Below, piece after piece: positions 1 through 64,000 of a DNA stretch of 64,000 bases. The notes beneath the pieces were generated by a model. That model was not told the origin of the DNA and did no database searches. It was given only the letters and a program-made list of their open reading frames with translations. The first letter of the stretch is position 1, and each line of letters starts with the position of its first letter. Position numbers and translations under genes: made by a program. Origin of the DNA: a virus (taxonomy: Duplodnaviria; Caudoviricetes); the IMG/VR virus record IMGVR_UViG_3300033061_001635, positions 111,134 through 175,133 of that record; one strand, given 5' to 3'.

Positions 1-3000
1 ATCAAAATCAAAAACCATTTCTTTAAATGGGCCGGTCGAGTTATTGTTTGGGAATATTTCTCCATACTTTTTAAGTAGTCCGCCGCCTGATAATTTCTGA
101 ACCATCTTATCATTCTTTGGTTCTGGTATTCCATATTGTGCTCTAAAATATTTTTGAAATTCTTCAACAGCCTTGCCTCTACTATTACTATCTATTGTTC
201 TTTTAACTTCTGTTGGAATATTAGGATCAATACCAAATATTTTTGCCGCTTTAGGTCCGATGCCCATTGGAAAGTCGATTGGACGAGTTCTTAAAGCATC
301 GTCCAATATGGTAGCATCTGCTGATCCAAAAATTTGTTCTAGTAAAGCCCCTTCAATATTTCCTTGTCCTAATGTTTCTCTTTGTTTTTTAGTTAATTCT
401 TTAGGAGTAATACCAAGAAGTTTTGATGCTCCTTGTACTATTTCTGCTGTTTGTCCACTAAGATAATCAATAACATTTTGGAATTCTGTTGGTAATCCTC
501 TTTGTACTATGGAGGCATTTATTGACCTGTCTTTGCCGGACGAATCGGTGCCAAGATTCCAAGTTTCTGGACCTAATAATCCAGTATATCCTAATGGATT
601 TAATCCTACTAAACCTAATTGTGTCGATGACAAAACAGCATTTGTTGTATCTTTTAATGCTGTTGCTTTTTGAGTTCCTTGTGATTGTTTAAATTTATCT
701 ATTAAGTAATCTCTTGTTCTTGTATAGTAAGCTAATTTATCTGCTTTAGTTTCTGGTCTAAATGCAGAATTCCAATATTTTAATTTGCCACCTTCAGCAG
801 TATCAGATACTGTTTTTCCTGAGAATGGGCCAAAACTTGAATCATTTGGTAATCTTTCAGATCCAAATCTTTTTAATATCTCTGTTCCTTGAGCTGGTAA
901 TATTCCAGAAGATTTTTTAACAGCTGTTTCTGTAGCTACTTTTGCTAAAATAGCTTGTTGTATAGCGGAAGATGGACCAGTTGGAGATGATGATGAATCA
1001 GTATCAAATCTTAGTCCATATTTTGCAGGATCGCTGGTTGCTAACTGTCTAAGAAGGCGATATGGTTCAAATGATTTTTTAGTTTCTAGTTTTTTCTTTT
1101 TATCTTTTAAGGACCGATAAAGCTCTAGTTGAGCAGCATACTCTTTGTCTGTCTCTGCTTTTTTATTATCTGCGCGAGTTATTCCTGTTGCGGCCAACTG
1201 CTGGTCTATACCGGATACTTCTTCTTTGTATGCTGCTTCTGCTTGTTCTATTAGTGTTGGCAATACGTTGGATCTGTTCTGTAGTTGAACCATATTGTTT
1301 TTTAATAATGAAAATACCGAGGGGGAAACAACTTGTTGAAGACCCTCTAGATTTCCATTTAATACTAAATCCCTAACTTGTGTTCCACTTATTCCGCCTG
1401 TTCTTTTTAGATTAGAGACTCCATATCCTGCTTTTTTATATTTCTCCATTTGCTTTTCTGTCTTGTCTGCAACAAAAGCCATGCTTCCTTCACCAGCTAA
1501 TGTAATCTGTCTACGACCATCCTTTTCTCCCATATCAAAAGCTAAAGGAACACTCATATCTCCAAATGCCTTTGGTAGAACAGAGGCCCCCTTAGATCCG
1601 AATCCTGCTTTGGCCAGTGCTAATCTAAAATCTTTATCAAATACTGCTGTTCTATAATTTTCAGAATCTACAGCCTCATCGGATCCGACTAATGCTATAA
1701 AGTCTTCATAGGGTATGCCAGCAGCTTTGGCTGCTTCCATCATAGATTCGTGACCTACTGTTGTTGGAGCAAATCCTCCCCAAGTTAATCCTATTTTTTT
1801 CTTAGTTGCTTCTACTAGTTCATTTCCTGTTTTACGACGTAATCCACCGTCGTCTTTTCGTCCTAATACTACTGATTTAGAACCTATTCTATCTTCTAAT
1901 AAAGCTTCTTCTTTTGCCGTGTCTAATGGAGCCCCTGTTGTGCTACCAGCTGTTCTACCAAATAATCCAACACCACTAACGTCCCTCATTGTTCTTTGTT
2001 TAAGAATTCTATCTTTTTCTTCTTTTGTAGTAGACGATAATGTATAAGCTCTATCTACTTCCTGTAACATACCCTCTAACTTATCCTGAGAAACTGTGCT
2101 TGTAAGCAACATAACTTCTGAAGCTTTAGTTATATCTTCTGGGGTTAGGATAGGGAAGCGATTTGTTTGTCGTAGTGTTCCGTTATCGTTGGATCCTCTT
2201 CCGGTAACAATACTACTTTTACCAGCTCCGGCCACGCCATATAGTGCTTTTAGAGAGTTTAAACTTTTTTCTTTTCTGGCTTTGATGGCTAGATCAGTTA
2301 AATACTCCGTATAATTTCTTGGTCCATCAACACCGGCTTTTTTCATAGCCTGTTCAATAACTTGGGCATTTGCTGGATCATTAATTACATCAAAATCAAT
2401 ATATCCTAAATTTCTTGTAACCTTACCACCATCTGTATATTGTTGTCTTTGAATTCCAGCACTACCTAATAATTCATTTAGAGTAGAGTCTAATATTCCC
2501 TCCATATTAGAATCTAGCATTGGTCGTTTTTGAATTAGAGTTGTTAAAAATTCTTCTTTACCATTATCTTCTGCTTTATTTATAACATCTTGCTTAACTC
2601 CGCCCTTTAATAGTAAGTCAGTAATTTTAGGATTTATTGGTCGATATTCACGAGCATTTTTCTTTTTTTCAGCTTCAAAATATAATGCTGATCCTTCTTT
2701 AGAAACTTCAGGATTGTCCGATCTTCCCGTTCTTATCGTATCTCTTCTTAAATTGCTTAATACGCTATTAAGCATGTTGTTTTTATAGCTACGACCATAT
2801 ACAACATCGGCGCTATTATATCCGCCATCTTTCTCTGTTAGAGCATCAAAAGCATCAGCCAATCCATCATTATCACCAGAGAATAATTGACTTACTCTAT
2901 TTCTATATTGATCAAAAGCGCCTGATGATTGTGTCCTTATTGAATTTAATAATTGATGTGTTAATTCATGATATAATGTATTTTTTTCTTGATTTGGGAA

Positions 3001-5988
3001 ATATCTGGTGCTACTTAAACCCACTGTTCCTCGTCCGGTAGTTTCGGTAATTTCTTTTTTAGCCGCCATTGCTGCTTTTCTAGCATAAGCTTGTTTATCT
3101 TTCACTTTAGATATTTGCATAGTTAATGCAGATTTTTCATCATAAGCCTTTTTAAATGCAGCATCATCAATTGAAAAAGATCCATCATCAAAAGTTTTTG
3201 TTGGCGTTTTCATTATCTTCTTAATTTCTTTTTCTTTTTCCTCCCATAATTTTTGATAGCCATATAGATCTTGTTCATCGGCCGTGGTGAACCCATACTG
3301 AGATAAATCTAACTTATCAAAATCTCTAGCGCCATAAGGATTTGCATAAAAAGTACCACGAGAACTAACGTTTTGTCCTACTCCACCAAAATCAATATTT
3401 TGTGGTAAAACTTTAGACAAATCCTGTTCTGGTAAACCTATATATTTAGCAAAATTTGCTAGATCGCCCACTAAATCATTTCGTCTAATTTTAGTCTTAA
3501 ACAAACTTTCAAATTTTTTGCGATCAAAAGCTTGTGACTTAAAATGTTCAGCAACTGCATTCTGATCAACATTTATTCTTTCATCTTTTGGATATTGATC
3601 CCACGCTAATGATACTTGTTCATCATTTAACTTCTTTTCCATTTCTTTAACATAAGCGTTCGTAATGCGCTTGGGAAATTTGGTTTGTCCTGTACCGAAT
3701 GGGGTTGATTCTGCTTTTCCTCCGGCCATGAATCTTTGAATTCTTCCTCCAAGATTTTTTTTATCAAACTTTTTTGGATCTTGTTCAATTAATCTTTTAT
3801 TCTGCTTACCCTCTGGTAATGACAGATACTCTGCCTTAGTTATAGTTTCTGCTCGCTTCGGTCCTGTACCAGAATATGAAAAACCTAATCCTTTATCTAT
3901 TAAGTTCTGTTTTAGATTATCGTCAACAAAAAGCGGTCTCCCACTACGTTCTTTATCTGTCTGTTGACTATATCCTTTAGTAAAATTCTCTGTTACATTT
4001 TTACCTTTTGTATATTGTGTTTCAGTTAATTTTTTTGCTTCAAGAGCAAGATTTTTTTTCCATTTTTGGTTACTTCTCATTTCAAATGTATCAACTCCGA
4101 CAAGTCTACTACTAGTATCATATGCCGAAGTTTTTGGTGTGAACTTTACTACTGGACTGTCTCCGTCGTAAACATGGTCAACAACCACATTTAATGGCTC
4201 TGGGGCTTTTCCTCCACCGCCAAATCTTTGTCTTTTATTTGATTTTCCTGCTCTTATACTTCCACCACCCCCATACTTATTCATATTATGAAGATTATCT
4301 GATCCTATAGTTTCAACAGCTTTCTTTCTTATAACAAATTCTCCTGGCTCTAACATTGCTGGTACAGTATCTCCACTGCCAGTACCAGGAACAACACCAC
4401 CTCGTGCAAATTTTCTTATAACTCCGCCATTAGCTTTACCATCTGGTCCTCTTTTAACTCCTGTGGTAAATCCTGTAGTAAATTCTGTTAATGCTTTAAA
4501 TCCCTTAAATGCTGCAAGAACTGCTAATGCTGGAAGAATTCCTTTAACGGCGTCTGCTACTTTTATCAAACCGCTAGTTAAAGATAATGCACCTCTAACT
4601 AAACTCTGAAATCCTTTAGATTGACCTATCTCACGAAATAGTGAGAAAAATTCTTCACGAACTTTGCTTATTTGATTTGCTAAACTAAGTTGTGCTGTAG
4701 CAGCATCTTTAGCCAGAGATGCCTGTCCTTGTTGTGCAACCTTTAATGCCTGCTGGGTCACAGTGAATTGTTGAATAAGAGGAATAACTTTGCCAATTTG
4801 ACGAAATCCACCAAGTTCTTCAACTATTCTGGAAAAATCTAAACTTCTAGGATCTATCTTGCCTAGTCCTTTGCTTAATAATTCAACGGCTTTATATGCT
4901 CCAACAAATTTACCTTCTGTGTCTGTTAGATTAACACCAAACTCTTTTAGCGCATCTATTGTTGTTCCTCTTTGAACACGAGTAAATATTGTCCGCAATC
5001 CAGTAGCAATAGTTTCAGCACTTTCACGACTAGTTGCTCTAATACTAGTAAATACCGAAATGAATTCATTTAAAGCGTCTTTTCCTTCGCTTACTCCTTT
5101 GCTCGCAGTAGCAAATACGCTACCTGTTCTTTGTACAGCCGTAATGATGTCGCTGGATTCTACTGCGAATCTTGCGGCAACAGCATTAACTGCTCCTAAT
5201 GATGCCTCCAAATCATTAGCGCTAATACCAAACTGTCTCATTATAGCAATACTGCCTTCGACAGTCTCATTCATATTATCGAATGATGGAGCTAAGCTAC
5301 TAAGAGCTAAAGCCTTTAGAGCTTTCTCAGTTTCTCTAGCACTCAAACCAGCCTGAGCTAATGTTGATGCTACTTGAGTTAACTCTTTAGAACTAACACC
5401 AAATTCTACAGCTAAATTAGTAATTTGAGATTGCAGTTTGGATAATCCAGCAGCAGATTCACCAGTAACTTGTTGTAGCTTTACAAGTTCTTTATCATAA
5501 TCAATAAAAGCTTGTATACCATTATTTATACTATTGGTTACGCCATATATAACGCTTGTAACAGCACTAAATGCAACGAATCTTCTAACTGCTAAACCAG
5601 CCTGTTTACCGAATTCCTGCATCTCTGTTGCGGCATTTTGCAATCCTCCAGATGTTGATGAGGATACTTTATTTAATTTAGCAATTGCTGACGAAGTTTG
5701 ATTAATTTGTTGAGGGACATTGTTAATTTTAACAGAATTTACGCTATTACCAAAAGCCTTTATTGCTGATGTGGCAGCATTGGCTGATTTGACAGTTGAG
5801 GCAAAATTAGCATTTAGAACTTTTAATGAAGACGATAATGCTGCAACATTTTTTGATGCTGCCGGATCAAGTTTAAACTGTACGTTTGCATTAAGAGTGC
5901 CAAGATCTTTTTTAATCTGAGCAGCTATTTGCTTAACGTTTGTTGGACCTTTAAGATTCAACTGTGCTGTTAGGTTAAAAGTTGCCAT
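1..5988 (-). CDS. Giant tape measure protein (TP901-type core) with C-terminal enzyme-like cargo domains; 3' end beyond the window
   Basis: ATG at 5988 (MATFNLTAQLNLKGP...). Every segment translated by hand was stop-free, and no minus-strand ORF closes in 1-5988 in the track. The core has TMP-like text (ETIATGLRTIFTR, LKEFGVNL, GGFRQIGKVIPLI) and lies downstream of tail tube and chaperone genes. Later motifs: YDGDS/RLVGVDTFE, HELTH, GVAGAGKS, GGFAPTTVGH/ISGTQVR. Confidence 0.9.
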   Translation of the reverse strand, partial: MATFNLTAQLNLKGPTNVKQIAAQIKKDLGTLNANVQFKLDPAASKNVAALSSSLKVLNANFASTVKSANAATSAIKAFGNSVNSVKINNVPQQINQTSSAIAKLNKVSSSTSGGLQNAATEMQEFGKQAGLAVRRFVAFSAVTSVIYGVTNSINNGIQAFIDYDKELVKLQQVTGESAAGLSKLQSQITNLAVEFGVSSKELTQVASTLAQAGLSARETEKALKALALSSLAPSFDNMNETVEGSIAIMRQFGISANDLEASLGAVNAVAARFAVESSDIITAVQRTGSVFATASKGVSEGKDALNEFISVFTSIRATSRESAETIATGLRTIFTRVQRGTTIDALKEFGVNLTDTEGKFVGAYKAVELLSKGLGKIDPRSLDFSRIVEELGGFRQIGKVIPLIQQFTVTQQALKVAQQGQASLAKDAATAQLSLANQISKVREEFFSLFREIGQSKGFQSLVRGALSLTSGLIKVADAVKGILPALAVLAAFKGFKALTEFTTGFTTGVKRGPDGKANGGVIRKFARGGVVPGTGSGDTVPAMLEPGEFVIRKKAVETIGSDNLHNMNKYGGGGSIRAGKSNKRQRFGGGGKAPEPLNVVVDHVYDGDSPVVKFTPKTSAYDTSSRLVGVDTFEMRSNQKWKKNLALEAKKLTETQYTKGKNVTENFTKGYSQQTDKERSGRPLFVDDNLKQNLIDKGLGFSYSGTGPKRAETITKAEYLSLPEGKQNKRLIEQDPKKFDKKNLGGRIQRFMAGGKAESTPFGTGQTKFPKRITNAYVKEMEKKLNDEQVSLAWDQYPKDERINVDQNAVAEHFKSQAFDRKKFESLFKTKIRRNDLVGDLANFAKYIGLPEQDLSKVLPQNIDFGGVGQNVSSRGTFYANPYGARDFDKLDLSQYGFTTADEQDLYGYQKLWEEKEKEIKKIMKTPTKTFDDGSFSIDDAAFKKAYDEKSALTMQISKVKDKQAYARKAAMAAKKEITETTGRGTVGLSSTRYFPNQEKNTLYHELTHQLLNSIRTQSSGAFDQYRNRVSQLFSGDNDGLADAFDALTEKDGGYNSADVVYGRSYKNNMLNSVLSNLRRDTIRTGRSDNPEVSKEGSALYFEAEKKKNAREYRPINPKITDLLLKGGVKQDVINKAEDNGKEEFLTTLIQKRPMLDSNMEGILDSTLNELLGSAGIQRQQYTDGGKVTRNLGYIDFDVINDPANAQVIEQAMKKAGVDGPRNYTEYLTDLAIKARKEKSLNSLKALYGVAGAGKSSIVTGRGSNDNGTLRQTNRFPILTPEDITKASEVMLLTSTVSQDKLEGMLQEVDRAYTLSSTTKEEKDRILKQRTMRDVSGVGLFGRTAGSTTGAPLDTAKEEALLEDRIGSKSVVLGRKDDGGLRRKTGNELVEATKKKIGLTWGGFAPTTVGHESMMEAAKAAGIPYEDFIALVGSDEAVDSENYRTAVFDKDFRLALAKAGFGSKGASVLPKAFGDMSVPLAFDMGEKDGRRQITLAGEGSMAFVADKTEKQMEKYKKAGYGVSNLKRTGGISGTQVRDLVLNGNLEGLQQVVSPSVFSLLKNNMVQLQNRSNVLPTLIEQAEAAYKEEVSGIDQQLAATGITRADNKKAETDKEYAAQLELYRSLKDKKKKLETKKSFEPYRLLRQLATSDPAKYGLRFDTDSSSSPTGPSSAIQQAILAKVATETAVKKSSGILPAQGTEILKRFGSERLPNDSSFGPFSGKTVSDTAEGGKLKYWNSAFRPETKADKLAYYTRTRDYLIDKFKQSQGTQKATALKDTTNAVLSSTQLGLVGLNPLGYTGLLGPETWNLGTDSSGKDRSINASIVQRGLPTEFQNVIDYLSGQTAEIVQGASKLLGITPKELTKKQRETLGQGNIEGALLEQIFGSADATILDDALRTRPIDFPMGIGPKAAKIFGIDPNIPTEVKRTIDSNSRGKAVEEFQKYFRAQYGIPEPKNDKMVQKLSGGGLLKKYGEIFPNNNSTGPFKEMVFDFD

Positions 5989-6021
5989 AATATTATCCTA
6001 TAAAGAATTAACGATCCAAAA

Positions 6022-6063
6022 AAATATTCCCAACCACAAGGATAAACTCATGGTTAGGAATAT
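6022..6063 (-). terminator. Hairpin/putative terminator between the chaperone gene and the TMP
   Basis: Inverted repeat ATATTCC-AACCA...TGGTT-GGAATAT followed by a T-run on the minus strand. Confidence 0.4.
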
Positions 6064-6089
6064 CTATTAAATTAATACTATTAATCTTA

Positions 6090-6998
6090 TTATGAACTAA
6101 CGGGTTCTGTGGATTCTGCAACAGTGCTTTTGGGTGGTTCAGAAACTGGGGGCTCTTTTGCTGTCTCTGTTTGTGCTGCTGTTGGTTCATCTTTTTTGTC
6201 TTCTTCTAAAATAATTGGATTTCCATTATCATCAAGGAACGGCTGAGGGTCAACCAGATAGTCTCCATCAGAATTTACCTTGTTGCCATATTTATCAACA
6301 AAATTCCCTTCTTCATCTATGAATCTGCCACTTTCATCTACTAGCCTACCTTCAGCATCAACAAGTCTACCTTTTTTATCAACAAGTCGCAATTTATCAT
6401 CAACAAATTTAAATTTCTTTAAGAATTTGTTTTCTGGCAGATTGCTTTCATAGTCATTATCCAATCCATATAACATATTAGCCAAATTTTGCGCTCCTAA
6501 CAAACCAACCTGATCGGTTGACCTATTAAGATAATCTTCCATATTATTAAAGTATGGTTGTTTAGTATCATTATACACCACACAAACACTAACCAAATAA
6601 TTAAACCTAGCATTATCAGCTTGACCTTCAGCACTATGATTATCTAAACTAGTTCTAACACTGATTAGATCTCGTATTTCATCTCTAATGCCCTTCATTT
6701 TAATAGCTAGGTCTTTGGCTTCATTTAAACTAAATCCACCCTTTGCTAGTCTTTTTTCACCGTCTAAAAGTTCTTTTTGTAAAGTGGTGAATTTAGCCTG
6801 TTTCTCATCATTCCATAAACCTTGATCTTCTAAAAGATCGTCTAACTTTGCTCTTACAACACTTTTGCTTTTTATAGCATCAGTAAAAGCTTGATTATAG
6901 ACTTTTTGTGCTTCTCTTTGATCATTTAATGATGGTGTCTTGACAACAAATTCTTTTTCTGTACCGTCTATAGTAACCTTAAAATTTTTAGTTTTCAT
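6090..6998 (-). CDS. Putative tail assembly chaperone
   Basis: 302 aa, charged and helical, immediately upstream of the TMP; call is from synteny. Confidence 0.55.
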   Translation of the reverse strand: MKTKNFKVTIDGTEKEFVVKTPSLNDQREAQKVYNQAFTDAIKSKSVVRAKLDDLLEDQGLWNDEKQAKFTTLQKELLDGEKRLAKGGFSLNEAKDLAIKMKGIRDEIRDLISVRTSLDNHSAEGQADNARFNYLVSVCVVYNDTKQPYFNNMEDYLNRSTDQVGLLGAQNLANMLYGLDNDYESNLPENKFLKKFKFVDDKLRLVDKKGRLVDAEGRLVDESGRFIDEEGNFVDKYGNKVNSDGDYLVDPQPFLDDNGNPIILEEDKKDEPTAAQTETAKEPPVSEPPKSTVAESTEPVSS

Positions 6999-7281
6999 AT
7001 TTATCTCCTATTTCCTTATTATTAAAATTATATGTTTGTTTAGTTTTATACGATCTATATAACATAGATGATAGAGTCTCCAATGCTAATCTTATTTGTT
7101 TATTTCCATTATTCAAAATGGAATTTCTGGTATACTCCCAAAGGTCTATATATTCTTGCTGATCTGGTCCTGGTTCTTCCCACAAATGACCAAAAGATTG
7201 TTCGAATCTTGCTAATGAACCTATCATAGTTGTTTTTAATCGTGTTTCGATTTCAGTAATTAGTTGTTGTTGATAATCCAT
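6988..7281 (-). CDS. Hypothetical protein (tail module)
   Basis: 97-aa ORF tightly coupled with its neighbours. Confidence 0.6.
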   Translation of the reverse strand: MDYQQQLITEIETRLKTTMIGSLARFEQSFGHLWEEPGPDQQEYIDLWEYTRNSILNNGNKQIRLALETLSSMLYRSYKTKQTYNFNNKEIGDKYEN

Positions 7282-7284
7282 AAA

Positions 7285-8298
7285 TTAATTCCTATTTTTA
7301 GCCTCTTTTTGAATATCTGGTAATTCTGTATGTTCTATATGTTGATATTTATTAATTACATGTTCTCTGTGAGCAATATCCATCATTGCTTCATCAGAAT
7401 TCATTGACATAACTTCTTGGATGCCCTCCTCAGAATCTGTAAAAATAAATACTTCTTGTGCTTTACCCAATTTATTATTTGTTTTTAATATATCATCTTG
7501 TTTCTTTGATTTTTCTATTGCTCTGCGTTGTATTATCATCCATCCATCAAGCATATCATCATCGCTGATAACGTTATCTGTAGGTTTTTCGGGATGCTCA
7601 TATACACTGTCATACATCATGCTATAGCTGACTATAGTTAATTGTTCTTCTGTCCATTCTGATACTGCATTTTTAAATATGTTAGTTTTTCCAACATTCC
7701 ACAAAGATCTCCACAAATCAGATTTAGCGATTTTTCTATAATCTGATACAGAAAGTCCGTGCTTGTCTATTTCTGATACAATATTAGTAAATTTATTTAA
7801 TGAATTGTTTAATGATTTGAATTTGTCAAAAGCTTTTTTACCATTATGGTAAATAGTATTAACCATTATGAATTCATTTTTTATACTTTCAGCATATCCC
7901 TCTAGTGTTTGCATATAGTATGTTTGTTTGATTCCGTTTAGCTGTCCTAGTCTGGATCTTATATTATTTAATTGTAATTTTGTTCTATTTGTTAGCTTTG
8001 CATTAAGTCTATTGTTATATAATGATACTTTAAGATTATCTATTTCTTTTTCTGATTTTTTCATAAATGCTGTCATCTCAGATTCCCACACTCCCATATA
8101 CTGCATATATTTATCTAAATTCTCTAATCTGATCCATTCATTATATTTTTCATCATTAATAATAGATTCATAAATTAAATGAGCTTTATATTTTAATATT
8201 GGTTTAGGAAATGTCAATACATATTTTCTCTTATTATAAGAAAATAATAATTTTCCAGACAATATTCTATATACATCCCTCTCTAATTCTTGCACCAT
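7285..8298 (-). CDS. Hypothetical protein, possible second tail chaperone
   Basis: 337-aa ORF between tail tube genes and TMP; C-terminal YDSVYEHPEKP...DDDMLDGW motif. Confidence 0.5.
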   Translation of the reverse strand: MVQELERDVYRILSGKLLFSYNKRKYVLTFPKPILKYKAHLIYESIINDEKYNEWIRLENLDKYMQYMGVWESEMTAFMKKSEKEIDNLKVSLYNNRLNAKLTNRTKLQLNNIRSRLGQLNGIKQTYYMQTLEGYAESIKNEFIMVNTIYHNGKKAFDKFKSLNNSLNKFTNIVSEIDKHGLSVSDYRKIAKSDLWRSLWNVGKTNIFKNAVSEWTEEQLTIVSYSMMYDSVYEHPEKPTDNVISDDDMLDGWMIIQRRAIEKSKKQDDILKTNNKLGKAQEVFIFTDSEEGIQEVMSMNSDEAMMDIAHREHVINKYQHIEHTELPDIQKEAKNRN

Positions 8299-8535
8299 AT
8301 CATTATATTATTTTTCCATATTATCCTTAGGACTATTTACTAATTTACTTTTGAGCGCCAAGATTTCTCCGTCCTTAATTTTGATTTGTTCCTGGAGATT
8401 TTCTAAAAACTTTTGAGCATGATACATATCTGTATACAATTTTCCTATTATTTGAAATAATTCATCCATTTTAATCCTAAATCCTTGTTCTTATTCTATA
8501 AATTCCTAATTACCATTAAATTAAATATAATTTTA

Positions 8536-9648
8536 TTATACTGCTGGTACGACCGAGTAACTGCCGGTGGCTCTCACATAAAAATCATTATAATTTCTGA
8601 AACCATAAGTAATAGTAAGATTTCCACCACCAGTGTCACCACCAGCATAATTAACAGATGTTAGTTTATTACCAGAGCCTAAAAAGAACTGTAAACTATT
8701 ATTATCTGAAGTAGGACTACCACTACCACAAATTTTTAATCTAATGGGGAATTCGGTTAGGTTATTATAGTTAACACCACAGCCGCTACTAAATATAAAA
8801 TCATTTGCGGTAATATAGTCTCCAACCTGACCAATAATTTCAAATTCACTAGTAACTTCAACTGGGAAAGTAGCATATCTATAGTAAGGAGCCAACTGAC
8901 CAAGTTCATTAATTTGTTCACGACCAAGATTTGCTGCTATTGTTATATTCTGTAAGTATAAATCAACATCAGTACCAGTTGGCAAACCACCACTTTTAAA
9001 TACTCCATCAAATCCTGTTGGCAGTACCGACTCGCTAATATTTATATACTGTCTACGAGCTAATTTATTAGCTGTTTTATTTATTGTTGCAGCTGTCATG
9101 GTTGTCATAGTGTCAGTATTGTTCTTGGCCCATTTTTTATTATTTCCAACTAATGTGATTTCTTCAGTAGCATTTCCATCTACTGGGAAAGTATAGTTTA
9201 AACTGGATAAATACATTGGTTCGCATAAAACCCAATCGGTTGTTGTGCTACTAACTGTAGACTTAGTATCACTATATATTCCTAGTCTAAAATCTACAGT
9301 ATTAAAAGCTAGCCCAGCGAAACCTTTAGTTTTAAGTTGTGTTGAGTCGGTGAAACTTGTAGTATTAGCTCCTCCAATACCGCCCTCTCCACCCATAGCC
9401 ATTAAATATAGAGGACATGTACCGTCTAGGGCTTTATTAATAGTAACTTCAACTTCTGGAGTATTTTCGCTAATAGCATAAATATCTATAGCTCCTAATT
9501 GGAAAGCCTGCTCAGTAGATAGCGTATTATTGAATCCTACGCTCTGAACACCTTGAGGCTGATACCATGACCCATACTTATTGCCTGTTGTTCCAGGCTT
9601 TAATTGAGCTATCTGTGAGCCGTAAAAAATTCTATTATTATTACCCAT
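8536..9648 (-). CDS. Tail tube/major tail protein paralogue 3
   Basis: Shares NRIFY..Q, G.QSVG, PEVEVT, FPVDGNATE.ITL.G and VNYAGGDTGGGN with the two upstream ORFs; position in the tail module. Confidence 0.7.
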   Translation of the reverse strand: MGNNNRIFYGSQIAQLKPGTTGNKYGSWYQPQGVQSVGFNNTLSTEQAFQLGAIDIYAISENTPEVEVTINKALDGTCPLYLMAMGGEGGIGGANTTSFTDSTQLKTKGFAGLAFNTVDFRLGIYSDTKSTVSSTTTDWVLCEPMYLSSLNYTFPVDGNATEEITLVGNNKKWAKNNTDTMTTMTAATINKTANKLARRQYINISESVLPTGFDGVFKSGGLPTGTDVDLYLQNITIAANLGREQINELGQLAPYYRYATFPVEVTSEFEIIGQVGDYITANDFIFSSGCGVNYNNLTEFPIRLKICGSGSPTSDNNSLQFFLGSGNKLTSVNYAGGDTGGGNLTITYGFRNYNDFYVRATGSYSVVPAV

Positions 9649-9673
9649 TTAAAAACTCCTATTTAATTGATGT

Positions 9674-10906
9674 TTAGTTTATTAATGTACCAGTGGCATA
9701 AGCTGTGCCATTATGGCTAAGATATTTGGCATAAGAGCCCACAGGAATAACATTGAACTTATTAAAGGTTTGATAGCTATATGTAACAGTAGCATTACCG
9801 CCACCAGTATCTCCTCCCGTATAATTAACTGATGTTAATCTATTCTTTTCTCCAAGATCTATATATAAAGCATCAGCATTTGTTGCTCCACAAACCTTGA
9901 TAACAATTTCTTCGTTAGGAGTATTGCTATAGTTTGTTTCACATGTGGCAGCGCTCATTGGTTGATCTTCATTATCATAAACCATAAAATCATTAGCATC
10001 GATATAATCACCAGATACTGATACTAATTCAAATTCGCTAGTAACCTCAATAGGAAATGTGGTATATTTGTAATATGGACCAAAAAATCCTAATTCATTA
10101 ATATTTTCTCTATTAAGAGAAGCGCTAACTGTTATATTTTGCACCTTTGGCGTATCGTCTTTACCATTAACTTGGCGCTTGTATGGAACTAATATTCCAG
10201 TTGGTAACATGGTAGCATTAGGATAGGATGTGAGTTTATTAGTTGTTTCGTCTCTTGCTGTTGTTAAAGCAACATTAGCTCCAGTTATTGAAACATGCTG
10301 TCTTCTAACAACAAGACTTGCTAATTCTCCAAGATCATCAGCAGCTGCTCCGCCGGGAACGGTAACTGAACCACCCCATATCTTTCTACTACCAGCCAAT
10401 GTTACTTGCTCAGTAGCATTTCCATCAACAGGGAAGGTAAAAGATACGCTATTCAAATACATTCCAGAGCATAAAGTGTGATGGTTCAAGGTTCCACTAG
10501 CTTTAGAATCAGTATCTTTAGAAACAGCGAATCTAACATTAACCATATTTGTTGCTACCTCAGTAATATCTTTATTTATAGATACTAGATCGGTTGCGTC
10601 GGTCCATGCTGTGCATAAAGAATACAGAGGGGCTGTTCCGTCTACTAATTTAGATAACGTTACCTCAACTTCTGGAGACGTTTCTACTTGAGTATAGATA
10701 GATAATGTTCCAAGTTGAGAAACTGGCTCAGTATTAAATGTTGTGCTTATACCAGCACTTTGTAAACCCAATGGCTGAATCCAGTCTGGATATGATATAT
10801 AATGACTAGGATTCCTATAATTTATAGGTTGAAAATTTCCAGTAGATACTGGTTGAAGATTGATACTTTGTGTAGCATAAAAAATTCTTTTATTAAGATT
10901 ACCCAT
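9674..10906 (-). CDS. Tail tube/major tail protein paralogue 2
   Basis: Same conserved blocks as 8536-9648 and 10899-12101. Confidence 0.7.
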   Translation of the reverse strand: MGNLNKRIFYATQSINLQPVSTGNFQPINYRNPSHYISYPDWIQPLGLQSAGISTTFNTEPVSQLGTLSIYTQVETSPEVEVTLSKLVDGTAPLYSLCTAWTDATDLVSINKDITEVATNMVNVRFAVSKDTDSKASGTLNHHTLCSGMYLNSVSFTFPVDGNATEQVTLAGSRKIWGGSVTVPGGAAADDLGELASLVVRRQHVSITGANVALTTARDETTNKLTSYPNATMLPTGILVPYKRQVNGKDDTPKVQNITVSASLNRENINELGFFGPYYKYTTFPIEVTSEFELVSVSGDYIDANDFMVYDNEDQPMSAATCETNYSNTPNEEIVIKVCGATNADALYIDLGEKNRLTSVNYTGGDTGGGNATVTYSYQTFNKFNVIPVGSYAKYLSHNGTAYATGTLIN

Positions 10907-12101
10907 TATAAATATCTCCAGTATTTAATTCTAGTGTGGAAGTTGATGATGTAGAGCTATTGATATTTTGAACATTAACTGTATTATTAGCATCAGTAAT
11001 AGTCAATCCCACAGCATATGTGCCACTAGCATCTATTTTAAAATCATTGAAATTTCTAAAACTATACGTTACTGTGGCATTTCCACCACCAGTATCTCCA
11101 CCAGCATAATTAACTGCTGTTAATGTATTTTTTGAGCCAAGATCAAAAGTCATACTATTATTACCATTTCTATGATCAAAATCACAAATGGCTAATCTAA
11201 TAGTTTTGTATGCTAAATTAGTTTTAGATGTTCCGCAAAAACTATCACCACTAAAGTCTTTGAAATCTAAACCATCGCCGTCTTCTGCAATAATTTCAAA
11301 TTCGCTAGTAACTTCAATTGGGAAAGTTGCATATCTGCAATATGGACTAAATTTACCCAGCTGATTGATACTTTCTCTTCCAAGATTAGCGCTCATGGTA
11401 ATATTTTGAAGGTGAGGCAGTTTTGAAGGGTTGTATGTTGGACCACCAATTCCTCCCGTTCCAACAGGAAGCGTGGATCCTTGGATATTAAAATATTGTC
11501 TACGTAAAATTCCACTACTACTTGATGGTCTTACTCCATTCATTACTTTTCCTTGAGTAAAGGTGTCACCAACTGATGGGCCCGACGTATTCACGCCAGC
11601 ATAGTTGTGGTTCCATCGTTTATTATTTCCGACAAGTGTAATTTCTTCGGTAGCATTTCCTTCTACTGGTAATGTATAATTAAAACTAGATAAATACATT
11701 CCTGTGCATACAACATATGAAGCTGCTGAATTCTCTGTGAATTGATTATTATCTTCATAAATTCCTAGACGAAAATGAACTCTATTATTTGATAATGACA
11801 CTAAACTAGCATTTTTAGCACTTCCTATTCCACCTCCACCTCCCATTGCCATTAAATACAAAGGACTGGTACTATCTATTACTTTGTTAATAGTCACTTC
11901 AACTTCTGGCACAGTTTCAACGTTGTCATATATTTCTACAGTTCCTAATTGAAAAGTTTGTTCTCGGTTAAAATTTGTTGTCATGCCAACGCTTTGGACA
12001 CCTAGAGGATTATACCAATAGGCTGATTTCTGAGATCCATCAGCATTACATGGTCTTAATTGAGCAACCTGAGAAGCATAATAAATTCTGTTGTTCGGCA
12101 T
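10899..12101 (-). CDS. Tail tube/major tail protein paralogue 1
   Basis: Same conserved blocks; preceded by GGGAG RBS and a GGTGTAT late-promoter-like motif. Confidence 0.7.
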   Translation of the reverse strand: MPNNRIYYASQVAQLRPCNADGSQKSAYWYNPLGVQSVGMTTNFNREQTFQLGTVEIYDNVETVPEVEVTINKVIDSTSPLYLMAMGGGGGIGSAKNASLVSLSNNRVHFRLGIYEDNNQFTENSAASYVVCTGMYLSSFNYTLPVEGNATEEITLVGNNKRWNHNYAGVNTSGPSVGDTFTQGKVMNGVRPSSSSGILRRQYFNIQGSTLPVGTGGIGGPTYNPSKLPHLQNITMSANLGRESINQLGKFSPYCRYATFPIEVTSEFEIIAEDGDGLDFKDFSGDSFCGTSKTNLAYKTIRLAICDFDHRNGNNSMTFDLGSKNTLTAVNYAGGDTGGGNATVTYSFRNFNDFKIDASGTYAVGLTITDANNTVNVQNINSSTSSTSTLELNTGDIYNG

Positions 12102-12151
12102 TGTAAACTCCCGTGAAATAGGATGTATATTTTATAGAATACACCAAATAC

Positions 12152-12904
12152 TTAGTAATAAATTATATTGTTTTGTTCGTTCTTTATCGAATCCAATAAG
12201 CTATGTGAAATTTCTTTGGCAACCGTATAATTATCAAAACTCATGCAAAATTTATGTAAAGTATCTTGGTTTTCAATCATGGCTATCATGGGTTTTTGAT
12301 ATAATATTACATTATTATTAATATTCATTATATCTGTATTTAATTGATCAATTCTACTACCATCATACACCAAAAAATAATAACTGTTATTCATTTTAGC
12401 ATTTGTGGATAAAATATGACTAATAGCATCGTCTATTATTATATCATATAAAAAATTATGAGCTTTCCACTTAGATTTTTGCATTAAGGAGTTGCAGATG
12501 TCATTATGTTTTTCTGGTAAAAATGGCCTAAATGACCTTGATCTGAACATAAAAGATATTGCAACTGGCGGAATATCTAAGTTGGATAGTTTGGCAATAA
12601 TATTATCAAAATCAATAGAAGAATCAGAGCAGTCGATTAGCACATATAATCTGACCGAAGAATTAGCACTTATCATTTCCTCCAAAGCGCCATCTGTAAA
12701 ATTTTCTTCATATTGATTATATATATTTTGAGAAAAACCATATCTACAAGCATAATTTTGAATATGATTATATCCCTTATCATCAACAGATATTTCTTTA
12801 ATATCCATAATTTTAGAAATAATATCTTTGGAACATCCTTTTAATATATTTGAATTATCGAGAGGAGTAGCAAACATGCATTCACAACATTTTGTATTTA
12901 CCAT
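12152..12904 (-). CDS. Hypothetical protein with N-terminal Cys cluster
   Basis: 250 aa; CxxCxF...C...C motif at the N-terminus. Confidence 0.6.
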   Translation of the reverse strand: MVNTKCCECMFATPLDNSNILKGCSKDIISKIMDIKEISVDDKGYNHIQNYACRYGFSQNIYNQYEENFTDGALEEMISANSSVRLYVLIDCSDSSIDFDNIIAKLSNLDIPPVAISFMFRSRSFRPFLPEKHNDICNSLMQKSKWKAHNFLYDIIIDDAISHILSTNAKMNNSYYFLVYDGSRIDQLNTDIMNINNNVILYQKPMIAMIENQDTLHKFCMSFDNYTVAKEISHSLLDSIKNEQNNIIYY

Positions 12905-12915
12905 AAATATTCCTT

Positions 12916-13560
12916 TTATAAATATTGTTCGATATTAGTTTGTATAATTTTATATATATTATCTTCTACGCTATTAATAGCTCTGGTAGTCCAATTATTG
13001 TCTTCTGTTCCCGCAAATTCTGATGGAACTTTCCACGATCCGCTTGAGGGTTTCATAATAGCCATTCCAGATCTAGAATATGAAAAATTACCATAAACAA
13101 CCTCATAATCTCGTACTATTATTTCATTTCCTCCGTATAATAACCATTCTAACCAAGGAAGTATATATCCTTTATTGTCATCTGAAACAGTAGCTATACT
13201 TGAAGATATAACTCCGTTCATATCGTCGGATTTCATCATAGTTATAGTAAATCCGCCTATTATACTATTTGACGATATTTTTGTGTTTGAATTTTTAACA
13301 TCTAAAGTTTCTATTAATGCATCTATTACTAGAGGTATTGATCCTGGATTTGATATCCCAAACTCTGCTTTTAATGTTCCTGCCATTAAAGAAGAATATT
13401 CTGGTTGAGACCGCAATGCTTCTGCTATTAAGAACTTAATTTCATTAGAAATAATTTTAATTGATTTACTTAGGGCATTATCAATAACCTTTTTAATTTC
13501 AATCAGTATCAAGTCCTTAATTTTACTATCTGTTTCTAGTAAAGTTAAAGATATTTTCAT
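12916..13560 (-). CDS. Putative neck/tail-completion protein
   Basis: About 214 aa (likely start MKISL); LPWLEWLL and C-terminal NNWTTRAI resemble HK97 gp10-like completion proteins; synteny. Confidence 0.5.
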   Translation of the reverse strand: MKISLTLLETDSKIKDLILIEIKKVIDNALSKSIKIISNEIKFLIAEALRSQPEYSSLMAGTLKAEFGISNPGSIPLVIDALIETLDVKNSNTKISSNSIIGGFTITMMKSDDMNGVISSSIATVSDDNKGYILPWLEWLLYGGNEIIVRDYEVVYGNFSYSRSGMAIMKPSSGSWKVPSEFAGTEDNNWTTRAINSVEDNIYKIIQTNIEQYL

Positions 13561-14078
13561 TTTCTTTTCCACATACAAATGATATAGGCATTGTCTCCTA
13601 GTCCAGCGAGTTCAGGATCTCCGTATCTTTCATATATAAAATTACCATATTTATTAATAGTATTATCCACCACTAATTCTGTAGCATTTCTTATTTTGGA
13701 TAATAATTCAATTTTACATATTGTCTGAACCATTCCATTGGGAATATTCAATGTTTTTGATGACCAATTTAACCAATGCTTGCTATCAAAAATACAAGCC
13801 AAATAGACGATTTCTGTACCAATATTAGATTGTATCATTCCCATACCCATACAAACAGGACAAATAGTTCCTTCGGTAAATACAACTGGTCCTGTTTCAT
13901 TATATTTATTAGTAGATAATTGTGATATACTATCAAAAATACAATTATTACAATATATAGGACTATTAGTTCCTGTGTATCTCAAAGTACATGGTACAGT
14001 TAGACCACTGCTGTCTAATAGCATATTAATACTATCTTTATAAAGATTTTTAAATTCGGCACCAAATAAATTATGCAT
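13557..14078 (-). CDS. Putative head-closure protein with CxxC...CxxC insert
   Basis: 173 aa; CNNC...CPVC.G.G Zn-ribbon; lies in the neck module. Confidence 0.5.
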   Translation of the reverse strand: MHNLFGAEFKNLYKDSINMLLDSSGLTVPCTLRYTGTNSPIYCNNCIFDSISQLSTNKYNETGPVVFTEGTICPVCMGMGMIQSNIGTEIVYLACIFDSKHWLNWSSKTLNIPNGMVQTICKIELLSKIRNATELVVDNTINKYGNFIYERYGDPELAGLGDNAYIICMWKRK

Positions 14079-14079
14079 T

Positions 14080-14274
14080 TTATATATAAACTATATCTGA
14101 GGATGTTGTGTCTTTAATATCAATTAATGATTCAATAACCGACCCATATAATGTTGTGCTGGTATTTGATATGTAAATAGTTTTACTAATTAAGTCTATA
14201 AAATTTACAGATAAATCTTTTTGATAAATTTCTAATGCTACTTTTGCAATATTGGTTTGTAATGTTATATTCAT
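14080..14274 (-). CDS. Hypothetical protein
   Basis: 64-aa ORF translationally coupled with its neighbours. Confidence 0.45.
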   Translation of the reverse strand: MNITLQTNIAKVALEIYQKDLSVNFIDLISKTIYISNTSTTLYGSVIESLIDIKDTTSSDIVYI

Positions 14275-14507
14275 TATGATAATAACTTTTTAGGCTCTCC
14301 TGCTAATCCCGGACCGGCTGGAGCATACGGAGCATTCTCGTTAATTATTGCTTGTATACACAACTGAGCCCATGATTCTGCTTCGGCTGCTGATGACCAT
14401 GCTGTTCCATTTGGCCAATCCGGCTGATATATAATTGGTTCTGGTCTATCATCAGAATATATCTTAACACAAAAATTATTAGCATCTATTGAATAAGTTA
14501 AATTCAT
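14274..14507 (-). CDS. Hypothetical protein (fibre-associated small protein)
   Basis: 77 aa with AGGAG RBS; QPDWPNGTAW...AESWA motif. Confidence 0.6.
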   Translation of the reverse strand: MNLTYSIDANNFCVKIYSDDRPEPIIYQPDWPNGTAWSSAAEAESWAQLCIQAIINENAPYAPAGPGLAGEPKKLLS

Positions 14508-14521
14508 TTATTTCTCCTTAA

Positions 14522-16783
14522 TTATGTAAGATTAATCCAATTATAGTCAGCTATTGATCTTTGAGTCCAGTTAATTCCATTTGTTGATGTTAATACTGTG
14601 GTAGTGCTTCCTATAATAATAAAAGTATTATTTTTGTAAATGATTTTATTCCATGGTCCATTTAATACTATATTACTAGTCCAATTTATTAGATCATTAG
14701 ATACTATAATATTAGCTAAATTATATCCTATAGCAACATAAGTATTATTCCCATATGCTATAGATTTCCATCCTGCAGATTCGGGCAGGTTGGCCGTTGT
14801 CCATGATGTGCCGTTTGCGCTGTATGCTATTTTATTGGTTTGTGCAGCAACTATAGCAAATTTATTTCCATAAATAATATCATTCCAATTATTGGTACTG
14901 GGCAAAGATCTTTGTGTCCATGTTATACCATCAGCAGATGTTGCAATGGTTGCTGAATTATAATTCATTGCTACAAAAATACCATTACCATAAGCACAAC
15001 CATTCCAGCTAGATGAAGACGGAGCATTTGGCCCACCAATAAAAATTTGGAACGGTAATGTAAATTTTGTCCAATTTAACCCGTCTGTTGATATTATTCC
15101 ATTTGCAGAAGCATTTGCCAATATGATAAATTTATTATTAGCATAAGCTATACATGTCCATTGATTATTAACATTTGTCACATTGAAATTTCTGCTAGTC
15201 CATGTTATACCATTTGTTGAAAATTCGTAATCTGAACTACCATATGCACAAGCAATAAATTTAGAATCTCCATAAGCCACGTCTTTCCATGATCTGGTTG
15301 CTGTTAAATTATTAACAGACCATGATGATCCATTATTATCACTTAATGCTATTACATTAGAGTTATCTGCAATTGCTATAAAATTATTTACAATATTAGT
15401 TAGTGTTGTACTAGAAGTAATGGTTGGCGTAGGAGTGGCGCTCAATGTTGGGGTAGACGTTAGCGTAGGAGTGGCGCTCAATGTTGGGGTAGACGTTAGC
15501 GTAGGAGTGGCGCTCAATGCTGGGGTAGATGTTAGCGTAGGAGTGGTGCTCAATGCTGGGGTAGATGTTAGCGTAGGCGTGGCGCTCAATGCTGGGGTAG
15601 ATGTTAGCGTAGGAGTGGCGCTCAATGTTGGGGTAGATGTTAGCGTAGGAGTAGATGTTAGTACTGGAGCATCTCCACTTGTGGATGTTGGAGTTGGCGT
15701 TTTTGTAGGAGTAGGCGTTAAACTCTTAGTTGGAGTTGGAGTATTTCCGGTTGTGGATGTTGGTGTTGGAGTAGATGTTGGCGTAGCAGCACCGCCAGAT
15801 GTTGGAGTTGGAGAGTTTGTCACCGACGGTGTTGATTGTGTGTTGTGATAAGGCAATATTTCTATAGACCATCTTACTATTCCATTATATAAGGTACTGC
15901 TAAGCGTATTTAATTCACCCAATGATGTATCAATAATAGTAAAATAATTATGTTGAAATTCTTCTACTAATTGTGGATAGTTTTTCCCATTAGGATTAAT
16001 TGCTCCATATTTGTCTAATCCAAACGATAATGTTTTAGCCACAGCATCAGAATCATAAAGATGAAGAACTTTATCTTTTTGTGCTATCAATATATCTATA
16101 ATGGTATTTCTTTGAGTAGCAGACTGTGCAAAAATATGAAGAAATATTTCTTGAGTCCAAATATTTTCTGTCGTACCTAATTCATACGGTTTGAGTTTGG
16201 TGCTAGGAGCTAACTCTAGAATGATTGCTGGTAATTGAACTCTATGAATAGAGGTTATGGCATAGTCGCCGTTTGCTTTATAATTTGAAGGAGTATATGT
16301 TTCTTTTTGTACTTCTTTCCACCAAATAGAATCGCTAGCTTTATATGTTTGTATATATCTATAAGAATAACTAGCAATAACAGAGCTAGATGATGATACT
16401 GCATTATTAAATTTTATTTGTCCAAGGGGATAGTTGACAGAATATCCGTATCCTCCGCTGCCTGTCGGTGCTGGTAAGAAAATATTATTTAGATATAATC
16501 CAGAAAATGATGATGGAACTGTATCATTATAGACTACTCCTGATTCATATACCCAATCTTTGCGAATAGACTGCCATAGCCTGCTTCCTGCTACTGTTGG
16601 ATCTGGTGCTAATTTAAGAACATGAAATCCGAACGCACCGGATATTGCAGGAGAAGGATTTGGCACATTAACAAAGCCACCTATGTTTAAAAAAGACCAA
16701 TCTAAAAATGATTTTAGATTATCTTCTAATAAAGAAATTTTATCTTTTTGAGTAATAGATCTGACATTATGAAATTGGGTCAT
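14522..16783 (-). CDS. Tail terminator-like domain fused through a Pro/Thr linker to a BNR/Asp-box beta-propeller-like domain
   Basis: N-terminal ~310 aa with VQLPAIILE...PYELG (terminator-like), ~145-aa T/P/S linker, C-terminal repeats W..(I/V)AYG.. and S.DGx.W. Confidence 0.6.
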   Translation of the reverse strand: MTQFHNVRSITQKDKISLLEDNLKSFLDWSFLNIGGFVNVPNPSPAISGAFGFHVLKLAPDPTVAGSRLWQSIRKDWVYESGVVYNDTVPSSFSGLYLNNIFLPAPTGSGGYGYSVNYPLGQIKFNNAVSSSSSVIASYSYRYIQTYKASDSIWWKEVQKETYTPSNYKANGDYAITSIHRVQLPAIILELAPSTKLKPYELGTTENIWTQEIFLHIFAQSATQRNTIIDILIAQKDKVLHLYDSDAVAKTLSFGLDKYGAINPNGKNYPQLVEEFQHNYFTIIDTSLGELNTLSSTLYNGIVRWSIEILPYHNTQSTPSVTNSPTPTSGGAATPTSTPTPTSTTGNTPTPTKSLTPTPTKTPTPTSTSGDAPVLTSTPTLTSTPTLSATPTLTSTPALSATPTLTSTPALSTTPTLTSTPALSATPTLTSTPTLSATPTLTSTPTLSATPTPTITSSTTLTNIVNNFIAIADNSNVIALSDNNGSSWSVNNLTATRSWKDVAYGDSKFIACAYGSSDYEFSTNGITWTSRNFNVTNVNNQWTCIAYANNKFIILANASANGIISTDGLNWTKFTLPFQIFIGGPNAPSSSSWNGCAYGNGIFVAMNYNSATIATSADGITWTQRSLPSTNNWNDIIYGNKFAIVAAQTNKIAYSANGTSWTTANLPESAGWKSIAYGNNTYVAIGYNLANIIVSNDLINWTSNIVLNGPWNKIIYKNNTFIIIGSTTTVLTSTNGINWTQRSIADYNWINLT
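15428..15661. repeat. 36-bp tandem repeat (~6 copies) encoding ATPTLTSTP(A/T)LS
   Basis: Unit CGTAGGAGTGGCGCTCAATG(C/T)TGGGGTAGA(C/T)GTTAG repeated in tandem. Confidence 0.95.
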
Positions 16784-16820
16784 TTAATATACTGACCGCC
16801 CTTCTGATTTATTATTTAGG

Positions 16821-17780
16821 TTAGGGCTGATACGTTACTATTAGTTTCCATCCATCGATGTAACCTGATCCTACAGGAGTTGGATCCGGATCAGTATCTT
16901 TGATCAATAATGACCATACTCCAGTTATACTGTGTCCAATAAGATTTCCAAAATTTGATGATAAAGTTTCATTAGAATATTTAACAATATCGGTTTTATT
17001 ATATATATTACAATAAGATCCATTATTAATATTATATACATAAGATGTTGGAAGTGCCTTATTAGAAAACATAAAGTTGAAATTAGTTTTTGGCATTTTA
17101 TGATTTGCAGATAATAAAATTTTATTGCCAGATGGTGGGGCTAAAAATATTTGCAAGTCTTGTGGAGATGTATGATTTAAATTATTTATAACAACTTCTA
17201 TATTTTCTATGTTATTCACATTTGTGGTCGTGATGCTACTATTTGATATTGATAAATCATTTATTATTAACCCTGATCCTTGATATACTGTTGAGTAAAT
17301 GTCTAAATTTAAACAGTCTGTATCTAAACACAGATTTTGAAAGTCTTGTGAAGACTCAGATGGAACTGGAGTTGTTGATGGGGTATCGTTAGCATTTGTT
17401 GAAGGGATACTAAGAATACAATTAGGAAATGGGGTTTGTCTTTTAATTATGTTAATAGTGCCATAAACTAGTCTTGTTATTTTATTGCCAATAAGAACAT
17501 CAAGATCATAAATAGCATTATCAAATTGAAAACTTTGTGTTAAAGCATTATTAATTTTTAATGTTATTAATCCTTTATCATTAGAAAATAACGATGTGTT
17601 GCCAATTTTTTTAGTAGAAAATCCAAAAGAATCACCAGAGTTCGGAATAATTTGCATAACAACGCAAGATGTATTACTATCTCCGAGATTTACTGGCTGG
17701 CCATTAGAATCATTGTATTGGAAATTAACTTCAAAATCACTACCTTGCTCTATAGGAAAATTATAATTTACTGCTGCCAT
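16821..17780 (-). CDS. Virion protein: BppU-like N-terminal module plus proprotein-convertase P-domain-like C-terminus
   Basis: Likely start MAAVNYNFPIEQG, paralogous to 36989-37390 (MAASKYDFAIEQG); C-terminal IEV.I..L.HT..QDL.I.L..PSG...GVWSL.I.D...G.IDGW.L. Confidence 0.6.
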   Translation of the reverse strand: MAAVNYNFPIEQGSDFEVNFQYNDSNGQPVNLGDSNTSCVVMQIIPNSGDSFGFSTKKIGNTSLFSNDKGLITLKINNALTQSFQFDNAIYDLDVLIGNKITRLVYGTINIIKRQTPFPNCILSIPSTNANDTPSTTPVPSESSQDFQNLCLDTDCLNLDIYSTVYQGSGLIINDLSISNSSITTTNVNNIENIEVVINNLNHTSPQDLQIFLAPPSGNKILLSANHKMPKTNFNFMFSNKALPTSYVYNINNGSYCNIYNKTDIVKYSNETLSSNFGNLIGHSITGVWSLLIKDTDPDPTPVGSGYIDGWKLIVTYQP

Positions 17781-17793
17781 AAAAAAATCCTTA

Positions 17794-18303
17794 TTAATAT
17801 AAGTCTCGTCCTCTGTTATCAGAGAATAGTGATCGTGGATCAAATTTATTACCAACAAATGGACCAAGAATTGCTCTAATAGCAGTAGCTTGACTAATAT
17901 CCCAATGAGAAGTTAATTCATCATATGATGCGCATGGTCCTTTTTCTAGTATCTTTATGAATCCTTCCAAACTTCCCTTTACTGTTAATGTTGCTGGTCC
18001 AAGTGCCGCTCTTATACCCTCTAAAGCAGCCTTTGTTCTTAGAGCACTTTGATCAATTATACAAGCAGCCTTAAGGGACACTAAGCTAATAAAAATTTCA
18101 TCATTATGATCAGTTGGATCAGGACTAATTTTGCCTTCTATAACATCAACATTATAAGAATGATCAAGAACAACATCAAATTGAACATATTTAGCAGCAA
18201 CAGTTATGATCTGTTTTATTCTTTCGTCGCTATATACTTGCTGATCATTGAGATCATTAATTAGCGTTCTTACTATTATTGGTATTTCAGCATCCCAAGA
18301 CAT
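17794..18303 (-). CDS. Putative head-tail adaptor
   Basis: 169 aa; N-terminal VR.LI.D.....YSDE.I typical of adaptor/connector proteins. Confidence 0.55.
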   Translation of the reverse strand: MSWDAEIPIIVRTLINDLNDQQVYSDERIKQIITVAAKYVQFDVVLDHSYNVDVIEGKISPDPTDHNDEIFISLVSLKAACIIDQSALRTKAALEGIRAALGPATLTVKGSLEGFIKILEKGPCASYDELTSHWDISQATAIRAILGPFVGNKFDPRSLFSDNRGRDLY

Positions 18304-18369
18304 AATATGGCCTTTTTAAAAAAATGAAATATTAAGCACACTTATAGGCATTATCTATTTATACACTTT

Positions 18370-18717
18370 TTAAACCGATCCTGATGGATTTGGGAGTGAA
18401 TCTAGTATAGTTACTGTACCATCCTCATTCATGGTAAATTGACCAATTAAAGCCAATCCTTTACTAATAGCTTCTGGTTTAATATTAGCAATTAATTGAC
18501 CCAGAGCATAATGTAATTCAAATACCTCTTTAGCATCGTTTCCTAATGCCTCTGCTATTTCTGATGGAGTTGCTCGTGGATTATTCCAGAAAGTTTGTGA
18601 TCCATTATTAAAAGCATTTACCATAGACTGAAAGGTAAATCTTGTGGTATTTTTAATATTATTAGATATCTGAATTGATTTGTCTATTGATGATTGATTA
18701 TTGTCTAAAATACTCAT
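18370..18717 (-). CDS. Hypothetical protein
   Basis: 115-aa ORF with GGAG RBS. Confidence 0.6.
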   Translation of the reverse strand: MSILDNNQSSIDKSIQISNNIKNTTRFTFQSMVNAFNNGSQTFWNNPRATPSEIAEALGNDAKEVFELHYALGQLIANIKPEAISKGLALIGQFTMNEDGTVTILDSLPNPSGSV

Positions 18718-18899
18718 ATTATTTCTCCATTATTTAGATTTGATAAATAACTTTCAACTAATTCATTAACTTCTTCTTGTGTTGGATAATGGTCAAATTT
18801 GAAAAACTGGGTTGAGTTTTCATCAATAATTACTCGTACCCTATATTTATCAGCGGCATCAAGAAAAACTTCAGTAATAGTATAATTCATATTTTCACC

Positions 18900-21800
18900 T
18901 TATATTTGTATTATAGTAAGATCATCTATATATCCAGTATATGTTGAACCGCCCCAGCATTCTGCCAATAATTCAACAACTCCAGCTTCTGTTGGAGTGA
19001 AGCTTAAGGATACTTGTTCCCAAGTATCAGCAGCAGCAGTCATATAACTAATAACATCATTAGTAACTCCGGCTATTTGTCCACCTTTAACTTTTAATCT
19101 AAAAGTTAATCCAGTACTTGTGCGTCTCATCCATGCTTTGATTGTGACTATACTATTTGCACTAACAGCAATTTGAGATATTGAAAAATCAAAAGGATAA
19201 CTATCTCTACGATAATCACTTGTTGGAGCCAAACTCCATGCATACCCAGTATTACTATATCTTACGCTTGTTTGAGGTCTTACTAAACCAAAATCACTAT
19301 ATATAAACAAATTATTAGAGGTATTATCATGAGTGGTACAATATATTCTGCCATTACCTCCTCCATAAAAACCAAATTCTGAACTTTCATTGATCAAACA
19401 ATTGTTCAGATACATGCTTCCACCAAAACTAAACAAAGAATTATAAGAGCTAATATTTGAAGTTGTACAGTTATTTAAGACTATATTACTACCACATCCT
19501 TGGGTTCTAATAGCCTCTCCTTGATTATTGTTAAAACTACAATTATTAAAAGTAGTATTTGTTCCACCTCCAGTATCATAACAGCCTATTGACCCATTAT
19601 TGTTTATATAGCAACTATTAAAAGTTATATTATTAAAAGTAGCTAAATCCATTCCACGCAGATTATTACTTTGAAAATAACAATTCGTAAATTTATGTAC
19701 ATTAAATCCAAAACTAGTAACCATGCCAATATTATTGCCATTAGCAAATATATTTTCAAATTTACAGTACTGAGTAGCTGTTGATAAATCAAAGTTATTA
19801 GTACAAGATATTACATAAAAATCTTTAAAGAAAGTGAAACTTGCATTTGTTACAGATACCCTATCATATCGGACAAATCCTAACTTTTTAAAGCTCCAAC
19901 TAGCTCTGGATGGTGATGATATTCCGTAGCCTAAGCCGTTTTGTCCATCAAAAAAGGAGATCCCGCTTTGAGTACTCATGTTGGTTCGGTCATATCCTCC
20001 CTCAACAGATAGGACGGGAGCAAAATGACTTGCAGAGTCATTGATAATATGCACACCATTAGAAGCAGCACTCTGTACAGCTGTTTTTATAGTTTCTCTT
20101 TTATATGTTGTTATTGTTTCGGTAGTTCCGTAGTATCCTTTTGAAAAGTTCCCCTGAGTACTAACAACTGGATTATTAGATAGTCTTCCGTCTATTATAA
20201 CTCTTGTGCCAACAATACTTTGTACGGGATACCAACTTTCATTGGTAGTATTTTTGCCGATGAGAGAAGTTAAACTTAATGAATTTGCACTAGAACTAGC
20301 TTTGCAGGCGATAATATTGCTAATGAGTAGTATTTGTTGTCCTATGTCACTTGTAACACGAAGAGCCACACTTTGAATGCTAGATCCTAAATTAGTAGCA
20401 AGATCAACAGTAAAAACATGCCATATATTTGATACTCCCAAAGCCGGAATATTAAATGTATTGACAGGAGTTGCTCCGGCAGAATCGCTACACAACTGTA
20501 TTTGTAATTGGCCAGCAGATCCTGTTGTTCCTAGAATTTGTTGTATAAAAAAACTTAATTGTTGATATCCGCTAAGATCCTTTGCACTAAAAGATTTGTA
20601 TGCGGCAACGCCAGTTGTAAAATTAGCTCCTATAGAAATATTATCAGAAATATTTCCTTGTTTTGTTGTAGTAGAAAGTGCTGTTGTGACGTTCGAACTC
20701 GGAGTCCAAACAGTTCTTCCTTCTCCTACATTACCATGACCAGCAATATTGTCTGTTAATGCTGAATTTAATCTTACTACACAGTTTGTTGCTCTTCTTG
20801 CTGTTCCTGCTGCTCCTCCAACTCCGTTGCCTGTTGAACCAGTAAGAGTAAACGCTGTTGAACTTGTTACTGTTATTTCCCATGTTCCGTTAGCATTGGT
20901 ATTTGTTGTGTGATCACATATAAATACGGTATCTCCGGTTGAATATCCGTGTGTTGCTGACGTGGTAATGGCTATTGGAGTAGCGTTGGTAGATGATGCT
21001 ATTGCTACAGTAGGAGACGATCCTGCCCCGTTCCATGTTGCACTACCTATACTTGTTGGATCTGGACTAGCTTGTACCCTTATAACATCACAAGAATGAG
21101 TTCTAACTGCGGTTAATCCGTTTGTAAATGTTTGTATTCTTCCGCCGATATAGTATTGGCGACCACTAGTATCGGCCAATGCGGTTCCTGAACTAATAGC
21201 TGATAATGTTAAGCTTGTGCTGCTTACTCTTGCTATTATGTGATAGTAAGCGTATATGCTTCCATTAAAAATACTCAATATTTGGCCGGGAGGATTTTCG
21301 TATGCTGTAACAGAAGCTGCGACCTCTATTTGAACAGCAGTGAAATAAATTCCTTTTGTTGTATCTCCCATATAGCTGGTGTTGAGAGCGTCTAATCCGT
21401 TATAACCATCTTCGGCCAAATAAAAAGCGAAATTATCAGTCGAAGCAGAAGCAGATGATGTTGCTGTCATACTTAGTCGATACCATCCTCCACCAATATT
21501 GCTAATAGCTGCTGTTGCACTTGCTCCTGTTGCTTCAACAGTTCCACTAGACAAGTTAAATCGTACTGATTTTGTCGCATCATTGGCTAACTGAAAAATG
21601 ACCTTATTTCTTCCGGCAGTTCTGACATAAACAGAAAATGTATATTGAGTACTATTCGATAGTGTTACAAAAGGAGAAGCTTGAGTTCTAGCCAAATGTG
21701 TTGTGACAGTTGGATATTCTTGAAGATAATAAATGTAAGAACTTATTCCTGTTGGACCAGTTATAACTTCATCAACATAATAGTCCAAGCTTAACAATCT

Positions 21801-22013
21801 GCAACCATTGTAACTTCCATAATTTTGCCAGAAATTAGTATGCCAGCATATGTTTTTAAGAGGAGCTATAGTATTGTTATTAGGAAAATTTGCTGTTGCC
21901 GAACTAAAAGTAGTAGACGTTATTGCTCCATCACTTCCAGAAGCCAAAAGAGAGAAACTAGTTCCGCTGTAATTATCATTTCCAGATTCATTATCTAAAT
22001 AAAATGTTGGCAT
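18900..22013 (-). CDS. Receptor-binding/tailspike-like protein (carbohydrate-binding-like modules plus right-handed beta-helix)
   Basis: 1037 aa; YTFSVYVR...GWYRLSMT module, ATPIAITT..HG.STGDTVFI...NGTW.IT module, Asn/Cys-ladder repeats (F.NC.F..N). Confidence 0.6.
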   Translation of the reverse strand: MPTFYLDNESGNDNYSGTSFSLLASGSDGAITSTTFSSATANFPNNNTIAPLKNICWHTNFWQNYGSYNGCRLLSLDYYVDEVITGPTGISSYIYYLQEYPTVTTHLARTQASPFVTLSNSTQYTFSVYVRTAGRNKVIFQLANDATKSVRFNLSSGTVEATGASATAAISNIGGGWYRLSMTATSSASASTDNFAFYLAEDGYNGLDALNTSYMGDTTKGIYFTAVQIEVAASVTAYENPPGQILSIFNGSIYAYYHIIARVSSTSLTLSAISSGTALADTSGRQYYIGGRIQTFTNGLTAVRTHSCDVIRVQASPDPTSIGSATWNGAGSSPTVAIASSTNATPIAITTSATHGYSTGDTVFICDHTTNTNANGTWEITVTSSTAFTLTGSTGNGVGGAAGTARRATNCVVRLNSALTDNIAGHGNVGEGRTVWTPSSNVTTALSTTTKQGNISDNISIGANFTTGVAAYKSFSAKDLSGYQQLSFFIQQILGTTGSAGQLQIQLCSDSAGATPVNTFNIPALGVSNIWHVFTVDLATNLGSSIQSVALRVTSDIGQQILLISNIIACKASSSANSLSLTSLIGKNTTNESWYPVQSIVGTRVIIDGRLSNNPVVSTQGNFSKGYYGTTETITTYKRETIKTAVQSAASNGVHIINDSASHFAPVLSVEGGYDRTNMSTQSGISFFDGQNGLGYGISSPSRASWSFKKLGFVRYDRVSVTNASFTFFKDFYVISCTNNFDLSTATQYCKFENIFANGNNIGMVTSFGFNVHKFTNCYFQSNNLRGMDLATFNNITFNSCYINNNGSIGCYDTGGGTNTTFNNCSFNNNQGEAIRTQGCGSNIVLNNCTTSNISSYNSLFSFGGSMYLNNCLINESSEFGFYGGGNGRIYCTTHDNTSNNLFIYSDFGLVRPQTSVRYSNTGYAWSLAPTSDYRRDSYPFDFSISQIAVSANSIVTIKAWMRRTSTGLTFRLKVKGGQIAGVTNDVISYMTAAADTWEQVSLSFTPTEAGVVELLAECWGGSTYTGYIDDLTIIQI

Positions 22014-23071
22014 TATACATTCCTACCTAAAGATGTTTGAAATGCTTGAATTGCATTATAAAATGCTATTGCTTCTGATGAGGATAATGAGGATCCTATG
22101 GAGTATCCTGCAAGCAAAGATGTTGTTAGAAAAGTAAGAGTGTATGCTCCAAAGCCGGATCCTCCATCTGATGGGGGGGATCCTGTGATTAAATTTCTAC
22201 CAAATATTGTGAAAGGTACGTTCGTAGCAAATGCAGTTATGGACGCAGTATAAGGCGTCCCAGCAGTTGAATTGGTATATGCTATGGAATATGAAGATGA
22301 AGAACGAATTCCCAGTTGAAATGCAGGATAGCCACTTATTGTTGGAATTGTTGTTCCTCCAGTGGTATTAAGAATGATAGTGTTCTGAGCTATTTCGTAA
22401 CTATGTCTGTTAGCAGTTATTGTGGTGTCATAATAATATGATCCTATAAGGGCTTGAGTATTGCCGGCTGTTTTACGATAAGCAGATAAGTGACAATTAT
22501 ATTCAAATCCAGATGGCAACTTATCTGGTCTTAGTCCTGTTCTTAAATGCTTGCTTGTTCCATCTCCCAACAATCCTCCATTAGATCCCGTTTCATTATA
22601 ATCACCACTAACAAAACCGTTGTTCATGTCTACAGCCAAACCTAAAGACTGACCATAATAAGATGTGCTTGTGTATAGTGGAACACAACATGCTTGTAGG
22701 TTGTTGCCACAAAATAAATTAAGACGATAAAATTTGCTTCTTATTCCCGCATTATCTATTGCATTGCAAAAAGTATTTAATGCTGTTATTGTTGTGGAGT
22801 TTGCACTTCCAGCATTCCAATAGATGTTGGAGAGCCATTTATCAACTTCCATATGATTAGCCACACTTCTCTCCAGACCAGTCAATCTATTATTATAGGC
22901 AGCAACAAAAGGCTGTGCTTTATAAACAACATCTAATCCTAAAGTATTCTCATTCTTAGCAACAACCTGTACAAACGGCTGAGCTTTATACGCAGTATCC
23001 ATAGTCAATAATTGACTTTTCTTGGGAAGTCGTGATGATCGTTGAGTGAAATTTTGTCTTATACTAAACAT
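22013..23071 (-). CDS. Virion-associated lectin/LamG-like protein
   Basis: 352 aa; GL.GDGTSKHL.TG and C-terminal L+..E....YN.IQAFQT.LGRNV seen in phage fibre-associated proteins. Confidence 0.45.
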   Translation of the reverse strand: MFSIRQNFTQRSSRLPKKSQLLTMDTAYKAQPFVQVVAKNENTLGLDVVYKAQPFVAAYNNRLTGLERSVANHMEVDKWLSNIYWNAGSANSTTITALNTFCNAIDNAGIRSKFYRLNLFCGNNLQACCVPLYTSTSYYGQSLGLAVDMNNGFVSGDYNETGSNGGLLGDGTSKHLRTGLRPDKLPSGFEYNCHLSAYRKTAGNTQALIGSYYYDTTITANRHSYEIAQNTIILNTTGGTTIPTISGYPAFQLGIRSSSSYSIAYTNSTAGTPYTASITAFATNVPFTIFGRNLITGSPPSDGGSGFGAYTLTFLTTSLLAGYSIGSSLSSSEAIAFYNAIQAFQTSLGRNV

Positions 23072-23076
23072 AATTT

Positions 23077-26000
23077 TTAACCATAATTTTGAGAGAAACT
23101 ACCATACCAGAAAGAGCCATCACTAATAAAACTATATATATCAACTTTACTAGCAATAATAGTTGCTGTTGGAATAGCACTATCGGCCCATCTTACTCCG
23201 CTGAAAGATGCAGTATAGTTTCCACTGCCGCTATTTAAGAACATGCTAAAGCTCTTGCCAGCAGTTGCTGTGGGCATAGTGAATGTGCAGTTACCCGTTA
23301 GTGTACAAGTTTGAACAGTTCCACTAGCCAAGCTAATAGTTTTACTAGTACTACTATTGCCAATAGCTACAACACTTTCTGTGAAACTATCAAAGGTAAG
23401 ATTACCATTAACATTAACTAACCCATTTAGTTCTATACTTGCTGAAGGATCACATGTTAAGATGATAGAGGATCCACCTAAGCCGATATCGCCTCCACAT
23501 CCGATTCCAATATTATCACTTAAACCAATACTAGCACCATCACTAGAATATATACTGGAACAAGTTATATTTCCATTAAAAAAAGCACTTCCATTAATAT
23601 TAGTATAAGAACTATTTAAATTAGTAGTATCATTATTACTATTTCCAATATAAATAGTTCCATTACCCTCAGTAGAACTAATTATTGATATGGGATCTTG
23701 AAAAGTATTTAAACTAATACCTTCATTAGTAATACAGCTTATATGACAACCTTCTGATGGAGCAGCTGGTTCACTACGAACTCTAAAACCACCCAGTACA
23801 TCTAATTTAGTTGATGGAGTTGCTGTACCAATTCCAACATTTCCTATACTATCTATTCTTAATCTTTCAACTCCGCTGGTGGTAATACCAAAAGTATTTG
23901 TCTCTGGGCTAAATAATCCAGTATCAGGGTCGTTAATAAATGATAAATATTCTATTGCTAATGAAGATAAATTTGAGATAGATAAATATACTTCTTGTCT
24001 TGTATAAGAGAATCCTCCACCTCCACCCTGAATCCAACTAGAAAATTTAATTTTCCAATATCTATTAGTTGGAACATGTTTCATTATTAATTCAGCATTA
24101 GGTAAACTATATCCTAAATTACCTCCAACAGTATTATATAAAGTATCATATGTTCTAGTTTTGATATTAGTAATGTTTGACCATCCATCATTATTCCATA
24201 AGGTATTTGATGGACTGAGGTAATTAATGCCATTCCAACCTCCTTCTACCGCTAGATTATATATTCCCCCACCATTTCCTCTGGTTATTACTAGTGCTCC
24301 GGCTATGATAGTATCATAATTAGTAGCATAGGATCCATCTGGATGAGTATATGATACTAAAATTCCAGTTGATACTATTGTTCCAACCTTAAGACTGTCC
24401 ATAAAACCAGAGCCAGACACATGTAATGGATACTGAGGATTAGATAAGCCTATTCCAATATTATTACCGCTTTGATAAATTACGCTATTATTTAATCCGC
24501 TACCTCCAGTTCCAAACTTACTTAAGTAATTAGCAGTTCCTACCGGTAGTAGTCCGCTTACGCTACTATTGAAGTTTGTTATATCATTTGATGTATGAGT
24601 ATGGCCACTAATACTAACACCAGTACCATTTACATTAAGACTGTTAGTGAAATTACCACTATTAGCTGTTATCAACCCACTAACTTGTAATCTACCGTTT
24701 GGAGAAGAAGTTCCAACACCAACATTTCCTTCTACAATCAAACCATTTGTTGGAGGAGTTAAATTATAATTAGCGCCAATAGAAACACCGCCACTAATAG
24801 CTACTAAACCGCTAGGGGCAGTAAAACCAACACCAAATGTCCCACCGCCAATACAAACAAAGCTTCTATTAGCTCCTCCACCAGCAAGAGAGTTGCTAAA
24901 CTGATATCGTACAACCGAGTAGTCTGTTGAATAACCATAAAAGTAGCTATTTGAACTAACTGCTCCCCTAAAAATTGAATCTCCTCCTGTAACATCTAAT
25001 TTGAATCCTACTTGTGGAGTATTACCAATACCAACATTTCCAATAGGATCAATATATAATCTATTAACACCGCTGGTTGTTAGACTAAGAGCATTAGTTG
25101 CTGGATTGTACAAGCCCGCATTAGTATTTCCAATAAATGAATAAGATGGAGAAGATGCTGATCCAGAACCGGCTAAAATACCGCTAGTAAAAGTACCGCT
25201 ATTAGTAACATTTATTCCATTACTAAATTGCGCAGTAGTTCCACTGAAAGTTAGTCCACCGCCATTGCCGTCTTGAGAAATACTACCATAAGATGACAAT
25301 TCGATAGCAGTAGCTGAACTACCGTTTCCAAGTCTTATTTTTGCTGCTTGAATTCTAAATGCTGTATTGGTAGGTGAATTAAAGTATAATGCTCCATTAT
25401 CTGCTTGAATTGATCCACCATAACCATCAGCATTTTCTAATCTTATACCTTGAGGATTTACAGACGAGCCACTAATGTGAATTAAATCTAATGGAGAATT
25501 CGTTCCAACGCCTATTCCAGAAGAAAAGATACCAGTACCAATTACATGAAGTTGTCCACTTGGAGTGGTTGTTCCAATACCAACTCCCGAACTAGTTACT
25601 CTCATAACTTCCGAGTTCATCGGAGTGAATTTAATATATTGATTTGCAAATGTTTGAGAAGAATTATGACCAATAGTTATGGGACCATTTCCAGCATTCA
25701 AAACAACATCAGCACTTTGGTTTCCAACTTTAACATACGCATTTGCAGCATCTAAATATAGATTACCATTCGTATCTGCTCTAACTTTAAGAGAAGTATC
25801 TGATGATGCTGATGTAGACTTAAAATATACTGTCCCTAAATTATTTCCAGTACCTCTAACATAAACATCACCAGCAACATCAAGATGTCCGCTTGGAGTA
25901 GCAGTTCCTATTCCAAATCTTCCTCTATTATCAAAAGTCGCAACTTCTGAATAATAATTATAGATTTTTAATCTACCAGAAGATGATACGTCTATATACT

Positions 26001-26907
26001 GATCACCTGCTCCTTTACCTCTATAACCTATAATCATTGATCTAGTATTATTATCAAGAGTTATCCAACTAGCGCCATCATTGTAGGAACGAATTGAAGC
26101 ATTGGTGCCTTCACCATTATTAGTTGGATTTAATATAGTAAAACCATTTGGCAAAAACATTTTACTAAAAGTATCAATACCAATAACGTCAGTACCATTT
26201 CTAGATATAAAAAAACTATCATCAAAATTGCCAGGACCACCAATTCTAAAATCTATTCTAGGATTATTAGTACTAGCTCCACTATTTAATCTCAATAAAG
26301 AACCAAATGCTCTTTCATTTACATCAGGGAAAAGTCCACTAGCTCCACTAATATGAACAAAAGTATGAGGAGTTGCAGCGTAAGATATCCAGTTTGGAAA
26401 ACCGCTAATGCCTACTCCTAGTTTATTACTAAATATTCCTGTGCCTATAACATGTAATTGACCACTTGGTGTAATAGTTCCAATACCAACATTAGTTCCA
26501 TTATCAAAAATGATTCCACTACTAATACTATTAGATCCGCTCCATCGTGTCAAATATCCACTAGTTCCAACTCCAGTAACAGGATTAGTAAGAGCTAATT
26601 GGTAAGGAGTTAATAATCCACTAACACTACTGTTAAAGTCAGTAATATTTGATGATACGTGAGTATGGCCGCTAAAGCTTACTCCGGTACCGTTTACTTG
26701 TAAAGATTGAGTAAAATTACCACTAGCTGGAGTTATACTAGTTCCACTAATACTAGTAACTCCAAGATTAATTATAGAATTACTACTATTTTTAGTATAT
26801 AATTTACCATCAACTATATTAATAGCTAATTCACCCTGGGCTAATCCTGTAACAGCAGGAGCAACACCGCCGGTGCTACTCCTTTTATGTTGTATAATAT
26901 TTGCCAT
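23077..26907 (-). CDS. Long tail fibre protein
   Basis: 1276 aa; N-terminal IQHKRS..G..P...LA.GELAIN..DGKLY, multiple GNVGIGT..P...L.V repeats, C-terminal TLTGNCTFT.P...GKSF..VRW domain. Confidence 0.75.
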   Translation of the reverse strand: MANIIQHKRSSTGGVAPAVTGLAQGELAINIVDGKLYTKNSSNSIINLGVTSISGTSITPASGNFTQSLQVNGTGVSFSGHTHVSSNITDFNSSVSGLLTPYQLALTNPVTGVGTSGYLTRWSGSNSISSGIIFDNGTNVGIGTITPSGQLHVIGTGIFSNKLGVGISGFPNWISYAATPHTFVHISGASGLFPDVNERAFGSLLRLNSGASTNNPRIDFRIGGPGNFDDSFFISRNGTDVIGIDTFSKMFLPNGFTILNPTNNGEGTNASIRSYNDGASWITLDNNTRSMIIGYRGKGAGDQYIDVSSSGRLKIYNYYSEVATFDNRGRFGIGTATPSGHLDVAGDVYVRGTGNNLGTVYFKSTSASSDTSLKVRADTNGNLYLDAANAYVKVGNQSADVVLNAGNGPITIGHNSSQTFANQYIKFTPMNSEVMRVTSSGVGIGTTTPSGQLHVIGTGIFSSGIGVGTNSPLDLIHISGSSVNPQGIRLENADGYGGSIQADNGALYFNSPTNTAFRIQAAKIRLGNGSSATAIELSSYGSISQDGNGGGLTFSGTTAQFSNGINVTNSGTFTSGILAGSGSASSPSYSFIGNTNAGLYNPATNALSLTTSGVNRLYIDPIGNVGIGNTPQVGFKLDVTGGDSIFRGAVSSNSYFYGYSTDYSVVRYQFSNSLAGGGANRSFVCIGGGTFGVGFTAPSGLVAISGGVSIGANYNLTPPTNGLIVEGNVGVGTSSPNGRLQVSGLITANSGNFTNSLNVNGTGVSISGHTHTSNDITNFNSSVSGLLPVGTANYLSKFGTGGSGLNNSVIYQSGNNIGIGLSNPQYPLHVSGSGFMDSLKVGTIVSTGILVSYTHPDGSYATNYDTIIAGALVITRGNGGGIYNLAVEGGWNGINYLSPSNTLWNNDGWSNITNIKTRTYDTLYNTVGGNLGYSLPNAELIMKHVPTNRYWKIKFSSWIQGGGGGFSYTRQEVYLSISNLSSLAIEYLSFINDPDTGLFSPETNTFGITTSGVERLRIDSIGNVGIGTATPSTKLDVLGGFRVRSEPAAPSEGCHISCITNEGISLNTFQDPISIISSTEGNGTIYIGNSNNDTTNLNSSYTNINGSAFFNGNITCSSIYSSDGASIGLSDNIGIGCGGDIGLGGSSIILTCDPSASIELNGLVNVNGNLTFDSFTESVVAIGNSSTSKTISLASGTVQTCTLTGNCTFTMPTATAGKSFSMFLNSGSGNYTASFSGVRWADSAIPTATIIASKVDIYSFISDGSFWYGSFSQNYG

Positions 26908-26924
26908 TTAATCTCTAACTATTT

Positions 26925-29912
26925 TTAGAATGTTCCACCATCTAATGTGCAATCAACAATAGCAGCACATACTGTTGCTGATGTTAAATATGCTGATGCT
27001 GCTGATGTAACAGCTGTAACATGTCCAAATGCATCTACTGTTATGCTAGCAATACCGTTGCTTCCTTGTGCTCCGTTAAGACTTGATGTTGAACTATGGG
27101 CTACTGTTATGCTTCCTGCTCCATTAGTAATAGCTATTCCAGTGCCTTGTGTCAAAGTGGCTTTAGTTAAAGTATTACCAGTAGAGTTACCAATTAATAA
27201 TTGACCATTAGTATATGTTGTATCTCCAGTTCCACCATTAGCAACAGGTAGTGTTCCACTAACATGAGTTGTTAAACCAACTTTGCCCCATGAAGGAGCA
27301 GTTGAAACTCCACCGGCCAATAATACGTTGCCAGTAGCAACATCAGCTAATTTGGCTAAACTAGTTGTGGTATCAGCATATAATAAATCTCCAACAGCAT
27401 ATGAACTTTGGCCAGTTCCACCCTTGGTGGCAGATATATTTGTAGCACTCCAGGTTCCAGCAGTTACTGTTCCCAATGTAGTTAAATTAGTAGAACCAGC
27501 CCAACTGCTTAGTGCTGTATTTTCAACACTACCTAAACCAATATCGCTTTTAATTTGACTAGGAGTTCTATGAGCCAGAGCTTGTGCTGCACTAGAAGGA
27601 TCGCTTGTGAATACTGGAAAGTATAATCCTGACGAGGCTGTTGAAGCCATCAAAACAGACAGTCCAGAATTTAACACTGGTCTATCAGATAGAGTCTTTA
27701 CTCCAGCAATAGTTTGGGCTCCAGTAGTATAAACTCCGTTTGTTACAGTAGCAGCATTACCGTCAATACTTGTTATACCAGTTAATACTAGAGATGAGCT
27801 ACTTCTATTTATAGCAACACTGGTTGTTCCTATGAACATAGTTTGACCACTGGCCGCAGCTCCAATAGCTGTTCTAAAATCAGTATCGCTCAAAGACGAT
27901 ACGCTATTATCAGCATTGATTCTAGTAAAAGATATTGTTCCAGGATTAGTTAAACTTATTAAATTTTGACCAACTGTTGTGGCAGAGAACCCGGCATCTT
28001 TGATAATCTTACCAGTTGCTCCATTAAATAATGCAAAACGATTATCTGTTGACGAAGCTGGTCCCACAACAGCTCCATCAATATTTGTTTGAGCAACAGT
28101 CCATGTGCTATTAACATTACCAAGAGCATCAGCAACACCTATAACTAAATCTCCAATTTCGCAAACCACACCAGCATATGTTCCTGTTGCAACCACCCTA
28201 TAGGTCCAACCAGCACTAATTGTTCCTGTTGGAAGAGTTCCTGGCGTACCTCCTGCTCCAATAGTTCCTTTAAAAATCATAGCATCATTAGCAGCTAATA
28301 AACTATCAACATAAGTTATAACAGCATCTGCCCTAGGAATAGCAGTAGAGCTACTAGATAGAGTAGTTTGTACGCTATATCCGTCAGATAAAGCATCTCC
28401 TGTTGTTCCATTCCATGCTGGAATATTGCCATTTGTTGAAGATGCTAACTTTTTAATTTGAGCATTATCAGTAACATTGCTTAATCCTACTTTAGACTTG
28501 GCTAAACTACTTATCCATGCTGGATCAGCATATGAACCAGATGTATACACTCCGCTAGTTACTGTTCCAGCATTACCGTCTATACTAATACCTGTCAATG
28601 TTTGAGATGCTGAAGATCTATTGATAGCAAATAATGTAGTTCCAATATACATGTTTTGATTAGTAGCAGCCTTACCATCTATTTGTGTTTGAATAGCGCT
28701 AGTAACACCTTTTACATATGCTAATTCTGTTAATGATGGATATGTAGCTGTAGATAACGATGTAACGTTTTTGTTAGCGTCAAAACTAGCGATTGTACTA
28801 GCTGTTTGATTAGGTATATTTAATCCACTAGAAAAAATACCGCTACCAATAACGTGTAGTTGACCGCTTGGTGTATTTGTTCCAATTCCAACATTTCCAT
28901 CATTTCTAGCAAATAAAATACTATTACTATTAGAATTAACAATATTTAAAACACCAAGACTTGAATCTGATGTTGATCCTTTTATGTTTAATCTGTGAGT
29001 AATACCAACAAATGAACCTATACCCATATTGCCGTCATTTCTGATATCCAAAATTGCACCATATGACGAATCTAAGATTTTGCAAGCAGATGCTCCATTA
29101 GAGGTATCTGGAGTCAGGATATAAAGTGTAGGATTTAAAGATAATGGATTAGCCCCAAGACTTAATCCACTACTAAATAATTTTCTATCACTAATAGTTT
29201 GAACACCAGTTGTTCTTACAACAGTACTATCAACAGCTATAGCATCAGCACTAACGGTTATGCCGTCACCTTGTCCGATATTAAATGTTCTATCAGCACT
29301 AAGATCAAGAGCAGCCGATCCAGCTAAGCCGCTTCCAGGAGTGATAGTTCTACTAGTATAAACTCCACTAGTTACAGTACCAGCATTTCCAGTAACGCTT
29401 ATATTCCATGTTCCAGTAGCATTAGCTCCACCCACAGATGGAGATCCAATACTATTATATGAAATTGTTTTTGCTGAACTTCCATTAAAAGTTGATCCAC
29501 TGTTATCTCCAGCCCCACCATTATTAATAGTTAAAGAGTTAGTAACACTACCAGCACTTCCTGTTGTATTTTGATTAAGAGTAGGAACATCAGACGCTAT
29601 AATATTTCCCATAAGAACATTCGTTCCATTACCTCTCATGAAATATCCAGAAGTAACAGTGCCACCAGCTAAATTATTTCTTGATGTTTGAGTATTATTT
29701 AAGTCTGATAAATTATTATTTTTATTTAAATAGGCTCCACTACCAGCAATGGGTATAACTTGGGTGGCTGTTCCTCCTGCTCCGCCAGTGCCATATCCAT
29801 AATAAAGAATATTATCTCCTTCATTATATGCTAACTCTGCATTGGCTAATCCAGACGGTGCTCCAGCGCCAACACCAGATGCACGACGTTTGATTCTTAT
29901 TGTATTAGCCAT
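26925..29912 (-). CDS. Tail fibre protein
   Basis: 995 aa, G/T/S/A-rich; IRIKRR...P..LA.AELAYNE N-terminus, GNAGTVT and LPVANGGTG repeats, C-terminal LDGGTF. Confidence 0.75.
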   Translation of the reverse strand: MANTIRIKRRASGVGAGAPSGLANAELAYNEGDNILYYGYGTGGAGGTATQVIPIAGSGAYLNKNNNLSDLNNTQTSRNNLAGGTVTSGYFMRGNGTNVLMGNIIASDVPTLNQNTTGSAGSVTNSLTINNGGAGDNSGSTFNGSSAKTISYNSIGSPSVGGANATGTWNISVTGNAGTVTSGVYTSRTITPGSGLAGSAALDLSADRTFNIGQGDGITVSADAIAVDSTVVRTTGVQTISDRKLFSSGLSLGANPLSLNPTLYILTPDTSNGASACKILDSSYGAILDIRNDGNMGIGSFVGITHRLNIKGSTSDSSLGVLNIVNSNSNSILFARNDGNVGIGTNTPSGQLHVIGSGIFSSGLNIPNQTASTIASFDANKNVTSLSTATYPSLTELAYVKGVTSAIQTQIDGKAATNQNMYIGTTLFAINRSSASQTLTGISIDGNAGTVTSGVYTSGSYADPAWISSLAKSKVGLSNVTDNAQIKKLASSTNGNIPAWNGTTGDALSDGYSVQTTLSSSSTAIPRADAVITYVDSLLAANDAMIFKGTIGAGGTPGTLPTGTISAGWTYRVVATGTYAGVVCEIGDLVIGVADALGNVNSTWTVAQTNIDGAVVGPASSTDNRFALFNGATGKIIKDAGFSATTVGQNLISLTNPGTISFTRINADNSVSSLSDTDFRTAIGAAASGQTMFIGTTSVAINRSSSSLVLTGITSIDGNAATVTNGVYTTGAQTIAGVKTLSDRPVLNSGLSVLMASTASSGLYFPVFTSDPSSAAQALAHRTPSQIKSDIGLGSVENTALSSWAGSTNLTTLGTVTAGTWSATNISATKGGTGQSSYAVGDLLYADTTTSLAKLADVATGNVLLAGGVSTAPSWGKVGLTTHVSGTLPVANGGTGDTTYTNGQLLIGNSTGNTLTKATLTQGTGIAITNGAGSITVAHSSTSSLNGAQGSNGIASITVDAFGHVTAVTSAASAYLTSATVCAAIVDCTLDGGTF

Positions 29913-29965
29913 TTTTTCCCCTTATTACGAAAAATATAAAAATTTAGTTAAATATATATACACTT

Positions 29966-30232
29966 TTAACAATTTCCACCATCAAGAATATCAGAAGTAT
30001 TAATTGTAGAATAATTAGCCACCAATAGAGAACCACTATTAGGAACAGAAACTGTACCACTAGCATATATTCTTAATATACTAGGATTTAATGAACTTTT
30101 AAAATTAAGACTATTATCATTTAAAGCTTCAATAGTTATAGGAATATTTCCAGAACCAGTAAATTCAATTCTAGGATATCCAGAAGTTCCAGTTTCTGGA
30201 AAAATACCAATTGTTTTATCAGCATTAGCCAT
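29966..30232 (-). CDS. Small fibre-associated protein
   Basis: 88 aa ending LDGGNC, like neighbouring fibres ending DGG. Confidence 0.55.
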   Translation of the reverse strand: MANADKTIGIFPETGTSGYPRIEFTGSGNIPITIEALNDNSLNFKSSLNPSILRIYASGTVSVPNSGSLLVANYSTINTSDILDGGNC

Positions 30233-30233
30233 A

Positions 30234-32729
30234 TTATTGCTCCGGTATTAATTTAGGAACATCTTTACGAATTCCTGTGAAGCTCCAATAAAAGTTAAAC
30301 GGACCGCCACTCTTACTTCTATACCCCTTAATGATAAATTTATTATTTTTTAAATCTATTTTATCCACATAAAGCATTTTATGATGACCATAATTAGTTA
30401 ATTGAATACTAACATCTTCTTCATGAATTAAATACTTTAAATAATCTGGTAAAAGTATTTCACATATTCCATTCTTTAATTTGTCTTTTCCTGTGAGTCT
30501 TACTCCGTGATATGGACTTTCTAATGATCCATATTGTAAAGATGAATATTTTGAATCTGGATCTGGGTGTTGGATTTTAAAGTATTTTTCTTTTGCATAT
30601 ACTCCTTCAGCAAATGTTACATCTTTATTAGCTTCTATCTTAATTACAGACTGTCCATTATCTAAGGTATAGTATAAATTACTAGATCCTACTGTAGATG
30701 TTCCTGCTATGTCTTTATTCAGAATAAATTTTTTGTTATTATTAGTAACATTAACAGATATCCCATTAGTCAATACTGTTCCATTAGTAAATCCAGAAGC
30801 CCTAACGAATCGCACATTACCAAAAGAAGTACTAGGAATAGGCGTTTCTACTTTATATATGCCATTATAAACAGGATAATCAAAATTAGTAAATAATACC
30901 AAATCTCCTACAGATACATTAGCCTGAGTTTCCCAAATACTAATTAGAAACCCTGGTGTCCAGCTAGTATTAGACAGTATAGTAGTGGCCGGTAAAGAAA
31001 CACTGCTAATATGTTTTACTGTTTTATTGGCTGCGGTATCAACAATATTAATGCCACTAGAATTAATAGTCATATTAAAAGTATTTAAAAAACTATTATT
31101 AACCCTAATCACACCTTCCTTGACTAATAAATCATTAACTGTTATCTTTGAGGAAGTAATATTATTATGATTATATAAGTTATAGGAATAAGCATTTTGT
31201 ACAGTCAAGTCGCCGGATCCTAAAAGTGCCCAACCAGGCTTATATCCTGTGGGACTAAACGAATTAGAATAAATTCCATCGGCACCTCCTGGGCAATCAG
31301 CCGCTGTTGGTGCCCCATAAATATGATCATTACAACAGTACCAGTTTTCTGGAACAGATCCCATGGGACATTGTGTAGTAAAATTTAATAATGATGTATA
31401 ATATTGATTTTCAAATTTAACCACATCAGTTTTATTATAAAGAGCATTTTGATTCCATGCTGGTATATCATTCTTCCCTAATAATGTAATATCTTTAAAA
31501 TTATTTAATCCATTAGTATTTAATCCACTAGAGAATAATCCGCTACCATTAACATGAAGATTTGCTGTTGGAGATGTTGTTCCTATGCCAACATTTCCTT
31601 CTACAATCAAACCATTAGTTGGGGGAGTTAAATTATAGTTTGATCCTATAGATGCTCCACCGCTAATAGCAACTAAGCCGCTAGGGGCGGTAAATCCGAC
31701 TCCAAATGTCCCACCACCATTGCACACCCAACTACGATTAGCGCCGCCACCAGCAAGAGAGTTACTAAACTGATATCGTACAGCTGAATAATCAGTTGCA
31801 TAACCGAGAAAAATATTATTTGATTGAACACTTCCTCTAATAATAGTACTTCCAGCAACATCTAACTTGAATCCCGCTTGTGGAGAAGTACCAATACCAA
31901 CGTTACCTATATCATTCACTCGTAATCTTTCAACACCACTAGTGCTAACTGCGATAGTATTTGTTTCTGGACTAAATAATCCAGTATCAATGTCTCCAGT
32001 AAACTCAAAAGACGGATTGGCTGCACTACCAGATCCTGCTATAAAAAATCCTGTTGCTAAAACATCTCCGGCAACGTGAAGTTTACTAGACGGAGAACTT
32101 GTTCCAATACCAACATTACCATCAGATGTAATCCTCATTTTTTCGGTTAGTGATGGAGATGCTATTGTTCCATTATTTGTATAAAAAACTAAATTGCCTA
32201 GTGTTCCAACTCCACCGGCGGCTTCATTCCATGATCCATTTTTTAACATGCCAATTTTTGCACCAATTCTTTGTACTACTCCAACAGTTGTATTAAATGA
32301 ACACCCATCAAATCTAATACTATATTCAGTATTAGCATCATTTGCTCCATTGAATCCTGCAAATCCTCCATCAATATTTAATACTTCTAATGATCCTGTT
32401 GCTGATGGCGCTATGTATCTACCACTTCCAGCAACAGTAAGTTTGTACGTGCTAGGATTAGTTCCTATGCCAACATTAGTTCCATTATCATAAATTAAAC
32501 TATTAGTAACGCCCTGAGAACTATTAAACTTGGGCAAATATCCACTAGTTCCTGTTCCAGCCAAACCAACGTAGTTGAGTTCGCTCCAGGCTGTTGTTCC
32601 ATCTCCTATTTTTAATCTTAATGTATCAACCTCAAATGCTGGTTCGCCACTAGCTAGAATCTGAGCATTATTAGCAATCCACTGAGACAAAGTGCCTTTT
32701 CTAAATTGAATATTATTTTGTCTTGGCAT
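30234..32729 (-). CDS. Tail fibre with Mtd-N-like anchor and C-terminal chaperone-like domain
   Basis: IQFRKGT..W.....LASGEPAFE.DT..LKIGDG..AW..L.Y; GNVGIGT repeats; C-terminal KYFKIQHP...LQYGSLESP. Confidence 0.75.
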   Translation of the reverse strand: MPRQNNIQFRKGTLSQWIANNAQILASGEPAFEVDTLRLKIGDGTTAWSELNYVGLAGTGTSGYLPKFNSSQGVTNSLIYDNGTNVGIGTNPSTYKLTVAGSGRYIAPSATGSLEVLNIDGGFAGFNGANDANTEYSIRFDGCSFNTTVGVVQRIGAKIGMLKNGSWNEAAGGVGTLGNLVFYTNNGTIASPSLTEKMRITSDGNVGIGTSSPSSKLHVAGDVLATGFFIAGSGSAANPSFEFTGDIDTGLFSPETNTIAVSTSGVERLRVNDIGNVGIGTSPQAGFKLDVAGSTIIRGSVQSNNIFLGYATDYSAVRYQFSNSLAGGGANRSWVCNGGGTFGVGFTAPSGLVAISGGASIGSNYNLTPPTNGLIVEGNVGIGTTSPTANLHVNGSGLFSSGLNTNGLNNFKDITLLGKNDIPAWNQNALYNKTDVVKFENQYYTSLLNFTTQCPMGSVPENWYCCNDHIYGAPTAADCPGGADGIYSNSFSPTGYKPGWALLGSGDLTVQNAYSYNLYNHNNITSSKITVNDLLVKEGVIRVNNSFLNTFNMTINSSGINIVDTAANKTVKHISSVSLPATTILSNTSWTPGFLISIWETQANVSVGDLVLFTNFDYPVYNGIYKVETPIPSTSFGNVRFVRASGFTNGTVLTNGISVNVTNNNKKFILNKDIAGTSTVGSSNLYYTLDNGQSVIKIEANKDVTFAEGVYAKEKYFKIQHPDPDSKYSSLQYGSLESPYHGVRLTGKDKLKNGICEILLPDYLKYLIHEEDVSIQLTNYGHHKMLYVDKIDLKNNKFIIKGYRSKSGGPFNFYWSFTGIRKDVPKLIPEQ

Positions 32730-32803
32730 ATTTTAACCATATTATGAGTTATCCTATTATAGAATCTAATACTATAATATTGACTATATTAACTTTGTCC
32801 AGC

Positions 32804-35119
32804 CTATGGAGTGCCACCATCTATAATAAAGTTATGTAAATATGTTCCATTAATTCCATTCATTGGGATAATACCACTAATAGACGTTGATGAATATGTC
32901 GGAGAAGTATATCCGTTAAATGACATATTATATGTACCGCTTATATTCTTTAGTATTAAAATATCATCATTAGCATTATATTGTAATCCAGCATCAATAA
33001 ATGGACGCTGAGAAGACGATGATTGATCAGCAACTAAAACTATAGACACAAGAGGATCTGTAGAAGTAGTACCACTTATATAAATACCACTAGCAGAAGT
33101 TGCATTGGTTGCTGTATCAGCATTACCAATTAATGTTCCAGTAATACTACCAGCACCAAAGTTACCATTAGTATCTCTCAAAACTAGTGTATTGCCAGTA
33201 TTAAGTGATGTTCCCAAATCTGTTCTCATTTGGGCTAAAGTTCTACTAACTAACTGTTGAGAAGCTGCTGTTGGATCACTAACGAATACTGGAAAATAAC
33301 TACCAGTAGATGCTGTTGCTGCTACTTGCAGATTAATAGTTCCAGAAGATGTTAATCCGCCACTAAAAATAGGCGCAACTGTGAAGGTTTTGACTCCACT
33401 AATTGTTTGAACTCCTGACGTTCTAAGAACAGTAGCGTCAACACCAACAGAATCAGAGGCAACACTTATACCATCTCCTGCCCCAACATCAAATACTAAG
33501 TTGCCGCTTAGTGATCCGCCACCAGTTAAACCGTTTCCTGCTGTTAATGAAACACCAGAAGCTGCTTTGCTATTTAATTGATCTTTAATACTACTAGCAA
33601 CACCAGTTAAATGTGTTAATTCACTAGTTAGTACTCCAGTACTAAATAACATCTTGTTAGCATCAAATACAGCAACCCTATGCTCTGTCTGACTGGTAGC
33701 ATACAAATTTGTACCGCTAACATTGCCATTACTTACCAGTGAACCAACTTTAACTCTTCCAAATGTTCCCGCTCCATAGTCGTTATAGCCAATAGTTCCA
33801 GTAGTAGAACTTAAGAATATAAATTCACTACTTTGGTTATTCCAACCCATAAAACCAGTAGCAGCAGCAGATCCGTCCCAATATCTTAACTGTAACCCTC
33901 TATCTAAATTATCAGCGGCCGATATAACCCCTGTTCCTCCAAGAGTTAGTACAGGATCTTGAACTGTTATTGTAGTGCTATTTACCGTTGTAGTAACACC
34001 AGTAACGGTTAGATTAGCAACTGTTAAATTGCCTGTCACATTAACACTTGGAGCATAAATATTTAAAGTATTCTCACCAGTATTAGTATAAATATTTGTA
34101 GCATAAATATTACTACTTTTAACATCTGTTAATCCCGTAATAGAAGCATTAAGAGATATTGTTGGATTATTAGAAATGCCATCTCCATTAGCAACAGAGA
34201 TATTTGTACCTTGAGCTATTGATCTAGCAGAAAATGCCCCATTATTATTTGGTCCACTTGTGCGAACCATCAAACCACTGCCTGTGAAAGAATGTAATGT
34301 GGCTGCTTGACCAGACAAAGCAAGTTGTAGAATATTACTACTAAAGTCTGCTCTTAGTCCTGTACTAACAGTAAGAGCAGTATCAACACAACTTGCTACA
34401 CCACTACAAAAATTTGTAATATCACTATATACATGATTATGACCACTTAAACTAACAGGGAATAGATTAGTCCCTAAAGTTCCTCCTGTTGGACCAACAT
34501 AAGGAGTTTGAGCATAATATACTGCTCCACTATAAATAGTTGGATTACCAGAATATACTATCGGACCTTGAGCAAGTACTGCTGCCGCAACCCTTATGTC
34601 TATATTTCCTCCAATATACAGAGTGCCGCTAACACTAAGATCGTCAACACCAACAACCCCGGATCCAGCATCAATATTGATACCACTACTAGCTGCTATC
34701 CTGAAATTATTAACTCCAGTAATAGATGTTATTCCCGTAATAGAAGGATTTAAACCAAAAGTTGGATTGCCACCAAGACCACTAGGATTAGTAATAGAAA
34801 TATTATTATTTGTTGAAGATAATCCTCCAACAGAGAAAGTATTATTTCCAGTTTTGAATAACATACCACTATTAGTAGCGCCGAATGTTTCATTAATACT
34901 AATACCAACCTCTTGCCATGCTCTGCTACTATTAAGAAGATATACTTTATTAGTTTGCAAATCAGCAACAATCATACCAGTATAAGCTATTCCACTAGTA
35001 TCTGAATTTGTTAAATAACCGCTACGAGCTGCTGTGGTAGAAAAGACAAAAGAGCTATCAAGAGGAACTCCGAATTGTCTAGAAAACTGAAACGGAGCAT
35101 TAACATTGGAAGCTGGCAT
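32804..35119 (-). CDS. Tail fibre/structural protein
   Basis: 771 aa, G/T/S-rich; LTVTG.TTTVNSTT.TV.DP..TL motif; C-terminal IDGGTP. Confidence 0.7.
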   Translation of the reverse strand: MPASNVNAPFQFSRQFGVPLDSSFVFSTTAARSGYLTNSDTSGIAYTGMIVADLQTNKVYLLNSSRAWQEVGISINETFGATNSGMLFKTGNNTFSVGGLSSTNNNISITNPSGLGGNPTFGLNPSITGITSITGVNNFRIAASSGINIDAGSGVVGVDDLSVSGTLYIGGNIDIRVAAAVLAQGPIVYSGNPTIYSGAVYYAQTPYVGPTGGTLGTNLFPVSLSGHNHVYSDITNFCSGVASCVDTALTVSTGLRADFSSNILQLALSGQAATLHSFTGSGLMVRTSGPNNNGAFSARSIAQGTNISVANGDGISNNPTISLNASITGLTDVKSSNIYATNIYTNTGENTLNIYAPSVNVTGNLTVANLTVTGVTTTVNSTTITVQDPVLTLGGTGVISAADNLDRGLQLRYWDGSAAATGFMGWNNQSSEFIFLSSTTGTIGYNDYGAGTFGRVKVGSLVSNGNVSGTNLYATSQTEHRVAVFDANKMLFSTGVLTSELTHLTGVASSIKDQLNSKAASGVSLTAGNGLTGGGSLSGNLVFDVGAGDGISVASDSVGVDATVLRTSGVQTISGVKTFTVAPIFSGGLTSSGTINLQVAATASTGSYFPVFVSDPTAASQQLVSRTLAQMRTDLGTSLNTGNTLVLRDTNGNFGAGSITGTLIGNADTATNATSASGIYISGTTSTDPLVSIVLVADQSSSSQRPFIDAGLQYNANDDILILKNISGTYNMSFNGYTSPTYSSTSISGIIPMNGINGTYLHNFIIDGGTP

Positions 35120-35145
35120 ATTATATTCCTTAAATTATAAAGATA

Positions 35146-36606
35146 TTAGTTAAGAGTAATTTTGTGCGTTGATGAACCAACGAATGGACCATCTGGTATA
35201 AAACTATATACGTTATAGGTAACAGCAGCTGCCGAGTTAGCTCCTGCAACACTAACAGTTGTTAAAGGATACCCAGTAGTAATAAATGAATTTGATGTTT
35301 CGTCAAAAACAGTAATCGTATTTCCAAGACTATATAGGCCAACAGGAACGGCAACAATAACCCTTCTGGTGCCCGCTGGGGGCTCAACTCTAAAAATCGT
35401 ACCAGGACCATAGTTCAAAAAGGTTTTGCCAGACTCAAATGTGACAGTAACATCAGGTAAAGACCTAATATTTGCACTAGTAGTAGGTGCCGATGCTGTA
35501 GTATCATAGCTACAAAATAGTCTTCTAACTCCTGTGAAAGCAGCACTATTAGTGACAGTTCCACCAGCTGCCAGAACAGTTGTAGTAGCAGAATTAGCAC
35601 CTAGACTATTTATTGGAGTAATACCAGAAGCATGAGTAATAGTTGCAGAAGCTGTGTTTGGACCTTCTACCACAGCATAACTATTAACTGTATGGCTAGT
35701 TCCGACAGTATTAGTATTGCCGTTAAAAGTTCTACTATACGCAGTTGCTGCCCCAGCTCTTACCCCTTGATCTCCACCAGATCTCCAACCAGCCCCTAAT
35801 CCAGTACCAGCAACATAACCCTGATCCAAAGTAGAAGATATTGTGATATTTCCTGTTGTTCCAACTTCATATCTTCCGCTAGTCGTAAAAGACGACGATG
35901 ATCCAACAGGACTAACAGCACCACTAAGTCCCATAGTAACGCCGGGTACCCTGCCTACTGTTGGTTCGTATACTACTTCTAACATTTTTTTCAAGATATT
36001 TGTTATACCACTAGAGGTAGTAAATGATTCACCAATCGACAATCCTCCGATTGCAGATGTAACAGTAATACCGTCCGTTATATTTCTAATATTGATACCA
36101 GATGCTGTGACAATTCCACCATCAGGATTTAATGATATGGTACTAAGGTTATATCCACTAACAGTTATACCACTTGAAGTTGATGATAAAGTATTACTAG
36201 AAATACTAATACTACTATCTTGAAAATTTTCTAATTTTGCACTAAGACCTATAGTATAATAAGTACCACTAACACTAGTATCATTTAATAGTCCGCTAAG
36301 AGGAAGAGTCTGAAAGGTTATACCATCTTGTCCACCACTAATTCCAGTAATATAACTATATAATGTATAAGCATTATTTAAACTACTGAATCTAAAACCT
36401 ATACCTGTTGAAGATATTAAAGCACTACCACCAGCATAAGGTAAACCATCCCAATTACTTCCTGCAGTTAAGCCAAGACCAGTAGCACCAATCTTGAATT
36501 TACCAGTATCTAATTCAAAACCTATTTCACCAGGAGCCAACACTGTGTTTGGTAACCAATCTGCTGCAAGACCTCTTCTTAACTGAATTTTAGTATTACG
36601 AGCCAT
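35146..36606 (-). CDS. Fibre/adhesin with Mtd-N-like N-terminus
   Basis: IQLRRG.AA.W....VLA.GEIGFELDTGKFKIG. Confidence 0.65.
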   Translation of the reverse strand: MARNTKIQLRRGLAADWLPNTVLAPGEIGFELDTGKFKIGATGLGLTAGSNWDGLPYAGGSALISSTGIGFRFSSLNNAYTLYSYITGISGGQDGITFQTLPLSGLLNDTSVSGTYYTIGLSAKLENFQDSSISISSNTLSSTSSGITVSGYNLSTISLNPDGGIVTASGINIRNITDGITVTSAIGGLSIGESFTTSSGITNILKKMLEVVYEPTVGRVPGVTMGLSGAVSPVGSSSSFTTSGRYEVGTTGNITISSTLDQGYVAGTGLGAGWRSGGDQGVRAGAATAYSRTFNGNTNTVGTSHTVNSYAVVEGPNTASATITHASGITPINSLGANSATTTVLAAGGTVTNSAAFTGVRRLFCSYDTTASAPTTSANIRSLPDVTVTFESGKTFLNYGPGTIFRVEPPAGTRRVIVAVPVGLYSLGNTITVFDETSNSFITTGYPLTTVSVAGANSAAAVTYNVYSFIPDGPFVGSSTHKITLN

Positions 36607-36641
36607 TTTGTATTCTCCCGGTATATTGTTATATTATTTAA

Positions 36642-36992
36642 TTAAGGCATTCCGCAATCAAACTGATACTGATCTAAATACCCACTCAATCCAACATTAT
36701 TAATACCCCAAAGAAGATCATCAACATGAACACTAGCATTATCTCCCAAAAAATCAGTTATGTACTGATCCAAGCCATCAATTCTACTAACATCTAATGT
36801 TCCACTAATTTTACTAAAAGGAATATTATCTGGCAAATCACTCCAAAGAATTTTTTCAGTATTTACAATTTCCAAATTAAAAGAGTCATATCGTTCAACT
36901 TCTATAATGTCTGTAACAGTATCCAAAAACATAGTTTCAATTTCAATAATATGATTTGTTGGTTCTGTAATTTCAATTATATAATTGCTCAT
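36642..36992 (-). CDS. Hypothetical acidic structural protein
   Basis: ~116 aa (likely start MSNYII), coupled to the upstream ORF. Confidence 0.55.
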   Translation of the reverse strand: MSNYIIEITEPTNHIIEIETMFLDTVTDIIEVERYDSFNLEIVNTEKILWSDLPDNIPFSKISGTLDVSRIDGLDQYITDFLGDNASVHVDDLLWGINNVGLSGYLDQYQFDCGMP

Positions 36993-37390
36993 ACAGAACA
37001 CTCCAAAGGATCATTAGATTGACTAAATCGCTTAACTATGTTTAATGTTCCAAATAATATTCTAGTAGTATATTTACCTCCTCCGCTATATAACTCATCT
37101 GGACTTTGCAATTCTAAATCATATTTAGCTGAATTAAAATTAAAAGAATTAGTATATAAAGCAGAAAACATTAATGTTATTTTACCACTAGAACCATTTA
37201 TGCTAAAACTATATACACCATCCGTATTGTCAGTTGAAAAAATATATGACAATCCAGTATTGGTCTTCCAAGTTAATCTAGCACACCAATTAGTCAAGTC
37301 TACTGGAATACCATTAGCATCTTTATAAATTAAACTAATTTTAAAAGAGGTGCCTTGTTCTATAGCAAAATCATATTTACTAGCTGCCAT
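36989..37390 (-). CDS. BppU-N-like virion protein
   Basis: 133 aa; IEQG.SF...L.YKD..G.PVDLT...G.ITL...YDLEL...RIL.G. Confidence 0.6.
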   Translation of the reverse strand: MAASKYDFAIEQGTSFKISLIYKDANGIPVDLTNWCARLTWKTNTGLSYIFSTDNTDGVYSFSINGSSGKITLMFSALYTNSFNFNSAKYDLELQSPDELYSGGGKYTTRILFGTLNIVKRFSQSNDPLECSV

Positions 37391-37444
37391 AGCTTATTGC
37401 CCCATTATAATAATGTAAAGAATATATAAACTTATACACCTAAT

Positions 37445-37475
37445 AAAAAAGGCCAGCCTTTTAGGCTAGCCTTTA
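37445..37475 (-). terminator. Intrinsic terminator after the major capsid gene
   Basis: AAAGGC(C/T)AGCCT-TTT-AGGCT(A/G)GCCTTT hairpin followed by a T-run on the minus strand. Confidence 0.8.
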
Positions 37476-37509
37476 ATATTTCTAATTTTAATAAATTAAA
37501 ATAAAGATA

Positions 37510-38532
37510 TTATAGAGCACCAATTAGAACTCTACGATTGTCAAGAACAGCAAAGCCAAGTTCTGCCCAACCATAGAATCCGGCTCTCTTTTGACGATGT
37601 AGTGTTTCGTCTTCGAAGATTTGAACTTCTTGACGAATTGGCATTATGAAACTATCTCTCTTGCGTTGATCTAAACCAACTACAATCTCAGTCTTGCCGC
37701 CTCCTGGCATTGAAGCACCTAGTCCACCTGTGGCTGAACTATAGAATAGTTGATACTGTTGACCAACACCAAGCTCATCTAGATCATGAAGGTTAACGCC
37801 GAATACTCTGTTGATAGAACCATCACCAGCAGTATAAATTTCTCTGCGAGTAACTTCATCAACTTGGTCAATACCCCAATTGCGGATATCTTCCATAGCT
37901 TCTGGACTAACATAAAGATCAGTTAATAAGCCTCTGTTGTTTGATGTGCTGTTACCGCCGCCATTACGACGCATAACAGTTTTCATAAGACTTACTAAAC
38001 GCTTGGTGAACTGACTGCTGTTAGCATCGCTATCGTATACAACAATATTACGATCAACACCAGCAGCAAGTAGTGTATGCCAACCATCATCGTTCATCTT
38101 CTTAACAAAAGAAGCTTCTAAGACTTCCATAGCACGACCAACAACGTCCCAACGGGCGTCACGAGCATACTTTAGAAGATAATCGATACTAGCACCAACA
38201 TCATAGGTTGGAACCATGACGTAATCGCCTTCAACATGGCGTTCTGGAATATAACCATGATTAGGAATTGTATAGGCAACAAAGTCTTTCTCTGTGCCAG
38301 GAGCTAAGAAATCGAGTGGGAATTCTGGAGTAGCACTTTGAGCTAATTGAATTGGCTCGAAGATACCATCAAGAACATCCCCACTAAGGATACCTTTACG
38401 AAGAGGAAGCTCAAGAGCTTTTGCAAATTCTGCATTAGCAGCAAGAGCGGTCTCTCTATTAGCCGAACCAGAACGCATTAGAAGATCTGTTAATTCTGGT
38501 GTTGGCTGAAATCTTTCGGTTTTGGCTGACAT
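37510..38532 (-). CDS. Major capsid protein (HK97-like)
   Basis: 340 aa, strong RBS; follows portal, protease and decoration genes and is followed by a terminator; C-terminal GFYGWAELGFAVLD. Confidence 0.85.
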   Translation of the reverse strand: MSAKTERFQPTPELTDLLMRSGSANRETALAANAEFAKALELPLRKGILSGDVLDGIFEPIQLAQSATPEFPLDFLAPGTEKDFVAYTIPNHGYIPERHVEGDYVMVPTYDVGASIDYLLKYARDARWDVVGRAMEVLEASFVKKMNDDGWHTLLAAGVDRNIVVYDSDANSSQFTKRLVSLMKTVMRRNGGGNSTSNNRGLLTDLYVSPEAMEDIRNWGIDQVDEVTRREIYTAGDGSINRVFGVNLHDLDELGVGQQYQLFYSSATGGLGASMPGGGKTEIVVGLDQRKRDSFIMPIRQEVQIFEDETLHRQKRAGFYGWAELGFAVLDNRRVLIGAL

Positions 38533-38562
38533 GTGTTTTTCTCCCTTTATTTAAAAAATGAA

Positions 38563-39018
38563 TTATAGGTTAACTGATACTTTGGCATAACCGTCGGCGT
38601 CTTTGGCACTTAGGAACTGGCCAATCTTAACAGCGTTAGTTGAGCTTGTTCCAATTAAACCACTGACACCAACATAAGCATCAGCACCAGCAGATGGCGT
38701 TGTGCTCGCAACTAGCATATTTGTTGTTACTTGACCTTGACGAAGGAGGGTGACTTTACCACCAACCTGTGTCTCGTCTTTGTGCCAATTGATGTGTTGT
38801 CTTGTTAGATCAAGATTAACAACATCATTTAATAGAACGCCTACCGGCTTACCGGAAACAGAAGCGCCATATTCTACTACAGCATTGCCATCATCCATCG
38901 AGACGCCAACACCGCTGGTAGCTGTTACAACACTAACAACACCACCTCTCTCTGCTGTTGATGTCATGAAGAATGAGACGTCAGTTAAAAGTTCGATACG
39001 ATCTGGTTTTAGAGCCAT
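38563..39018 (-). CDS. Head decoration/cement protein
   Basis: 151 aa, G/V-rich, directly upstream of the MCP. Confidence 0.65.
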   Translation of the reverse strand: MALKPDRIELLTDVSFFMTSTAERGGVVSVVTATSGVGVSMDDGNAVVEYGASVSGKPVGVLLNDVVNLDLTRQHINWHKDETQVGGKVTLLRQGQVTTNMLVASTTPSAGADAYVGVSGLIGTSSTNAVKIGQFLSAKDADGYAKVSVNL

Positions 39019-39044
39019 TGTAATTTCTCCGTATTAATTGGTGA

Positions 39045-40616
39045 TTACTTATTGTTTTTTTTACCTAGTTTACTACTTACAAATTCGATCAAAGCTGCTC
39101 TAGTTGTTTCTAGTGCAGATACTACATCGTCGCTACCAACCCCCAAATTTACACTAGCTTCAACTTCGGCTGTTTCTAGGACCGATGGATCTGCTTCAAC
39201 TGAAGTTTGTTCTGATGCTGTTTTACGCATCATCATAGCCTTATCTTCTTTTTTGTCTTCTTTATCTTGTTCTTCATCTTGCTTTTTAATCTTTTCTAAC
39301 CAAGGTGGCATTTTTCCAGCAAAAAGAGAAGTCATAGCTTGAAAAGCCTCATCATCCAAACTTTCGAATTTGTCAACTGTTGCCTCGGCTGATTCATTAT
39401 CAATACCAGCCTCAATTAAAGTAGCCATTCTCTTCATCTTTTTTTCTTTCTTCATCATAGCTTCTTCTTTAGCAACATATTCTGCGATAGTGGTAAGAGC
39501 AGCTTCTAATTCACTCTTGGCTTTCTTCATCATCTCTTCTTCTTTTTTCATTTGTTCTTCGGTCTTTTTAGCTGCTTCTGATTTGATTTGTTCAATTTCA
39601 GCTTTTAGTGTTTCATTGGCAACAGTTAACTCTTCAATTTTTGATGTTAATTCTGCAGCATTAACTTCTGCAACTTGAACAACTTCTGTTTGTTCAACTT
39701 GTTCTGCTGCAACTTCTGCAACCACTGGCACTTCTTTATTTTCCGTATTAATTTCTGTATTAGCTGAACTCATAATTAAAGTCTCCGATTGTATATTGGA
39801 TTGAATATTTAATACACCTGAATTGACAATTTCTTGATTTTTTTCTTTATTATTATCATTTATGGCAAGATTATTATTTGGAGATATTAGATTTTTAGAA
39901 AATATAATACTATCTTCATTGGCTGGTTTATTTACAAATCCTTTGCCACTAAATGTTATATTTCTTAAAACTCTACCAATTTTATAGTCTTGATGTTCAC
40001 CGATTCCACCATAGGATCGTAAAAATTTTGTTAAATATGCTGTTTCAGAATTACGTCCTAATATTTTATATTCTCCGGTATTCTTATTTAATAATCCATA
40101 ATCGAATCCTTTAAAAAAACATTCCATACTAACATATTTTGTGCCGTCTTCTATTTCTGATATTAGTTTTAAAGATCGTTCTCTCAGATCTTCACCACTA
40201 AAACCTTTATAAATAACTGATCCTGTTAAAATATGATATTTTTCTGGAAGATTTTCTACAGGAGTATTTTCATCTATTAATATTCCGTCTTCTGTGATTG
40301 GCCAATTCGAAACAATATGGCCGATAATACTATGTTCATCGTGTTCTAAATTTGTTGGTTTGTGTTCAGGAGTATTTTTAGCATTCCATACTTCTACTTT
40401 ATCAAAGATATCATCATTTTTGTTCCATGAAGATGATACTAAAATAGATTGAACATAATATAGATCTTCGTCATCAAAAGAAGCTATGCTTTTTAAGTAT
40501 TTTGAGTCTTTTTTATTGCCGACATATGGCTCAACAACACAAGCATATGATATTGATGCTGAACTTTTTAGAATTTCTTCTAATCCATCATTTTTTTCTT
40601 GATCATATATTTTCAT
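39045..40616 (-). CDS. Prohead protease fused to a coiled-coil scaffold
   Basis: NKNDD.F, PTNLEH...IIGHI and VSMEC (His/Ser motifs of phage maturation proteases); E/K/A-rich C-terminal half. Confidence 0.75.
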   Translation of the reverse strand: MKIYDQEKNDGLEEILKSSASISYACVVEPYVGNKKDSKYLKSIASFDDEDLYYVQSILVSSSWNKNDDIFDKVEVWNAKNTPEHKPTNLEHDEHSIIGHIVSNWPITEDGILIDENTPVENLPEKYHILTGSVIYKGFSGEDLRERSLKLISEIEDGTKYVSMECFFKGFDYGLLNKNTGEYKILGRNSETAYLTKFLRSYGGIGEHQDYKIGRVLRNITFSGKGFVNKPANEDSIIFSKNLISPNNNLAINDNNKEKNQEIVNSGVLNIQSNIQSETLIMSSANTEINTENKEVPVVAEVAAEQVEQTEVVQVAEVNAAELTSKIEELTVANETLKAEIEQIKSEAAKKTEEQMKKEEEMMKKAKSELEAALTTIAEYVAKEEAMMKKEKKMKRMATLIEAGIDNESAEATVDKFESLDDEAFQAMTSLFAGKMPPWLEKIKKQDEEQDKEDKKEDKAMMMRKTASEQTSVEADPSVLETAEVEASVNLGVGSDDVVSALETTRAALIEFVSSKLGKKNNK

Positions 40617-40637
40617 ATTATTTAACCTTTATTTTGG

Positions 40638-42836
40638 TTAGTTATCTATTTCAGTATACACCATAGAATAAAAAGATGCTTTAGCCTGCTTAGTTTCGTC
40701 AACAGATAATTCTCGACCAATATCAGACTGCAAAGCTTTTAGCCATATATAATATTGATTTAATATAGTATTATTATTTGATGAAGAATTTAAATTATTT
40801 ATAATGGACTCGTCTGCTATAGAAGAAAACGGAGTAATATTTAGTAATATACTAGTTTTAATATCTTCTAATTTTTGAGACTCTGTGTTACTTAAACTTC
40901 TTAAATTTTTCTTTTGAAAGAACTCTAGTATTATAGGATTAATTACTTCACTAATTTTTTCTTGTGCTCCTGATGACCATAATATTAATTTAGCTCCTGT
41001 TTGAGGAGAGAATTTTTTGGTTTGTCTTTTTTCGCTGTCTTTAGATAATTTTGGGCGACCTTCTCCTGGTTGTTTTGGTAAAGAAGAGGTCTTTGGAGCA
41101 GTATTTCCTCCTCCGAATGGAACCGGAGGAGTTTTCATTTCAAGAGCTGATTTTTCTCCTCCTTTTTTCTTATCTAATTCTAATCCTACTTGACTTGGAG
41201 AAACAACCCCTGTTTGTAAAGCAATCTTTTTTAACGAATTTTCAAACTGAGGATCAAACCATGGACCAGATTTTTGAACCATTCTATCGCTATCTCTTTC
41301 TCTACTTTCTCTATTAAGCCTAGTTTTTTCCATATCAGGATCAATACCAAATCTTGTTTGTAATAATTCATCACTGATAAGATTTCTATCAGCTAACTGT
41401 ACCAATAGTGCTTTCTCAGTATCTTCATTACTAAGATCCATTCGATCAAACTCAATTTTTGCAGGAAACTTGAAGCCCATAGCTTTTTGTACAATTGCTA
41501 TTTCTTCTTCTAAAAACTCTACAAGTCGATCTCTACCGTATTGTAATCTTTGGGTTAGTGTTTTTAAACTAATAAAATTATTTGTAGTCCCTGCGGCTCC
41601 AAATGTTCCTGTAAGAGTTGGAGGTATTCCCAAACCAGCATATATTGCATTCAAATGTGGGATATATTTACCTTCTCCTAGAAAATTATGAACATTCGTA
41701 TTACTTTCCATTAACTCTATATCTGGCCCCCAGATTAAATCCATTGTTCCTCCGCCTACATTATTTCCTAAGATTTGTGCTAATTTGCTAGTGGCTGCCT
41801 TGGTTGGGGCGATCTTATGTTCTAAACTACCCAATTTGAAAATTCTAATATTACTTATTGCACCGTCGAGGGCCGCCATATCTGCTAATTTTAATTTTTC
41901 AACAACTGTAATATCGTCCATAATAGCATATATCATAGGATATGCCCATGCTTGCCAATCGTCTTTTTTATAATGAAATACTAGAGTCTTATCAGGATCA
42001 AGCGGATATGGTTTCTTGTTTTTAGCAGCTTCTATTATTTGCTCTGGTAAACCGTCTATAACTCTTTTTTCGTTTTCTGTTTTAGGATTATTTATCAATT
42101 TCCTCAAGGATGCTGGTAATTGTAACTCATAAGTTTTTTCAGTAAGGAATGAAGACAATGCGCCAGCGGAAACTTCTATACAAACAGGATCAATAAATGT
42201 ATATTTCCAAGGAACCTCTCGTTTTTCAACACTTAATTCTGGTATATCATTAAGTTGTATGTCTGCGGTTCCAAGAGCTTTATATAGCTTATCTGAAGCT
42301 TTTATACTTAATTTAGCAGTTCTTCTATCTATAACAACATTTCCACTTTTATAAAGATTATTAAGAAATCTTTCACTTCTATCTTTTCCGTTTATTTTTT
42401 TAAACCATCTGCGATAAAATCTTTCAATTCTTTTATTTCTATGTACTAGTCGTATTCCTTGGCTTGCGAAATCACCCATAAGATCAATCACATTTTTTAC
42501 TAAACCAACTCTCTGATAAATTCGTTCCGCTCTTTGCAGAATCATTTTTATCTCATTAGGAGGGGCTTCTTGTGGTCTAAAAGTGTAGTAATCGTCTTTG
42601 GTTAATCCTGGGCGACTCCCGGTTAATCCATCTAAACTAGAAAAATCTAAACTATATCTTCTTCCGCCAGCGGCAGTTGCTCTTTCTACTAGAGCAAATT
42701 CGTCTAATGATGCTCCTGCTATTTTTAATGCTTCTTGTTTGCTGGATAAATCATCACCCCATGTTATATAAGCCTCTGTTGGTACAGAAGATACTGTTCC
42801 TAGAACTTCCTCTTTTGATCTTTTTTTATTAGCCAT
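40638..42836 (-). CDS. Portal protein
   Basis: 732 aa between TerL and the protease; VKNVIDLM.DF, LGIPPTL.G. Confidence 0.8.
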   Translation of the reverse strand: MANKKRSKEEVLGTVSSVPTEAYITWGDDLSSKQEALKIAGASLDEFALVERATAAGGRRYSLDFSSLDGLTGSRPGLTKDDYYTFRPQEAPPNEIKMILQRAERIYQRVGLVKNVIDLMGDFASQGIRLVHRNKRIERFYRRWFKKINGKDRSERFLNNLYKSGNVVIDRRTAKLSIKASDKLYKALGTADIQLNDIPELSVEKREVPWKYTFIDPVCIEVSAGALSSFLTEKTYELQLPASLRKLINNPKTENEKRVIDGLPEQIIEAAKNKKPYPLDPDKTLVFHYKKDDWQAWAYPMIYAIMDDITVVEKLKLADMAALDGAISNIRIFKLGSLEHKIAPTKAATSKLAQILGNNVGGGTMDLIWGPDIELMESNTNVHNFLGEGKYIPHLNAIYAGLGIPPTLTGTFGAAGTTNNFISLKTLTQRLQYGRDRLVEFLEEEIAIVQKAMGFKFPAKIEFDRMDLSNEDTEKALLVQLADRNLISDELLQTRFGIDPDMEKTRLNRESRERDSDRMVQKSGPWFDPQFENSLKKIALQTGVVSPSQVGLELDKKKGGEKSALEMKTPPVPFGGGNTAPKTSSLPKQPGEGRPKLSKDSEKRQTKKFSPQTGAKLILWSSGAQEKISEVINPIILEFFQKKNLRSLSNTESQKLEDIKTSILLNITPFSSIADESIINNLNSSSNNNTILNQYYIWLKALQSDIGRELSVDETKQAKASFYSMVYTEIDN

Positions 42837-42894
42837 AATTATTTAATTCTAATGTAATAGTATTGTAAAGAGATTACTAGTTTAATAATACACT

Positions 42895-44922
42895 TTATCT
42901 ATAAATTCCTGTATATGCGTCATCATTTGCTCCTCCATTTACGAACCATTCTGGTCCTTTGTACATACTTCCATTATTTTTTGTTGAGTCTTTTGCATTA
43001 GCTCCTATAATATCATAATCAACTGGTTTTAATACTTTTGTTAATTGTCTAGCTAACATATTAGCTATTATTAAAGAGCTATATCTATCTTTTCTAAGTC
43101 TTCCTTTTTTACCATGTCCCAATTTAGTCTCTGGAGTATCCCATCTGTCTCTGGCGTTTGGTCCATTACTTGTTTGTGTCATAACTATTGTTGTCAATTC
43201 GTTTTTTAGTTCTTCAATTTCTAAAATACATTCGCTTACATTATCATATAATGGATTAAGATCTGCTTCTAGTATATTTTGGCCTTCTTTTTCTATAGCC
43301 AATCCTAAAGTTAAATTATCGAACGATGGGAATAATAGAGTTTTGTCCTCTAAATCTTTTCTAAGTCCATGATTAGCTTGGCTAGTCCAGTCTGCTTTAG
43401 CAAATTGTACAAGCTCTAATATGTGCAGTCCTGATTGATCATCTGTGTCCTTGGCTTTGTCATCATTTATGATTGGCCAAATTAATAATTCCCCGTCTTC
43501 TAATTTATTTGGGTCGTGCAATGATTCTTCAATAGCCACACCACCTCCCTGAGCATCCATTCCTATCCTTAAGGGCTTAAAAGTTTTCATCAAATTTCTA
43601 ATTTTACGAGCACAGAATCCATAGAAATCATGTTCCGTAATTAACCCTGTTTTTTGACGTTCTTTAAAATTAGCTCTATTAGTAGTCCAGCAATATACGA
43701 TTTTAGAATGTGTAGAATTAACTTCTAATACAACTATACTAAAGTTATCTTGTTCGCTAGCTGGATCTATTCCATAGATATATTGCTTATCTGCATCTCC
43801 TTTAGCTACTGCATCAAAAAGAATTCTTTTACCATCAATAATAATTTCTTTATTAGATACAACACAACCTTCTATTAGACTACGTCTGAAGAAACCTTCG
43901 CTGTCTTTAACAAAACAAGCAGCATATTCCATATTATATATTCCATTATGGATAGTTGCTTTAGCCCTACTAACTTGTTTATCGTCCATGAATCCTTTTG
44001 GTATTAATTCATAAGGAATGCGTATGATACTATAGTCTCTCCAATTAAAATTCTCAGGAACTTCTCCTTTAAATATATCTTCTAATTTAGATTTATCTCC
44101 TTTGCTTTCTATAATTGTTTTATATCTTTTCCAATAACTAGCAAAGTGTTTAAAATCATAATCTGCTGTTCCTGAAATTATTGCTTGATTTCCCATCTTG
44201 GTATTAAGAATCTCTAATTCTTCATTCCATAAGCCAGCATCTATCATGGCTTTCTTTTTGGCTTGTTCTTTAACATTTTGAATGGGACTAGCACTAACGG
44301 CAGCGAATCCAGAAACTACGGTTTCATAAATATCTGGACTTATGGATGCAAATTCGTCAGCAATAATAATATGTGCTCTTAATCCTCTAATTTTACTTCC
44401 GTCGCCCATTGGAATGGCTATTGTCCAACTATCTCCTAATCGGATAGTACATCGGTCAACGTCTCTTCTTGGTCCATCGTCATTGCCATTAAAAATACTT
44501 CTTAAAATAGGACTATTTCTCCATATTGTTTCCATATATTCAAAGATGATTTTACTCTGACGAAATGCCGCACCAACAACCACTATTTTAGTACCAGGAC
44601 AAAACGTACATTTTATAACACAATACAAAGCTAATAAGAATGATTTTCCCCAACCACGGCTAGCAATATACATTGGGAATGGTCGTATCCAAAATTCTTG
44701 TAAAATTACAACTTGCATAGGATGTAACTCTATATTAAATAATAGTTTAACCATACTACCAATATATTTAGGATTTTTTAAAATGCGCATTAAATGAAGA
44801 TCTGGAAACTCTATGTCTTTCTCAGACCTGTGTATCATTACATTGTTAGGCAGATTTAGGGCTGATAGATCACCAAGACCCAGCCATGCATCATCAAAGA
44901 TTATATCAGTATTATTGGACAT
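42895..44922 (-). CDS. terL: Terminase large subunit
   Basis: Walker A SRGWGKS, Walker B IIIADE after IRGLRA, nuclease YGIDPA...KDRYS. Confidence 0.9.
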   Translation of the reverse strand: MSNNTDIIFDDAWLGLGDLSALNLPNNVMIHRSEKDIEFPDLHLMRILKNPKYIGSMVKLLFNIELHPMQVVILQEFWIRPFPMYIASRGWGKSFLLALYCVIKCTFCPGTKIVVVGAAFRQSKIIFEYMETIWRNSPILRSIFNGNDDGPRRDVDRCTIRLGDSWTIAIPMGDGSKIRGLRAHIIIADEFASISPDIYETVVSGFAAVSASPIQNVKEQAKKKAMIDAGLWNEELEILNTKMGNQAIISGTADYDFKHFASYWKRYKTIIESKGDKSKLEDIFKGEVPENFNWRDYSIIRIPYELIPKGFMDDKQVSRAKATIHNGIYNMEYAACFVKDSEGFFRRSLIEGCVVSNKEIIIDGKRILFDAVAKGDADKQYIYGIDPASEQDNFSIVVLEVNSTHSKIVYCWTTNRANFKERQKTGLITEHDFYGFCARKIRNLMKTFKPLRIGMDAQGGGVAIEESLHDPNKLEDGELLIWPIINDDKAKDTDDQSGLHILELVQFAKADWTSQANHGLRKDLEDKTLLFPSFDNLTLGLAIEKEGQNILEADLNPLYDNVSECILEIEELKNELTTIVMTQTSNGPNARDRWDTPETKLGHGKKGRLRKDRYSSLIIANMLARQLTKVLKPVDYDIIGANAKDSTKNNGSMYKGPEWFVNGGANDDAYTGIYR

Positions 44923-45403
44923 CTGTTTTCTTTACCATTTCGATATAATGTATTTTTTTTAATATAAATTCAGCTATTTTTTCAGCACTGGTTGCATTGC
45001 CACAGAATATTACTTTAATATTATGATTTAATTGTAACTCTAGTATATTTTTAACCAAAAAAGCCGGGGTAATTTTAACTTTGTCCCACATTTTCTTTGG
45101 AACAGTACTTCCTGTAGGATAGATTAATAAGTCTTCTAAATTAAATTCTAGTAATAAAAATGAATATTTAAATTGACTCAAGCGCATAATAACATCTTTG
45201 AATCGACTTTCCACTATGTTTGTAGCAAATTCACTAGCGCTCTTTTTTCTTTCGATGGTCAGAATGTTTTCCAGTCCTTCGATGCTATAATCTCCAGTAT
45301 CAAGTTTCTTATTTGCTATTGTATAACTATGGAAAGTCCACGGTTGTTGTTCTCGCGTATCTATTATGATAGTAAAATTATTATACGTATTATTGTTTAT
45401 CAT
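44912..45403 (-). CDS. ERCC4/XPF-type nuclease
   Basis: IIIDTREQ.P, LDTGDYS and IERK signature. Confidence 0.85.
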   Translation of the reverse strand: MINNNTYNNFTIIIDTREQQPWTFHSYTIANKKLDTGDYSIEGLENILTIERKKSASEFATNIVESRFKDVIMRLSQFKYSFLLLEFNLEDLLIYPTGSTVPKKMWDKVKITPAFLVKNILELQLNHNIKVIFCGNATSAEKIAEFILKKIHYIEMVKKTDVQ

Positions 45404-45665
45404 TGTTTTTCTGTTTTACTATGTTATAAAAAACAGCCTCATAATAACTTTCTACACCAGTAATTCCTTTATGATGATCTTTACATAATGTTATTCCGTT
45501 ATCAACAGCGAACCGTAGTCCTGGAAAATCAGCCCAACGACGAATATGATGAGCATTTAATTTTTTCTTACTAGAACATCCTGGCCATTGACATGTGTGG
45601 CTATCTCTTGCATAAATTTTTTTTCTCCATTTTTTATACTCAGGATCATCAAAATTCCTAATCAT
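45390..45665 (-). CDS. HNH endonuclease (packaging-associated)
   Basis: RD..TCQ..GC....L.AHHI...NGITLC..HH. Confidence 0.85.
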   Translation of the reverse strand: MIRNFDDPEYKKWRKKIYARDSHTCQWPGCSSKKKLNAHHIRRWADFPGLRFAVDNGITLCKDHHKGITGVESYYEAVFYNIVKQKNNDKQ

Positions 45666-46650
45666 TCTTTGTTGTCTCAATATCTTGAGTTACCATATCT
45701 TTAACTAAATGTTCAAATGGTATCTGAGGCTCCCAATCTAGTAGTTTTTTAGCTTTGTTGGAGTTTCCTCTTAGGTAATCTACTTCGGCTGGTCTATAAA
45801 ACTCAGGATCTATAACAACATAATTATTCCAATCTTTATTTATTAAATCAAAAGCTATTTGTAAAAACTGCTCAACACTATAGCATTGTCCTGTGCTTAT
45901 AACAAAATCATCAGCTTTATCTTGAGCTAACATTAATCTCATAGCTTCAACATAATCTTTAGCATGTCCCCAGTCTCTTACTGCTTTTATATTTCCTAAT
46001 CTTAGCTTCTCATCAGGTTCTAATTTATTATTAACCAAACGACCAATATATCTGGTAATCTTGCGCGTTACAAAGTTTTCGCCGCGTCGTGGACTTTCGT
46101 GATTGAATAGTATTCCGCTAGTAGCATAAAGATTATAGGCTTCACGATATATTTGAACCATTCGGTGACTAGCAAGTTTCGCCACCGCATATGGACTTTG
46201 TGGCAATAAGGGTGTTTCTTCATTTTGATATTTATTGCCAGAACTATCAACCGAGTAATTTCGCCCAAACATTTCGCTAGTACTTGCCTGATAAAACTTA
46301 GTATGTTTTGAAAATAGTCTGATAGCTTCTAACACATTAATAACGCCAACCGCATTGATTTCAAATGTTGCTGTTGGTTGTTTAAAACTTGTTCCAACAT
46401 GACTTTGAGCAGCTAAATTATAAAATTCATCTGGCTGTGCTGATGATATTAAAGAAACACATCCGCTAGGATCAGTAATATCGTATTCTTGTAAAATAAA
46501 ATTAGAATTATTTATATGTTTTATTCTGTTAAAAGTATTAGTACTTGATCTTCTATAAAGTCCAATAACCTTATAGTCTTTACTTAATAAATTTTCCGCT
46601 AGATAACTTCCATCTTGTCCTGTTATTCCCGTAATAATTGCTGTTTTCAT
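45658..46650 (-). CDS. gmd: GDP-mannose 4,6-dehydratase
   Basis: ITGITGQDGSYLAE, YNLAAQSHV..SF, QASTSEMFG, SPYAVAK, LFNHESPRRG..FVTRKIT, RDWGHAKDYV, RPAEVD.L.G. Confidence 0.95.
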   Translation of the reverse strand: MKTAIITGITGQDGSYLAENLLSKDYKVIGLYRRSSTNTFNRIKHINNSNFILQEYDITDPSGCVSLISSAQPDEFYNLAAQSHVGTSFKQPTATFEINAVGVINVLEAIRLFSKHTKFYQASTSEMFGRNYSVDSSGNKYQNEETPLLPQSPYAVAKLASHRMVQIYREAYNLYATSGILFNHESPRRGENFVTRKITRYIGRLVNNKLEPDEKLRLGNIKAVRDWGHAKDYVEAMRLMLAQDKADDFVISTGQCYSVEQFLQIAFDLINKDWNNYVVIDPEFYRPAEVDYLRGNSNKAKKLLDWEPQIPFEHLVKDMVTQDIETTKND

Positions 46651-46653
46651 TAT

Positions 46654-47469
46654 TTACTCCACAGTGTCTGGTGTTAAGAGAGGTTTGTCTATAGTATTGT
46701 CCTGGAAAGAATGATAGCTAGCCAATTGCTGTTTATATTTTTCGCTAGCTAAGTGTATAATCTCCATTTGTCGTCCTTCTTTTTCTCGTGTTTCTTCGTC
46801 TTCTAGCATGCGTATTAATCCTGTCCAACTACTTTTACCGTCTTCTATTCTTTTGATACGCTGTTCACGAGTAGCCTTGAGATCCTTACTAATCTTTTGT
46901 TGTTCATTTAAAAGTTTAGTATACTCATTAGTATAATTAGCAATGCTATTGCGAGCAAAACTTAATTGAGTTTCTAAATTAGCCAATTTAGGTATGTCTC
47001 TTTGTTCTTCGCTTTTTTCATATTCTTTATCCACTTGCTTTTGTAGTTTTTCAGTTTCCGAAATATGACGTTTTCGTTCTTTCATACTTCGGTTAATCAG
47101 AATATCAATAGTTATAAACTGTTTAATCTGAAGTTCTTCGGCTGGCAAAACATCTTCACGAAATTGTTTGACTAAATTAACCCAGGTACTTTCAAAGTAT
47201 TCTAATTCGCCGCCATCTTTGTCAAATTGGCGCTGAATTTCTCTCCAGAAAGTTTTACTATGTAATTTTTGTTTTAGTACCTGATCGTCCTGAGTATTAT
47301 GAACAACAGATAACTGATTCTCATTAACATATCTTTCTACTGGAGCTAAGTTTCTATTTAATTGATCAGCAATTTGCTGTAATGGTAATGAACTATAGTT
47401 ATCACGAATATATTTTTCTTCTTCTAAACTTAGTTGTCCTCGTTTTCTTGGAATGCTTCTATTTTCCAA
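46654..47469 (-). CDS. Possible terminase small subunit (N-terminal HTH plus coiled coil)
   Basis: LS.EE..YI...IA.QLNR....V HTH-like start, long coiled coil, upstream of terL. Confidence 0.45.
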   Translation of the reverse strand: MENRSIPRKRGQLSLEEEKYIRDNYSSLPLQQIADQLNRNLAPVERYVNENQLSVVHNTQDDQVLKQKLHSKTFWREIQRQFDKDGGELEYFESTWVNLVKQFREDVLPAEELQIKQFITIDILINRSMKERKRHISETEKLQKQVDKEYEKSEEQRDIPKLANLETQLSFARNSIANYTNEYTKLLNEQQKISKDLKATREQRIKRIEDGKSSWTGLIRMLEDEETREKEGRQMEIIHLASEKYKQQLASYHSFQDNTIDKPLLTPDTVE

Positions 47470-48086
47470 TTGTTGTCCTCCATTATTTTTTGAATATGAG
47501 CTTTGAGTTTTTTAAGTTCGGTCTTATTAATTTTGGTTCCGTGTTTTAGTTTTAAATAACTTTCTCTATATTCGCTTTGGATATTAGAGTCTAGAAATTT
47601 AATTAATTCTTGATTTTCTAATAGTGGTGCAGGAAGAGACGGGCCTAATGAGGTGTTATTCTCAATATAACCGGGTTGAATAATATTCTTTTTGGCCTCA
47701 TTTCTTTTTGCCCATGCTGCATATAGTTCACAATCATTTTTATTTTTATATTGTTCACACTGATTAATGCTAACTTTGCAACCCTTGTCGAAGAAAGGAC
47801 AAGTTAAACAGGGTTTGTCGGGCCTTTGGTAGTTATTACGTTTGTAATTAAATAGTCTATTTCTAACGTGGGTCCAAAGAAAGTTTTCTAGGGGTCTTTT
47901 TTTATCATAATTTTTTAATCCTTCCAAAGCAAATATAGCAGCTTGTTGCTTCATATCTTCTACGCTATGATAGGCGAATCTGAATTTATGAGCTAGTCTT
48001 TTGGTAATATTATCTAAAACTAATAAAAATTCTTCAGTTTCTACGCCATTGGGCAGTTTATCTTTGTTCTGTGGTTTTTTGGTCAT
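47430..48086 (-). CDS. Sigma70-family (region 2)-like phage transcription factor with Cys-rich insert
   Basis: EDMKQQAAIFALEGLKNYD...LENFLWTHVRNRLFNYKR resembles sigma region 2; CLTCPF...C...C...C insert. Confidence 0.65.
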   Translation of the reverse strand: MTKKPQNKDKLPNGVETEEFLLVLDNITKRLAHKFRFAYHSVEDMKQQAAIFALEGLKNYDKKRPLENFLWTHVRNRLFNYKRNNYQRPDKPCLTCPFFDKGCKVSINQCEQYKNKNDCELYAAWAKRNEAKKNIIQPGYIENNTSLGPSLPAPLLENQELIKFLDSNIQSEYRESYLKLKHGTKINKTELKKLKAHIQKIMEDNNWKIEAFQENEDN

Positions 48087-48317
48087 TTAGTAATTCTGCT
48101 ATGCTCTTTCCGTTATCTAATAATAAATCATTAATAACTTCATCATTTAGTGATCCAGAAGCTTTTACAGATAGTACGCTATCGGTAATGGTTGGAAAAT
48201 TGGGCGAATTTAAATTTGAGAATGTCATTGGTTTATCCTTGCGCTAAACTTGTCAACTGTTATTATAATATGTTTTGACGGATGATTGTCAACAATTAAT
48301 AAGTATAGGAGTATTTT

Positions 48318-48572
48318 ATGGCTAATTATAAAAAGTGGGCACCCTCAGAATTGGACTATATTCAAAATAATCATAATGTGTTGTGTGATGAGAGTTTAGC
48401 AGCATCATTAAGTAAAATTACTGGACAAAATATTAGTACAGCAATGGTTCGTAGACAACGAAGGAAACTATCATTAAGGAAGAGCAGAGGACGTCCACGA
48501 AAGACCAAGCCTGCTATTGTTGCTACTACAGCATCATCAAATATTCAGGTTCAGCAGAGTGTACTGTCTTAA
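48318..48572 (+). CDS. Small basic DNA-binding protein (HTH-like plus AT-hook)
   Basis: KW...EL.YI..N....D..LA..L...VRRQRRKL followed by RGRPRK. Confidence 0.6.
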   Translation: MANYKKWAPSELDYIQNNHNVLCDESLAASLSKITGQNISTAMVRRQRRKLSLRKSRGRPRKTKPAIVATTASSNIQVQQSVLS

Positions 48573-48596
48573 ACTATTTAATTAAGAATTGATTAT

Positions 48597-48642
48597 AGCG
48601 GCGGCCATAGCTAAGAAATTAGTTGTGGCCGTTGTTGTTTTT
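48597..48642 (+). terminator. Intrinsic terminator
   Basis: GCGGCCATAGCTAA-gaaa-TTAGTTGTGGCCGT hairpin followed by a T-rich tail. Confidence 0.7.
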
Positions 48643-48703
48643 ATCGGGGTTGGCCGTTATAATAAGGTGACATGAAGTCAAAAATACCTTTAGGAGATTA
48701 ATA

Positions 48704-49015
48704 ATGAAAATTTTTATGCTATTAGTTTGTGGTTTGTTTTGTTGTATTGGAAATAGTAGTAATGCTTGTGAATGGACAAGAGCAAGAAATATTCATACTC
48801 AGCCAGTTTATGCTCCTGTTCAGCAGCTTCAGCCAGTTGTATCATGGTCTTATGTTCAACAGAATGTTGTTACCTATGTTCCAACAGTAGTTTATCAGCC
48901 AGTAGTAAATACTCAGGTAGTACCTGTTCAGACAGTAATTTATCCAGCTTATCCACTTTATAGTCCTGTTCCGACTGCTCCTTATTTCTATGGATATAAT
49001 GTTTATAGATACTAG
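48704..49015 (+). CDS. Secreted/membrane P/V/Y-rich protein
   Basis: Signal-peptide-like N-terminus, V/Y/P/Q low-complexity body, AGGAG RBS. Confidence 0.6.
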   Translation: MKIFMLLVCGLFCCIGNSSNACEWTRARNIHTQPVYAPVQQLQPVVSWSYVQQNVVTYVPTVVYQPVVNTQVVPVQTVIYPAYPLYSPVPTAPYFYGYNVYRY

Positions 49016-49324
49016 GGGGAATTCGGCTAATATATAGCAAGTAATCTGTAGATAAATAAAAAATGGTGCAGGGTTGACTGTTAGTTGGTGGAAACTGGCC
49101 AATTGATATGATTACCCGGCCATTTTTTTAGAATCGATGCTCCTGGGCTCATTATTGATGCTTGTATCAGTATAAAAATTATTTGTAGAAGATTATAATC
49201 GGGAAAAATGGCTAATAAACTGGCCAATTTGTTATGATGGTCCTTATTGTTTTTGGACCACCGGCGAAGTTTTGGGGTTTTGCCCAGCCCTTGTTGAAAA
49301 ACGAAAAAACCCCCCCTCTTGCTG

Positions 49325-49402
49325 TAAAGTGTTGTGGCGTAAGACTTTACGACGAGTTATGGCCGCAAAAGTTGTCATAAACTCTTATGGGATAAGGACT
49401 TA
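49325..49402. repeat. 78-bp double-dyad element, copy 1
   Basis: TAAAGTGTT-N7-AAGACTTTA / 28 bp / TAAACTCTT-N7-AAGGACTTA. Confidence 0.9.
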
Positions 49403-49556
49403 CGTTAAATGACCCTAGCAAATGCTATGCCAAAAAATAAAGAATAATATATTCTCTAAAAAAAATAAAAAAAATAAAAGATTTCGCTTGCAACCTAAAG
49501 ATATGTCTGTATAATGTCGATATAAGAAGTAAGACAGAAGAGAAAAGGAAAAGAAA

Positions 49557-49775
49557 ATGATCAGCAGTTTTTCAGTTGGCGATTGGGTTGAGAGTGATGA
49601 AGAATATGGGATTGATTGTGAGAACTATCCGGTTTATCGAGTCGAGTCGGTGAACGACGATAATACCCTTACTGTACGCGACGAGGAAGGCAACGTTGGT
49701 CGGCTCAACGCCGACTATGTTTCTCATGCTGACATCGATTACATTCCCGGTCTTGACGATGGAGAGGGAATCTAA
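49557..49775 (+). CDS. Hypothetical acidic early protein (SH3-like beta pattern)
   Basis: 72 aa downstream of a promoter and AGGA RBS. Confidence 0.6.
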   Translation: MISSFSVGDWVESDEEYGIDCENYPVYRVESVNDDNTLTVRDEEGNVGRLNADYVSHADIDYIPGLDDGEGI

Positions 49776-49831
49776 TCTCCCCAGTAAGGGAACGAAAAAG
49801 ATTCTATAGAATACTCTCACAAGGAAAGAAA

Positions 49832-50152
49832 ATGAATAGTTTTGCAAGATTGAATCGGATTGGAATGGACGCAAATGCTACTAAGGATAAGGTAAGATAC
49901 TTGCGAGAAAAATATAATCTTGGATATGATATGCAACCAAAGGAACAAAAAATGTCCGTTTCTGAAATGATTTGCAAACTAGAATCTCATGGCCTGATCG
50001 TGCAGCGGTTGGAGCACGATAATGGTACGCTACACGTTGACGGCTATCATCCTCCCCATTGTAAGGGGCTGCCCGATTGGCTGTATGATTGCCCCGGTTG
50101 GGGGGTATCGTCATGCGGGGCTTCTAGGGTTTTCATGTTCAAGGTGGGCTAA
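49832..50152 (+). CDS. Hypothetical early protein
   Basis: 106-aa ORF with AAGGA RBS; start uncertain. Confidence 0.5.
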   Translation: MNSFARLNRIGMDANATKDKVRYLREKYNLGYDMQPKEQKMSVSEMICKLESHGLIVQRLEHDNGTLHVDGYHPPHCKGLPDWLYDCPGWGVSSCGASRVFMFKVG

Positions 50153-50179
50153 CCCCCCACTAGGGTTATGCACTCGACG

Positions 50180-50257
50180 TAAATCCTTGCTACATAAGAC
50201 TTTACGGCGAGGCGGGCCGCAGCGGCTTGACGCAAACTCTTATCTATCAACAACTTA
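50180..50257. repeat. 78-bp double-dyad element, copy 2
   Basis: 25+28+25 spacing; right dyad contains TATCAACAACTTA (exact WATCAAnnnnTTR). Confidence 0.9.
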
Positions 50258-50324
50258 GGAACCTTACGATATTTTAAGGAAACTTTTTTGTTGACACTCA
50301 AGATAGGTTTGGTATAATGTCGAT

Positions 50325-50549
50325 ATGAGAAACATGATGATCTTCAACACGATGAGCGAGTTGGTTGGTTTCCTGAGCAGTGCCGATTCTGCTACGCTGG
50401 TGAACGTTGCAGCGTTTGGAATGGATCTTCTGGATCTTGCTCGTAGCAACGGAAACGAAATCGAAATCGGTGAGGATGGCGGATTCATCCGAATCGACGA
50501 AATGGGTTACGTTGTGGAAGAGTTTGCGATTGACAACGTTTGCGAATGA
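50325..50549 (+). CDS. Hypothetical acidic early protein
   Basis: 74 aa directly after a promoter; start uncertain. Confidence 0.55.
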   Translation: MRNMMIFNTMSELVGFLSSADSATLVNVAAFGMDLLDLARSNGNEIEIGEDGGFIRIDEMGYVVEEFAIDNVCE

Positions 50550-50702
50550 TGATAGAATAGCAACACAAGAAAGAGAGAAAAAGATGATGCTGACTTTTGC
50601 CGATTATACGCTGCTTGTTGGATATCTTTCGGTTGCTGCGTTTGCATCGTATGCTGCTCACGAAGTATCCGGTGCTATTCGGGCTTATCTAGACGATTGA
50701 CC

Positions 50703-50780
50703 TAAAGCCTTATCGCATAAGACTTTGCGACGAGGCACGGCGGCGGCGATTTTCGTAAACTCTTATCGGCAAACGACTTA
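50703..50780. repeat. 78-bp double-dyad element, copy 3
   Basis: 25+28+25; begins 2 nt after the stop at 50700. Confidence 0.9.
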
Positions 50781-50876
50781 GCGAACCTTGCGGTATTGTA
50801 AGGAAACTTTTGTCTTGCAACCTAAAGAATACTCTGTATAATGTCGATATAAGAAGTAACCCACGAGGATAAGAAG

Positions 50877-51071
50877 ATGACGATCAACACCGAAATCACG
50901 ACAACCTATAATGGCAAGCGGTATACGGGATTTATTGTGGAAAGCAAGACGATAAAGAATCGTGAAATGATCACGATCATGATCAAGGATGATACGCGAA
51001 ATGATGGTATTGGCTATCGTAGCCTGTATGTTGACATGATGAGCCAAACTTCTGAAAATCTTTTTGCTTGA
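50877..51071 (+). CDS. Hypothetical early protein
   Basis: 64 aa; Y.GK...G....GYRS.Y motif shared with 53913-54116 and 58922-59221. Confidence 0.6.
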   Translation: MTINTEITTTYNGKRYTGFIVESKTIKNREMITIMIKDDTRNDGIGYRSLYVDMMSQTSENLFA

Positions 51072-51119
51072 CAAAGAAAAAAGTTTCTGTAGAATACATT
51101 CATCACCAAGGGAAATCAA

Positions 51120-51308
51120 ATGAACGATCTGAAAAGTCTTTTTCTTGCGATGGCTTCTGGTAAGTATGCTGGATTCCGAGATACTAAGGGTAAGGGATAT
51201 ATCGGAATCATTAACGGTATCATGCGTGAGGATGGTAGTGGCCGTAACTGGATCATTACTGTGACTGAGGGTATTAAGACTCAAAAGGTTTTCATTCACG
51301 CCACTTGA
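51120..51308 (+). CDS. Hypothetical early protein
   Basis: 62 aa with its own promoter; REDGSGRNW motif. Confidence 0.65.
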   Translation: MNDLKSLFLAMASGKYAGFRDTKGKGYIGIINGIMREDGSGRNWIITVTEGIKTQKVFIHAT

Positions 51309-51310
51309 CC

Positions 51311-51388
51311 TAAAGCCTTGCCGTATAAGACTTTACGGAGAGGCGGGCCGCCCGCGTTTTTCGTAAACTCTTACGCCACAACACCTTG
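51311..51388. repeat. 78-bp double-dyad element, copy 4
   Basis: 25+28+25; 2 nt after the stop at 51308. Confidence 0.9.
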
Positions 51389-51485
51389 CGAACCTTACGA
51401 TCTTTTAAGGGAAAATAAAAGATTCTGCTTGACTCGTTTGTTGATGATAGCGTATAATAGGTACAGAAAGAAAGAGGAACCCGAA

Positions 51486-51701
51486 ATGATCTCCGATAAC
51501 ATCAAACGTGCCTTGTGTCAGATTTGGGGAAGCGAAACGTACCATGTGATTCTGCTTCTCACAACGGACGGCCAACTGTATGCCGAATGTGAGGAAACGA
51601 TGGATCGTAGAAGGATCACCGAGAGCAACTACGTTGAAATACTGAATGATATGTTCTATAACTTCTGTATGGAAAAGGCATCGTGGATGGGCGTCTCATG
51701 A
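51486..51701 (+). CDS. Hypothetical early protein
   Basis: MISDNIKRAL..., GAGG RBS after a promoter. Confidence 0.6.
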   Translation: MISDNIKRALCQIWGSETYHVILLLTTDGQLYAECEETMDRRRITESNYVEILNDMFYNFCMEKASWMGVS

Positions 51702-51771
51702 CCCCCACTAGAGGGGTTGACGGACGAAAAAAATCTGATAAAATACATTCATCACCAAGAGGAAAAAGAAA

Positions 51772-52101
51772 ATGGCTACCAAGTTCAAAATCATCGAAGA
51801 TGCCAAGCGTCAGGTTCGCATGTGCTTTCTCGGCCTTGCTACTCGTCATCAACCATCGCTTGCCGATGGTGAATATGGCCCGATCCACAGTGAAAAGGTT
51901 CACAAGTTCAATCGCAAGGCGTTGCGTCGTGCTGGTAGCGTAAAGGCAGAAAAGACTGACCCCCGCTATAATGGGGGTGAGGATCTTATGATTCTAAAGG
52001 TGGGCAAGCCCGGTTCGGCCGAACGTAAGGAAGCACTGGCACAACAGTATGCGGCGATTCTGGCCTGTGGAGAGGAAGTCTCCCCCTTCGCGGAGGGGTG
52101 A
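51772..52101 (+). CDS. Hypothetical basic early protein
   Basis: 109 aa with GAGG RBS; PGS.E+...L...Y motif. Confidence 0.65.
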   Translation: MATKFKIIEDAKRQVRMCFLGLATRHQPSLADGEYGPIHSEKVHKFNRKALRRAGSVKAEKTDPRYNGGEDLMILKVGKPGSAERKEALAQQYAAILACGEEVSPFAEG

Positions 52102-52118
52102 CATCCGTACACTAATCG

Positions 52119-52196
52119 CAAAGCGTTACGGCGTAAGACTTTACGACGAACGCGGCCGCCACCGTTTGACGTAAACTCTTATCTATCAACGAGTTG
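52119..52196. repeat. 78-bp double-dyad element, copy 5
   Basis: 25+28+25; contains TATCAACGAGTTG (exact WATCAAnnnnTTR). Confidence 0.9.
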
Positions 52197-52306
52197 CGAA
52201 CCTTACGGTATTGTAAGGAAAAATATTCACGATACCCCCTTGCATTGGCCGATATCATCTGTATAATCATGGCATGATGATCACCACCACCAACGGAGAG
52301 CATAAG

Positions 52307-52501
52307 ATGCTGAACGACTTCGACGAAGAGAATGGTGTTCTGGCTGGCCTTGCCGAGCAGGGTATCATCGAGCCTATGGTCGAGCCGATTGACGATCCTA
52401 GTTTGGAAGTGAACTACTGGGATTGGGCAGAAGTGATTGGGGTTGTGGACGATTTGATTCCGACTGCCCCAGAAGAAGATAACTTTTGGAGGGGGTTGTA
52501 A
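52307..52501 (+). CDS. Hypothetical acidic early protein
   Basis: 64 aa with GGAG RBS. Confidence 0.6.
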   Translation: MLNDFDEENGVLAGLAEQGIIEPMVEPIDDPSLEVNYWDWAEVIGVVDDLIPTAPEEDNFWRGL

Positions 52502-52580
52502 ACCAAAATGCTAAACGCTATACTGTTCGTTGTGGCCTATGTTGGGCTTTGTTTCTGTACCATTGCAAAAGAGTAAAAAG

Positions 52581-52844
52581 ATGAGTCACCCTGATCCTTT
52601 GTTCGATCCCGATAACTCTTATGAGGATGATGAGATGAATCCTAACTATGATGACCATGACGATTTCTACGGTGATGATCTGGACGCTGATGAACTGATC
52701 GACCAGTGGGATGATGCTGACCATTATGATGACAGCATGGATGGTGATCACGACAGTGCCATGACTTCGTGCGGTTGGGGAACCGACGAGGACTACGGGT
52801 ATTATCCGGAGGACGAGTATGGCGATTGGGGAGACGATTACTAG
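52581..52844 (+). CDS. Extremely acidic protein (candidate nucleic-acid mimic)
   Basis: 87 aa, 34 Asp/Glu, no Lys/Arg, aromatic-rich. Confidence 0.65.
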   Translation: MSHPDPLFDPDNSYEDDEMNPNYDDHDDFYGDDLDADELIDQWDDADHYDDSMDGDHDSAMTSCGWGTDEDYGYYPEDEYGDWGDDY

Positions 52845-52847
52845 CCC

Positions 52848-52925
52848 TAAAGCCTTGCCGCATAACACTTTGCGGCGAGGCGGGCCGCACGGGTTCGACG
52901 TAAACTCTTATCTGCTAAGGACTTA
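52848..52925. repeat. 78-bp double-dyad element, copy 6
   Basis: 25+28+25; 3 nt after the stop at 52844. Confidence 0.9.
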
Positions 52926-53009
52926 CAGCAAAAAAAGATTTTTTAAAGAAAAACCTATTGACAGGCCGATAATAGATTGTACAATAGTGAAAAAGAAAGG
53001 GATCGAAAA

Positions 53010-53201
53010 ATGAAACTTTACCGACTAGTTTTGAATGACGAGCCGACCACCTATACGGTGGGTGGTTATGATTGGCCCGACGCGTTGCAGCGACTTGCCA
53101 CGACGAACCAGATGCTAAAAAATCTGCTTGACGAAACAAACACCGATCCTGCCATGGTCTATTTGAGGGAAAATACCAAGATTTCCTTCGAAGAGATTTG
53201 A
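53010..53201 (+). CDS. Hypothetical early protein
   Basis: 63 aa after a promoter. Confidence 0.55.
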   Translation: MKLYRLVLNDEPTTYTVGGYDWPDALQRLATTNQMLKNLLDETNTDPAMVYLRENTKISFEEI

Positions 53202-53422
53202 CTTTCAAAGTTTGTACTGTAAAATGTCGATATAAAGGAAAAGGAAAACAAATGTTTGGACTGGTATTTTTAGCGATTTTAGGTTATATGATGTATATCG
53301 AAATCGTCACCTGTTTTGAGAATCGACGAGACGAAAAAAGAATCCGCGAATATTTCAAGAATCGCGGTTGACAAAGCCGATAAGTAGAGTATACTTAGAA
53401 CATCACCCAGAAGGAAAAGAAC

Positions 53423-53746
53423 ATGACTCACGCAGAAGCAACAAAGATGGTTTTGGGCAAGCGGAATCGTGGCCAGCGTAAGGTTGGAAACAATACCTAT
53501 GCTTACATTCTGCTCGATGGAAGTGTGGCAATCGAGTTGCATGGTACTAAGGTGGTAACGATTCATCCTGATGATAGCGTGACACTGAATAGTGGCGGCT
53601 ATCATACAAGCACCACCAAAAAGCGTATCAATCAGTATAGCCCAGTGCGAGTGTACCAGAAGAACTACGAATGGTTTCTCAGTGATGGTACTCCGTTTGA
53701 GGATCGGATGATCGTGACCCCTGATTGGGTGGTTTGCCCCGTCTGA
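53423..53746 (+). CDS. Hypothetical early protein
   Basis: 107 aa; LHGT.V...L.SGGY.T.TTKKRIN...VYQK.Y.W. Confidence 0.7.
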   Translation: MTHAEATKMVLGKRNRGQRKVGNNTYAYILLDGSVAIELHGTKVVTIHPDDSVTLNSGGYHTSTTKKRINQYSPVRVYQKNYEWFLSDGTPFEDRMIVTPDWVVCPV

Positions 53747-53749
53747 CCT

Positions 53750-53827
53750 TAAAGCCTTGATGTATAAGACTTTACATCGAGGCCGGTCGGCCGCGTTTTT
53801 CCTAAACTCTTATCAACAAACGACTTA
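53750..53827. repeat. 78-bp double-dyad element, copy 7
   Basis: 25+28+25; 3 nt after the stop at 53746. Confidence 0.9.
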
Positions 53828-53912
53828 GCACAAAAACTTTTTTTAATGCTGCCACTTGACAAATGCCGATAATAGATGTAGACTTGATGGTATTCAACAA
53901 CGAGGAGTAGAT

Positions 53913-54116
53913 ATGAGAGATGCTGTGCTGGTTCCTGTGCGTCATGATAACGTGAGTTTCAAGTATCATGGTAAGGACTTTGTGGGTGAGGTTCGTCGAG
54001 TGTACGACAAGCCCAAGGGTCATTTGATGATCGTGAAGATCGAAGAGGGTAAGTATAGGTCGTGCTATCTGGAACAGTGCGAGGGATTGACCATTCACCT
54101 GTCTCACCCGATGTAA
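53913..54116 (+). CDS. Hypothetical early protein (WYL/SH3-like beta pattern)
   Basis: 67 aa with GAGGAG RBS; F.Y.GK...G.V...YRS.Y. Confidence 0.6.
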   Translation: MRDAVLVPVRHDNVSFKYHGKDFVGEVRRVYDKPKGHLMIVKIEEGKYRSCYLEQCEGLTIHLSHPM

Positions 54117-54598
54117 TCGGGTTGCTGACGGTGCTGTAGTCAGCAGGATAGTCGGAACTTGACAGAAAACACTTGGAAAGGTAGAATGGTGCAGATATGG
54201 GTGAAATCCTGTTGTGGTTTGTGGGAATGGTCGGGATTATTGCTCTAGGGTGTTTTATTTCTTGGATTTTGGAGATGGTATATGATTGATGATGGGGTTG
54301 TTCACTACTATACTGTGCAGATTTTGCTTCTTTTTCAGGATATGGTTGGTTTTGTTCTGGAGTTTATCTAAAGGAAAGGGCTACGGATGGCCGATATATA
54401 TCTAGACTGGAATAGTTTCGGTGTGGGATTTGTTATTGGCCTTGGTTGTGCTTGGTTTGTTTGTGATCTTGTTTTTCCATTAAGGAAGTAAGATGACTAT
54501 TAAGGATAAGATTATTCTAGGGGCTGCTGATATCTTGAATCCGTATGCTTGACAATGCTTGATTGTGTGATAAGATGAAACCAAAGGAGAAAGTGAAA

Positions 54599-54832
54599 AT
54601 GACGAAGTGTATTGTGACGGTTACTGATACGTTCGGTGGTGAGGCTAACTACGGTTGGGTGAAACGGTACGAGTTTCAGCCCCGTAATGCTGAGTCTCAG
54701 CGTAGTGTTATTCGACAGGCCAAGTCTCTGGCGAATATGACTGCGGTAAAGGCTGATACTTACGACTATGGTGATGGTTATACCGTGAAGCCGCGAGGAT
54801 ATAACCAGATTATCTTCGTTGATTTTGAATGA
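54599..54832 (+). CDS. Hypothetical early protein
   Basis: TDTFGGEANY.WV.R motif; AGGAG RBS. Confidence 0.7.
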   Translation: MTKCIVTVTDTFGGEANYGWVKRYEFQPRNAESQRSVIRQAKSLANMTAVKADTYDYGDGYTVKPRGYNQIIFVDFE

Positions 54833-54836
54833 GCCA

Positions 54837-54914
54837 TAAACCCTTGCTGCATAAGACTTTGCAGCATGGGTGGCCGCCCGCGTTTTTCGCAAACTGTTGT
54901 GGCATAAGGACTTG
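54837..54914. repeat. 78-bp double-dyad element, copy 8
   Basis: 25+28+25; 4 nt after the stop at 54832. Confidence 0.9.
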
Positions 54915-55017
54915 CGGCAAAAAGATTTTTTCAAGGTTACCCCTTGACAATGCCGATAATAGATGTATACTGGGGCTATCTGGTTTGGTTGGTCTTCACT
55001 ACACGAAAGGGATTTTT

Positions 55018-55425
55018 ATGAACGATGTTCTTCTTTTTGGTTCGATTGCTACGGTTGTTGTTTGCTGCCTTGCTATGTTTGCTGCTTATGGTATCTATGG
55101 TGGTGCTCATGGGTCGCTGTCAACGGCAAAGGCCGGAGAGTTCTATAACTTTGAATATCTCCAGCCTAATGCTGGTGACCCTGAGCGTTATCTGGCAAAG
55201 GTACTGAGTGTGCATGTGTTGGACGATAATGCTATTCGCAGGCTGAATGCTCGCAGTGCATATCGTCGCAATGATAGCAACTTTCAGCGTAGCAATCATC
55301 TGGTAACGTGCCAGACTGCTGATGGTAAGATTCGCAACTTCTATGCTGAACGTACCGTGAACTGCCGTAGGCCGCTGTTGGCTGGTGCAGTATTCAAGGC
55401 TGGTTTGGCAAGCCTTCTCTTCTGA
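55018..55425 (+). CDS. Membrane-anchored early protein
   Basis: N-terminal hydrophobic helix followed by a soluble domain (135 aa). Confidence 0.6.
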   Translation: MNDVLLFGSIATVVVCCLAMFAAYGIYGGAHGSLSTAKAGEFYNFEYLQPNAGDPERYLAKVLSVHVLDDNAIRRLNARSAYRRNDSNFQRSNHLVTCQTADGKIRNFYAERTVNCRRPLLAGAVFKAGLASLLF

Positions 55426-55455
55426 TTTTCTCGTGGTGGTGAAGTGACCTCGCTC

Positions 55456-55533
55456 TAAGTTCTTGCAAGCCAAGAGTTTAGGGCGAGGCACTCCGCCCGG
55501 ACTTGACGTAAAGTCTTATGCTGTATGGTTTTA
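55456..55533. repeat. 78-bp double-dyad element, copy 9 (inner arms in reversed form)
   Basis: 25+28+25; AAGAGTTTA...TAAAGTCTT. Confidence 0.85.
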
Positions 55534-55600
55534 GAGAAAAACTCTAGAGCATATTGACAAAGGGCCGATAATGTGTATAATGCGACTAAGGAGAAAGTTT

Positions 55601-55756
55601 ATGACGAATCACCAATGCCTAGCGGGAATGTCTTGGAGAGTGTTTCAGCATGGTCGATTTGTTGGCTATGTTGTATCGTTTAGCCAGTATGATGCTTGGA
55701 GAAAGGCTAAAGATAAGTATGGTAGTGATCTAAGGATTGAGAAGGTAGTCTGCTAA
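55601..55756 (+). CDS. Hypothetical early protein
   Basis: 51 aa with AAGGAG RBS. Confidence 0.55.
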   Translation: MTNHQCLAGMSWRVFQHGRFVGYVVSFSQYDAWRKAKDKYGSDLRIEKVVC

Positions 55757-55763
55757 ATATCTT

Positions 55764-55835
55764 GGCCCCATCTTCTAACGGTTAGGAAATCGGATTTTCG
55801 CTCCGAGAATCAGGGTTCGATTCCCTGTGGGGTCA
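55764..55835 (+). tRNA. tRNA-Glu(TTC)
   Basis: Cloverleaf GGCCCCA/TGGGGTC, anticodon arm TCGGA-TTTTCGC-TCCGA, T-arm CAGGG-TTCGATT-CCCTG; no encoded CCA. Confidence 0.9.
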
Positions 55836-55931
55836 TTGGCTTGTATCAGGTAATCCTGCGGATTTGGGCGGCGTGGGCATAGTCAGCGAGAACCCGTTGA
55901 CAAAAAAGCTTTATAGTGGTAGGATAGTGCC

Positions 55932-56522
55932 ATGCTTGCAACATTATTCTATTATCTGAGCAATAACCGTAAGGGTTGTTTGGATTTGTTGCGTCTTAGC
56001 AACACAATAGGTAACAGCTTGAACTCTAGGTGTGACAGATTTCTGAAAGCTGAAATCATTGACACTGCATATTCTCGTATTTTTCCACGGTTACAGTATG
56101 TGGATGAAATCGGATATGATTTTACTTTCTTTGATTGGAAAGTTTCTCAGAAAAGCCAATCGGGTGTTTTCAAGAAAAGGGCTCAAAAGACTAATAAAAT
56201 AATAGTATCTAATATTCATCAGGGGTGTGATATTAGTTATAAGATATTTGACTATATTATCATTACTCAAACTGCTCGCCCGTTCTCTATTGCTGTTGCA
56301 GAATATGATGTTGTTAGCCGGTTTATGAAAAATGAAAGGGATAGTATTACGGCCGAAATCCCTTTTAGCCATCTACAGTTTGTGGTTCATCCTAATGAGG
56401 ATATTAGTTTTGATAATGCCTCTATGGATTTTAAGGTTTATAAAAATGAGATGATAAATCGTATGTTGGATATGGGATTCTTGGAGAAAGTAGAACAATC
56501 GACGCAAGTTGCTGTGGCGTAA
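55932..56522 (+). CDS. Hypothetical protein, possibly restriction-endonuclease-like fold
   Basis: 196 aa; E...GYDF.....VSQK resembles a degenerate PD-(D/E)xK core; stop codon lies inside repeat copy 10. Confidence 0.5.
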   Translation: MLATLFYYLSNNRKGCLDLLRLSNTIGNSLNSRCDRFLKAEIIDTAYSRIFPRLQYVDEIGYDFTFFDWKVSQKSQSGVFKKRAQKTNKIIVSNIHQGCDISYKIFDYIIITQTARPFSIAVAEYDVVSRFMKNERDSITAEIPFSHLQFVVHPNEDISFDNASMDFKVYKNEMINRMLDMGFLEKVEQSTQVAVA

Positions 56523-56582
56523 GACTTTACAACAAAGCTGCCCGCCCGGTTTTGACGTAAACTCTTATCCTCTATAGACTTG
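56505..56582. repeat. 78-bp double-dyad element, copy 10
   Basis: 25+28+25; overlaps the upstream stop codon. Confidence 0.85.
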
Positions 56583-56663
56583 CATCAAAAAGTTTTTTTC
56601 TACAGAATACTCTCTTGACAGACCGATAATAGGAGTGTAGAATCATAGCACAGGAGACAAAAG

Positions 56664-56858
56664 ATGTTTGCCACTAAGTTTATGGATCATGCGGCTTACG
56701 CTAAAAAGGTTAAGAAGATGACTTATTCTGAACTTCTTTTTACGATTAAAGATTGTAGGGAAGTTTTGAAAGCGTGGCCTGACCAGCCAAACTATGGCTA
56801 CTATGCTGATGAAATCTGCTATTGCTCTGATGAAATCCGACGGCGACAAAAAATCTAA
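56664..56858 (+). CDS. Hypothetical early protein
   Basis: 64 aa with AGGAG RBS; L.F.IKDC.E......P..GYYADEI motif. Confidence 0.7.
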   Translation: MFATKFMDHAAYAKKVKKMTYSELLFTIKDCREVLKAWPDQPNYGYYADEICYCSDEIRRRQKI

Positions 56859-56912
56859 AGAACAGGGTATTGACAAGCCGATAATAGATGATAGAATGAG
56901 AGAGTAAGACAT

Positions 56913-57012
56913 GGAGAATGTAGCGTAATGGTAGCGTGTGGGAAGTTCCGAACTGCGACAGCAGAGTAGGCAAACAAATGCCCATGAGGTGGTTCGATTC
57001 CACTCTTCTCCC
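56913..57012 (+). ncRNA. tRNA-like RNA with expanded (~38-nt) anticodon loop
   Basis: GGAGAA/TTCTCC acceptor, TAGCGTAATGGTAGCG D-arm, GTGGG/CCCAT stem, GTGG-TTCGATT-CCAC T-arm; own upstream promoter. Confidence 0.55.
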
Positions 57013-57335
57013 CTAGTCACCAACGAAAATCCGATTCATTCGGTGTGCTACCCTCCATAAATGAGACCATAGCCTATATTGGTGACACAATACAAACGTG
57101 CGTCTAGCGACTAGATTAGATAACCTATTGGGGACGGCTGTGCTGGTTATGCACTGGGAACCGATACTAATCTACGGGGGTGCGATTCCTCTGCCACGCT
57201 CTAATACAACCAGTAATCGTTCCAAGAGCCAGACGGCATGAGTCATGAACTATGCCTAGGAAGGATTTCCGTGGGCGGTTTTCATAGAATCGGGGCGTAA
57301 AAGATTCGCTGGTATAATAAAAAAGGGGTTCGCTC

Positions 57336-57413
57336 TAAATGCTTACGCTGTAAGAGTTTAGGGCAAACTGCCGCGGCCACATTCGTCGTAAAGTCTTACC
57401 CACCAACAACTTA
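57336..57413. repeat. 78-bp double-dyad element, copy 11 (inverted)
   Basis: 25+28+25; inner arms and GCGGCC core both reverse-complemented relative to most copies. Confidence 0.9.
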
Positions 57414-57484
57414 GGATTGCTAAAGAAAAGCCTATTGACAAGCCGATAATACTAGTGTAGAATAGTAGCACAAGGAGAAAAACT

Positions 57485-57751
57485 ATGATTGGCTTTCAGC
57501 GATTTGGTTTGAGTGATCGTGTTGAGCGTTGGGTGAGTCACGATGGTGGCACTGTAACTTTTAGTGGCACTACCCATAGTGGCAAGAGTTTTTCTATCGT
57601 GACGTATCTTAGTGAGGCTAATCGTTGGGCTAATGGCGGATCGGTACAAGAGTGTTTCCCTCACTTAACTGCGGAAGAGCGTGAGATTCTGTTGACCGGA
57701 AACGACGATGAATCTTGGAGCAATATGTTTCCATCGGAGGACGAAGAATGA
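57485..57751 (+). CDS. Hypothetical early protein
   Basis: 88 aa; W..G..VQ.CFPHLTAEEREILLTG motif. Confidence 0.7.
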   Translation: MIGFQRFGLSDRVERWVSHDGGTVTFSGTTHSGKSFSIVTYLSEANRWANGGSVQECFPHLTAEEREILLTGNDDESWSNMFPSEDEE

Positions 57752-57978
57752 CCGTTAACGAACTGATTGAGCAGTTGAAGGGTTATCCGGGCGATATGAG
57801 GGTATTGACTCTTGGGTATGAGGGTGGATATAACGATATTCAACTTAGTACCGAAGATATCGTATTAAACTTCAAAGAGAATGATGCTTGGTATTATGGA
57901 CCTCATGAATGTGTGAAGTATACTGATAGTGATATTAGTCTGAAATGTGTGATTGTTGGAAGGGGTAGGGTAGGATAA
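57748..57978 (+). CDS. Hypothetical early protein
   Basis: MTV.ELIE.L..YP.DM.V...GYEGG..D; ATGA overlap with the upstream gene. Confidence 0.7.
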   Translation: MTVNELIEQLKGYPGDMRVLTLGYEGGYNDIQLSTEDIVLNFKENDAWYYGPHECVKYTDSDISLKCVIVGRGRVG

Positions 57979-57981
57979 ATA

Positions 57982-58239
57982 ATGGAATGGATTAGTTTTT
58001 TTGGTCCTCGTCGCCCTATCAACGGCCAAAAGGTTTATTACTTTGGCGAGTATATTGGGGTGTGGCAGGGAAGGTATGAGATTCATAAGGATGATCCAGT
58101 AAGTGAACATATCTTGATTTGTGAAGAAAGCCCCGGTATAGTAGATCGTATGGATGCTCCTTGGTGGATGCCATACGAGGGACAGCCAAAACCAAAACGA
58201 CCAGAAACTGACTACCCAAAGGATTATCCACATGGCTAA
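57982..58239 (+). CDS. Hypothetical protein (DUF551-like MEWIS...P...WMP.P pattern)
   Basis: 85 aa; motif pattern only. Confidence 0.55.
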   Translation: MEWISFFGPRRPINGQKVYYFGEYIGVWQGRYEIHKDDPVSEHILICEESPGIVDRMDAPWWMPYEGQPKPKRPETDYPKDYPHG

Positions 58240-58444
58240 AAACTTTAAAGATTTGATTAGTGCTGATCCTAAGACTATGACTAGGGAACAGGCTATGATT
58301 TATATTATCAACTTTTTTAGCTCTCGTATGATGACAACTAGTGTTAAGCATGTGAGTAAGGCTAAAGAGTTGATTGGACTGCATGAGATTGGTGCTTCTG
58401 AACTAGTGGATAAGTATGTGGAGTTAGTTTATGAAAACTCTTGA
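58232..58444 (+). CDS. Hypothetical protein
   Basis: 70 aa overlapping the upstream stop; AAGGA RBS. Confidence 0.55.
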   Translation: MAKNFKDLISADPKTMTREQAMIYIINFFSSRMMTTSVKHVSKAKELIGLHEIGASELVDKYVELVYENS

Positions 58445-58542
58445 TAATGTTTGTCATTGTGGTAACTGTAATGAACTGTGTTATATCTTAGATAAGCATG
58501 AGGTTTTTTGGAGTTTCTGTGCCGATTGCTACTGGTGGTATC

Positions 58543-58620
58543 TAAAGCATTGAAGCGTAAGACTTTAGAGCAAACCGGGGCGGCCGGATTTGACGTAAAG
58601 TGTTGTGGCATAAGCACTTA
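58543..58620. repeat. 78-bp double-dyad element, copy 12 (core inverted)
   Basis: 25+28+25; GCGGCC at core positions 13-18. Confidence 0.9.
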
Positions 58621-58703
58621 GAGAAAATCTTTTTTCTGTCTTGACAAAATAAAGTTCTCGTGGTAGAATGTCGATAATAGAAGTAGAAGAAAGAGAGTGA
58701 AAG

Positions 58704-58925
58704 ATGAGTTGGAATGGTTATCGGATGAGTAGAGATATGTGGGGCCACTTACGACATGAACATATCCATACTGGTTGGACTACAACTTTTGATATGGATG
58801 GTAAGCGTTGGAAAATGAAACTTGGTTCACAGTATACAACCAAGATGGAAGTTAAATGTAAGGTTTTATCTAAACACCCTACTGCTACTAATATTCGTTG
58901 TGAAAAAATCATTTGTGAGGTTTGA
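58704..58925 (+). CDS. Hypothetical early protein
   Basis: 73 aa after a promoter. Confidence 0.55.
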   Translation: MSWNGYRMSRDMWGHLRHEHIHTGWTTTFDMDGKRWKMKLGSQYTTKMEVKCKVLSKHPTATNIRCEKIICEV

Positions 58926-59221
58926 GTATGAATGGAAATAATCCTTATTGGCCGTATTGGATTGGTAATACCATGAACTTTACCTATAATGGTAAGAATG
59001 TTTGGGGGACTATACTCAAGTTTGGTAAAGATTGGGTAACCTGTATTACTAAGGACGGTTACCGATCTTACAAGTGGAACAAGATGAGTCCACCCTGTTT
59101 GTATCAGTGTAGAGTTAGTGAGTTGATTCTGCACTATGAGAGATATAATAATATGGATTTTGAATATCTGTATAAGTATTATGGGCCATCTAAGCCGATA
59201 GTTCAGTGGACTATGGATTGA
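58922..59221 (+). CDS. Hypothetical early protein
   Basis: F.YNGK...G......GYRSY motif; start uncertain. Confidence 0.55.
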   Translation: MSMNGNNPYWPYWIGNTMNFTYNGKNVWGTILKFGKDWVTCITKDGYRSYKWNKMSPPCLYQCRVSELILHYERYNNMDFEYLYKYYGPSKPIVQWTMD

Positions 59222-59223
59222 CG

Positions 59224-59301
59224 TAAGTCCTTGCAGTATAACACTTTACATCGAGGCTGCGGGCGACGGCTTGACGTAAACTCTTATGCCTCAACCACTT
59301 A
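59224..59301. repeat. 78-bp double-dyad element, copy 13
   Basis: 25+28+25; 2 nt after the stop at 59221. Confidence 0.9.
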
Positions 59302-59354
59302 GGATTTTTTAAAGAAAACTCTTGACAACACCCGATAATAGAGGTATACTTAGG

Positions 59355-59553
59355 CAGACAAGTGGGTGGGCCGTTGGCAGAATGATATCAAAGAAGCCAC
59401 GGTTAAATGGCGGCCGAGTATGGCTCAACCCAACGCTTGTCTTTCCTAATCCTACGGATTTGGTGGTCTTGGCGATAGTCAGCGAGAATATGTGTACCTT
59501 ATAAGCGGTGAAAGTCTAAAACGCTACTGGACGTTAGACCAGTATAGGTACAT
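59355..59553 (+). ncRNA. Candidate structured ncRNA(s)
   Basis: Follows a promoter with no RBS or credible ORF; long stems AGACAAGTG/CGCTTGTCT and TGTACCT/AGGTACA. Confidence 0.45.
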
Positions 59554-59599
59554 TTTTTAAGGTATTGACAACAGGATGCCGATAAGGTATACTATGAGC

Positions 59600-60082
59600 A
59601 TGAAACAGAAACCAGTGTACGGTGAGGTACGATTCCATCTTGGTGGTGGGGATCATTTTATGCACTGGCAAGTTCGGGTTAAGCAGGGAAGCAAAACTGT
59701 TGATGTGTATTATTATAACCCTAATGAATATCAGTTAGAAATGAGGGGTTGTAGACTTCGCAATCGACCAAATAAAGCCAAACAAGTATTTGAGGCTGGT
59801 GTGCATGATGTGAGCGGATGGGTAAAGTGTGAGGAAGTTATGCTTCGCAAGGATTTTTATCCTACGTTGCCTATTGACAATCTTGAGCGTGTGTTTTATA
59901 ATCCACTTCGTGATCCATACTGGCGTCGTGAGAGCGATAGCAATGAGTTCATATGGGATGAAAGCGAATACGCTACACTCATTACTAGTGGTAAACAAGT
60001 TTATATTTTAGAAGAACGACACTGCTCGTTCGACGATCTTAGAGAAATAGATTCCAAGTATTTAGGAGATTTTAAGGTATGA
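59600..60082 (+). CDS. Hypothetical early protein
   Basis: 160 aa; VRFHL..G..FM.WQV...L.N....A..V.....V.GWV.C...YNP...PYW. Confidence 0.7.
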   Translation: MKQKPVYGEVRFHLGGGDHFMHWQVRVKQGSKTVDVYYYNPNEYQLEMRGCRLRNRPNKAKQVFEAGVHDVSGWVKCEEVMLRKDFYPTLPIDNLERVFYNPLRDPYWRRESDSNEFIWDESEYATLITSGKQVYILEERHCSFDDLREIDSKYLGDFKV

Positions 60083-60462
60083 TTAATCTGCAACTGACTG
60101 TTCGTGAGGCTATGTATCTTGCTAGCAACTGGGCATACAACAATGATGCTGAACTGTATCATAAGATCGTGAACTCTGTGGAGATTGCGTTGGGCGTGAA
60201 CCAGAATCGCACCGTTACCATCACTGGTGGCATGACTCTGGATAATCGTATCTACTGTATCAGGGCTATCCGAACTCACACCGGATGGGGCTTGAAGGAA
60301 GCCAAGGATTGGAGCGATTATCTGGTTGGTGGCTGGAAGTACGATAAGTTTGTTCCTGCTGCTGCTGGTGCTAAGAATAGCGTTACTCTCAAGACTCCCG
60401 AAACGGCTGAGAATCTGCTGCGTGATCTTGTCGAGCATGGTTGTGAGGGTTTTCTCTCCTGA
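60079..60462 (+). CDS. Ribosomal protein bL12 (L7/L12) C-terminal-domain-like protein
   Basis: RIYCIRAIRTHTGWGLKEAKDWSD matches KI.VIK.VR..TGLGLKEAK..VE; C-terminal AE.L...L.E.G. Confidence 0.75.
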   Translation: MINLQLTVREAMYLASNWAYNNDAELYHKIVNSVEIALGVNQNRTVTITGGMTLDNRIYCIRAIRTHTGWGLKEAKDWSDYLVGGWKYDKFVPAAAGAKNSVTLKTPETAENLLRDLVEHGCEGFLS

Positions 60463-60465
60463 GCC

Positions 60466-60543
60466 TAAAGCCTTGCTGCATAAGACTTTGCGGCGAGGAC
60501 GGCCGCGGCGGTTCGACGTAAACTCTTATCGCATAACGACTTA
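60466..60543. repeat. 78-bp double-dyad element, copy 14
   Basis: 25+28+25; 3 nt after the stop at 60462. Confidence 0.9.
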
Positions 60544-60732
60544 GGAACAATCGTGAAAAAAACTAATGACAAGGGGTTGACAGTGCCGATAACTAGGGTA
60601 TACTGATAGCATCACACGACAAGACGCTGGTTGATCGCAACCAAAAAAGTTCGACCTAGCCCTTGACAAGTGATGATACGGTTGGTATGATTACTTTACT
60701 TGGTTCGATTACACTTTTTGGAGATGATTACT

Positions 60733-60987
60733 ATGCAAAAGTTTGCTTTCAATGTTGATATTGTTGCTACGGAACTGGATCGTGACGCGATTGTGGAGAG
60801 TCTGACCGCTGCCCTGAATGATAGCCTGCCCGGTGATGTTCACGCGAACGTCAAGGCTGGCGAAGTCAAGAGTTTTTCTGAGCAGGGTTATAAGGTGTGG
60901 CGTGCCCGTGTTACTGGTGTGACTGCGGACGCTGCGGGTGACTCCGCGAATCCTAAGAAGTCTAAGAAGGAAACGGTCGAGGCTTGA
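60733..60987 (+). CDS. Hypothetical early protein
   Basis: 84 aa with GGAG RBS. Confidence 0.65.
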   Translation: MQKFAFNVDIVATELDRDAIVESLTAALNDSLPGDVHANVKAGEVKSFSEQGYKVWRARVTGVTADAAGDSANPKKSKKETVEA

Positions 60988-61001
60988 TCTTGACTAACTG
61001 G

Positions 61002-61212
61002 ACTATGCCAGTATAAATAGATTTTAGGCATAGTGCGGCGGGGTAACTCCCGCGTAATGATGTCGGGGATTGACCCGACCTAGTAGAGTCTAACCAACTA
61101 ATAACCAGCGTGGTTGCTGGGAAGGGGTCTGCTGCTAGTACATAAACGATGGTAAAGTGGCTCCACCATCAACCGCAATAGCCCCCACGGGACGCCGTGC
61201 GGGGCTTGCGGC
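61002..61212 (+). ncRNA. Candidate multi-hairpin ncRNA
   Basis: Non-coding stretch with six successive stems (see findings). Confidence 0.45.
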
Positions 61213-61241
61213 GTTGAATGAGTATGCTATAATACAAACAC

Positions 61242-61313
61242 GGCCCCATAGTTAAATGGAGATAACAGGACTCTTCTAAAGTCTAGTTAGAGGTTCGATT
61301 CCTCTTGGGGCTA
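61242..61313 (+). tRNA. tRNA-Arg(TCT)
   Basis: GGCCCCA/TGGGGCT; GGACT-CTTCTAA-AGTCT; AGAGG-TTCGATT-CCTCT. Confidence 0.9.
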
Positions 61314-61316
61314 TTT

Positions 61317-61390
61317 GGGAATGTAGATCAATCGGTTAGATCGCTAGCCTGTCACGCTAGAGGTTGCGGGTTCGAGTCCCGTCATTCTCG
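61317..61390 (+). tRNA. tRNA-Asp(GTC)
   Basis: GGGAATG/CATTCTC; CTAGC-CTGTCAC-GCTAG; GCGGG-TTCGAGT-CCCGT. Confidence 0.93.
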
Positions 61391-61391
61391 C

Positions 61392-61469
61392 TAAGTCCTT
61401 ATCGGATAAGACTTTGCATCAAACTGGGGCGGCCGGATTTGACGTAAACTCTTGTGCTGTAACGGTTTA
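61392..61469. repeat. 78-bp double-dyad element, copy 15 (core inverted)
   Basis: 25+28+25; 1 nt after the tRNA-Asp discriminator. Confidence 0.9.
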
Positions 61470-61536
61470 AGATTTTCTACAGAATCTGCTTGACAATGCC
61501 GATACTGTAGTATAGAATCGTTAGCATAGGAGAAAC

Positions 61537-62244
61537 ATGATGAAAGTTGCAAACGGTAACGATAAGTTGGGCAAGGGTTGTTTGGTCGTGAGTCGGCCCG
61601 TTGGTGATACTTGTCCCCCTACTTGTGTTTATTTGGGCGACGGTTGCTATGCTGAGCAAACCGAGAAAATGTATCCTAATGTTCGTCCCGCTGGTATGAT
61701 GAATCTTATCACCGAGAAGAATCGTATTAGAGCCATGATTCTGGAAGCCATCCGTAAAGAAAAGAGTATTCGCTGGCACGAACGTGGCGACTGGTTTATC
61801 AACGGCGAACTTGACCTTGATTATCTGTCTAATGTAACGTGGGCTTGTGAGAGTATTCTGGCCGATGGTACTAGCCTGCCCGATATGTGGTTTTATACTC
61901 ATATTTATGATGATAGGCTTGTGAGTCTGGAAAAGTATATGAATGTATACGCCAGTGTTCATAATAATGAGGATATGGGTGCGGCATTGGCACAAGGTTT
62001 CAAACTGTTCGCATGGTGCGATAGTGACGAAAAGATTGCCAAGAAACGTCCTAAGCGTAAGGCGGCAGCGGAAGTGTGGCGTAAGAGTCTGCCTAAACTG
62101 GTTGTGCTGAATGATACAAAGTTTATCACTTGTCCCGAAATCCGTCGTGGTCGTGGTGTTGTGACTTGCACACCTACTGAGGGTAGTGTAGACTGTAATC
62201 TGTGCGTCAAGGGTTTAGCAAACGTATTGTTTCCATCACACTGA
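61537..62244 (+). CDS. Cys-rich gp88-like/radical-SAM-like protein
   Basis: TCP..C......CYA, IRWH..GD, W.YT, ASV and TCP...C.....C.LC motifs. Confidence 0.6.
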   Translation: MMKVANGNDKLGKGCLVVSRPVGDTCPPTCVYLGDGCYAEQTEKMYPNVRPAGMMNLITEKNRIRAMILEAIRKEKSIRWHERGDWFINGELDLDYLSNVTWACESILADGTSLPDMWFYTHIYDDRLVSLEKYMNVYASVHNNEDMGAALAQGFKLFAWCDSDEKIAKKRPKRKAAAEVWRKSLPKLVVLNDTKFITCPEIRRGRGVVTCTPTEGSVDCNLCVKGLANVLFPSH

Positions 62245-62251
62245 GGATATT

Positions 62252-62491
62252 ATGGAAAGTTTTACTCACGAATGTATCCGATTGAAAGATTATTGTGACC
62301 ATAACCATCTAGACTATGTTGATGTTATGGATATGGTTTGTAATAGTGATGTTAGTTTTGGTAACAACTATGATACTCTGGTGGCTCTGCCAGACTTGTG
62401 GGATATTCTGGATGATAATGGTGTTGACGTAGAAAAACTGGACGATGGCGGCTATAATGTTCACAATGTTCGTATTAGTCTAGGGAGTTAA
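62252..62491 (+). CDS. Hypothetical acidic protein
   Basis: 79 aa with GAGG RBS. Confidence 0.6.
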   Translation: MESFTHECIRLKDYCDHNHLDYVDVMDMVCNSDVSFGNNYDTLVALPDLWDILDDNGVDVEKLDDGGYNVHNVRISLGS

Positions 62492-62493
62492 TC

Positions 62494-62736
62494 ATGGCTA
62501 AGTATTATGTAAAGAGCGGAACACTAGAAGTTATACTGTCTCAACCTAATGCTCTAGAAGCGGCTATTTGTGGTTTGTTGCTAACAAATAAGTTTGATAC
62601 TATCGACGAGCACTTTTATGTGGATGAACAGGGATATAGAGATTATATTAGTGCTACTCCTAAAACTAATGTAATCGCCACAAAAAGTATTGTAAGGGCC
62701 GCAGGGTGGGAACTTTCTAGGGCGGATGACGAATAG
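62494..62736 (+). CDS. Hypothetical protein
   Basis: 80 aa; MAKYYV.SG.L...V.E.G. Confidence 0.65.
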   Translation: MAKYYVKSGTLEVILSQPNALEAAICGLLLTNKFDTIDEHFYVDEQGYRDYISATPKTNVIATKSIVRAAGWELSRADDE

Positions 62737-62739
62737 CCG

Positions 62740-62817
62740 TAAGTCCTTGGTGCATAAGACTTTGCATCAAGGCGGGCCGCGGCGATTTGTTGTAAAGTGT
62801 TTAGGGATAAGGGTTTA
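62740..62817. repeat. 78-bp double-dyad element, copy 16
   Basis: 25+28+25; 3 nt after the stop at 62736. Confidence 0.9.
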
Positions 62818-62897
62818 GGATTTTCTAAAGTTGATCGGGCCTTTTGGCCGATAAATACTCTATGAATGAGAAGAGGGTCTTGACAAGGAACGGAACA

Positions 62898-63137
62898 ATG
62901 ATACAATGGGTTGGTGTGCTTATTGCTCTGTTAGGGTTGGCCTATAATGGTGTAAAAGATTATCAAACTGGGAATATAAAAATCCCAGAGTTGACTCAAC
63001 AAAAAGAGTTGACAAAGGTAGTTTATCCGGTACAATACTGTTTAATGGCGTATGATCCTAACGTAAACAAAGTTTTTTATCAACACGAAAATGGAAAGTG
63101 GTATGAATATGCTCCCCAGCAACGAAAATACAAATAA
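62898..63137 (+). CDS. Membrane-anchored hypothetical protein
   Basis: N-terminal hydrophobic helix, 79 aa. Confidence 0.5.
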   Translation: MIQWVGVLIALLGLAYNGVKDYQTGNIKIPELTQQKELTKVVYPVQYCLMAYDPNVNKVFYQHENGKWYEYAPQQRKYK

Positions 63138-63435
63138 GTCTCTTGCATCCGATGGTTCTCAGCCGGTGGCATGGGCTGTCTGGTCGCCTACTTGGGATTA
63201 TTCGATCAGTTACGCATCGATATACAAGCGATACGAAGAAGCGGTCGAAATGTGCGGGAAGATTGGATGCAGCGTGGATGACATCGTACCTCTCTACCGG
63301 CAGCCACAGCCTACGCTCACCGACGCGGAGCGAGAGGCGGCGGCCTACTTTGGCCAGATTGAAGGCGGTCAGTATTTGGACACTGCGAACCGACACGCCG
63401 CCACGCTTCGCAAGTTGCTGGAGAGGATGAAGTGA
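63091..63435 (+). CDS. Hypothetical protein
   Basis: QPVAWAV...VPLYR.P.LTDAEREA...AATLR.LLER pattern; GC-rich; start uncertain. Confidence 0.55.
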   Translation: MESGMNMLPSNENTNKSLASDGSQPVAWAVWSPTWDYSISYASIYKRYEEAVEMCGKIGCSVDDIVPLYRQPQPTLTDAEREAAAYFGQIEGGQYLDTANRHAATLRKLLERMK

Positions 63436-63475
63436 GAACCCTTGACAAATCACTTTTTAACGATAAGATAAAGCC

Positions 63476-63661
63476 ATGATCCACCTTAACGAAGAAGATT
63501 ATCGTCCCCGCCGCAACGTGGTCAAGGTCAAGAAAGTTATGCCTTGGGAGATGCGTCAGGGGCATCAGGAACACAAGTTTACCGTGTTCGATAATCGTCC
63601 CAAGCGTCAGCGTACTCGTTCGGCCCAAAAGCGTAGGGCTTGCGAGGATAATGATTATTGA
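63476..63661 (+). CDS. Small basic protein
   Basis: 61 aa, R/K-rich, with its own promoter. Confidence 0.6.
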   Translation: MIHLNEEDYRPRRNVVKVKKVMPWEMRQGHQEHKFTVFDNRPKRQRTRSAQKRRACEDNDY

Positions 63662-63676
63662 GTATAATAGGCTGTC

Positions 63677-63747
63677 GCCCGCATAGTATAGTGGTATTAC
63701 AGTTGATTTGTAATCATCTGATGGGAGTTCGATTCTCTCTGTGGGCT
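63677..63747 (+). tRNA. tRNA-Thr(TGT)
   Basis: GCCCGCA/TGTGGGC; GTTGA-TTTGTAA-TCATC; GGGAG-TTCGATT-CTCTC. Confidence 0.88.
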
Positions 63748-63750
63748 TAT

Positions 63751-63821
63751 TCCGGGGTAGTGTAACGGTAGCACTAGAGATTTTGGTTCTCTTTGTCTGG
63801 GTTCGAATCCTAGCCCCGGAA
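63751..63821 (+). tRNA. tRNA-Gln(TTG)
   Basis: TCCGGGG/CCCCGGA; AGAGA-TTTTGGT-TCTCT. Confidence 0.92.
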
Positions 63822-63827
63822 CTATGA

Positions 63828-63899
63828 ACACGGGTAGCATAATGGTAATGCCCCAAACTGTTAATTTGTCAGATGTAGGTTCGAATCCTACCCCGTGTG
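63828..63899 (+). tRNA. tRNA-Asn(GTT)
   Basis: ACACGGG/CCCGTGT; CAAA-CTGTTAA-TTTG. Confidence 0.88.
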
Positions 63900-63903
63900 T
63901 TTA

Positions 63904-63990
63904 GGAAGAATGGCAGAGTGGTCTAATGCATCTGATTACTAATCAGAAGAAGCGTAAAAACTTCCGTGGGTTCGAATCCTACTTCTTCCG
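63904..63990 (+). tRNA. tRNA-Ser with atypical ACT anticodon
   Basis: GGAAGAA/TTCTTCC plus G discriminator, long variable arm, TCTGA-TTACTAA-TCAGA. Confidence 0.85.
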
Positions 63991-64000
63991 TTTGACAAAC

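Follow-up and report, generated by a model that had tools for sequence, protein, structure and literature searches.

A giant modular tape measure protein with exchangeable enzyme-like cassettes in an uncultured siphovirus-like phage

Enzyme domains embedded in tape measure proteins (TMPs) are familiar from SPbeta YomI, mycobacteriophage TM4 and T5 pb2, in which lysin domains attack peptidoglycan. More generally, TMPs are expelled and form a channel across the envelope (PMC12617516). In the case of lambda, a cut made in the Gly-rich C-terminal part of gpH after tail assembly frees a fragment of ~14 kDa, and the resulting gpH* is expelled and forms a periplasmic channel (PMC12617516). [quoted passage not shown] A further class to be considered is that of the polyvalent proteins, for which processing by embedded zincin-like peptidases has been predicted (PMC5512222).

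The subject of this account is the only tail tape measure protein encoded by a 175-kb phage that is uncultured and siphovirus-like. The window, that is, the whole 64,000-nt stretch of DNA that was analysed, corresponds to positions 111134-175133 of the full 175,133-bp record, a metagenomic contig in which end repeats are absent. On the minus strand, a frame of 1,996 codons is open over window 1..5988, with its ATG at 5988, and runs off the window. The full record revealed that this frame is the start of a single gene of 5,986 codons (genome 99161-117121, equivalent to L003:28-17988(-)), which extends 11,973 nt further past window position 1 and contains no internal stop across 17,958 nt. A sequence-only reading of the window had described one minus-strand frame of more than 1996 codons continuing off the window; the gene is three times the size visible to that reading, and neither a stop nor a frameshift separates the core from the cargo, here or in relatives. 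The identical giant protein is present on three contigs, and hundreds of independent contigs contain open frames of like length flanked by the same genes. The gene is real and not an assembly artefact, as evidenced by its relatives and by the kept gene order.

A genome search identified this gene as the only PF10145 gene of the phage (85.9 bits). Upstream of it are portal and capsid genes and five fibre-like genes, and downstream is a gene for a 1,172-aa minor-tail/fn3 protein. The gene order around the TMP gene is conserved in a relative, and most of the neighbours are without a family; no PHROG or Pfam family was found for ten upstream genes and most downstream genes, and the tail type could therefore not be fixed from them. 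The genome showed no match to a sheath family, which is weak evidence on tail type. The closest counterparts of TerL and of the TMP core, at 21-25% identity, are in Bacillus siphophages (Slash group, SPbeta). The fibre genes preceding the TMP gene had raised the reading of a podovirus with an internal protein, which was dropped since TerL and the TMP core are siphophage-like and the Gly-rich module described below matches siphophage TMPs.

Residues 1-520 (window 4429..5988, minus strand) make up a TP901-type TMP core, within which PF10145 (PhageMin_Tail) matched residues 188-380 (window 4849-5427) with 77.9 bits against a curated cut-off of 33.2. Five PHROG tape measure families also matched the core (E 1e-12 to 1e-23), in agreement with the TP901-type core that had been recognized in the first ~520 aa. 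Hydrophobic stretches were observed at residues 473-501, 3108-3126 and 4642-4666, and a 1,300-aa helical block with hydrophobic stretches constitutes one scaffold element. The first copy of a Gly-rich TMP module, at residues 515-595 (window 4204..4446, minus strand), reads GG-x-I-R-K-F-A-x-G-G ... D-T-V-P-A-M-L-x-P-G-E-F-V ... L-H-x-M-N, and four further copies lie off the window, with P-G-E-F-V at residues 2663, 3984, 5096 and 5770. A Pfam scan of this module was empty. Its profile, however, matched solved TMPs, namely mycobacteriophage Douge gp16 in two copies (960-1030 and 1411-1458; E 4.6e-11), lambda gpH at 727-790 (E 3.7e-5) and the JBD30 TMP at 1014-1068 (E 0.016). The module matches 156 deposited phage genomes, and the features under the listed matches were mostly tape measure or tail genes. 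TMP elements (the core, the helical block and the five Gly-rich modules) are thus distributed over all 5,986 residues. The earlier layout of a core followed by cargo has accordingly been replaced by one in which cassettes interrupt a series of TMP elements that reappear as far as the C-terminus. EF-hand-like loops were also seen at residues ~4018-4056 and ~5150-5165, as sub-threshold Pfam matches.

Globular cassettes occupy three slots between the TMP elements and are bounded by short [FY]xxGG delimiters, a motif that occurs 15 times in the protein as compared to 2.8 +/- 1.65 in shuffled sequences. Gain, loss and reordering of cassettes among relatives fall exactly on these delimiters. Nearly half of the homology breakpoints (48% of 987) were located 25 aa or less from a delimiter, while random delimiter sets gave 15 +/- 6% and a maximum of 36%. 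The 1,624 inter-delimiter segments obtained from 179 proteins grouped into 506 clusters. Three delimiters, all on the minus strand, mark cassette edges within the window: F-M-A-G-G (residues 753-757; window 3718..3732) at the upstream edge of the HExxH cassette designated MP1, Y-T-D-G-G (residues 1184-1188; window 2425..2439) at its downstream edge, where a conserved enzyme block begins, and L-S-G-G-G (residues 1966-1970; window 79..93). The closest relative, P0003, is 97% identical over residues 1-758 and lacks exactly residues 759-1186, with a single hybrid F-A-V-G-G-K delimiter left. In the same manner, a second relative, P0011, lacks residues 1971-2645, the 675 residues that follow the L-S-G-G-G delimiter, and other relatives contain the same cassette in a different order. 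The comparison of related TMPs for variable cargo, which the sequence-only reading had proposed as a check, thus showed that cassettes do differ between relatives, at the delimiters.

The motifs which that reading had assigned to SNase, HExxH, Walker A, HIGH and PD-(D/E)xK-like domains were all located at the positions given for them; the folds fared less evenly. An SNase-like cassette spans residues 597-716 (window 3841..4200, minus strand) and contains DGDS and R-L-V-G-V-D-T-F-E, the equivalents of SNase D21, R35, D40 and E43. Residues D15, R33, D38 and E41 of this segment were invariant in seven relatives. Pfam PF00565 matched the isolated segment marginally (21.2 bits against a cut-off of 21; E 4e-4), a cut-off reached by this sequence only among the seven relatives, and a profile search of the PDB with the cassette did not find SNase. 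The motifs of the proposed nuclease are hence in place and PF00565 is just over its cut-off, but support for the fold is marginal.

MP1 spans residues 759-1186 (window 2431..3714, minus strand) and is one of three HExxH domains in the giant protein. Its H-E-L-T-H lies at residues 1007-1011 (window 2956-2970) and is followed by a conserved E-D-x-G-K-E-E-F helix at ~1140-1150; Y-H-E-x-T-H-Q-L was invariant in 13 relatives. The AF2 model of MP1 (pLDDT 88.8, pTM 0.84) is that of a compact domain and not of an extended coil. Foldseek searches of the PDB, VIA wide, Atlas and BFVD gave no zincin and nothing significant, and the hit lists were dominated by a helical hairpin (residues 91-175 in VIA wide). 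A search of the MP1 profile against the PDB and Pfam scans of the MP1 relatives were likewise empty. The absence of a structural match says nothing on the novelty of the modelled fold. For the proposed metallopeptidase, the invariant motif and a confidently predicted fold were therefore obtained, but no match to a zincin.

The conserved enzyme block downstream of MP1 begins with a small P-loop domain (residues 1187-1390; window 1819..2430, minus strand), with Walker A G-V-A-G-A-G-K-S at residues 1251-1258 (window 2215-2238), in which K1257 is invariant, followed by a conserved R-x-x-R-D motif. Profile matches of this domain were weak and at the level of Walker A only. The Walker A of the previously proposed P-loop kinase thus stands, but nothing beyond it supports a kinase fold, and 'kinase' is a label that we infer from sequence. 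The adjoining HIGH-type nucleotidyltransferase domain (residues 1397-1600; window 1189..1800, minus strand) displays G-G-F-A-P-x-T-x-G-H and I-S-G-T-x-V-R-D; the T-x-G-H at 1410-1413 and the I-S-x-T-x-x-R at 1533-1539 were conserved in 19 relatives. Its profile matched PDB entry 3gmi_A (UPF0348 MJ0951) with an E value of 3.8e-6 and with both motifs covered, which substantiates the nucleotidyltransferase of the sequence-only reading. Pfam identified PF16581 in 16 of the 19 members and PF01467 in six, all under the curated cut-offs (17.7 vs 21 and 22.2 vs 26.7), and in the ESM Atlas the domain scored 0.93 to viral CTP_transf_like (PF01467) clusters. The P-loop domain together with the HIGH nucleotidyltransferase is the most conserved cassette. 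A HIGH nucleotidyltransferase beside a P-loop domain, with T/H-x-G-H and I-S-x-T-x-x-R motifs, is also found in NadR and in the NARP3 enzyme Bas30_86 (PDB 9x6f; PMC13464706). The domain order of the giant TMP, however, is reversed relative to NadR, and its profile matches to 9x6f (E 0.021) and 6gye (E 0.29) are confined to the HIGH motif. The top-scoring entry, 3gmi, is of the UPF0348/TmcAL-type HIGH_NTase1, a family whose chemistry differs from that of NadR/NARP3.

Conserved block B spans residues 1681-1968 (window 85..948, minus strand) and contains the PD-(D/E)xK-like pattern G-N-I-E-G ... R-P-I-D-F-P ... P-T-E-V-K-R-T, with PID...EVK at residues 1903-1929 (window ~280-200). These motifs, P-I-D and E-V-K included, were invariant in 10 relatives. 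The AF2 model was of low confidence (pLDDT 57.7), and block B gave no match by PDB profile search, by Foldseek of the low-confidence model or by Atlas feature search; the PD-(D/E)xK-like domain can accordingly be upheld for its motifs but not for its fold. Residues 1971-2126 form a HAD-like cassette on the minus strand, only the start of which lies in the window (1..78), and its motif I, F-D-F-D-D-T-L from residue 1992, extends across the window edge. Four HAD motifs (DxDxT, [ST]-A-R, K and I-D-D) were conserved in 18 relatives. No HMM match was significant, the best PDB matches to HAD proteins having E values of 0.15-1.2, and a profile search for stand-alone relatives yielded fragments only. 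The P-loop domain, the HExxH cassette, the PD-(D/E)xK-like block and the HAD-like module are thus putative assignments at the motif level, on the basis of conserved motifs only.

Searches identified 34 giant relatives and 105 matches to the block of residues 1187-1965. With the core-first alignment as the query, loci with relatives were found in IMG/VR on at least 358 contigs, with protein sizes of 1,535-7,574 aa; a scan with the single sequence gave one locus only. The motifs listed were invariant or near-invariant across 10-31 relatives, and the scaffold is retained, with small slots, in the short members of the family (1,565-3,700 aa). Among deposited phages (50,697 records), no match was found by megablast of the region or by tblastn of the 1187-1965 block. 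An exhaustive HMMER search of 1.84 billion representatives revealed no stand-alone cellular homologue of this block, only giant proteins and fragments, so that its substrates cannot be read from homologues. A literature search with the motif string gave nothing relevant.

How the giant TMP relates to the described systems can now be specified. The sequence-only reading took TMPs to carry, as a rule, only cell-wall hydrolases, to which the virion RNA polymerase fused to the P23-45 TMP is a published exception. P23-45 gp96 and the present protein are alike in that the giant TMP of a long-tailed phage and a cytoplasm-acting enzyme share one polypeptide. However, P23-45 has one N-terminal enzyme, whereas here an N-terminal TP901 core is followed by at least six unrelated exchangeable cassettes in three internal slots fenced by delimiters; no RNA polymerase family was found in Pfam scans of the giant TMP. 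Embedded enzyme domains are shared with the lysin-bearing TMPs, and the giant core is distantly YomI-like (25% identity), but no peptidoglycan-attacking enzyme was detected here and the recognizable domains would act on nucleic acids or nucleotides. The polyvalent proteins (Iyer et al., 2017; PMC5512222) likewise contain many unrelated catalytic domains in one giant mobile-element polypeptide with interspersed HExxH domains, and delivery with DNA and self-processing have been predicted for them. Their criterion is at least two unrelated catalytic domains, and the giant TMP has an SNase-like and a HIGH nucleotidyltransferase domain, plus P-loop, HAD and HExxH at the motif level. In contrast, tape measure proteins are unmentioned in PMC5512222, the HExxH cassettes here are without a zincin match, and none of the hallmark domains (MuF, ArdC-N, N4-type RNAP, methylases, SNF2) was represented by a Pfam family at E <= 1 in any segment. 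With lambda gpH the giant TMP shares the same Gly-rich module; a single module, and no enzyme domain, is present in lambda, against five modules and about ten short delimiters in the giant TMP. From the release of ~14 kDa, the cut in gpH would fall at about residue 725, in the region matched by the module. At this approximate resolution, the module is a candidate 'cut site', which makes it a lead rather than an established property.

On balance, we lean towards a modular giant TMP that is expelled ahead of the DNA and brings its enzyme-like cassettes into the new host. Ruler segments alternate with swappable enzyme-like domains, and the tail may therefore bring ready-made enzymes into the host before the DNA. 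The giant TMP would fill the lumen of a very long tail in a beads-on-a-string fashion and, upon opening of the tail tip, would be expelled before the DNA like lambda gpH* and other TMPs, so that the cassettes would reach the envelope and the cytoplasm of the new host. Flexible joints would be provided by the delimiters and the Gly-rich modules, which would probably also be cutting sites that free single cassettes, the cutter being either the embedded HExxH domains or the activity that cuts gpH. Once freed, the enzymes would target nucleic acids of the host or the phage, as well as nucleotide pools, before phage gene expression. It is plausible that cytoplasm-acting effectors would be co-injected ahead of any transcription. 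By our own estimate, three to six copies of the 650-kDa chain would take up several hundred nm of tube lumen, which counts against this best explanation. A tentative extension, of which we are rather doubtful, is that throughout a widespread clade of large long-tailed phages the TMP might be a programmable protein-injection cartridge, consisting of a ruler/channel scaffold and exchangeable effectors, which would be released in the new host through a 'cut here' code of Gly-Gly, related to the site of lambda gpH maturation, after which nuclease, nucleotide-modifying and peptidase activities would come into play before transcription of any phage gene.

The same cassettes could, however, belong to an envelope-breaching toolkit, active in the cell wall or periplasm as the TMP channel forms, with the nuclease and peptidase-like domains clearing the path or protecting the incoming DNA, as a wider equivalent of TMP lysin domains. 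SNase is classically a secreted, Ca2+-dependent nuclease, and the SNase domain together with the sub-threshold EF-hand-like loops would fit periplasmic action equally well; three HExxH domains point the same way, and it is established that TMPs can carry peptidoglycan hydrolases and that gpH* acts as a channel in the periplasm (PMC12617516). We nevertheless hold this to be unlikely, given that the most conserved cassette, the P-loop domain with the HIGH nucleotidyltransferase, needs NTPs, which are cytoplasmic, and that lysozyme, transglycosylase and M23 families were not detected in any segment by Pfam scans. A reading that strikes us as distinctly unlikely is that of a mainly very long ruler, in which the full chain dictates an extremely long tail, the inserts are spacers or lumen plugs and the enzyme motifs are relics. 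It is true that P23-45 (5,002 aa, 800 nm) is a case of TMP length scaling up to about 800 nm, that family sizes are continuous from 1,535 to 7,574 aa and that several cassettes have no assignable fold. Yet the catalytic residues are invariant among relatives only 30-55% identical overall, which indicates selection on function and not decay, MP1 is modelled as a compact domain (pTM 0.84), and if every residue were ruler, the cassette turnover between 97%-identical relatives would impose a jump of tens of nm in tail length.

Action of the enzymes in the producing cell or in tail assembly, for instance in TMP self-processing, modification of tail components or late-infection metabolism, would make them mere passengers of the virion. 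This possibility, which we judge improbable, draws on the processing of lambda gpH during assembly and on the embedded HExxH domains, which could be assembly-time self-processing peptidases (PMC5512222); it leaves unexplained why nuclease, nucleotidyltransferase and phosphatase-type modules are covalently tied to the virion protein that leaves first, when free late genes would do equally. To a chimeric assembly or a read-through of several genes we assign a negligible chance, as the 17,958 stop-free nt, the three identical contigs and the hundreds of like frames refute an artefact as far as sequence data allow.

If the cassettes are delivered into the new host, as our preferred reading has it, siphophage tails would inject proteins in addition to conducting DNA. 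The payload would be open to recombination and would evolve by cassette exchange, like polymorphic toxins and polyvalent proteins, and a pre-transcriptional layer would be added to phage counter-defence and host take-over. Such a role would also account for TMP genes that far exceed a plausible ruler length, and the 50-year-old gpH cleavage of lambda would gain a possible general meaning. The family is a source of many uncharacterised, strongly conserved enzyme folds, and it points to a natural framework by which foreign proteins could be loaded into phage tails.

A single open frame of 1,996 codons occupies the minus strand of window 1..5988, with its ATG at position 5988 and its other end off the window. 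The window covers positions 111134–175133 of an IMG/VR virus record, which is 175,133 bp long and is rated complete by CheckV. Addition of the neighbouring DNA (L003) extended the frame to a single ORF of 5,986 codons (genome 99161–117121). The long minus-strand frame described in the sequence-only reading is therefore real and three times larger than what is visible in the window; an in-frame stop was looked for across all 5,986 codons and none was found. Three contigs encode an identical giant protein, a word search identified 34 relatives of 3,836–7,574 aa, an exhaustive HMMER search with one internal block gave 105 matches, and a pattern scan yielded 358 confirmed IMG/VR loci. In most of the 80 IMG/VR loci kept, the frame was open to the end of the fetched 10 kb, and one relative has the same neighbourhood, gene for gene. 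Together, the identical copies, the many relatives and loci and the conserved gene order rule out an assembly accident as far as sequence can do so, and the probability that such an artefact explains the giant gene is negligible.

The giant protein is the tape measure protein (TMP) of this phage. Residues 188–380 match PF10145 (77.9 bits against a cut-off of 33.2), five PHROG tape measure families match residues ~20–500, and the giant gene is the sole PF10145 match in the whole genome. For the large terminase and the TMP core, the nearest deposited relatives are Bacillus siphophages (Slash group, SPbeta; 21–25% identity); no sheath family was detectable, which we count as weak evidence. The gene lies within one long minus-strand structural module, in which terminase, portal, capsid and five fibre-like genes are followed by ten genes without a family and then the giant gene; downstream are a protein of 1,172 aa, in which fn3 and minor-tail signals occur, and more large proteins. 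The five fibre-like genes (window 23077–36606, minus strand) are successive, 486–1,276 aa in length and have tail-fibre or tailspike PHROG matches; several have a common T7-fibre-like N-terminal anchor, and it is unusual for a siphovirus-like module to have such genes between capsid and tail genes. Directly upstream of the TMP gene, a 97-aa ORF (window 6988–7281, minus strand) overlaps by 11 nt a 302-aa ORF in the +1 frame (6090–6998, minus strand); both lengths are kept in one relative, and no family was detected for either. Tail assembly chaperones with a programmed frameshift are usually located directly upstream of the TMP gene. Downstream of the giant gene (genome 67776–99129; L085 and L086) are very large minus-strand genes of 1,172, 1,461, 874, 2,163 and 2,542 aa, presumably encoding the tail tip and fibres; the nine ORFs at 81926–99129 gave almost no family matches in a scan that left out the 2,163- and 2,542-aa genes. 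These further giant virion proteins may be modular too.

A separate 14-kb region (window 49325–62817) has a GC content of 44%, compared with ~33% elsewhere in the genome, and almost no ORFs longer than 100 aa. A 78-nt element, in which two dyads surround a GC-rich GGCCGC core, recurs there at least 14 times at intervals of 520–1,900 nt. Several copies are followed by a sigma-70-like TTGACA-N17-TATAAT, and the arrangement resembles an early region made up of short cassettes that each bring their own terminator/insulator and promoter. A Pistol ribozyme match (window 60997–61059, plus strand; 52.4 bits, gathering score 34.5) lies inside this repeat-rich region, ~180 nt upstream of a tRNA pair. 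Seven plus-strand tRNA genes (window 55763–55836, 61242–61391 and 63677–63990) are located towards the record's end; they comprise those for Glu, Arg-TCT, Asp, Thr, Gln and Asn, plus a Ser-like tRNA with anticodon ACT.

Beyond its core, the giant protein contains five copies of a Gly-rich module of ~55 residues, with the consensus G-G-x-I-[RY]-x-[FY]-A-x-G-G ... D-T-V-P-A-M-L-T-P-G-E-F-V-x-N ... L-x-x-[IL]-N and P-G-E-F-V at residues 548, 2663, 3984, 5096 and 5770. Among solved TMPs, the module profile matched mycobacteriophage Douge gp16 twice (960–1030 and 1411–1458; E 4.6e-11), lambda gpH (727–790; E 3.7e-5) and the JBD30 TMP (1014–1068; E 0.016). A tblastn search found the module in 156 deposited phage genomes, and most of the features annotated at the listed match positions are tape measure or tail genes. 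The second and third copies are separated by a block of 1,300 residues (2,700–3,960), which has many helix formers, few aromatics and a hydrophobic stretch and is kept in nearly all relatives. The five copies and this block indicate that TMP-type sequence reaches the C-terminus, leaving three slots for non-TMP material: residues 596–2,640, 4,010–5,060 and 5,140–5,740. In family members of 1,565–3,700 aa the scaffold is retained and the slots are small; across the family, the scaffold and block 1,187–1,965 are highly conserved and the remaining sequence poorly so. EF-hand-like Ca2+-binding loops, marked by sub-threshold Pfam matches, come immediately behind the third and fourth module copies (residues 4010–4060 and ~5150–5165); through them, unfolding or activation could respond to the difference in Ca2+ from outside to cytoplasm.

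The edges of the inserted material carry a short delimiter peptide, [FY]-x-x-G-G, which occurs 15 times in the giant protein against 2.8 ± 1.65 in 2,000 shuffles (maximum 9). It is found at conserved-block edges at residues 753, 1184, 2123, 2402 and 2643, with L-S-G-G-G at 1966. When the giant protein was compared with 178 relatives, 48% of the 987 internal homology breakpoints fell within 25 residues of a delimiter, against 15 ± 6% (maximum 36%) for random delimiter sets. P0003, the closest relative, shares 97% identity with the giant protein over residues 1–758 and lacks exactly residues 759–1186; its junction is a single hybrid delimiter, Q-K-F-A-V-G-G-K, and then comes the sequence found after Y-T-D-G-G-K in the giant protein. 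A second relative, P0011, has lost residues 1971–2645 in the same manner, and in other relatives the same cassette occupies another place in the row. A crude census sorted 1,624 inter-delimiter segments from 179 proteins into 506 similarity clusters (374 singletons), figures that give scale only because many input proteins are partial. We conclude that the giant protein is very probably a TMP with embedded, exchangeable enzyme-like cassettes.

The identities of these cassettes are graded. The SNase nuclease proposed earlier is marginally supported: residues 597–716 alone matched PF00565 at 21.2 bits (cut-off 21; E 4e-4), and in seven relatives (21–28% identical to the segment) no acidic or basic positions are invariant other than those equivalent to SNase D21, R35, D40 and E43. 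A profile search of the PDB did not recover SNase. Residues 759–1186 contain Y-H-E-x-T-H-Q-L and an acidic helix downstream, both invariant, and the AlphaFold2 model is a compact, mostly helical domain (pLDDT 88.8, pTM 0.84). Searches of PDB, Atlas, BFVD and Pfam and a wider structure search returned no zincin or other significant match, the lists being swamped by a long helical hairpin; with its HExxH motif, this cassette is a putative, unproven peptidase. Two further HExxH sites occur at residues 2257 and 4899, in a part of the protein that also includes regions without an assigned identity. In residues 1187–1600, a small P-loop domain is joined directly to a HIGH nucleotidyltransferase. The P-loop domain, a putative 'kinase', has a Walker A motif whose lysine is invariant, and its R-x-x-R-D is conserved. 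The nucleotidyltransferase fold, also recognized in the sequence-only reading, is supported, though a particular substrate is not: G-G-F-A-P-x-T-x-G-H and I-S-G-T-x-V-R-D are kept in 19 relatives, and the profile matched 3gmi_A (UPF0348 MJ0951, HIGH_NTase1) across both motifs (E 3.8e-6), ahead of weaker matches to NMNAT, NadD, NadR, TagD and PPAT. PF16581 was touched by 16 of the 19 members, and in the ESM Atlas the domain scored 0.93, adjoining ~190-aa viral CTP_transf_like proteins. The best-conserved block, residues 1681–1968 (I-E-G ... P-I-D ... E-V-K), is a candidate PD-(D/E)xK nuclease and should be read as a lead; its structure prediction is of low confidence (pLDDT 57.7), and profile, Atlas and structure searches gave no match. 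Just past the window edge, residues 1971–2126 keep all four HAD motifs in 18 relatives, with no significant HMM match. Among 1.84 billion representatives, block 1187–1965 had no stand-alone cellular homologue and was found only inside giant proteins of this TMP family.

What the cassettes do admits several explanations. A pure ruler with relic enzyme motifs is improbable, since the catalytic residues are invariant and cassettes turn over between near-identical relatives. A periplasmic or envelope toolkit would suit the SNase and the EF-hand-like loops but not the NTP-using enzymes, and we regard it as unlikely. Action in the producer cell would leave unexplained the covalent tie to the first protein out of the virion, and is very improbable.

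Proteins of this kind are already known: TMPs that contain enzymes (lysins, or the RNA polymerase of P23-45) and polyvalent injected proteins. A TMP with many unrelated swappable cassettes between repeated gpH-type modules was not found in the searchable literature; Iyer et al. (PMC5512222), describing polyvalent proteins, never mention tape measure proteins. In searches of deposited phages, distant relatives turned up only for the TMP core and the Gly-rich module, and cassette block 1187–1965 had no match.

TMPs fill the tube lumen, are expelled at tip opening and form a trans-envelope conduit (PMC12617516). P23-45 gp96 is a 5,002-aa TMP that includes an active cytoplasmic enzyme; it is proposed to occupy a 4.5-nm channel as an extended series of folded domains (bioRxiv 10.1101/2022.12.01.518664). 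The giant chain would probably fill a very long tail like beads on a string. By our own estimate, three ~650 kDa chains would fill ~200 nm of a 4-nm lumen if fully packed, and realistically about double; we therefore expect the tail to be several hundred nanometres long. Once the tail is assembled, lambda gpH is trimmed in its Gly-rich C-terminal region and becomes ~14 kDa smaller (PMC12617516); counted from gpH residue 853, this would place the cut near residue 725, where the Gly-rich module maps. For polyvalent proteins, delivery along with the DNA and cutting by HExxH peptidases embedded in them have been predicted (PMC5512222). Cleavage of the giant protein at its delimiters is plausible, though somewhat less likely than not. 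At infection the chain would leave the virion first, and its cassettes, freed at the delimiters or still tethered, would act on nucleic acids and nucleotide pools; on balance, we favor delivery of the cassettes to the new host and their function there.

Follow-up and report, generated by a model that had tools for sequence, protein, structure and literature searches.

Paired operator-like dyads as a candidate protein-binding module upstream of early promoters in an uncultivated phage

Bacterial REP/BIME sequences, including those of the IHF-binding RIB/RIP type, are imperfect palindromes found immediately downstream of stop codons as inverted pairs. Proposed roles are the binding of IHF or gyrase and the stabilization or attenuation of the upstream mRNA, and REPs are scattered genome-wide in variable arrangements and linked to RAYT transposases. 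Promoter-early stem-loops (PeSLs) are known from T4-type phages (Arbiol et al. 2010, PMC2839356; Comeau et al. 2014, PMC4122927). Stoperators, described in Cluster A mycobacteriophages such as L5 and Bxb1, are transcription-oriented protein-binding sites, 20 to 30 per genome and mostly outside promoters, whose consensus varies by lineage with the cognate phage protein and at which elongation is blocked (PMC6550527, PMC9283540).

Here we analyzed a 78-bp element that separates one early transcription unit from the next in the genome of an uncultivated phage (175,133 bp, ∼175 kb; completeness rating of 100%). The window, the whole stretch of DNA under analysis, is 64,000 nucleotides of that genome. 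Our best explanation, to which we give about an even chance of being correct, is that the element is a DNA-level module of paired operator-like dyads, predicted to bind protein and to form a boundary upstream of early promoters.

Anatomy and distribution of the element

All 16 copies start where the original prediction placed them, align without gaps over the full 78 bp, and share one orientation (Table 1). Scanned with a weight matrix, the complete genome (175,133 bp) yielded exactly these 16 elements and zero others, and the array occupies one 13.5-kb region (genome positions 160,458 to 173,950; window positions 49,325 to 62,817). Each element is an imperfect palindrome in which two 25-bp dyads flank a GC-rich spacer; as first described, the dyad centers (columns 13 and 66) are separated by 53 bp, and the core is GC rich, at 70% G+C versus 35% in the dyads. 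The four 9-bp half-sites are of the type AAG-NN-TTTA. Half-site centers inside one dyad are 16 bp apart (∼1.5 helical turns), a distance that is unusual for a simple dimer. Columns 2-3, 17-18, 55-56, and 70-71 are essentially invariant AA, and columns 8-9, 23-24, 61-62, and 76-77 are essentially invariant TT. This bare AA/TT skeleton had zero matches in shuffled loci, which places the pattern far above chance, and the strict dyad pattern had no genome match outside the element copies. The strict pattern, claimed for all copies, is present in 14/16, the exceptions being 55456 (one half-site) and 56505 (two), and GGCCGC at core positions 11 to 16, said to be usual, was generously worded because it occurs in only 7/16 copies. 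The element had no match in Rfam.

The invariant spacing holds beyond the window: 246 distinct copies in relatives are all ungapped, with never an indel, and they always adjoin the terminase. When the inner arms were searched for in a spacing-agnostic manner, the gap was 22 nt in 355 matches versus 2 matches each for 21 and 23 nt. The two inner half-sites vary jointly between lineages, with one variant in every copy of a genome, while columns 47-56 remain constant. Element copies share descent and gene conversion, and concerted change alone is therefore no proof of coevolution with a protein. In three relatives (L110, L114, and L131), the same site, before an A-tract and a sigma70 promoter, carries an unrelated double dyad in which two occurrences of CTGCCAnnnTGGCAG, their starts exactly 29 bp apart, surround a GC-rich spacer; in another (L120), there is a single dyad that matches the right half of the element. 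Cargo genes (e.g., 51772-52101) adjoin both element types. No true copy was found in bacteria or archaea (185,579 species, one genome each).

Table 1. Element copies and the sigma70-type promoters that follow them, in window coordinates
Copy	Element	Strand	Features of element	Promoter	Strand	Features of promoter
1	49325..49402	+	no left hairpin	49488..49515	+	
2	50180..50257	+	weak left hairpin; exact IHF consensus at columns 66-78	50291..50318	+	12/12 consensus
3	50703..50780	+	left hairpin, columns 5-34; TGA ends 2 nt upstream	50815..50842	+	
4	51311..51388	+	left hairpin; stop ends 2 nt upstream; core doubles as short GC stem plus T run	51429..51458	+	
5	52119..52196	+	no left hairpin; exact IHF-consensus match	52240..52267	+	TTGCAT, 16 nt, TATAAT; read from sequence
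6	52848..52925	+	strong left hairpin; stop ends 3 nt upstream	52958..52985	+	
7	53750..53827	+	strong left hairpin; stop ends 3 nt upstream	53856..53884	+	
8	54837..54914	+	strong left hairpin; stop ends 4 nt upstream	54944..54971	+	
9	55456..55533	+	inner half-sites of swapped (G,G) type; no left hairpin	55554..55581	+	−35 starts 21 nt past element
10	56505..56582	+	ORF 55932-56522 ends within element	56615..56643	+	
11	57336..57413	+	swapped (G,G) type; no left hairpin	57435..57463	+	
12	58543..58620	+	left parent of L025 chimeric element	58641..58669	+	
13	59224..59301	+	left hairpin; stop ends 2 nt upstream; right parent of L025 chimera	59322..59350	+	
14	60466..60543	+	left hairpin; stop ends 3 nt upstream	60577..60604	+	
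15	61392..61469	+	directly after tRNA-Asp (61317-61391)	61490..61518	+	
16	62740..62817	+	left hairpin; stop ends 3 nt upstream	62880..62907	+	−35 starts 63 nt past element

Promoters, gene ends, and recombination seams

A promoter had been claimed after every copy, and a sigma70-type promoter is indeed present in 16/16 cases, within a composite order of gene end, element, UP-like A/T tract, and strong sigma70 early promoter. Promoters of this type are ∼30 times denser in the element region than elsewhere in the genome, and the element is present only within that promoter-dense region. The array region contains ∼35 of them, and ∼19 have no element, so the element is dispensable for promoter activity. 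The distance from the element to the −35 box is 20 to 22 nt in 28 families, 30 to 35 nt in 53, 41 to 45 nt in 5, and 62 to 63 nt in 5, with a periodicity strongest at 10.5 to 11 bp (R = 0.64). This periodicity is carried mainly by two classes, and these could reflect a pair of ancestral architectures. On the upstream side, the stop codon of the best ORF lies 2 to 4 nt before eight copies and a tRNA-Asp precedes a ninth, in agreement with the nine gene-end junctions predicted; the single stop overlap that was predicted proved to be two, with upstream ORFs ending inside the elements at 56505 and 58543.

Among relatives, the units between elements have been gained, lost, duplicated, and once swapped, and their order is largely colinear. 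Homology breakpoints are ∼2.5-fold enriched within elements, and junctions fall inside them; in one relative (L025), window elements 12 and 13 are joined in a clean chimera with its junction in columns 47-57. The 11 crossovers that were mapped are spread over columns −8 to +94, with 5/11 in columns 35-57. The lack of a recombinase in the window, remarked on at the outset, extends to the whole phage genome for the tyrosine and serine types; the phage has no integrase, and a Y1 (RAYT-type) transposase is represented in its genome by a weak, subthreshold match only. Scattered crossovers and the lack of a recombinase fit homologous recombination between repeats. Unit shuffling thus fits the PeSL-like mode and not an integron-like or attC-like one, and the original cassette proposal stands for the gain, loss, and reordering of units with seams at the elements but not for a site-specific system. 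Because the copies are repeated and co-oriented, such recombination would add, delete, or reorder whole units, as in PeSLs.

Folding, protein binding, and rival explanations

Base-pair covariation is absent at the conserved AA/TT positions, and in the variable columns, the Watson-Crick fraction on every palindrome diagonal equals the expectation from column makeup. The folding energies of the whole element, the core (only approximately −4 kcal/mol), and the right half match those of column-permuted controls; the element as a whole is not an RNA hairpin or intrinsic terminator. The sole part that folds better than controls is a left hairpin (columns 5-34), present in ∼40% of copies: columns 3-36 fold at −10.6 kcal/mol versus −6.3 kcal/mol in column-permuted controls, with real compensatory changes and many different compensating stems. 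An upstream stop codon begins 5 to 7 nt before the element in 66/92 hairpin-strong copies versus 4/93 hairpin-weak copies, and the eight hairpin copies in the window are exactly the eight stop-adjacent ones. The compensatory changes and the tie to stop codons indicate that part of the element acts, possibly in addition, at the RNA or single-strand level.

A protein-binding platform is the best reading because the spacing is rigid, pairing covariation is absent, the dyads are lineage specific, and the promoters are phased. The two 25-bp operator-like dyads, at a fixed distance around the GC-rich spacer, would be bound by a dimeric or tetrameric regulator on the four half-sites. This regulator would be lineage specific and is more likely phage encoded than host encoded. 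It may act on the adjacent promoter (shutoff or activation) and, alternatively or additionally, may halt read-through from the upstream unit as a stoperator-like roadblock. In the hairpin-forming copies, the left half also encodes an RNA hairpin directly past the upstream stop codon. A search of the phage genes identified no binding protein: an HU/IHF gene is absent, the only match to HTH_3 is weak, and the neighboring sigma-like protein does not track with element type.

It is rather unlikely that the element acts mainly as RNA, as a PeSL-type terminator/promoter stem-loop ending or stabilizing the upstream transcript, with the half-sites secondary. The folding excess, the stop-codon tie, and the scarcity of other canonical terminators in the array suit such a role, and transcription termination has been demonstrated for PeSL stem-loops (PMC2839356). 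However, most of the element shows no folding excess, the stable hairpin is limited to a minority of copies, no substitute hairpin lies upstream of the hairpin-weak ones, and no U-tract follows; G-T mismatches are about as numerous as A-C mismatches, so neither strand is clearly preferred, and an RNA hairpin would need neither fixed length nor a sequence-level palindrome. We consider it quite improbable that the element binds a host nucleoid protein, such as IHF, HU, or Fis, that bends the upstream DNA and thereby boosts early promoters or organizes incoming DNA. The elements do lie upstream of strong promoters with A-tracts, their spacing classes are about one helical turn apart, and the AA-N4-TT skeleton overlaps the loosely defined part of the IHF consensus, which is matched exactly, as predicted, in copies 2 and 5 only. 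Yet among 216 copies, only 10 carry the full consensus, the half-sites vary between close relatives and are elsewhere replaced by unrelated dyads, which fits a host factor only if hosts differ per lineage, and the bacterial genomes searched yielded no true copies. From the scaffold originally envisaged, the DNA-level binding platform is retained, and its attribution to IHF/HU is not.

The sigma28 −35 consensus is TAAAGTTT, to which the half-sites, TAAAG(C/T)CTT, are similar, and interspersed with the sigma70 promoters are GCCGATAA or GTCGATAT boxes accompanied by a TAAAG-like box. The phage encodes a 196-amino-acid sigma70-family factor and a second, weak sigma-like protein adjoining the array. 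It is nevertheless very unlikely that a phage-modified RNA polymerase is recruited to, or titrated by, the element through half-sites that are −35-like boxes for a phage sigma factor: no half-site has a −10-like box at the right distance, the element's symmetry is not promoter-like, and the motifs were not found upstream of late genes. A dedicated recombinase site in an integron-like, non-attC cassette system would account for the palindromic four-box layout, the turnover of units, the chimeric junction, and the five crossovers in columns 35-57, but the spread of the crossovers, the mostly colinear unit order, the missing recombinases in a genome rated complete, and an inner-arm spacer of 16 to 20 bp, far longer than the 6- to 8-bp overlap of tyrosine-recombinase sites, make it highly implausible. 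There is also very little to commend a selfish REP/BIME- or MITE-like repeat spread through intergenic DNA; an imperfect palindrome after stop codons resembles bacterial REP/BIME, but confinement to one region, co-orientation, a fixed relation to the promoter, position and length kept across the clade, and the subthreshold transposase match all argue against it.

Comparison with described systems

Integron attC sites share with the element a palindromic four-box layout at cassette gene ends. In contrast, they vary in length, are recognized as a folded single strand by the IntI integrase, and have one fixed crossover position, whereas the element has a fixed length, no integrase, scattered crossovers, and a promoter for each unit. 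The AA-N4-TTR part of IHF sites (WATCAANNNNTTR) matches every half-site, but their discriminating ATC part is found in only 10/216 copies. Unlike REP/BIME, the element has a single fixed architecture at a single location and no transposase above threshold.

Like the element, whose binding is putative, stoperators are multiple, transcription-oriented sites with a lineage-dependent consensus. They are, however, single asymmetric sites of ∼13 bp that serve as targets of a monomeric immunity repressor and are distributed genome-wide in temperate phages, whereas the elements are 78-bp symmetric double dyads restricted to the early region of a phage without an integrase. With respect to PeSLs, the phage lies outside the T4-like group (terminase identity to the nearest cultured phages, ∼24%), the nonpromoter part is a double dyad with a fixed length of 78 bp and a conservation for which hairpin folding does not account, and a hairpin, lacking a U-tract, is formed by only ∼40% of copies. 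In both systems, a repeated composite unit, made up of a structured GC-containing part, an AT-rich tract, and a strong sigma70 promoter, lies between small genes of unassigned function in a plastic early region, and recombination between copies yields insertions, deletions, and replacements with variable chimeric junctions and no dedicated recombinase.

A rigid element ahead of early promoters

The window comprises the final 64 kb of a 175,133-bp record (G+C content, 33.7%) that is rated complete by CheckV. Minus-strand genes (tape measure, tail, portal, and terminase) occupy the window up to ∼48 kb. From ∼48.3 kb to the window end, small genes on the plus strand number about 35 and are accompanied by seven tRNAs and very dense host-type promoters. 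Matches to TTGAC-N-TAnnnT number 29 in the last 15 kb versus about 1 per 5 kb elsewhere. The products of the small genes are 32 to 235 aa long, hardly any of them has a Pfam family, and the gene content of the region differs among relatives. The nearest cultured phages, of Bacillus and Microcystis, are distant (terminase identity of ≤24%), and a PHROG scan of ten large proteins gave no match or only weak matches for 8/10. Terminases 77 to 97% identical are encoded by more than 595 viral contigs, which reach 170 to 240 kb, indicating a large uncultivated clade.

The 78-bp element, in which two 25-bp dyads flank a 28-bp GC-rich core, is real, clade-wide, and strikingly rigid. All 16 copies of the original prediction, with starts from 49325 to 62740, were confirmed, and they align without gaps over 78 bp (columns 1 to 78). 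A whole-genome scan with a weight matrix built from these copies returned zero further ones; all lie within one 13.5-kb region. The strict sequence pattern likewise matches nothing else in the genome, although it fits 14/16 copies and misses two, and the GGCCGC motif at core positions 11 to 16, described as usual, was found in 7/16. Adjacency to gene ends held for eight copies located 2 to 4 nt after a stop codon and one directly after a tRNA, but the number of copies in which the upstream open reading frame (ORF) ends inside the element is two, instead of the one noted originally. As predicted, a promoter follows every copy (16/16), always of a strong sigma70-consensus early type with an AT-rich tract upstream of the −35 hexamer. 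About 19 additional promoters of the region have no element.

In total, 81 loci of relatives yielded 395 hits to the exact pattern and the matrix combined, and 246 of these hits are distinct. In terminase-anchored loci, the array adjoins the terminase on the opposite strand. Copies are co-oriented almost throughout within each array, and none in the family contains an indel. The claim of invariant spacing was borne out by a spacing-free search, in which a distance of 22 nt between the inner arms accounted for 355 hits and distances of 21 and 23 nt for two hits each. In relatives at only 77 to 80% terminase identity, the 78-bp frame is kept and the inner half-sites (the 9-bp dyad halves flanking the core) are changed (AAGACTTTA becoming AAGGACTTA or AAGCACTTA, for example), with one variant per genome common to all its copies. 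The bacterial and archaeal genomes of the collection, scanned as candidate hosts, contain no true copy; their 24 pattern matches are all single, with negative full-matrix scores, and are therefore attributed to chance. No Rfam family matches the elements.

Coordinates of features in and around the array and in related loci (window positions unless indicated; L110, L114, and L131 are loci of relatives, and the L172 entry is given with the phage's own genome coordinates)
Feature	Position (strand)	Observation
Sigma70-family factor, 196 aa	genome 31096-31686 (+); L172:1066-1656	Strong region-4 match (TIGR02937, 58 bits)
Second sigma-like protein, 218 aa	47430-48086 (-)	Weak region-2 match; adjoins array
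Terminator	48595-48638 (+)	20-pair stem plus T run, after gene 48318-48572; sole strong canonical one near array
Lone sigma54-like box TGGCATAGCATTTGC	49418-49432 (-)	Just after element 1, facing minus-strand genes
Sigma70 promoter regions	49488-63470	Conserved GCCGATAA in spacer (later copies)
Extra 18-bp dyads, CCTTAC-N6-GTAAGG type	50262-50279, 50786-50803, 51393-51410, 52201-52218	4-5 nt downstream of elements 2-5 only, just ahead of -35
Early gene	53423-53746 (+)	Match to Kyanoviridae Gp96 (PF23790, E = 1.7e-10), a family of T4-like cyanophage proteins
tRNA-like borderline match	56914-57011 (+)	28.7 bits vs threshold 29; ARAGORN makes no call; own promoter at 56870
Pistol ribozyme match	60997-61059 (+)	RF02679, 52.4 bits vs gathering score 34.5; between gene end at 60987 and tRNA-Arg
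tRNA-Ser	63904-63990 (+)	Anticodon called ACT, unusual; record end 10 nt further
CTGCCAnnnTGGCAG boundary element	L110:429-4300, L114:723-766, L131:253-951	Followed by sigma54-like TGGCAC-N5-TTGC boxes

Promoter spacing and a hairpin at stop codons

For the distance from element to promoter, 126 non-redundant contexts downstream of the elements were analyzed. The −35 hexamer starts 20 to 22 nt after column 78 in 28 families, 30 to 35 nt in 53, 41 to 45 nt in 5, and 62 to 63 nt in 5, and the periodicity test peaks at 10.5 to 11 bp (R = 0.64). This spacing suggests face-of-helix coupling, with the periodicity treated as supportive only because mostly two spacing classes lie behind it. The intervening DNA is rich in A/T tracts and resembles an UP element. 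A hidden promoter of the sigma70, ECF, or sigma28 type within the element was rejected, as no −10 partner is present at a workable distance and late genes lack the motifs upstream. Copies 1 to 3 have a conserved GTCGATAT just past the −10, and a TAAAG-like box lies 14 to 16 nt upstream of GCCGATAA or GTCGATAT; we take this pair to be sigma28 (FliA-type)-like, with a spacing ∼2 nt over the consensus. Downstream of copy 16 is a near-pure sigma28-like pair without a −35 TTGACA.

Covariation and folding were assessed in 216 to 219 distinct copies. As a control, each alignment column was shuffled among copies, which keeps conservation and destroys within-copy complementarity. Eight dinucleotides, each AA or TT, show essentially no variation. 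The element had been described as an imperfect palindrome, for which covariation might separate a DNA site from an RNA hairpin; along each palindrome diagonal, the Watson-Crick fraction of variable columns equals the value predicted from column make-up alone. The top covariation, between columns 21 and 58, involves identical and not complementary bases (C,C in 132 copies, G,G in 28, and A,T in 25), indicating that a C-type inner half-site is usually combined with a G-type one, whichever comes first. Relative to the control, folding was unchanged for the element as a whole, for its GC core (∼−4 kcal/mol), and for its right half, and a long RNA hairpin spanning the element and a terminator in the core were rejected on this basis.

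Columns 3 to 36 alone, by comparison, beat the control (−10.6 versus −6.3 kcal/mol). In this left hairpin, columns 5 to 15 pair with columns 24 to 34 around the conserved loop TAAGACTT, and pairing covariation is confined to columns 5 to 34. The hairpin energy is bimodal, at or below −14 kcal/mol in 80/216 (∼37%) family copies and at or below −12 kcal/mol in 92. The stop codon of the upstream ORF starts 5 to 7 nt before the element in 66/92 hairpin-strong copies versus 4/93 hairpin-weak copies. Of the window copies, 8/16 carry the covarying hairpin, and these are exactly the eight stop-adjacent ones. Just upstream of hairpin-weak copies, no replacement hairpin was found, and the upstream flanks fold slightly worse. 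The form of an intrinsic terminator, a GC-rich hairpin with a U-run at once, was not observed: the left hairpin is followed by no U-tract, a terminator-like score was obtained for copies 51311 and 54837 only, and canonical terminators are almost lacking across the array. The mismatch types (G-T versus A-C) revealed no clear strand bias.

Recombination at the elements and replacement between lineages

The original prediction offered cassette shuffling as one model for the region. Units, the stretches between neighboring elements, are indeed missing, inserted, duplicated, and, once, swapped among relatives, but their order is mostly colinear. Homology blocks end within elements in 21/75 cases versus 11.3% expected (2.5-fold; P = 6e-5), as the cassette model anticipated. 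In a clean chimeric element at L025, a locus of a relative, the left part and its flank derive from window element 12, the right part and its flank from element 13, with the switch point in a shared stretch (columns 47 to 57) and unit 12 removed. The crossover intervals of the 11 mapped recombinants range from column −8 to +94, a scatter of ∼100 bp. The absence of a recombinase from the window extends to the whole genome, in which neither a tyrosine (no Phage_integrase match) nor a serine recombinase was found. These two observations led us to reject an integron-like system. The recombination is homologous exchange between repeats, with variable crossovers and no dedicated enzyme, of the type known for the promoter-early stem-loop cassettes (PeSLs) of T4-type phages.

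At L110, L114, and L131, the same slot ahead of an A-tract and sigma70 promoter is occupied by two 15-bp palindromes, CTGCCAnnnTGGCAG, which are unrelated to the element, always 29 bp apart start to start, and separated by a GC-rich spacer. In another relative, L120, one dyad that matches the element's right half is found together with a GC palindrome. Some cargo genes adjoin either element type. The captured flanks of the loci L084 and L078 contain no early-promoter array, so that these loci are uninformative on element loss. A dyad pair of fixed geometry whose sequence is swapped between lineages has, by analogy, the look of operator sets for diversifying DNA-binding proteins. Array-gene presence or absence across the loci, which are incomplete, singled out no candidate binder, and the phage genome has only a marginal HTH_3 match. 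The idea of a sigma54 enhancer was rejected, given one TGGCAC-N5-TTGC box near the window array and no sigma54 activator in the phage. Such boxes are frequent in L110 and L120, with eight in L110 within 4.2 kb.

Regulatory reading and relation to known systems

The reading that we favor, at about an even chance, is that each element is a boundary module of paired operators located ahead of an early promoter, with a stop-codon-linked RNA hairpin embedded in some copies and PeSL-like recombination that follows from its repetition. A more specific scenario is possible but tentative: in this clade of 170- to 240-kb uncultivated, integrase-less phages, the early region would be run through paired-operator arrays by a predicted phage-encoded regulator. 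Its specificity would have been diversified by lineage like immunity specificities (the TAAAG-type double dyad, the half-element, and the CTGCCA-type double dyad, which is unrelated), and the bound element would both block read-through from the preceding unit and control the sigma70 promoter that follows, at a fixed helical phase. Should there be a cognate regulator, the arrays would represent a handle on early-gene shut-off or insulation in large lytic phages, a process that is poorly understood, and a naturally occurring collection of orthogonal operator/regulator pairs. Fixed seams also explain the sites of gene gain and loss in the region likeliest to hold host-takeover and counter-defense genes.

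An RNA-only element would account for the hairpin subset but leaves the remaining copies and features unexplained, and we regard it as unlikely. Binding by host IHF or HU, one of the options in the original prediction, which noted exact consensus matches in two copies, is less likely still: the IHF consensus WATCAANNNNTTR occurs in 2/16 window copies and 10/216 family copies, and a search of the phage for an HU or IHF gene found none. It is improbable that the element is a landing site for a phage sigma factor. The phage encodes two sigma-like proteins, one a clear sigma70-family factor and the other weak. In the search for a binder by neighborhood, the sigma-like and 271-aa proteins beside the array proved to be conserved whatever the element type.

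We consider site-specific recombination at the element very improbable, and the same holds for a selfish repeat. Unit gain and loss at the elements recalls integron cassettes, but attC sites require the IntI tyrosine recombinase, use a single fixed crossover position, and conserve structure over sequence at variable length, whereas the element has no such enzyme, scattered crossovers, a fixed length, and a conserved sequence. REP/BIME repeats are scattered genome-wide and accompanied by a RAYT (Y1) transposase; the element, although repeated, is restricted to one region, and the Y1_Tnp match is sub-threshold (14.5 bits).

The stoperator/repressor system of Cluster A mycobacteriophages, in which repressor-bound sites act as roadblocks, is a documented precedent for diversifying operator sets (PMC6550527). 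The element shares with it many sites oriented with transcription and a lineage-specific consensus, and some relatives carry an alternative type of dyad.

The accepted account of how small early genes are shuffled in T4-type phages is that of the PeSLs. These repeated regulatory cassettes recombine by homologous exchange at crossover points that vary, and no enzyme is dedicated to the process (PMC2839356, PMC4122927). The element matches PeSLs in architecture and evolutionary role: it shares the strong early promoter with an upstream AT-rich tract (16/16 copies), a setting among small genes without assigned function in a hyperplastic region, and indel and replacement junctions at variable positions in the repeats. 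PeSLs also have an adjacent stable stem-loop that acts as a terminator or attenuator; in the element, a covarying hairpin occurs in 8/16 copies, without a U-tract, and the remainder folds like controls. Descriptions of PeSLs include neither a fixed double dyad nor its lineage-specific replacement, and the non-promoter part of the element bears the hallmarks of a protein-binding array, not of a hairpin, with dyads that differ between lineages. The phage itself, with terminase matches only at a distant 24%, falls outside the T4-type myoviruses that host PeSLs; the same evolutionary behavior is found in an unrelated, uncultivated phage clade.
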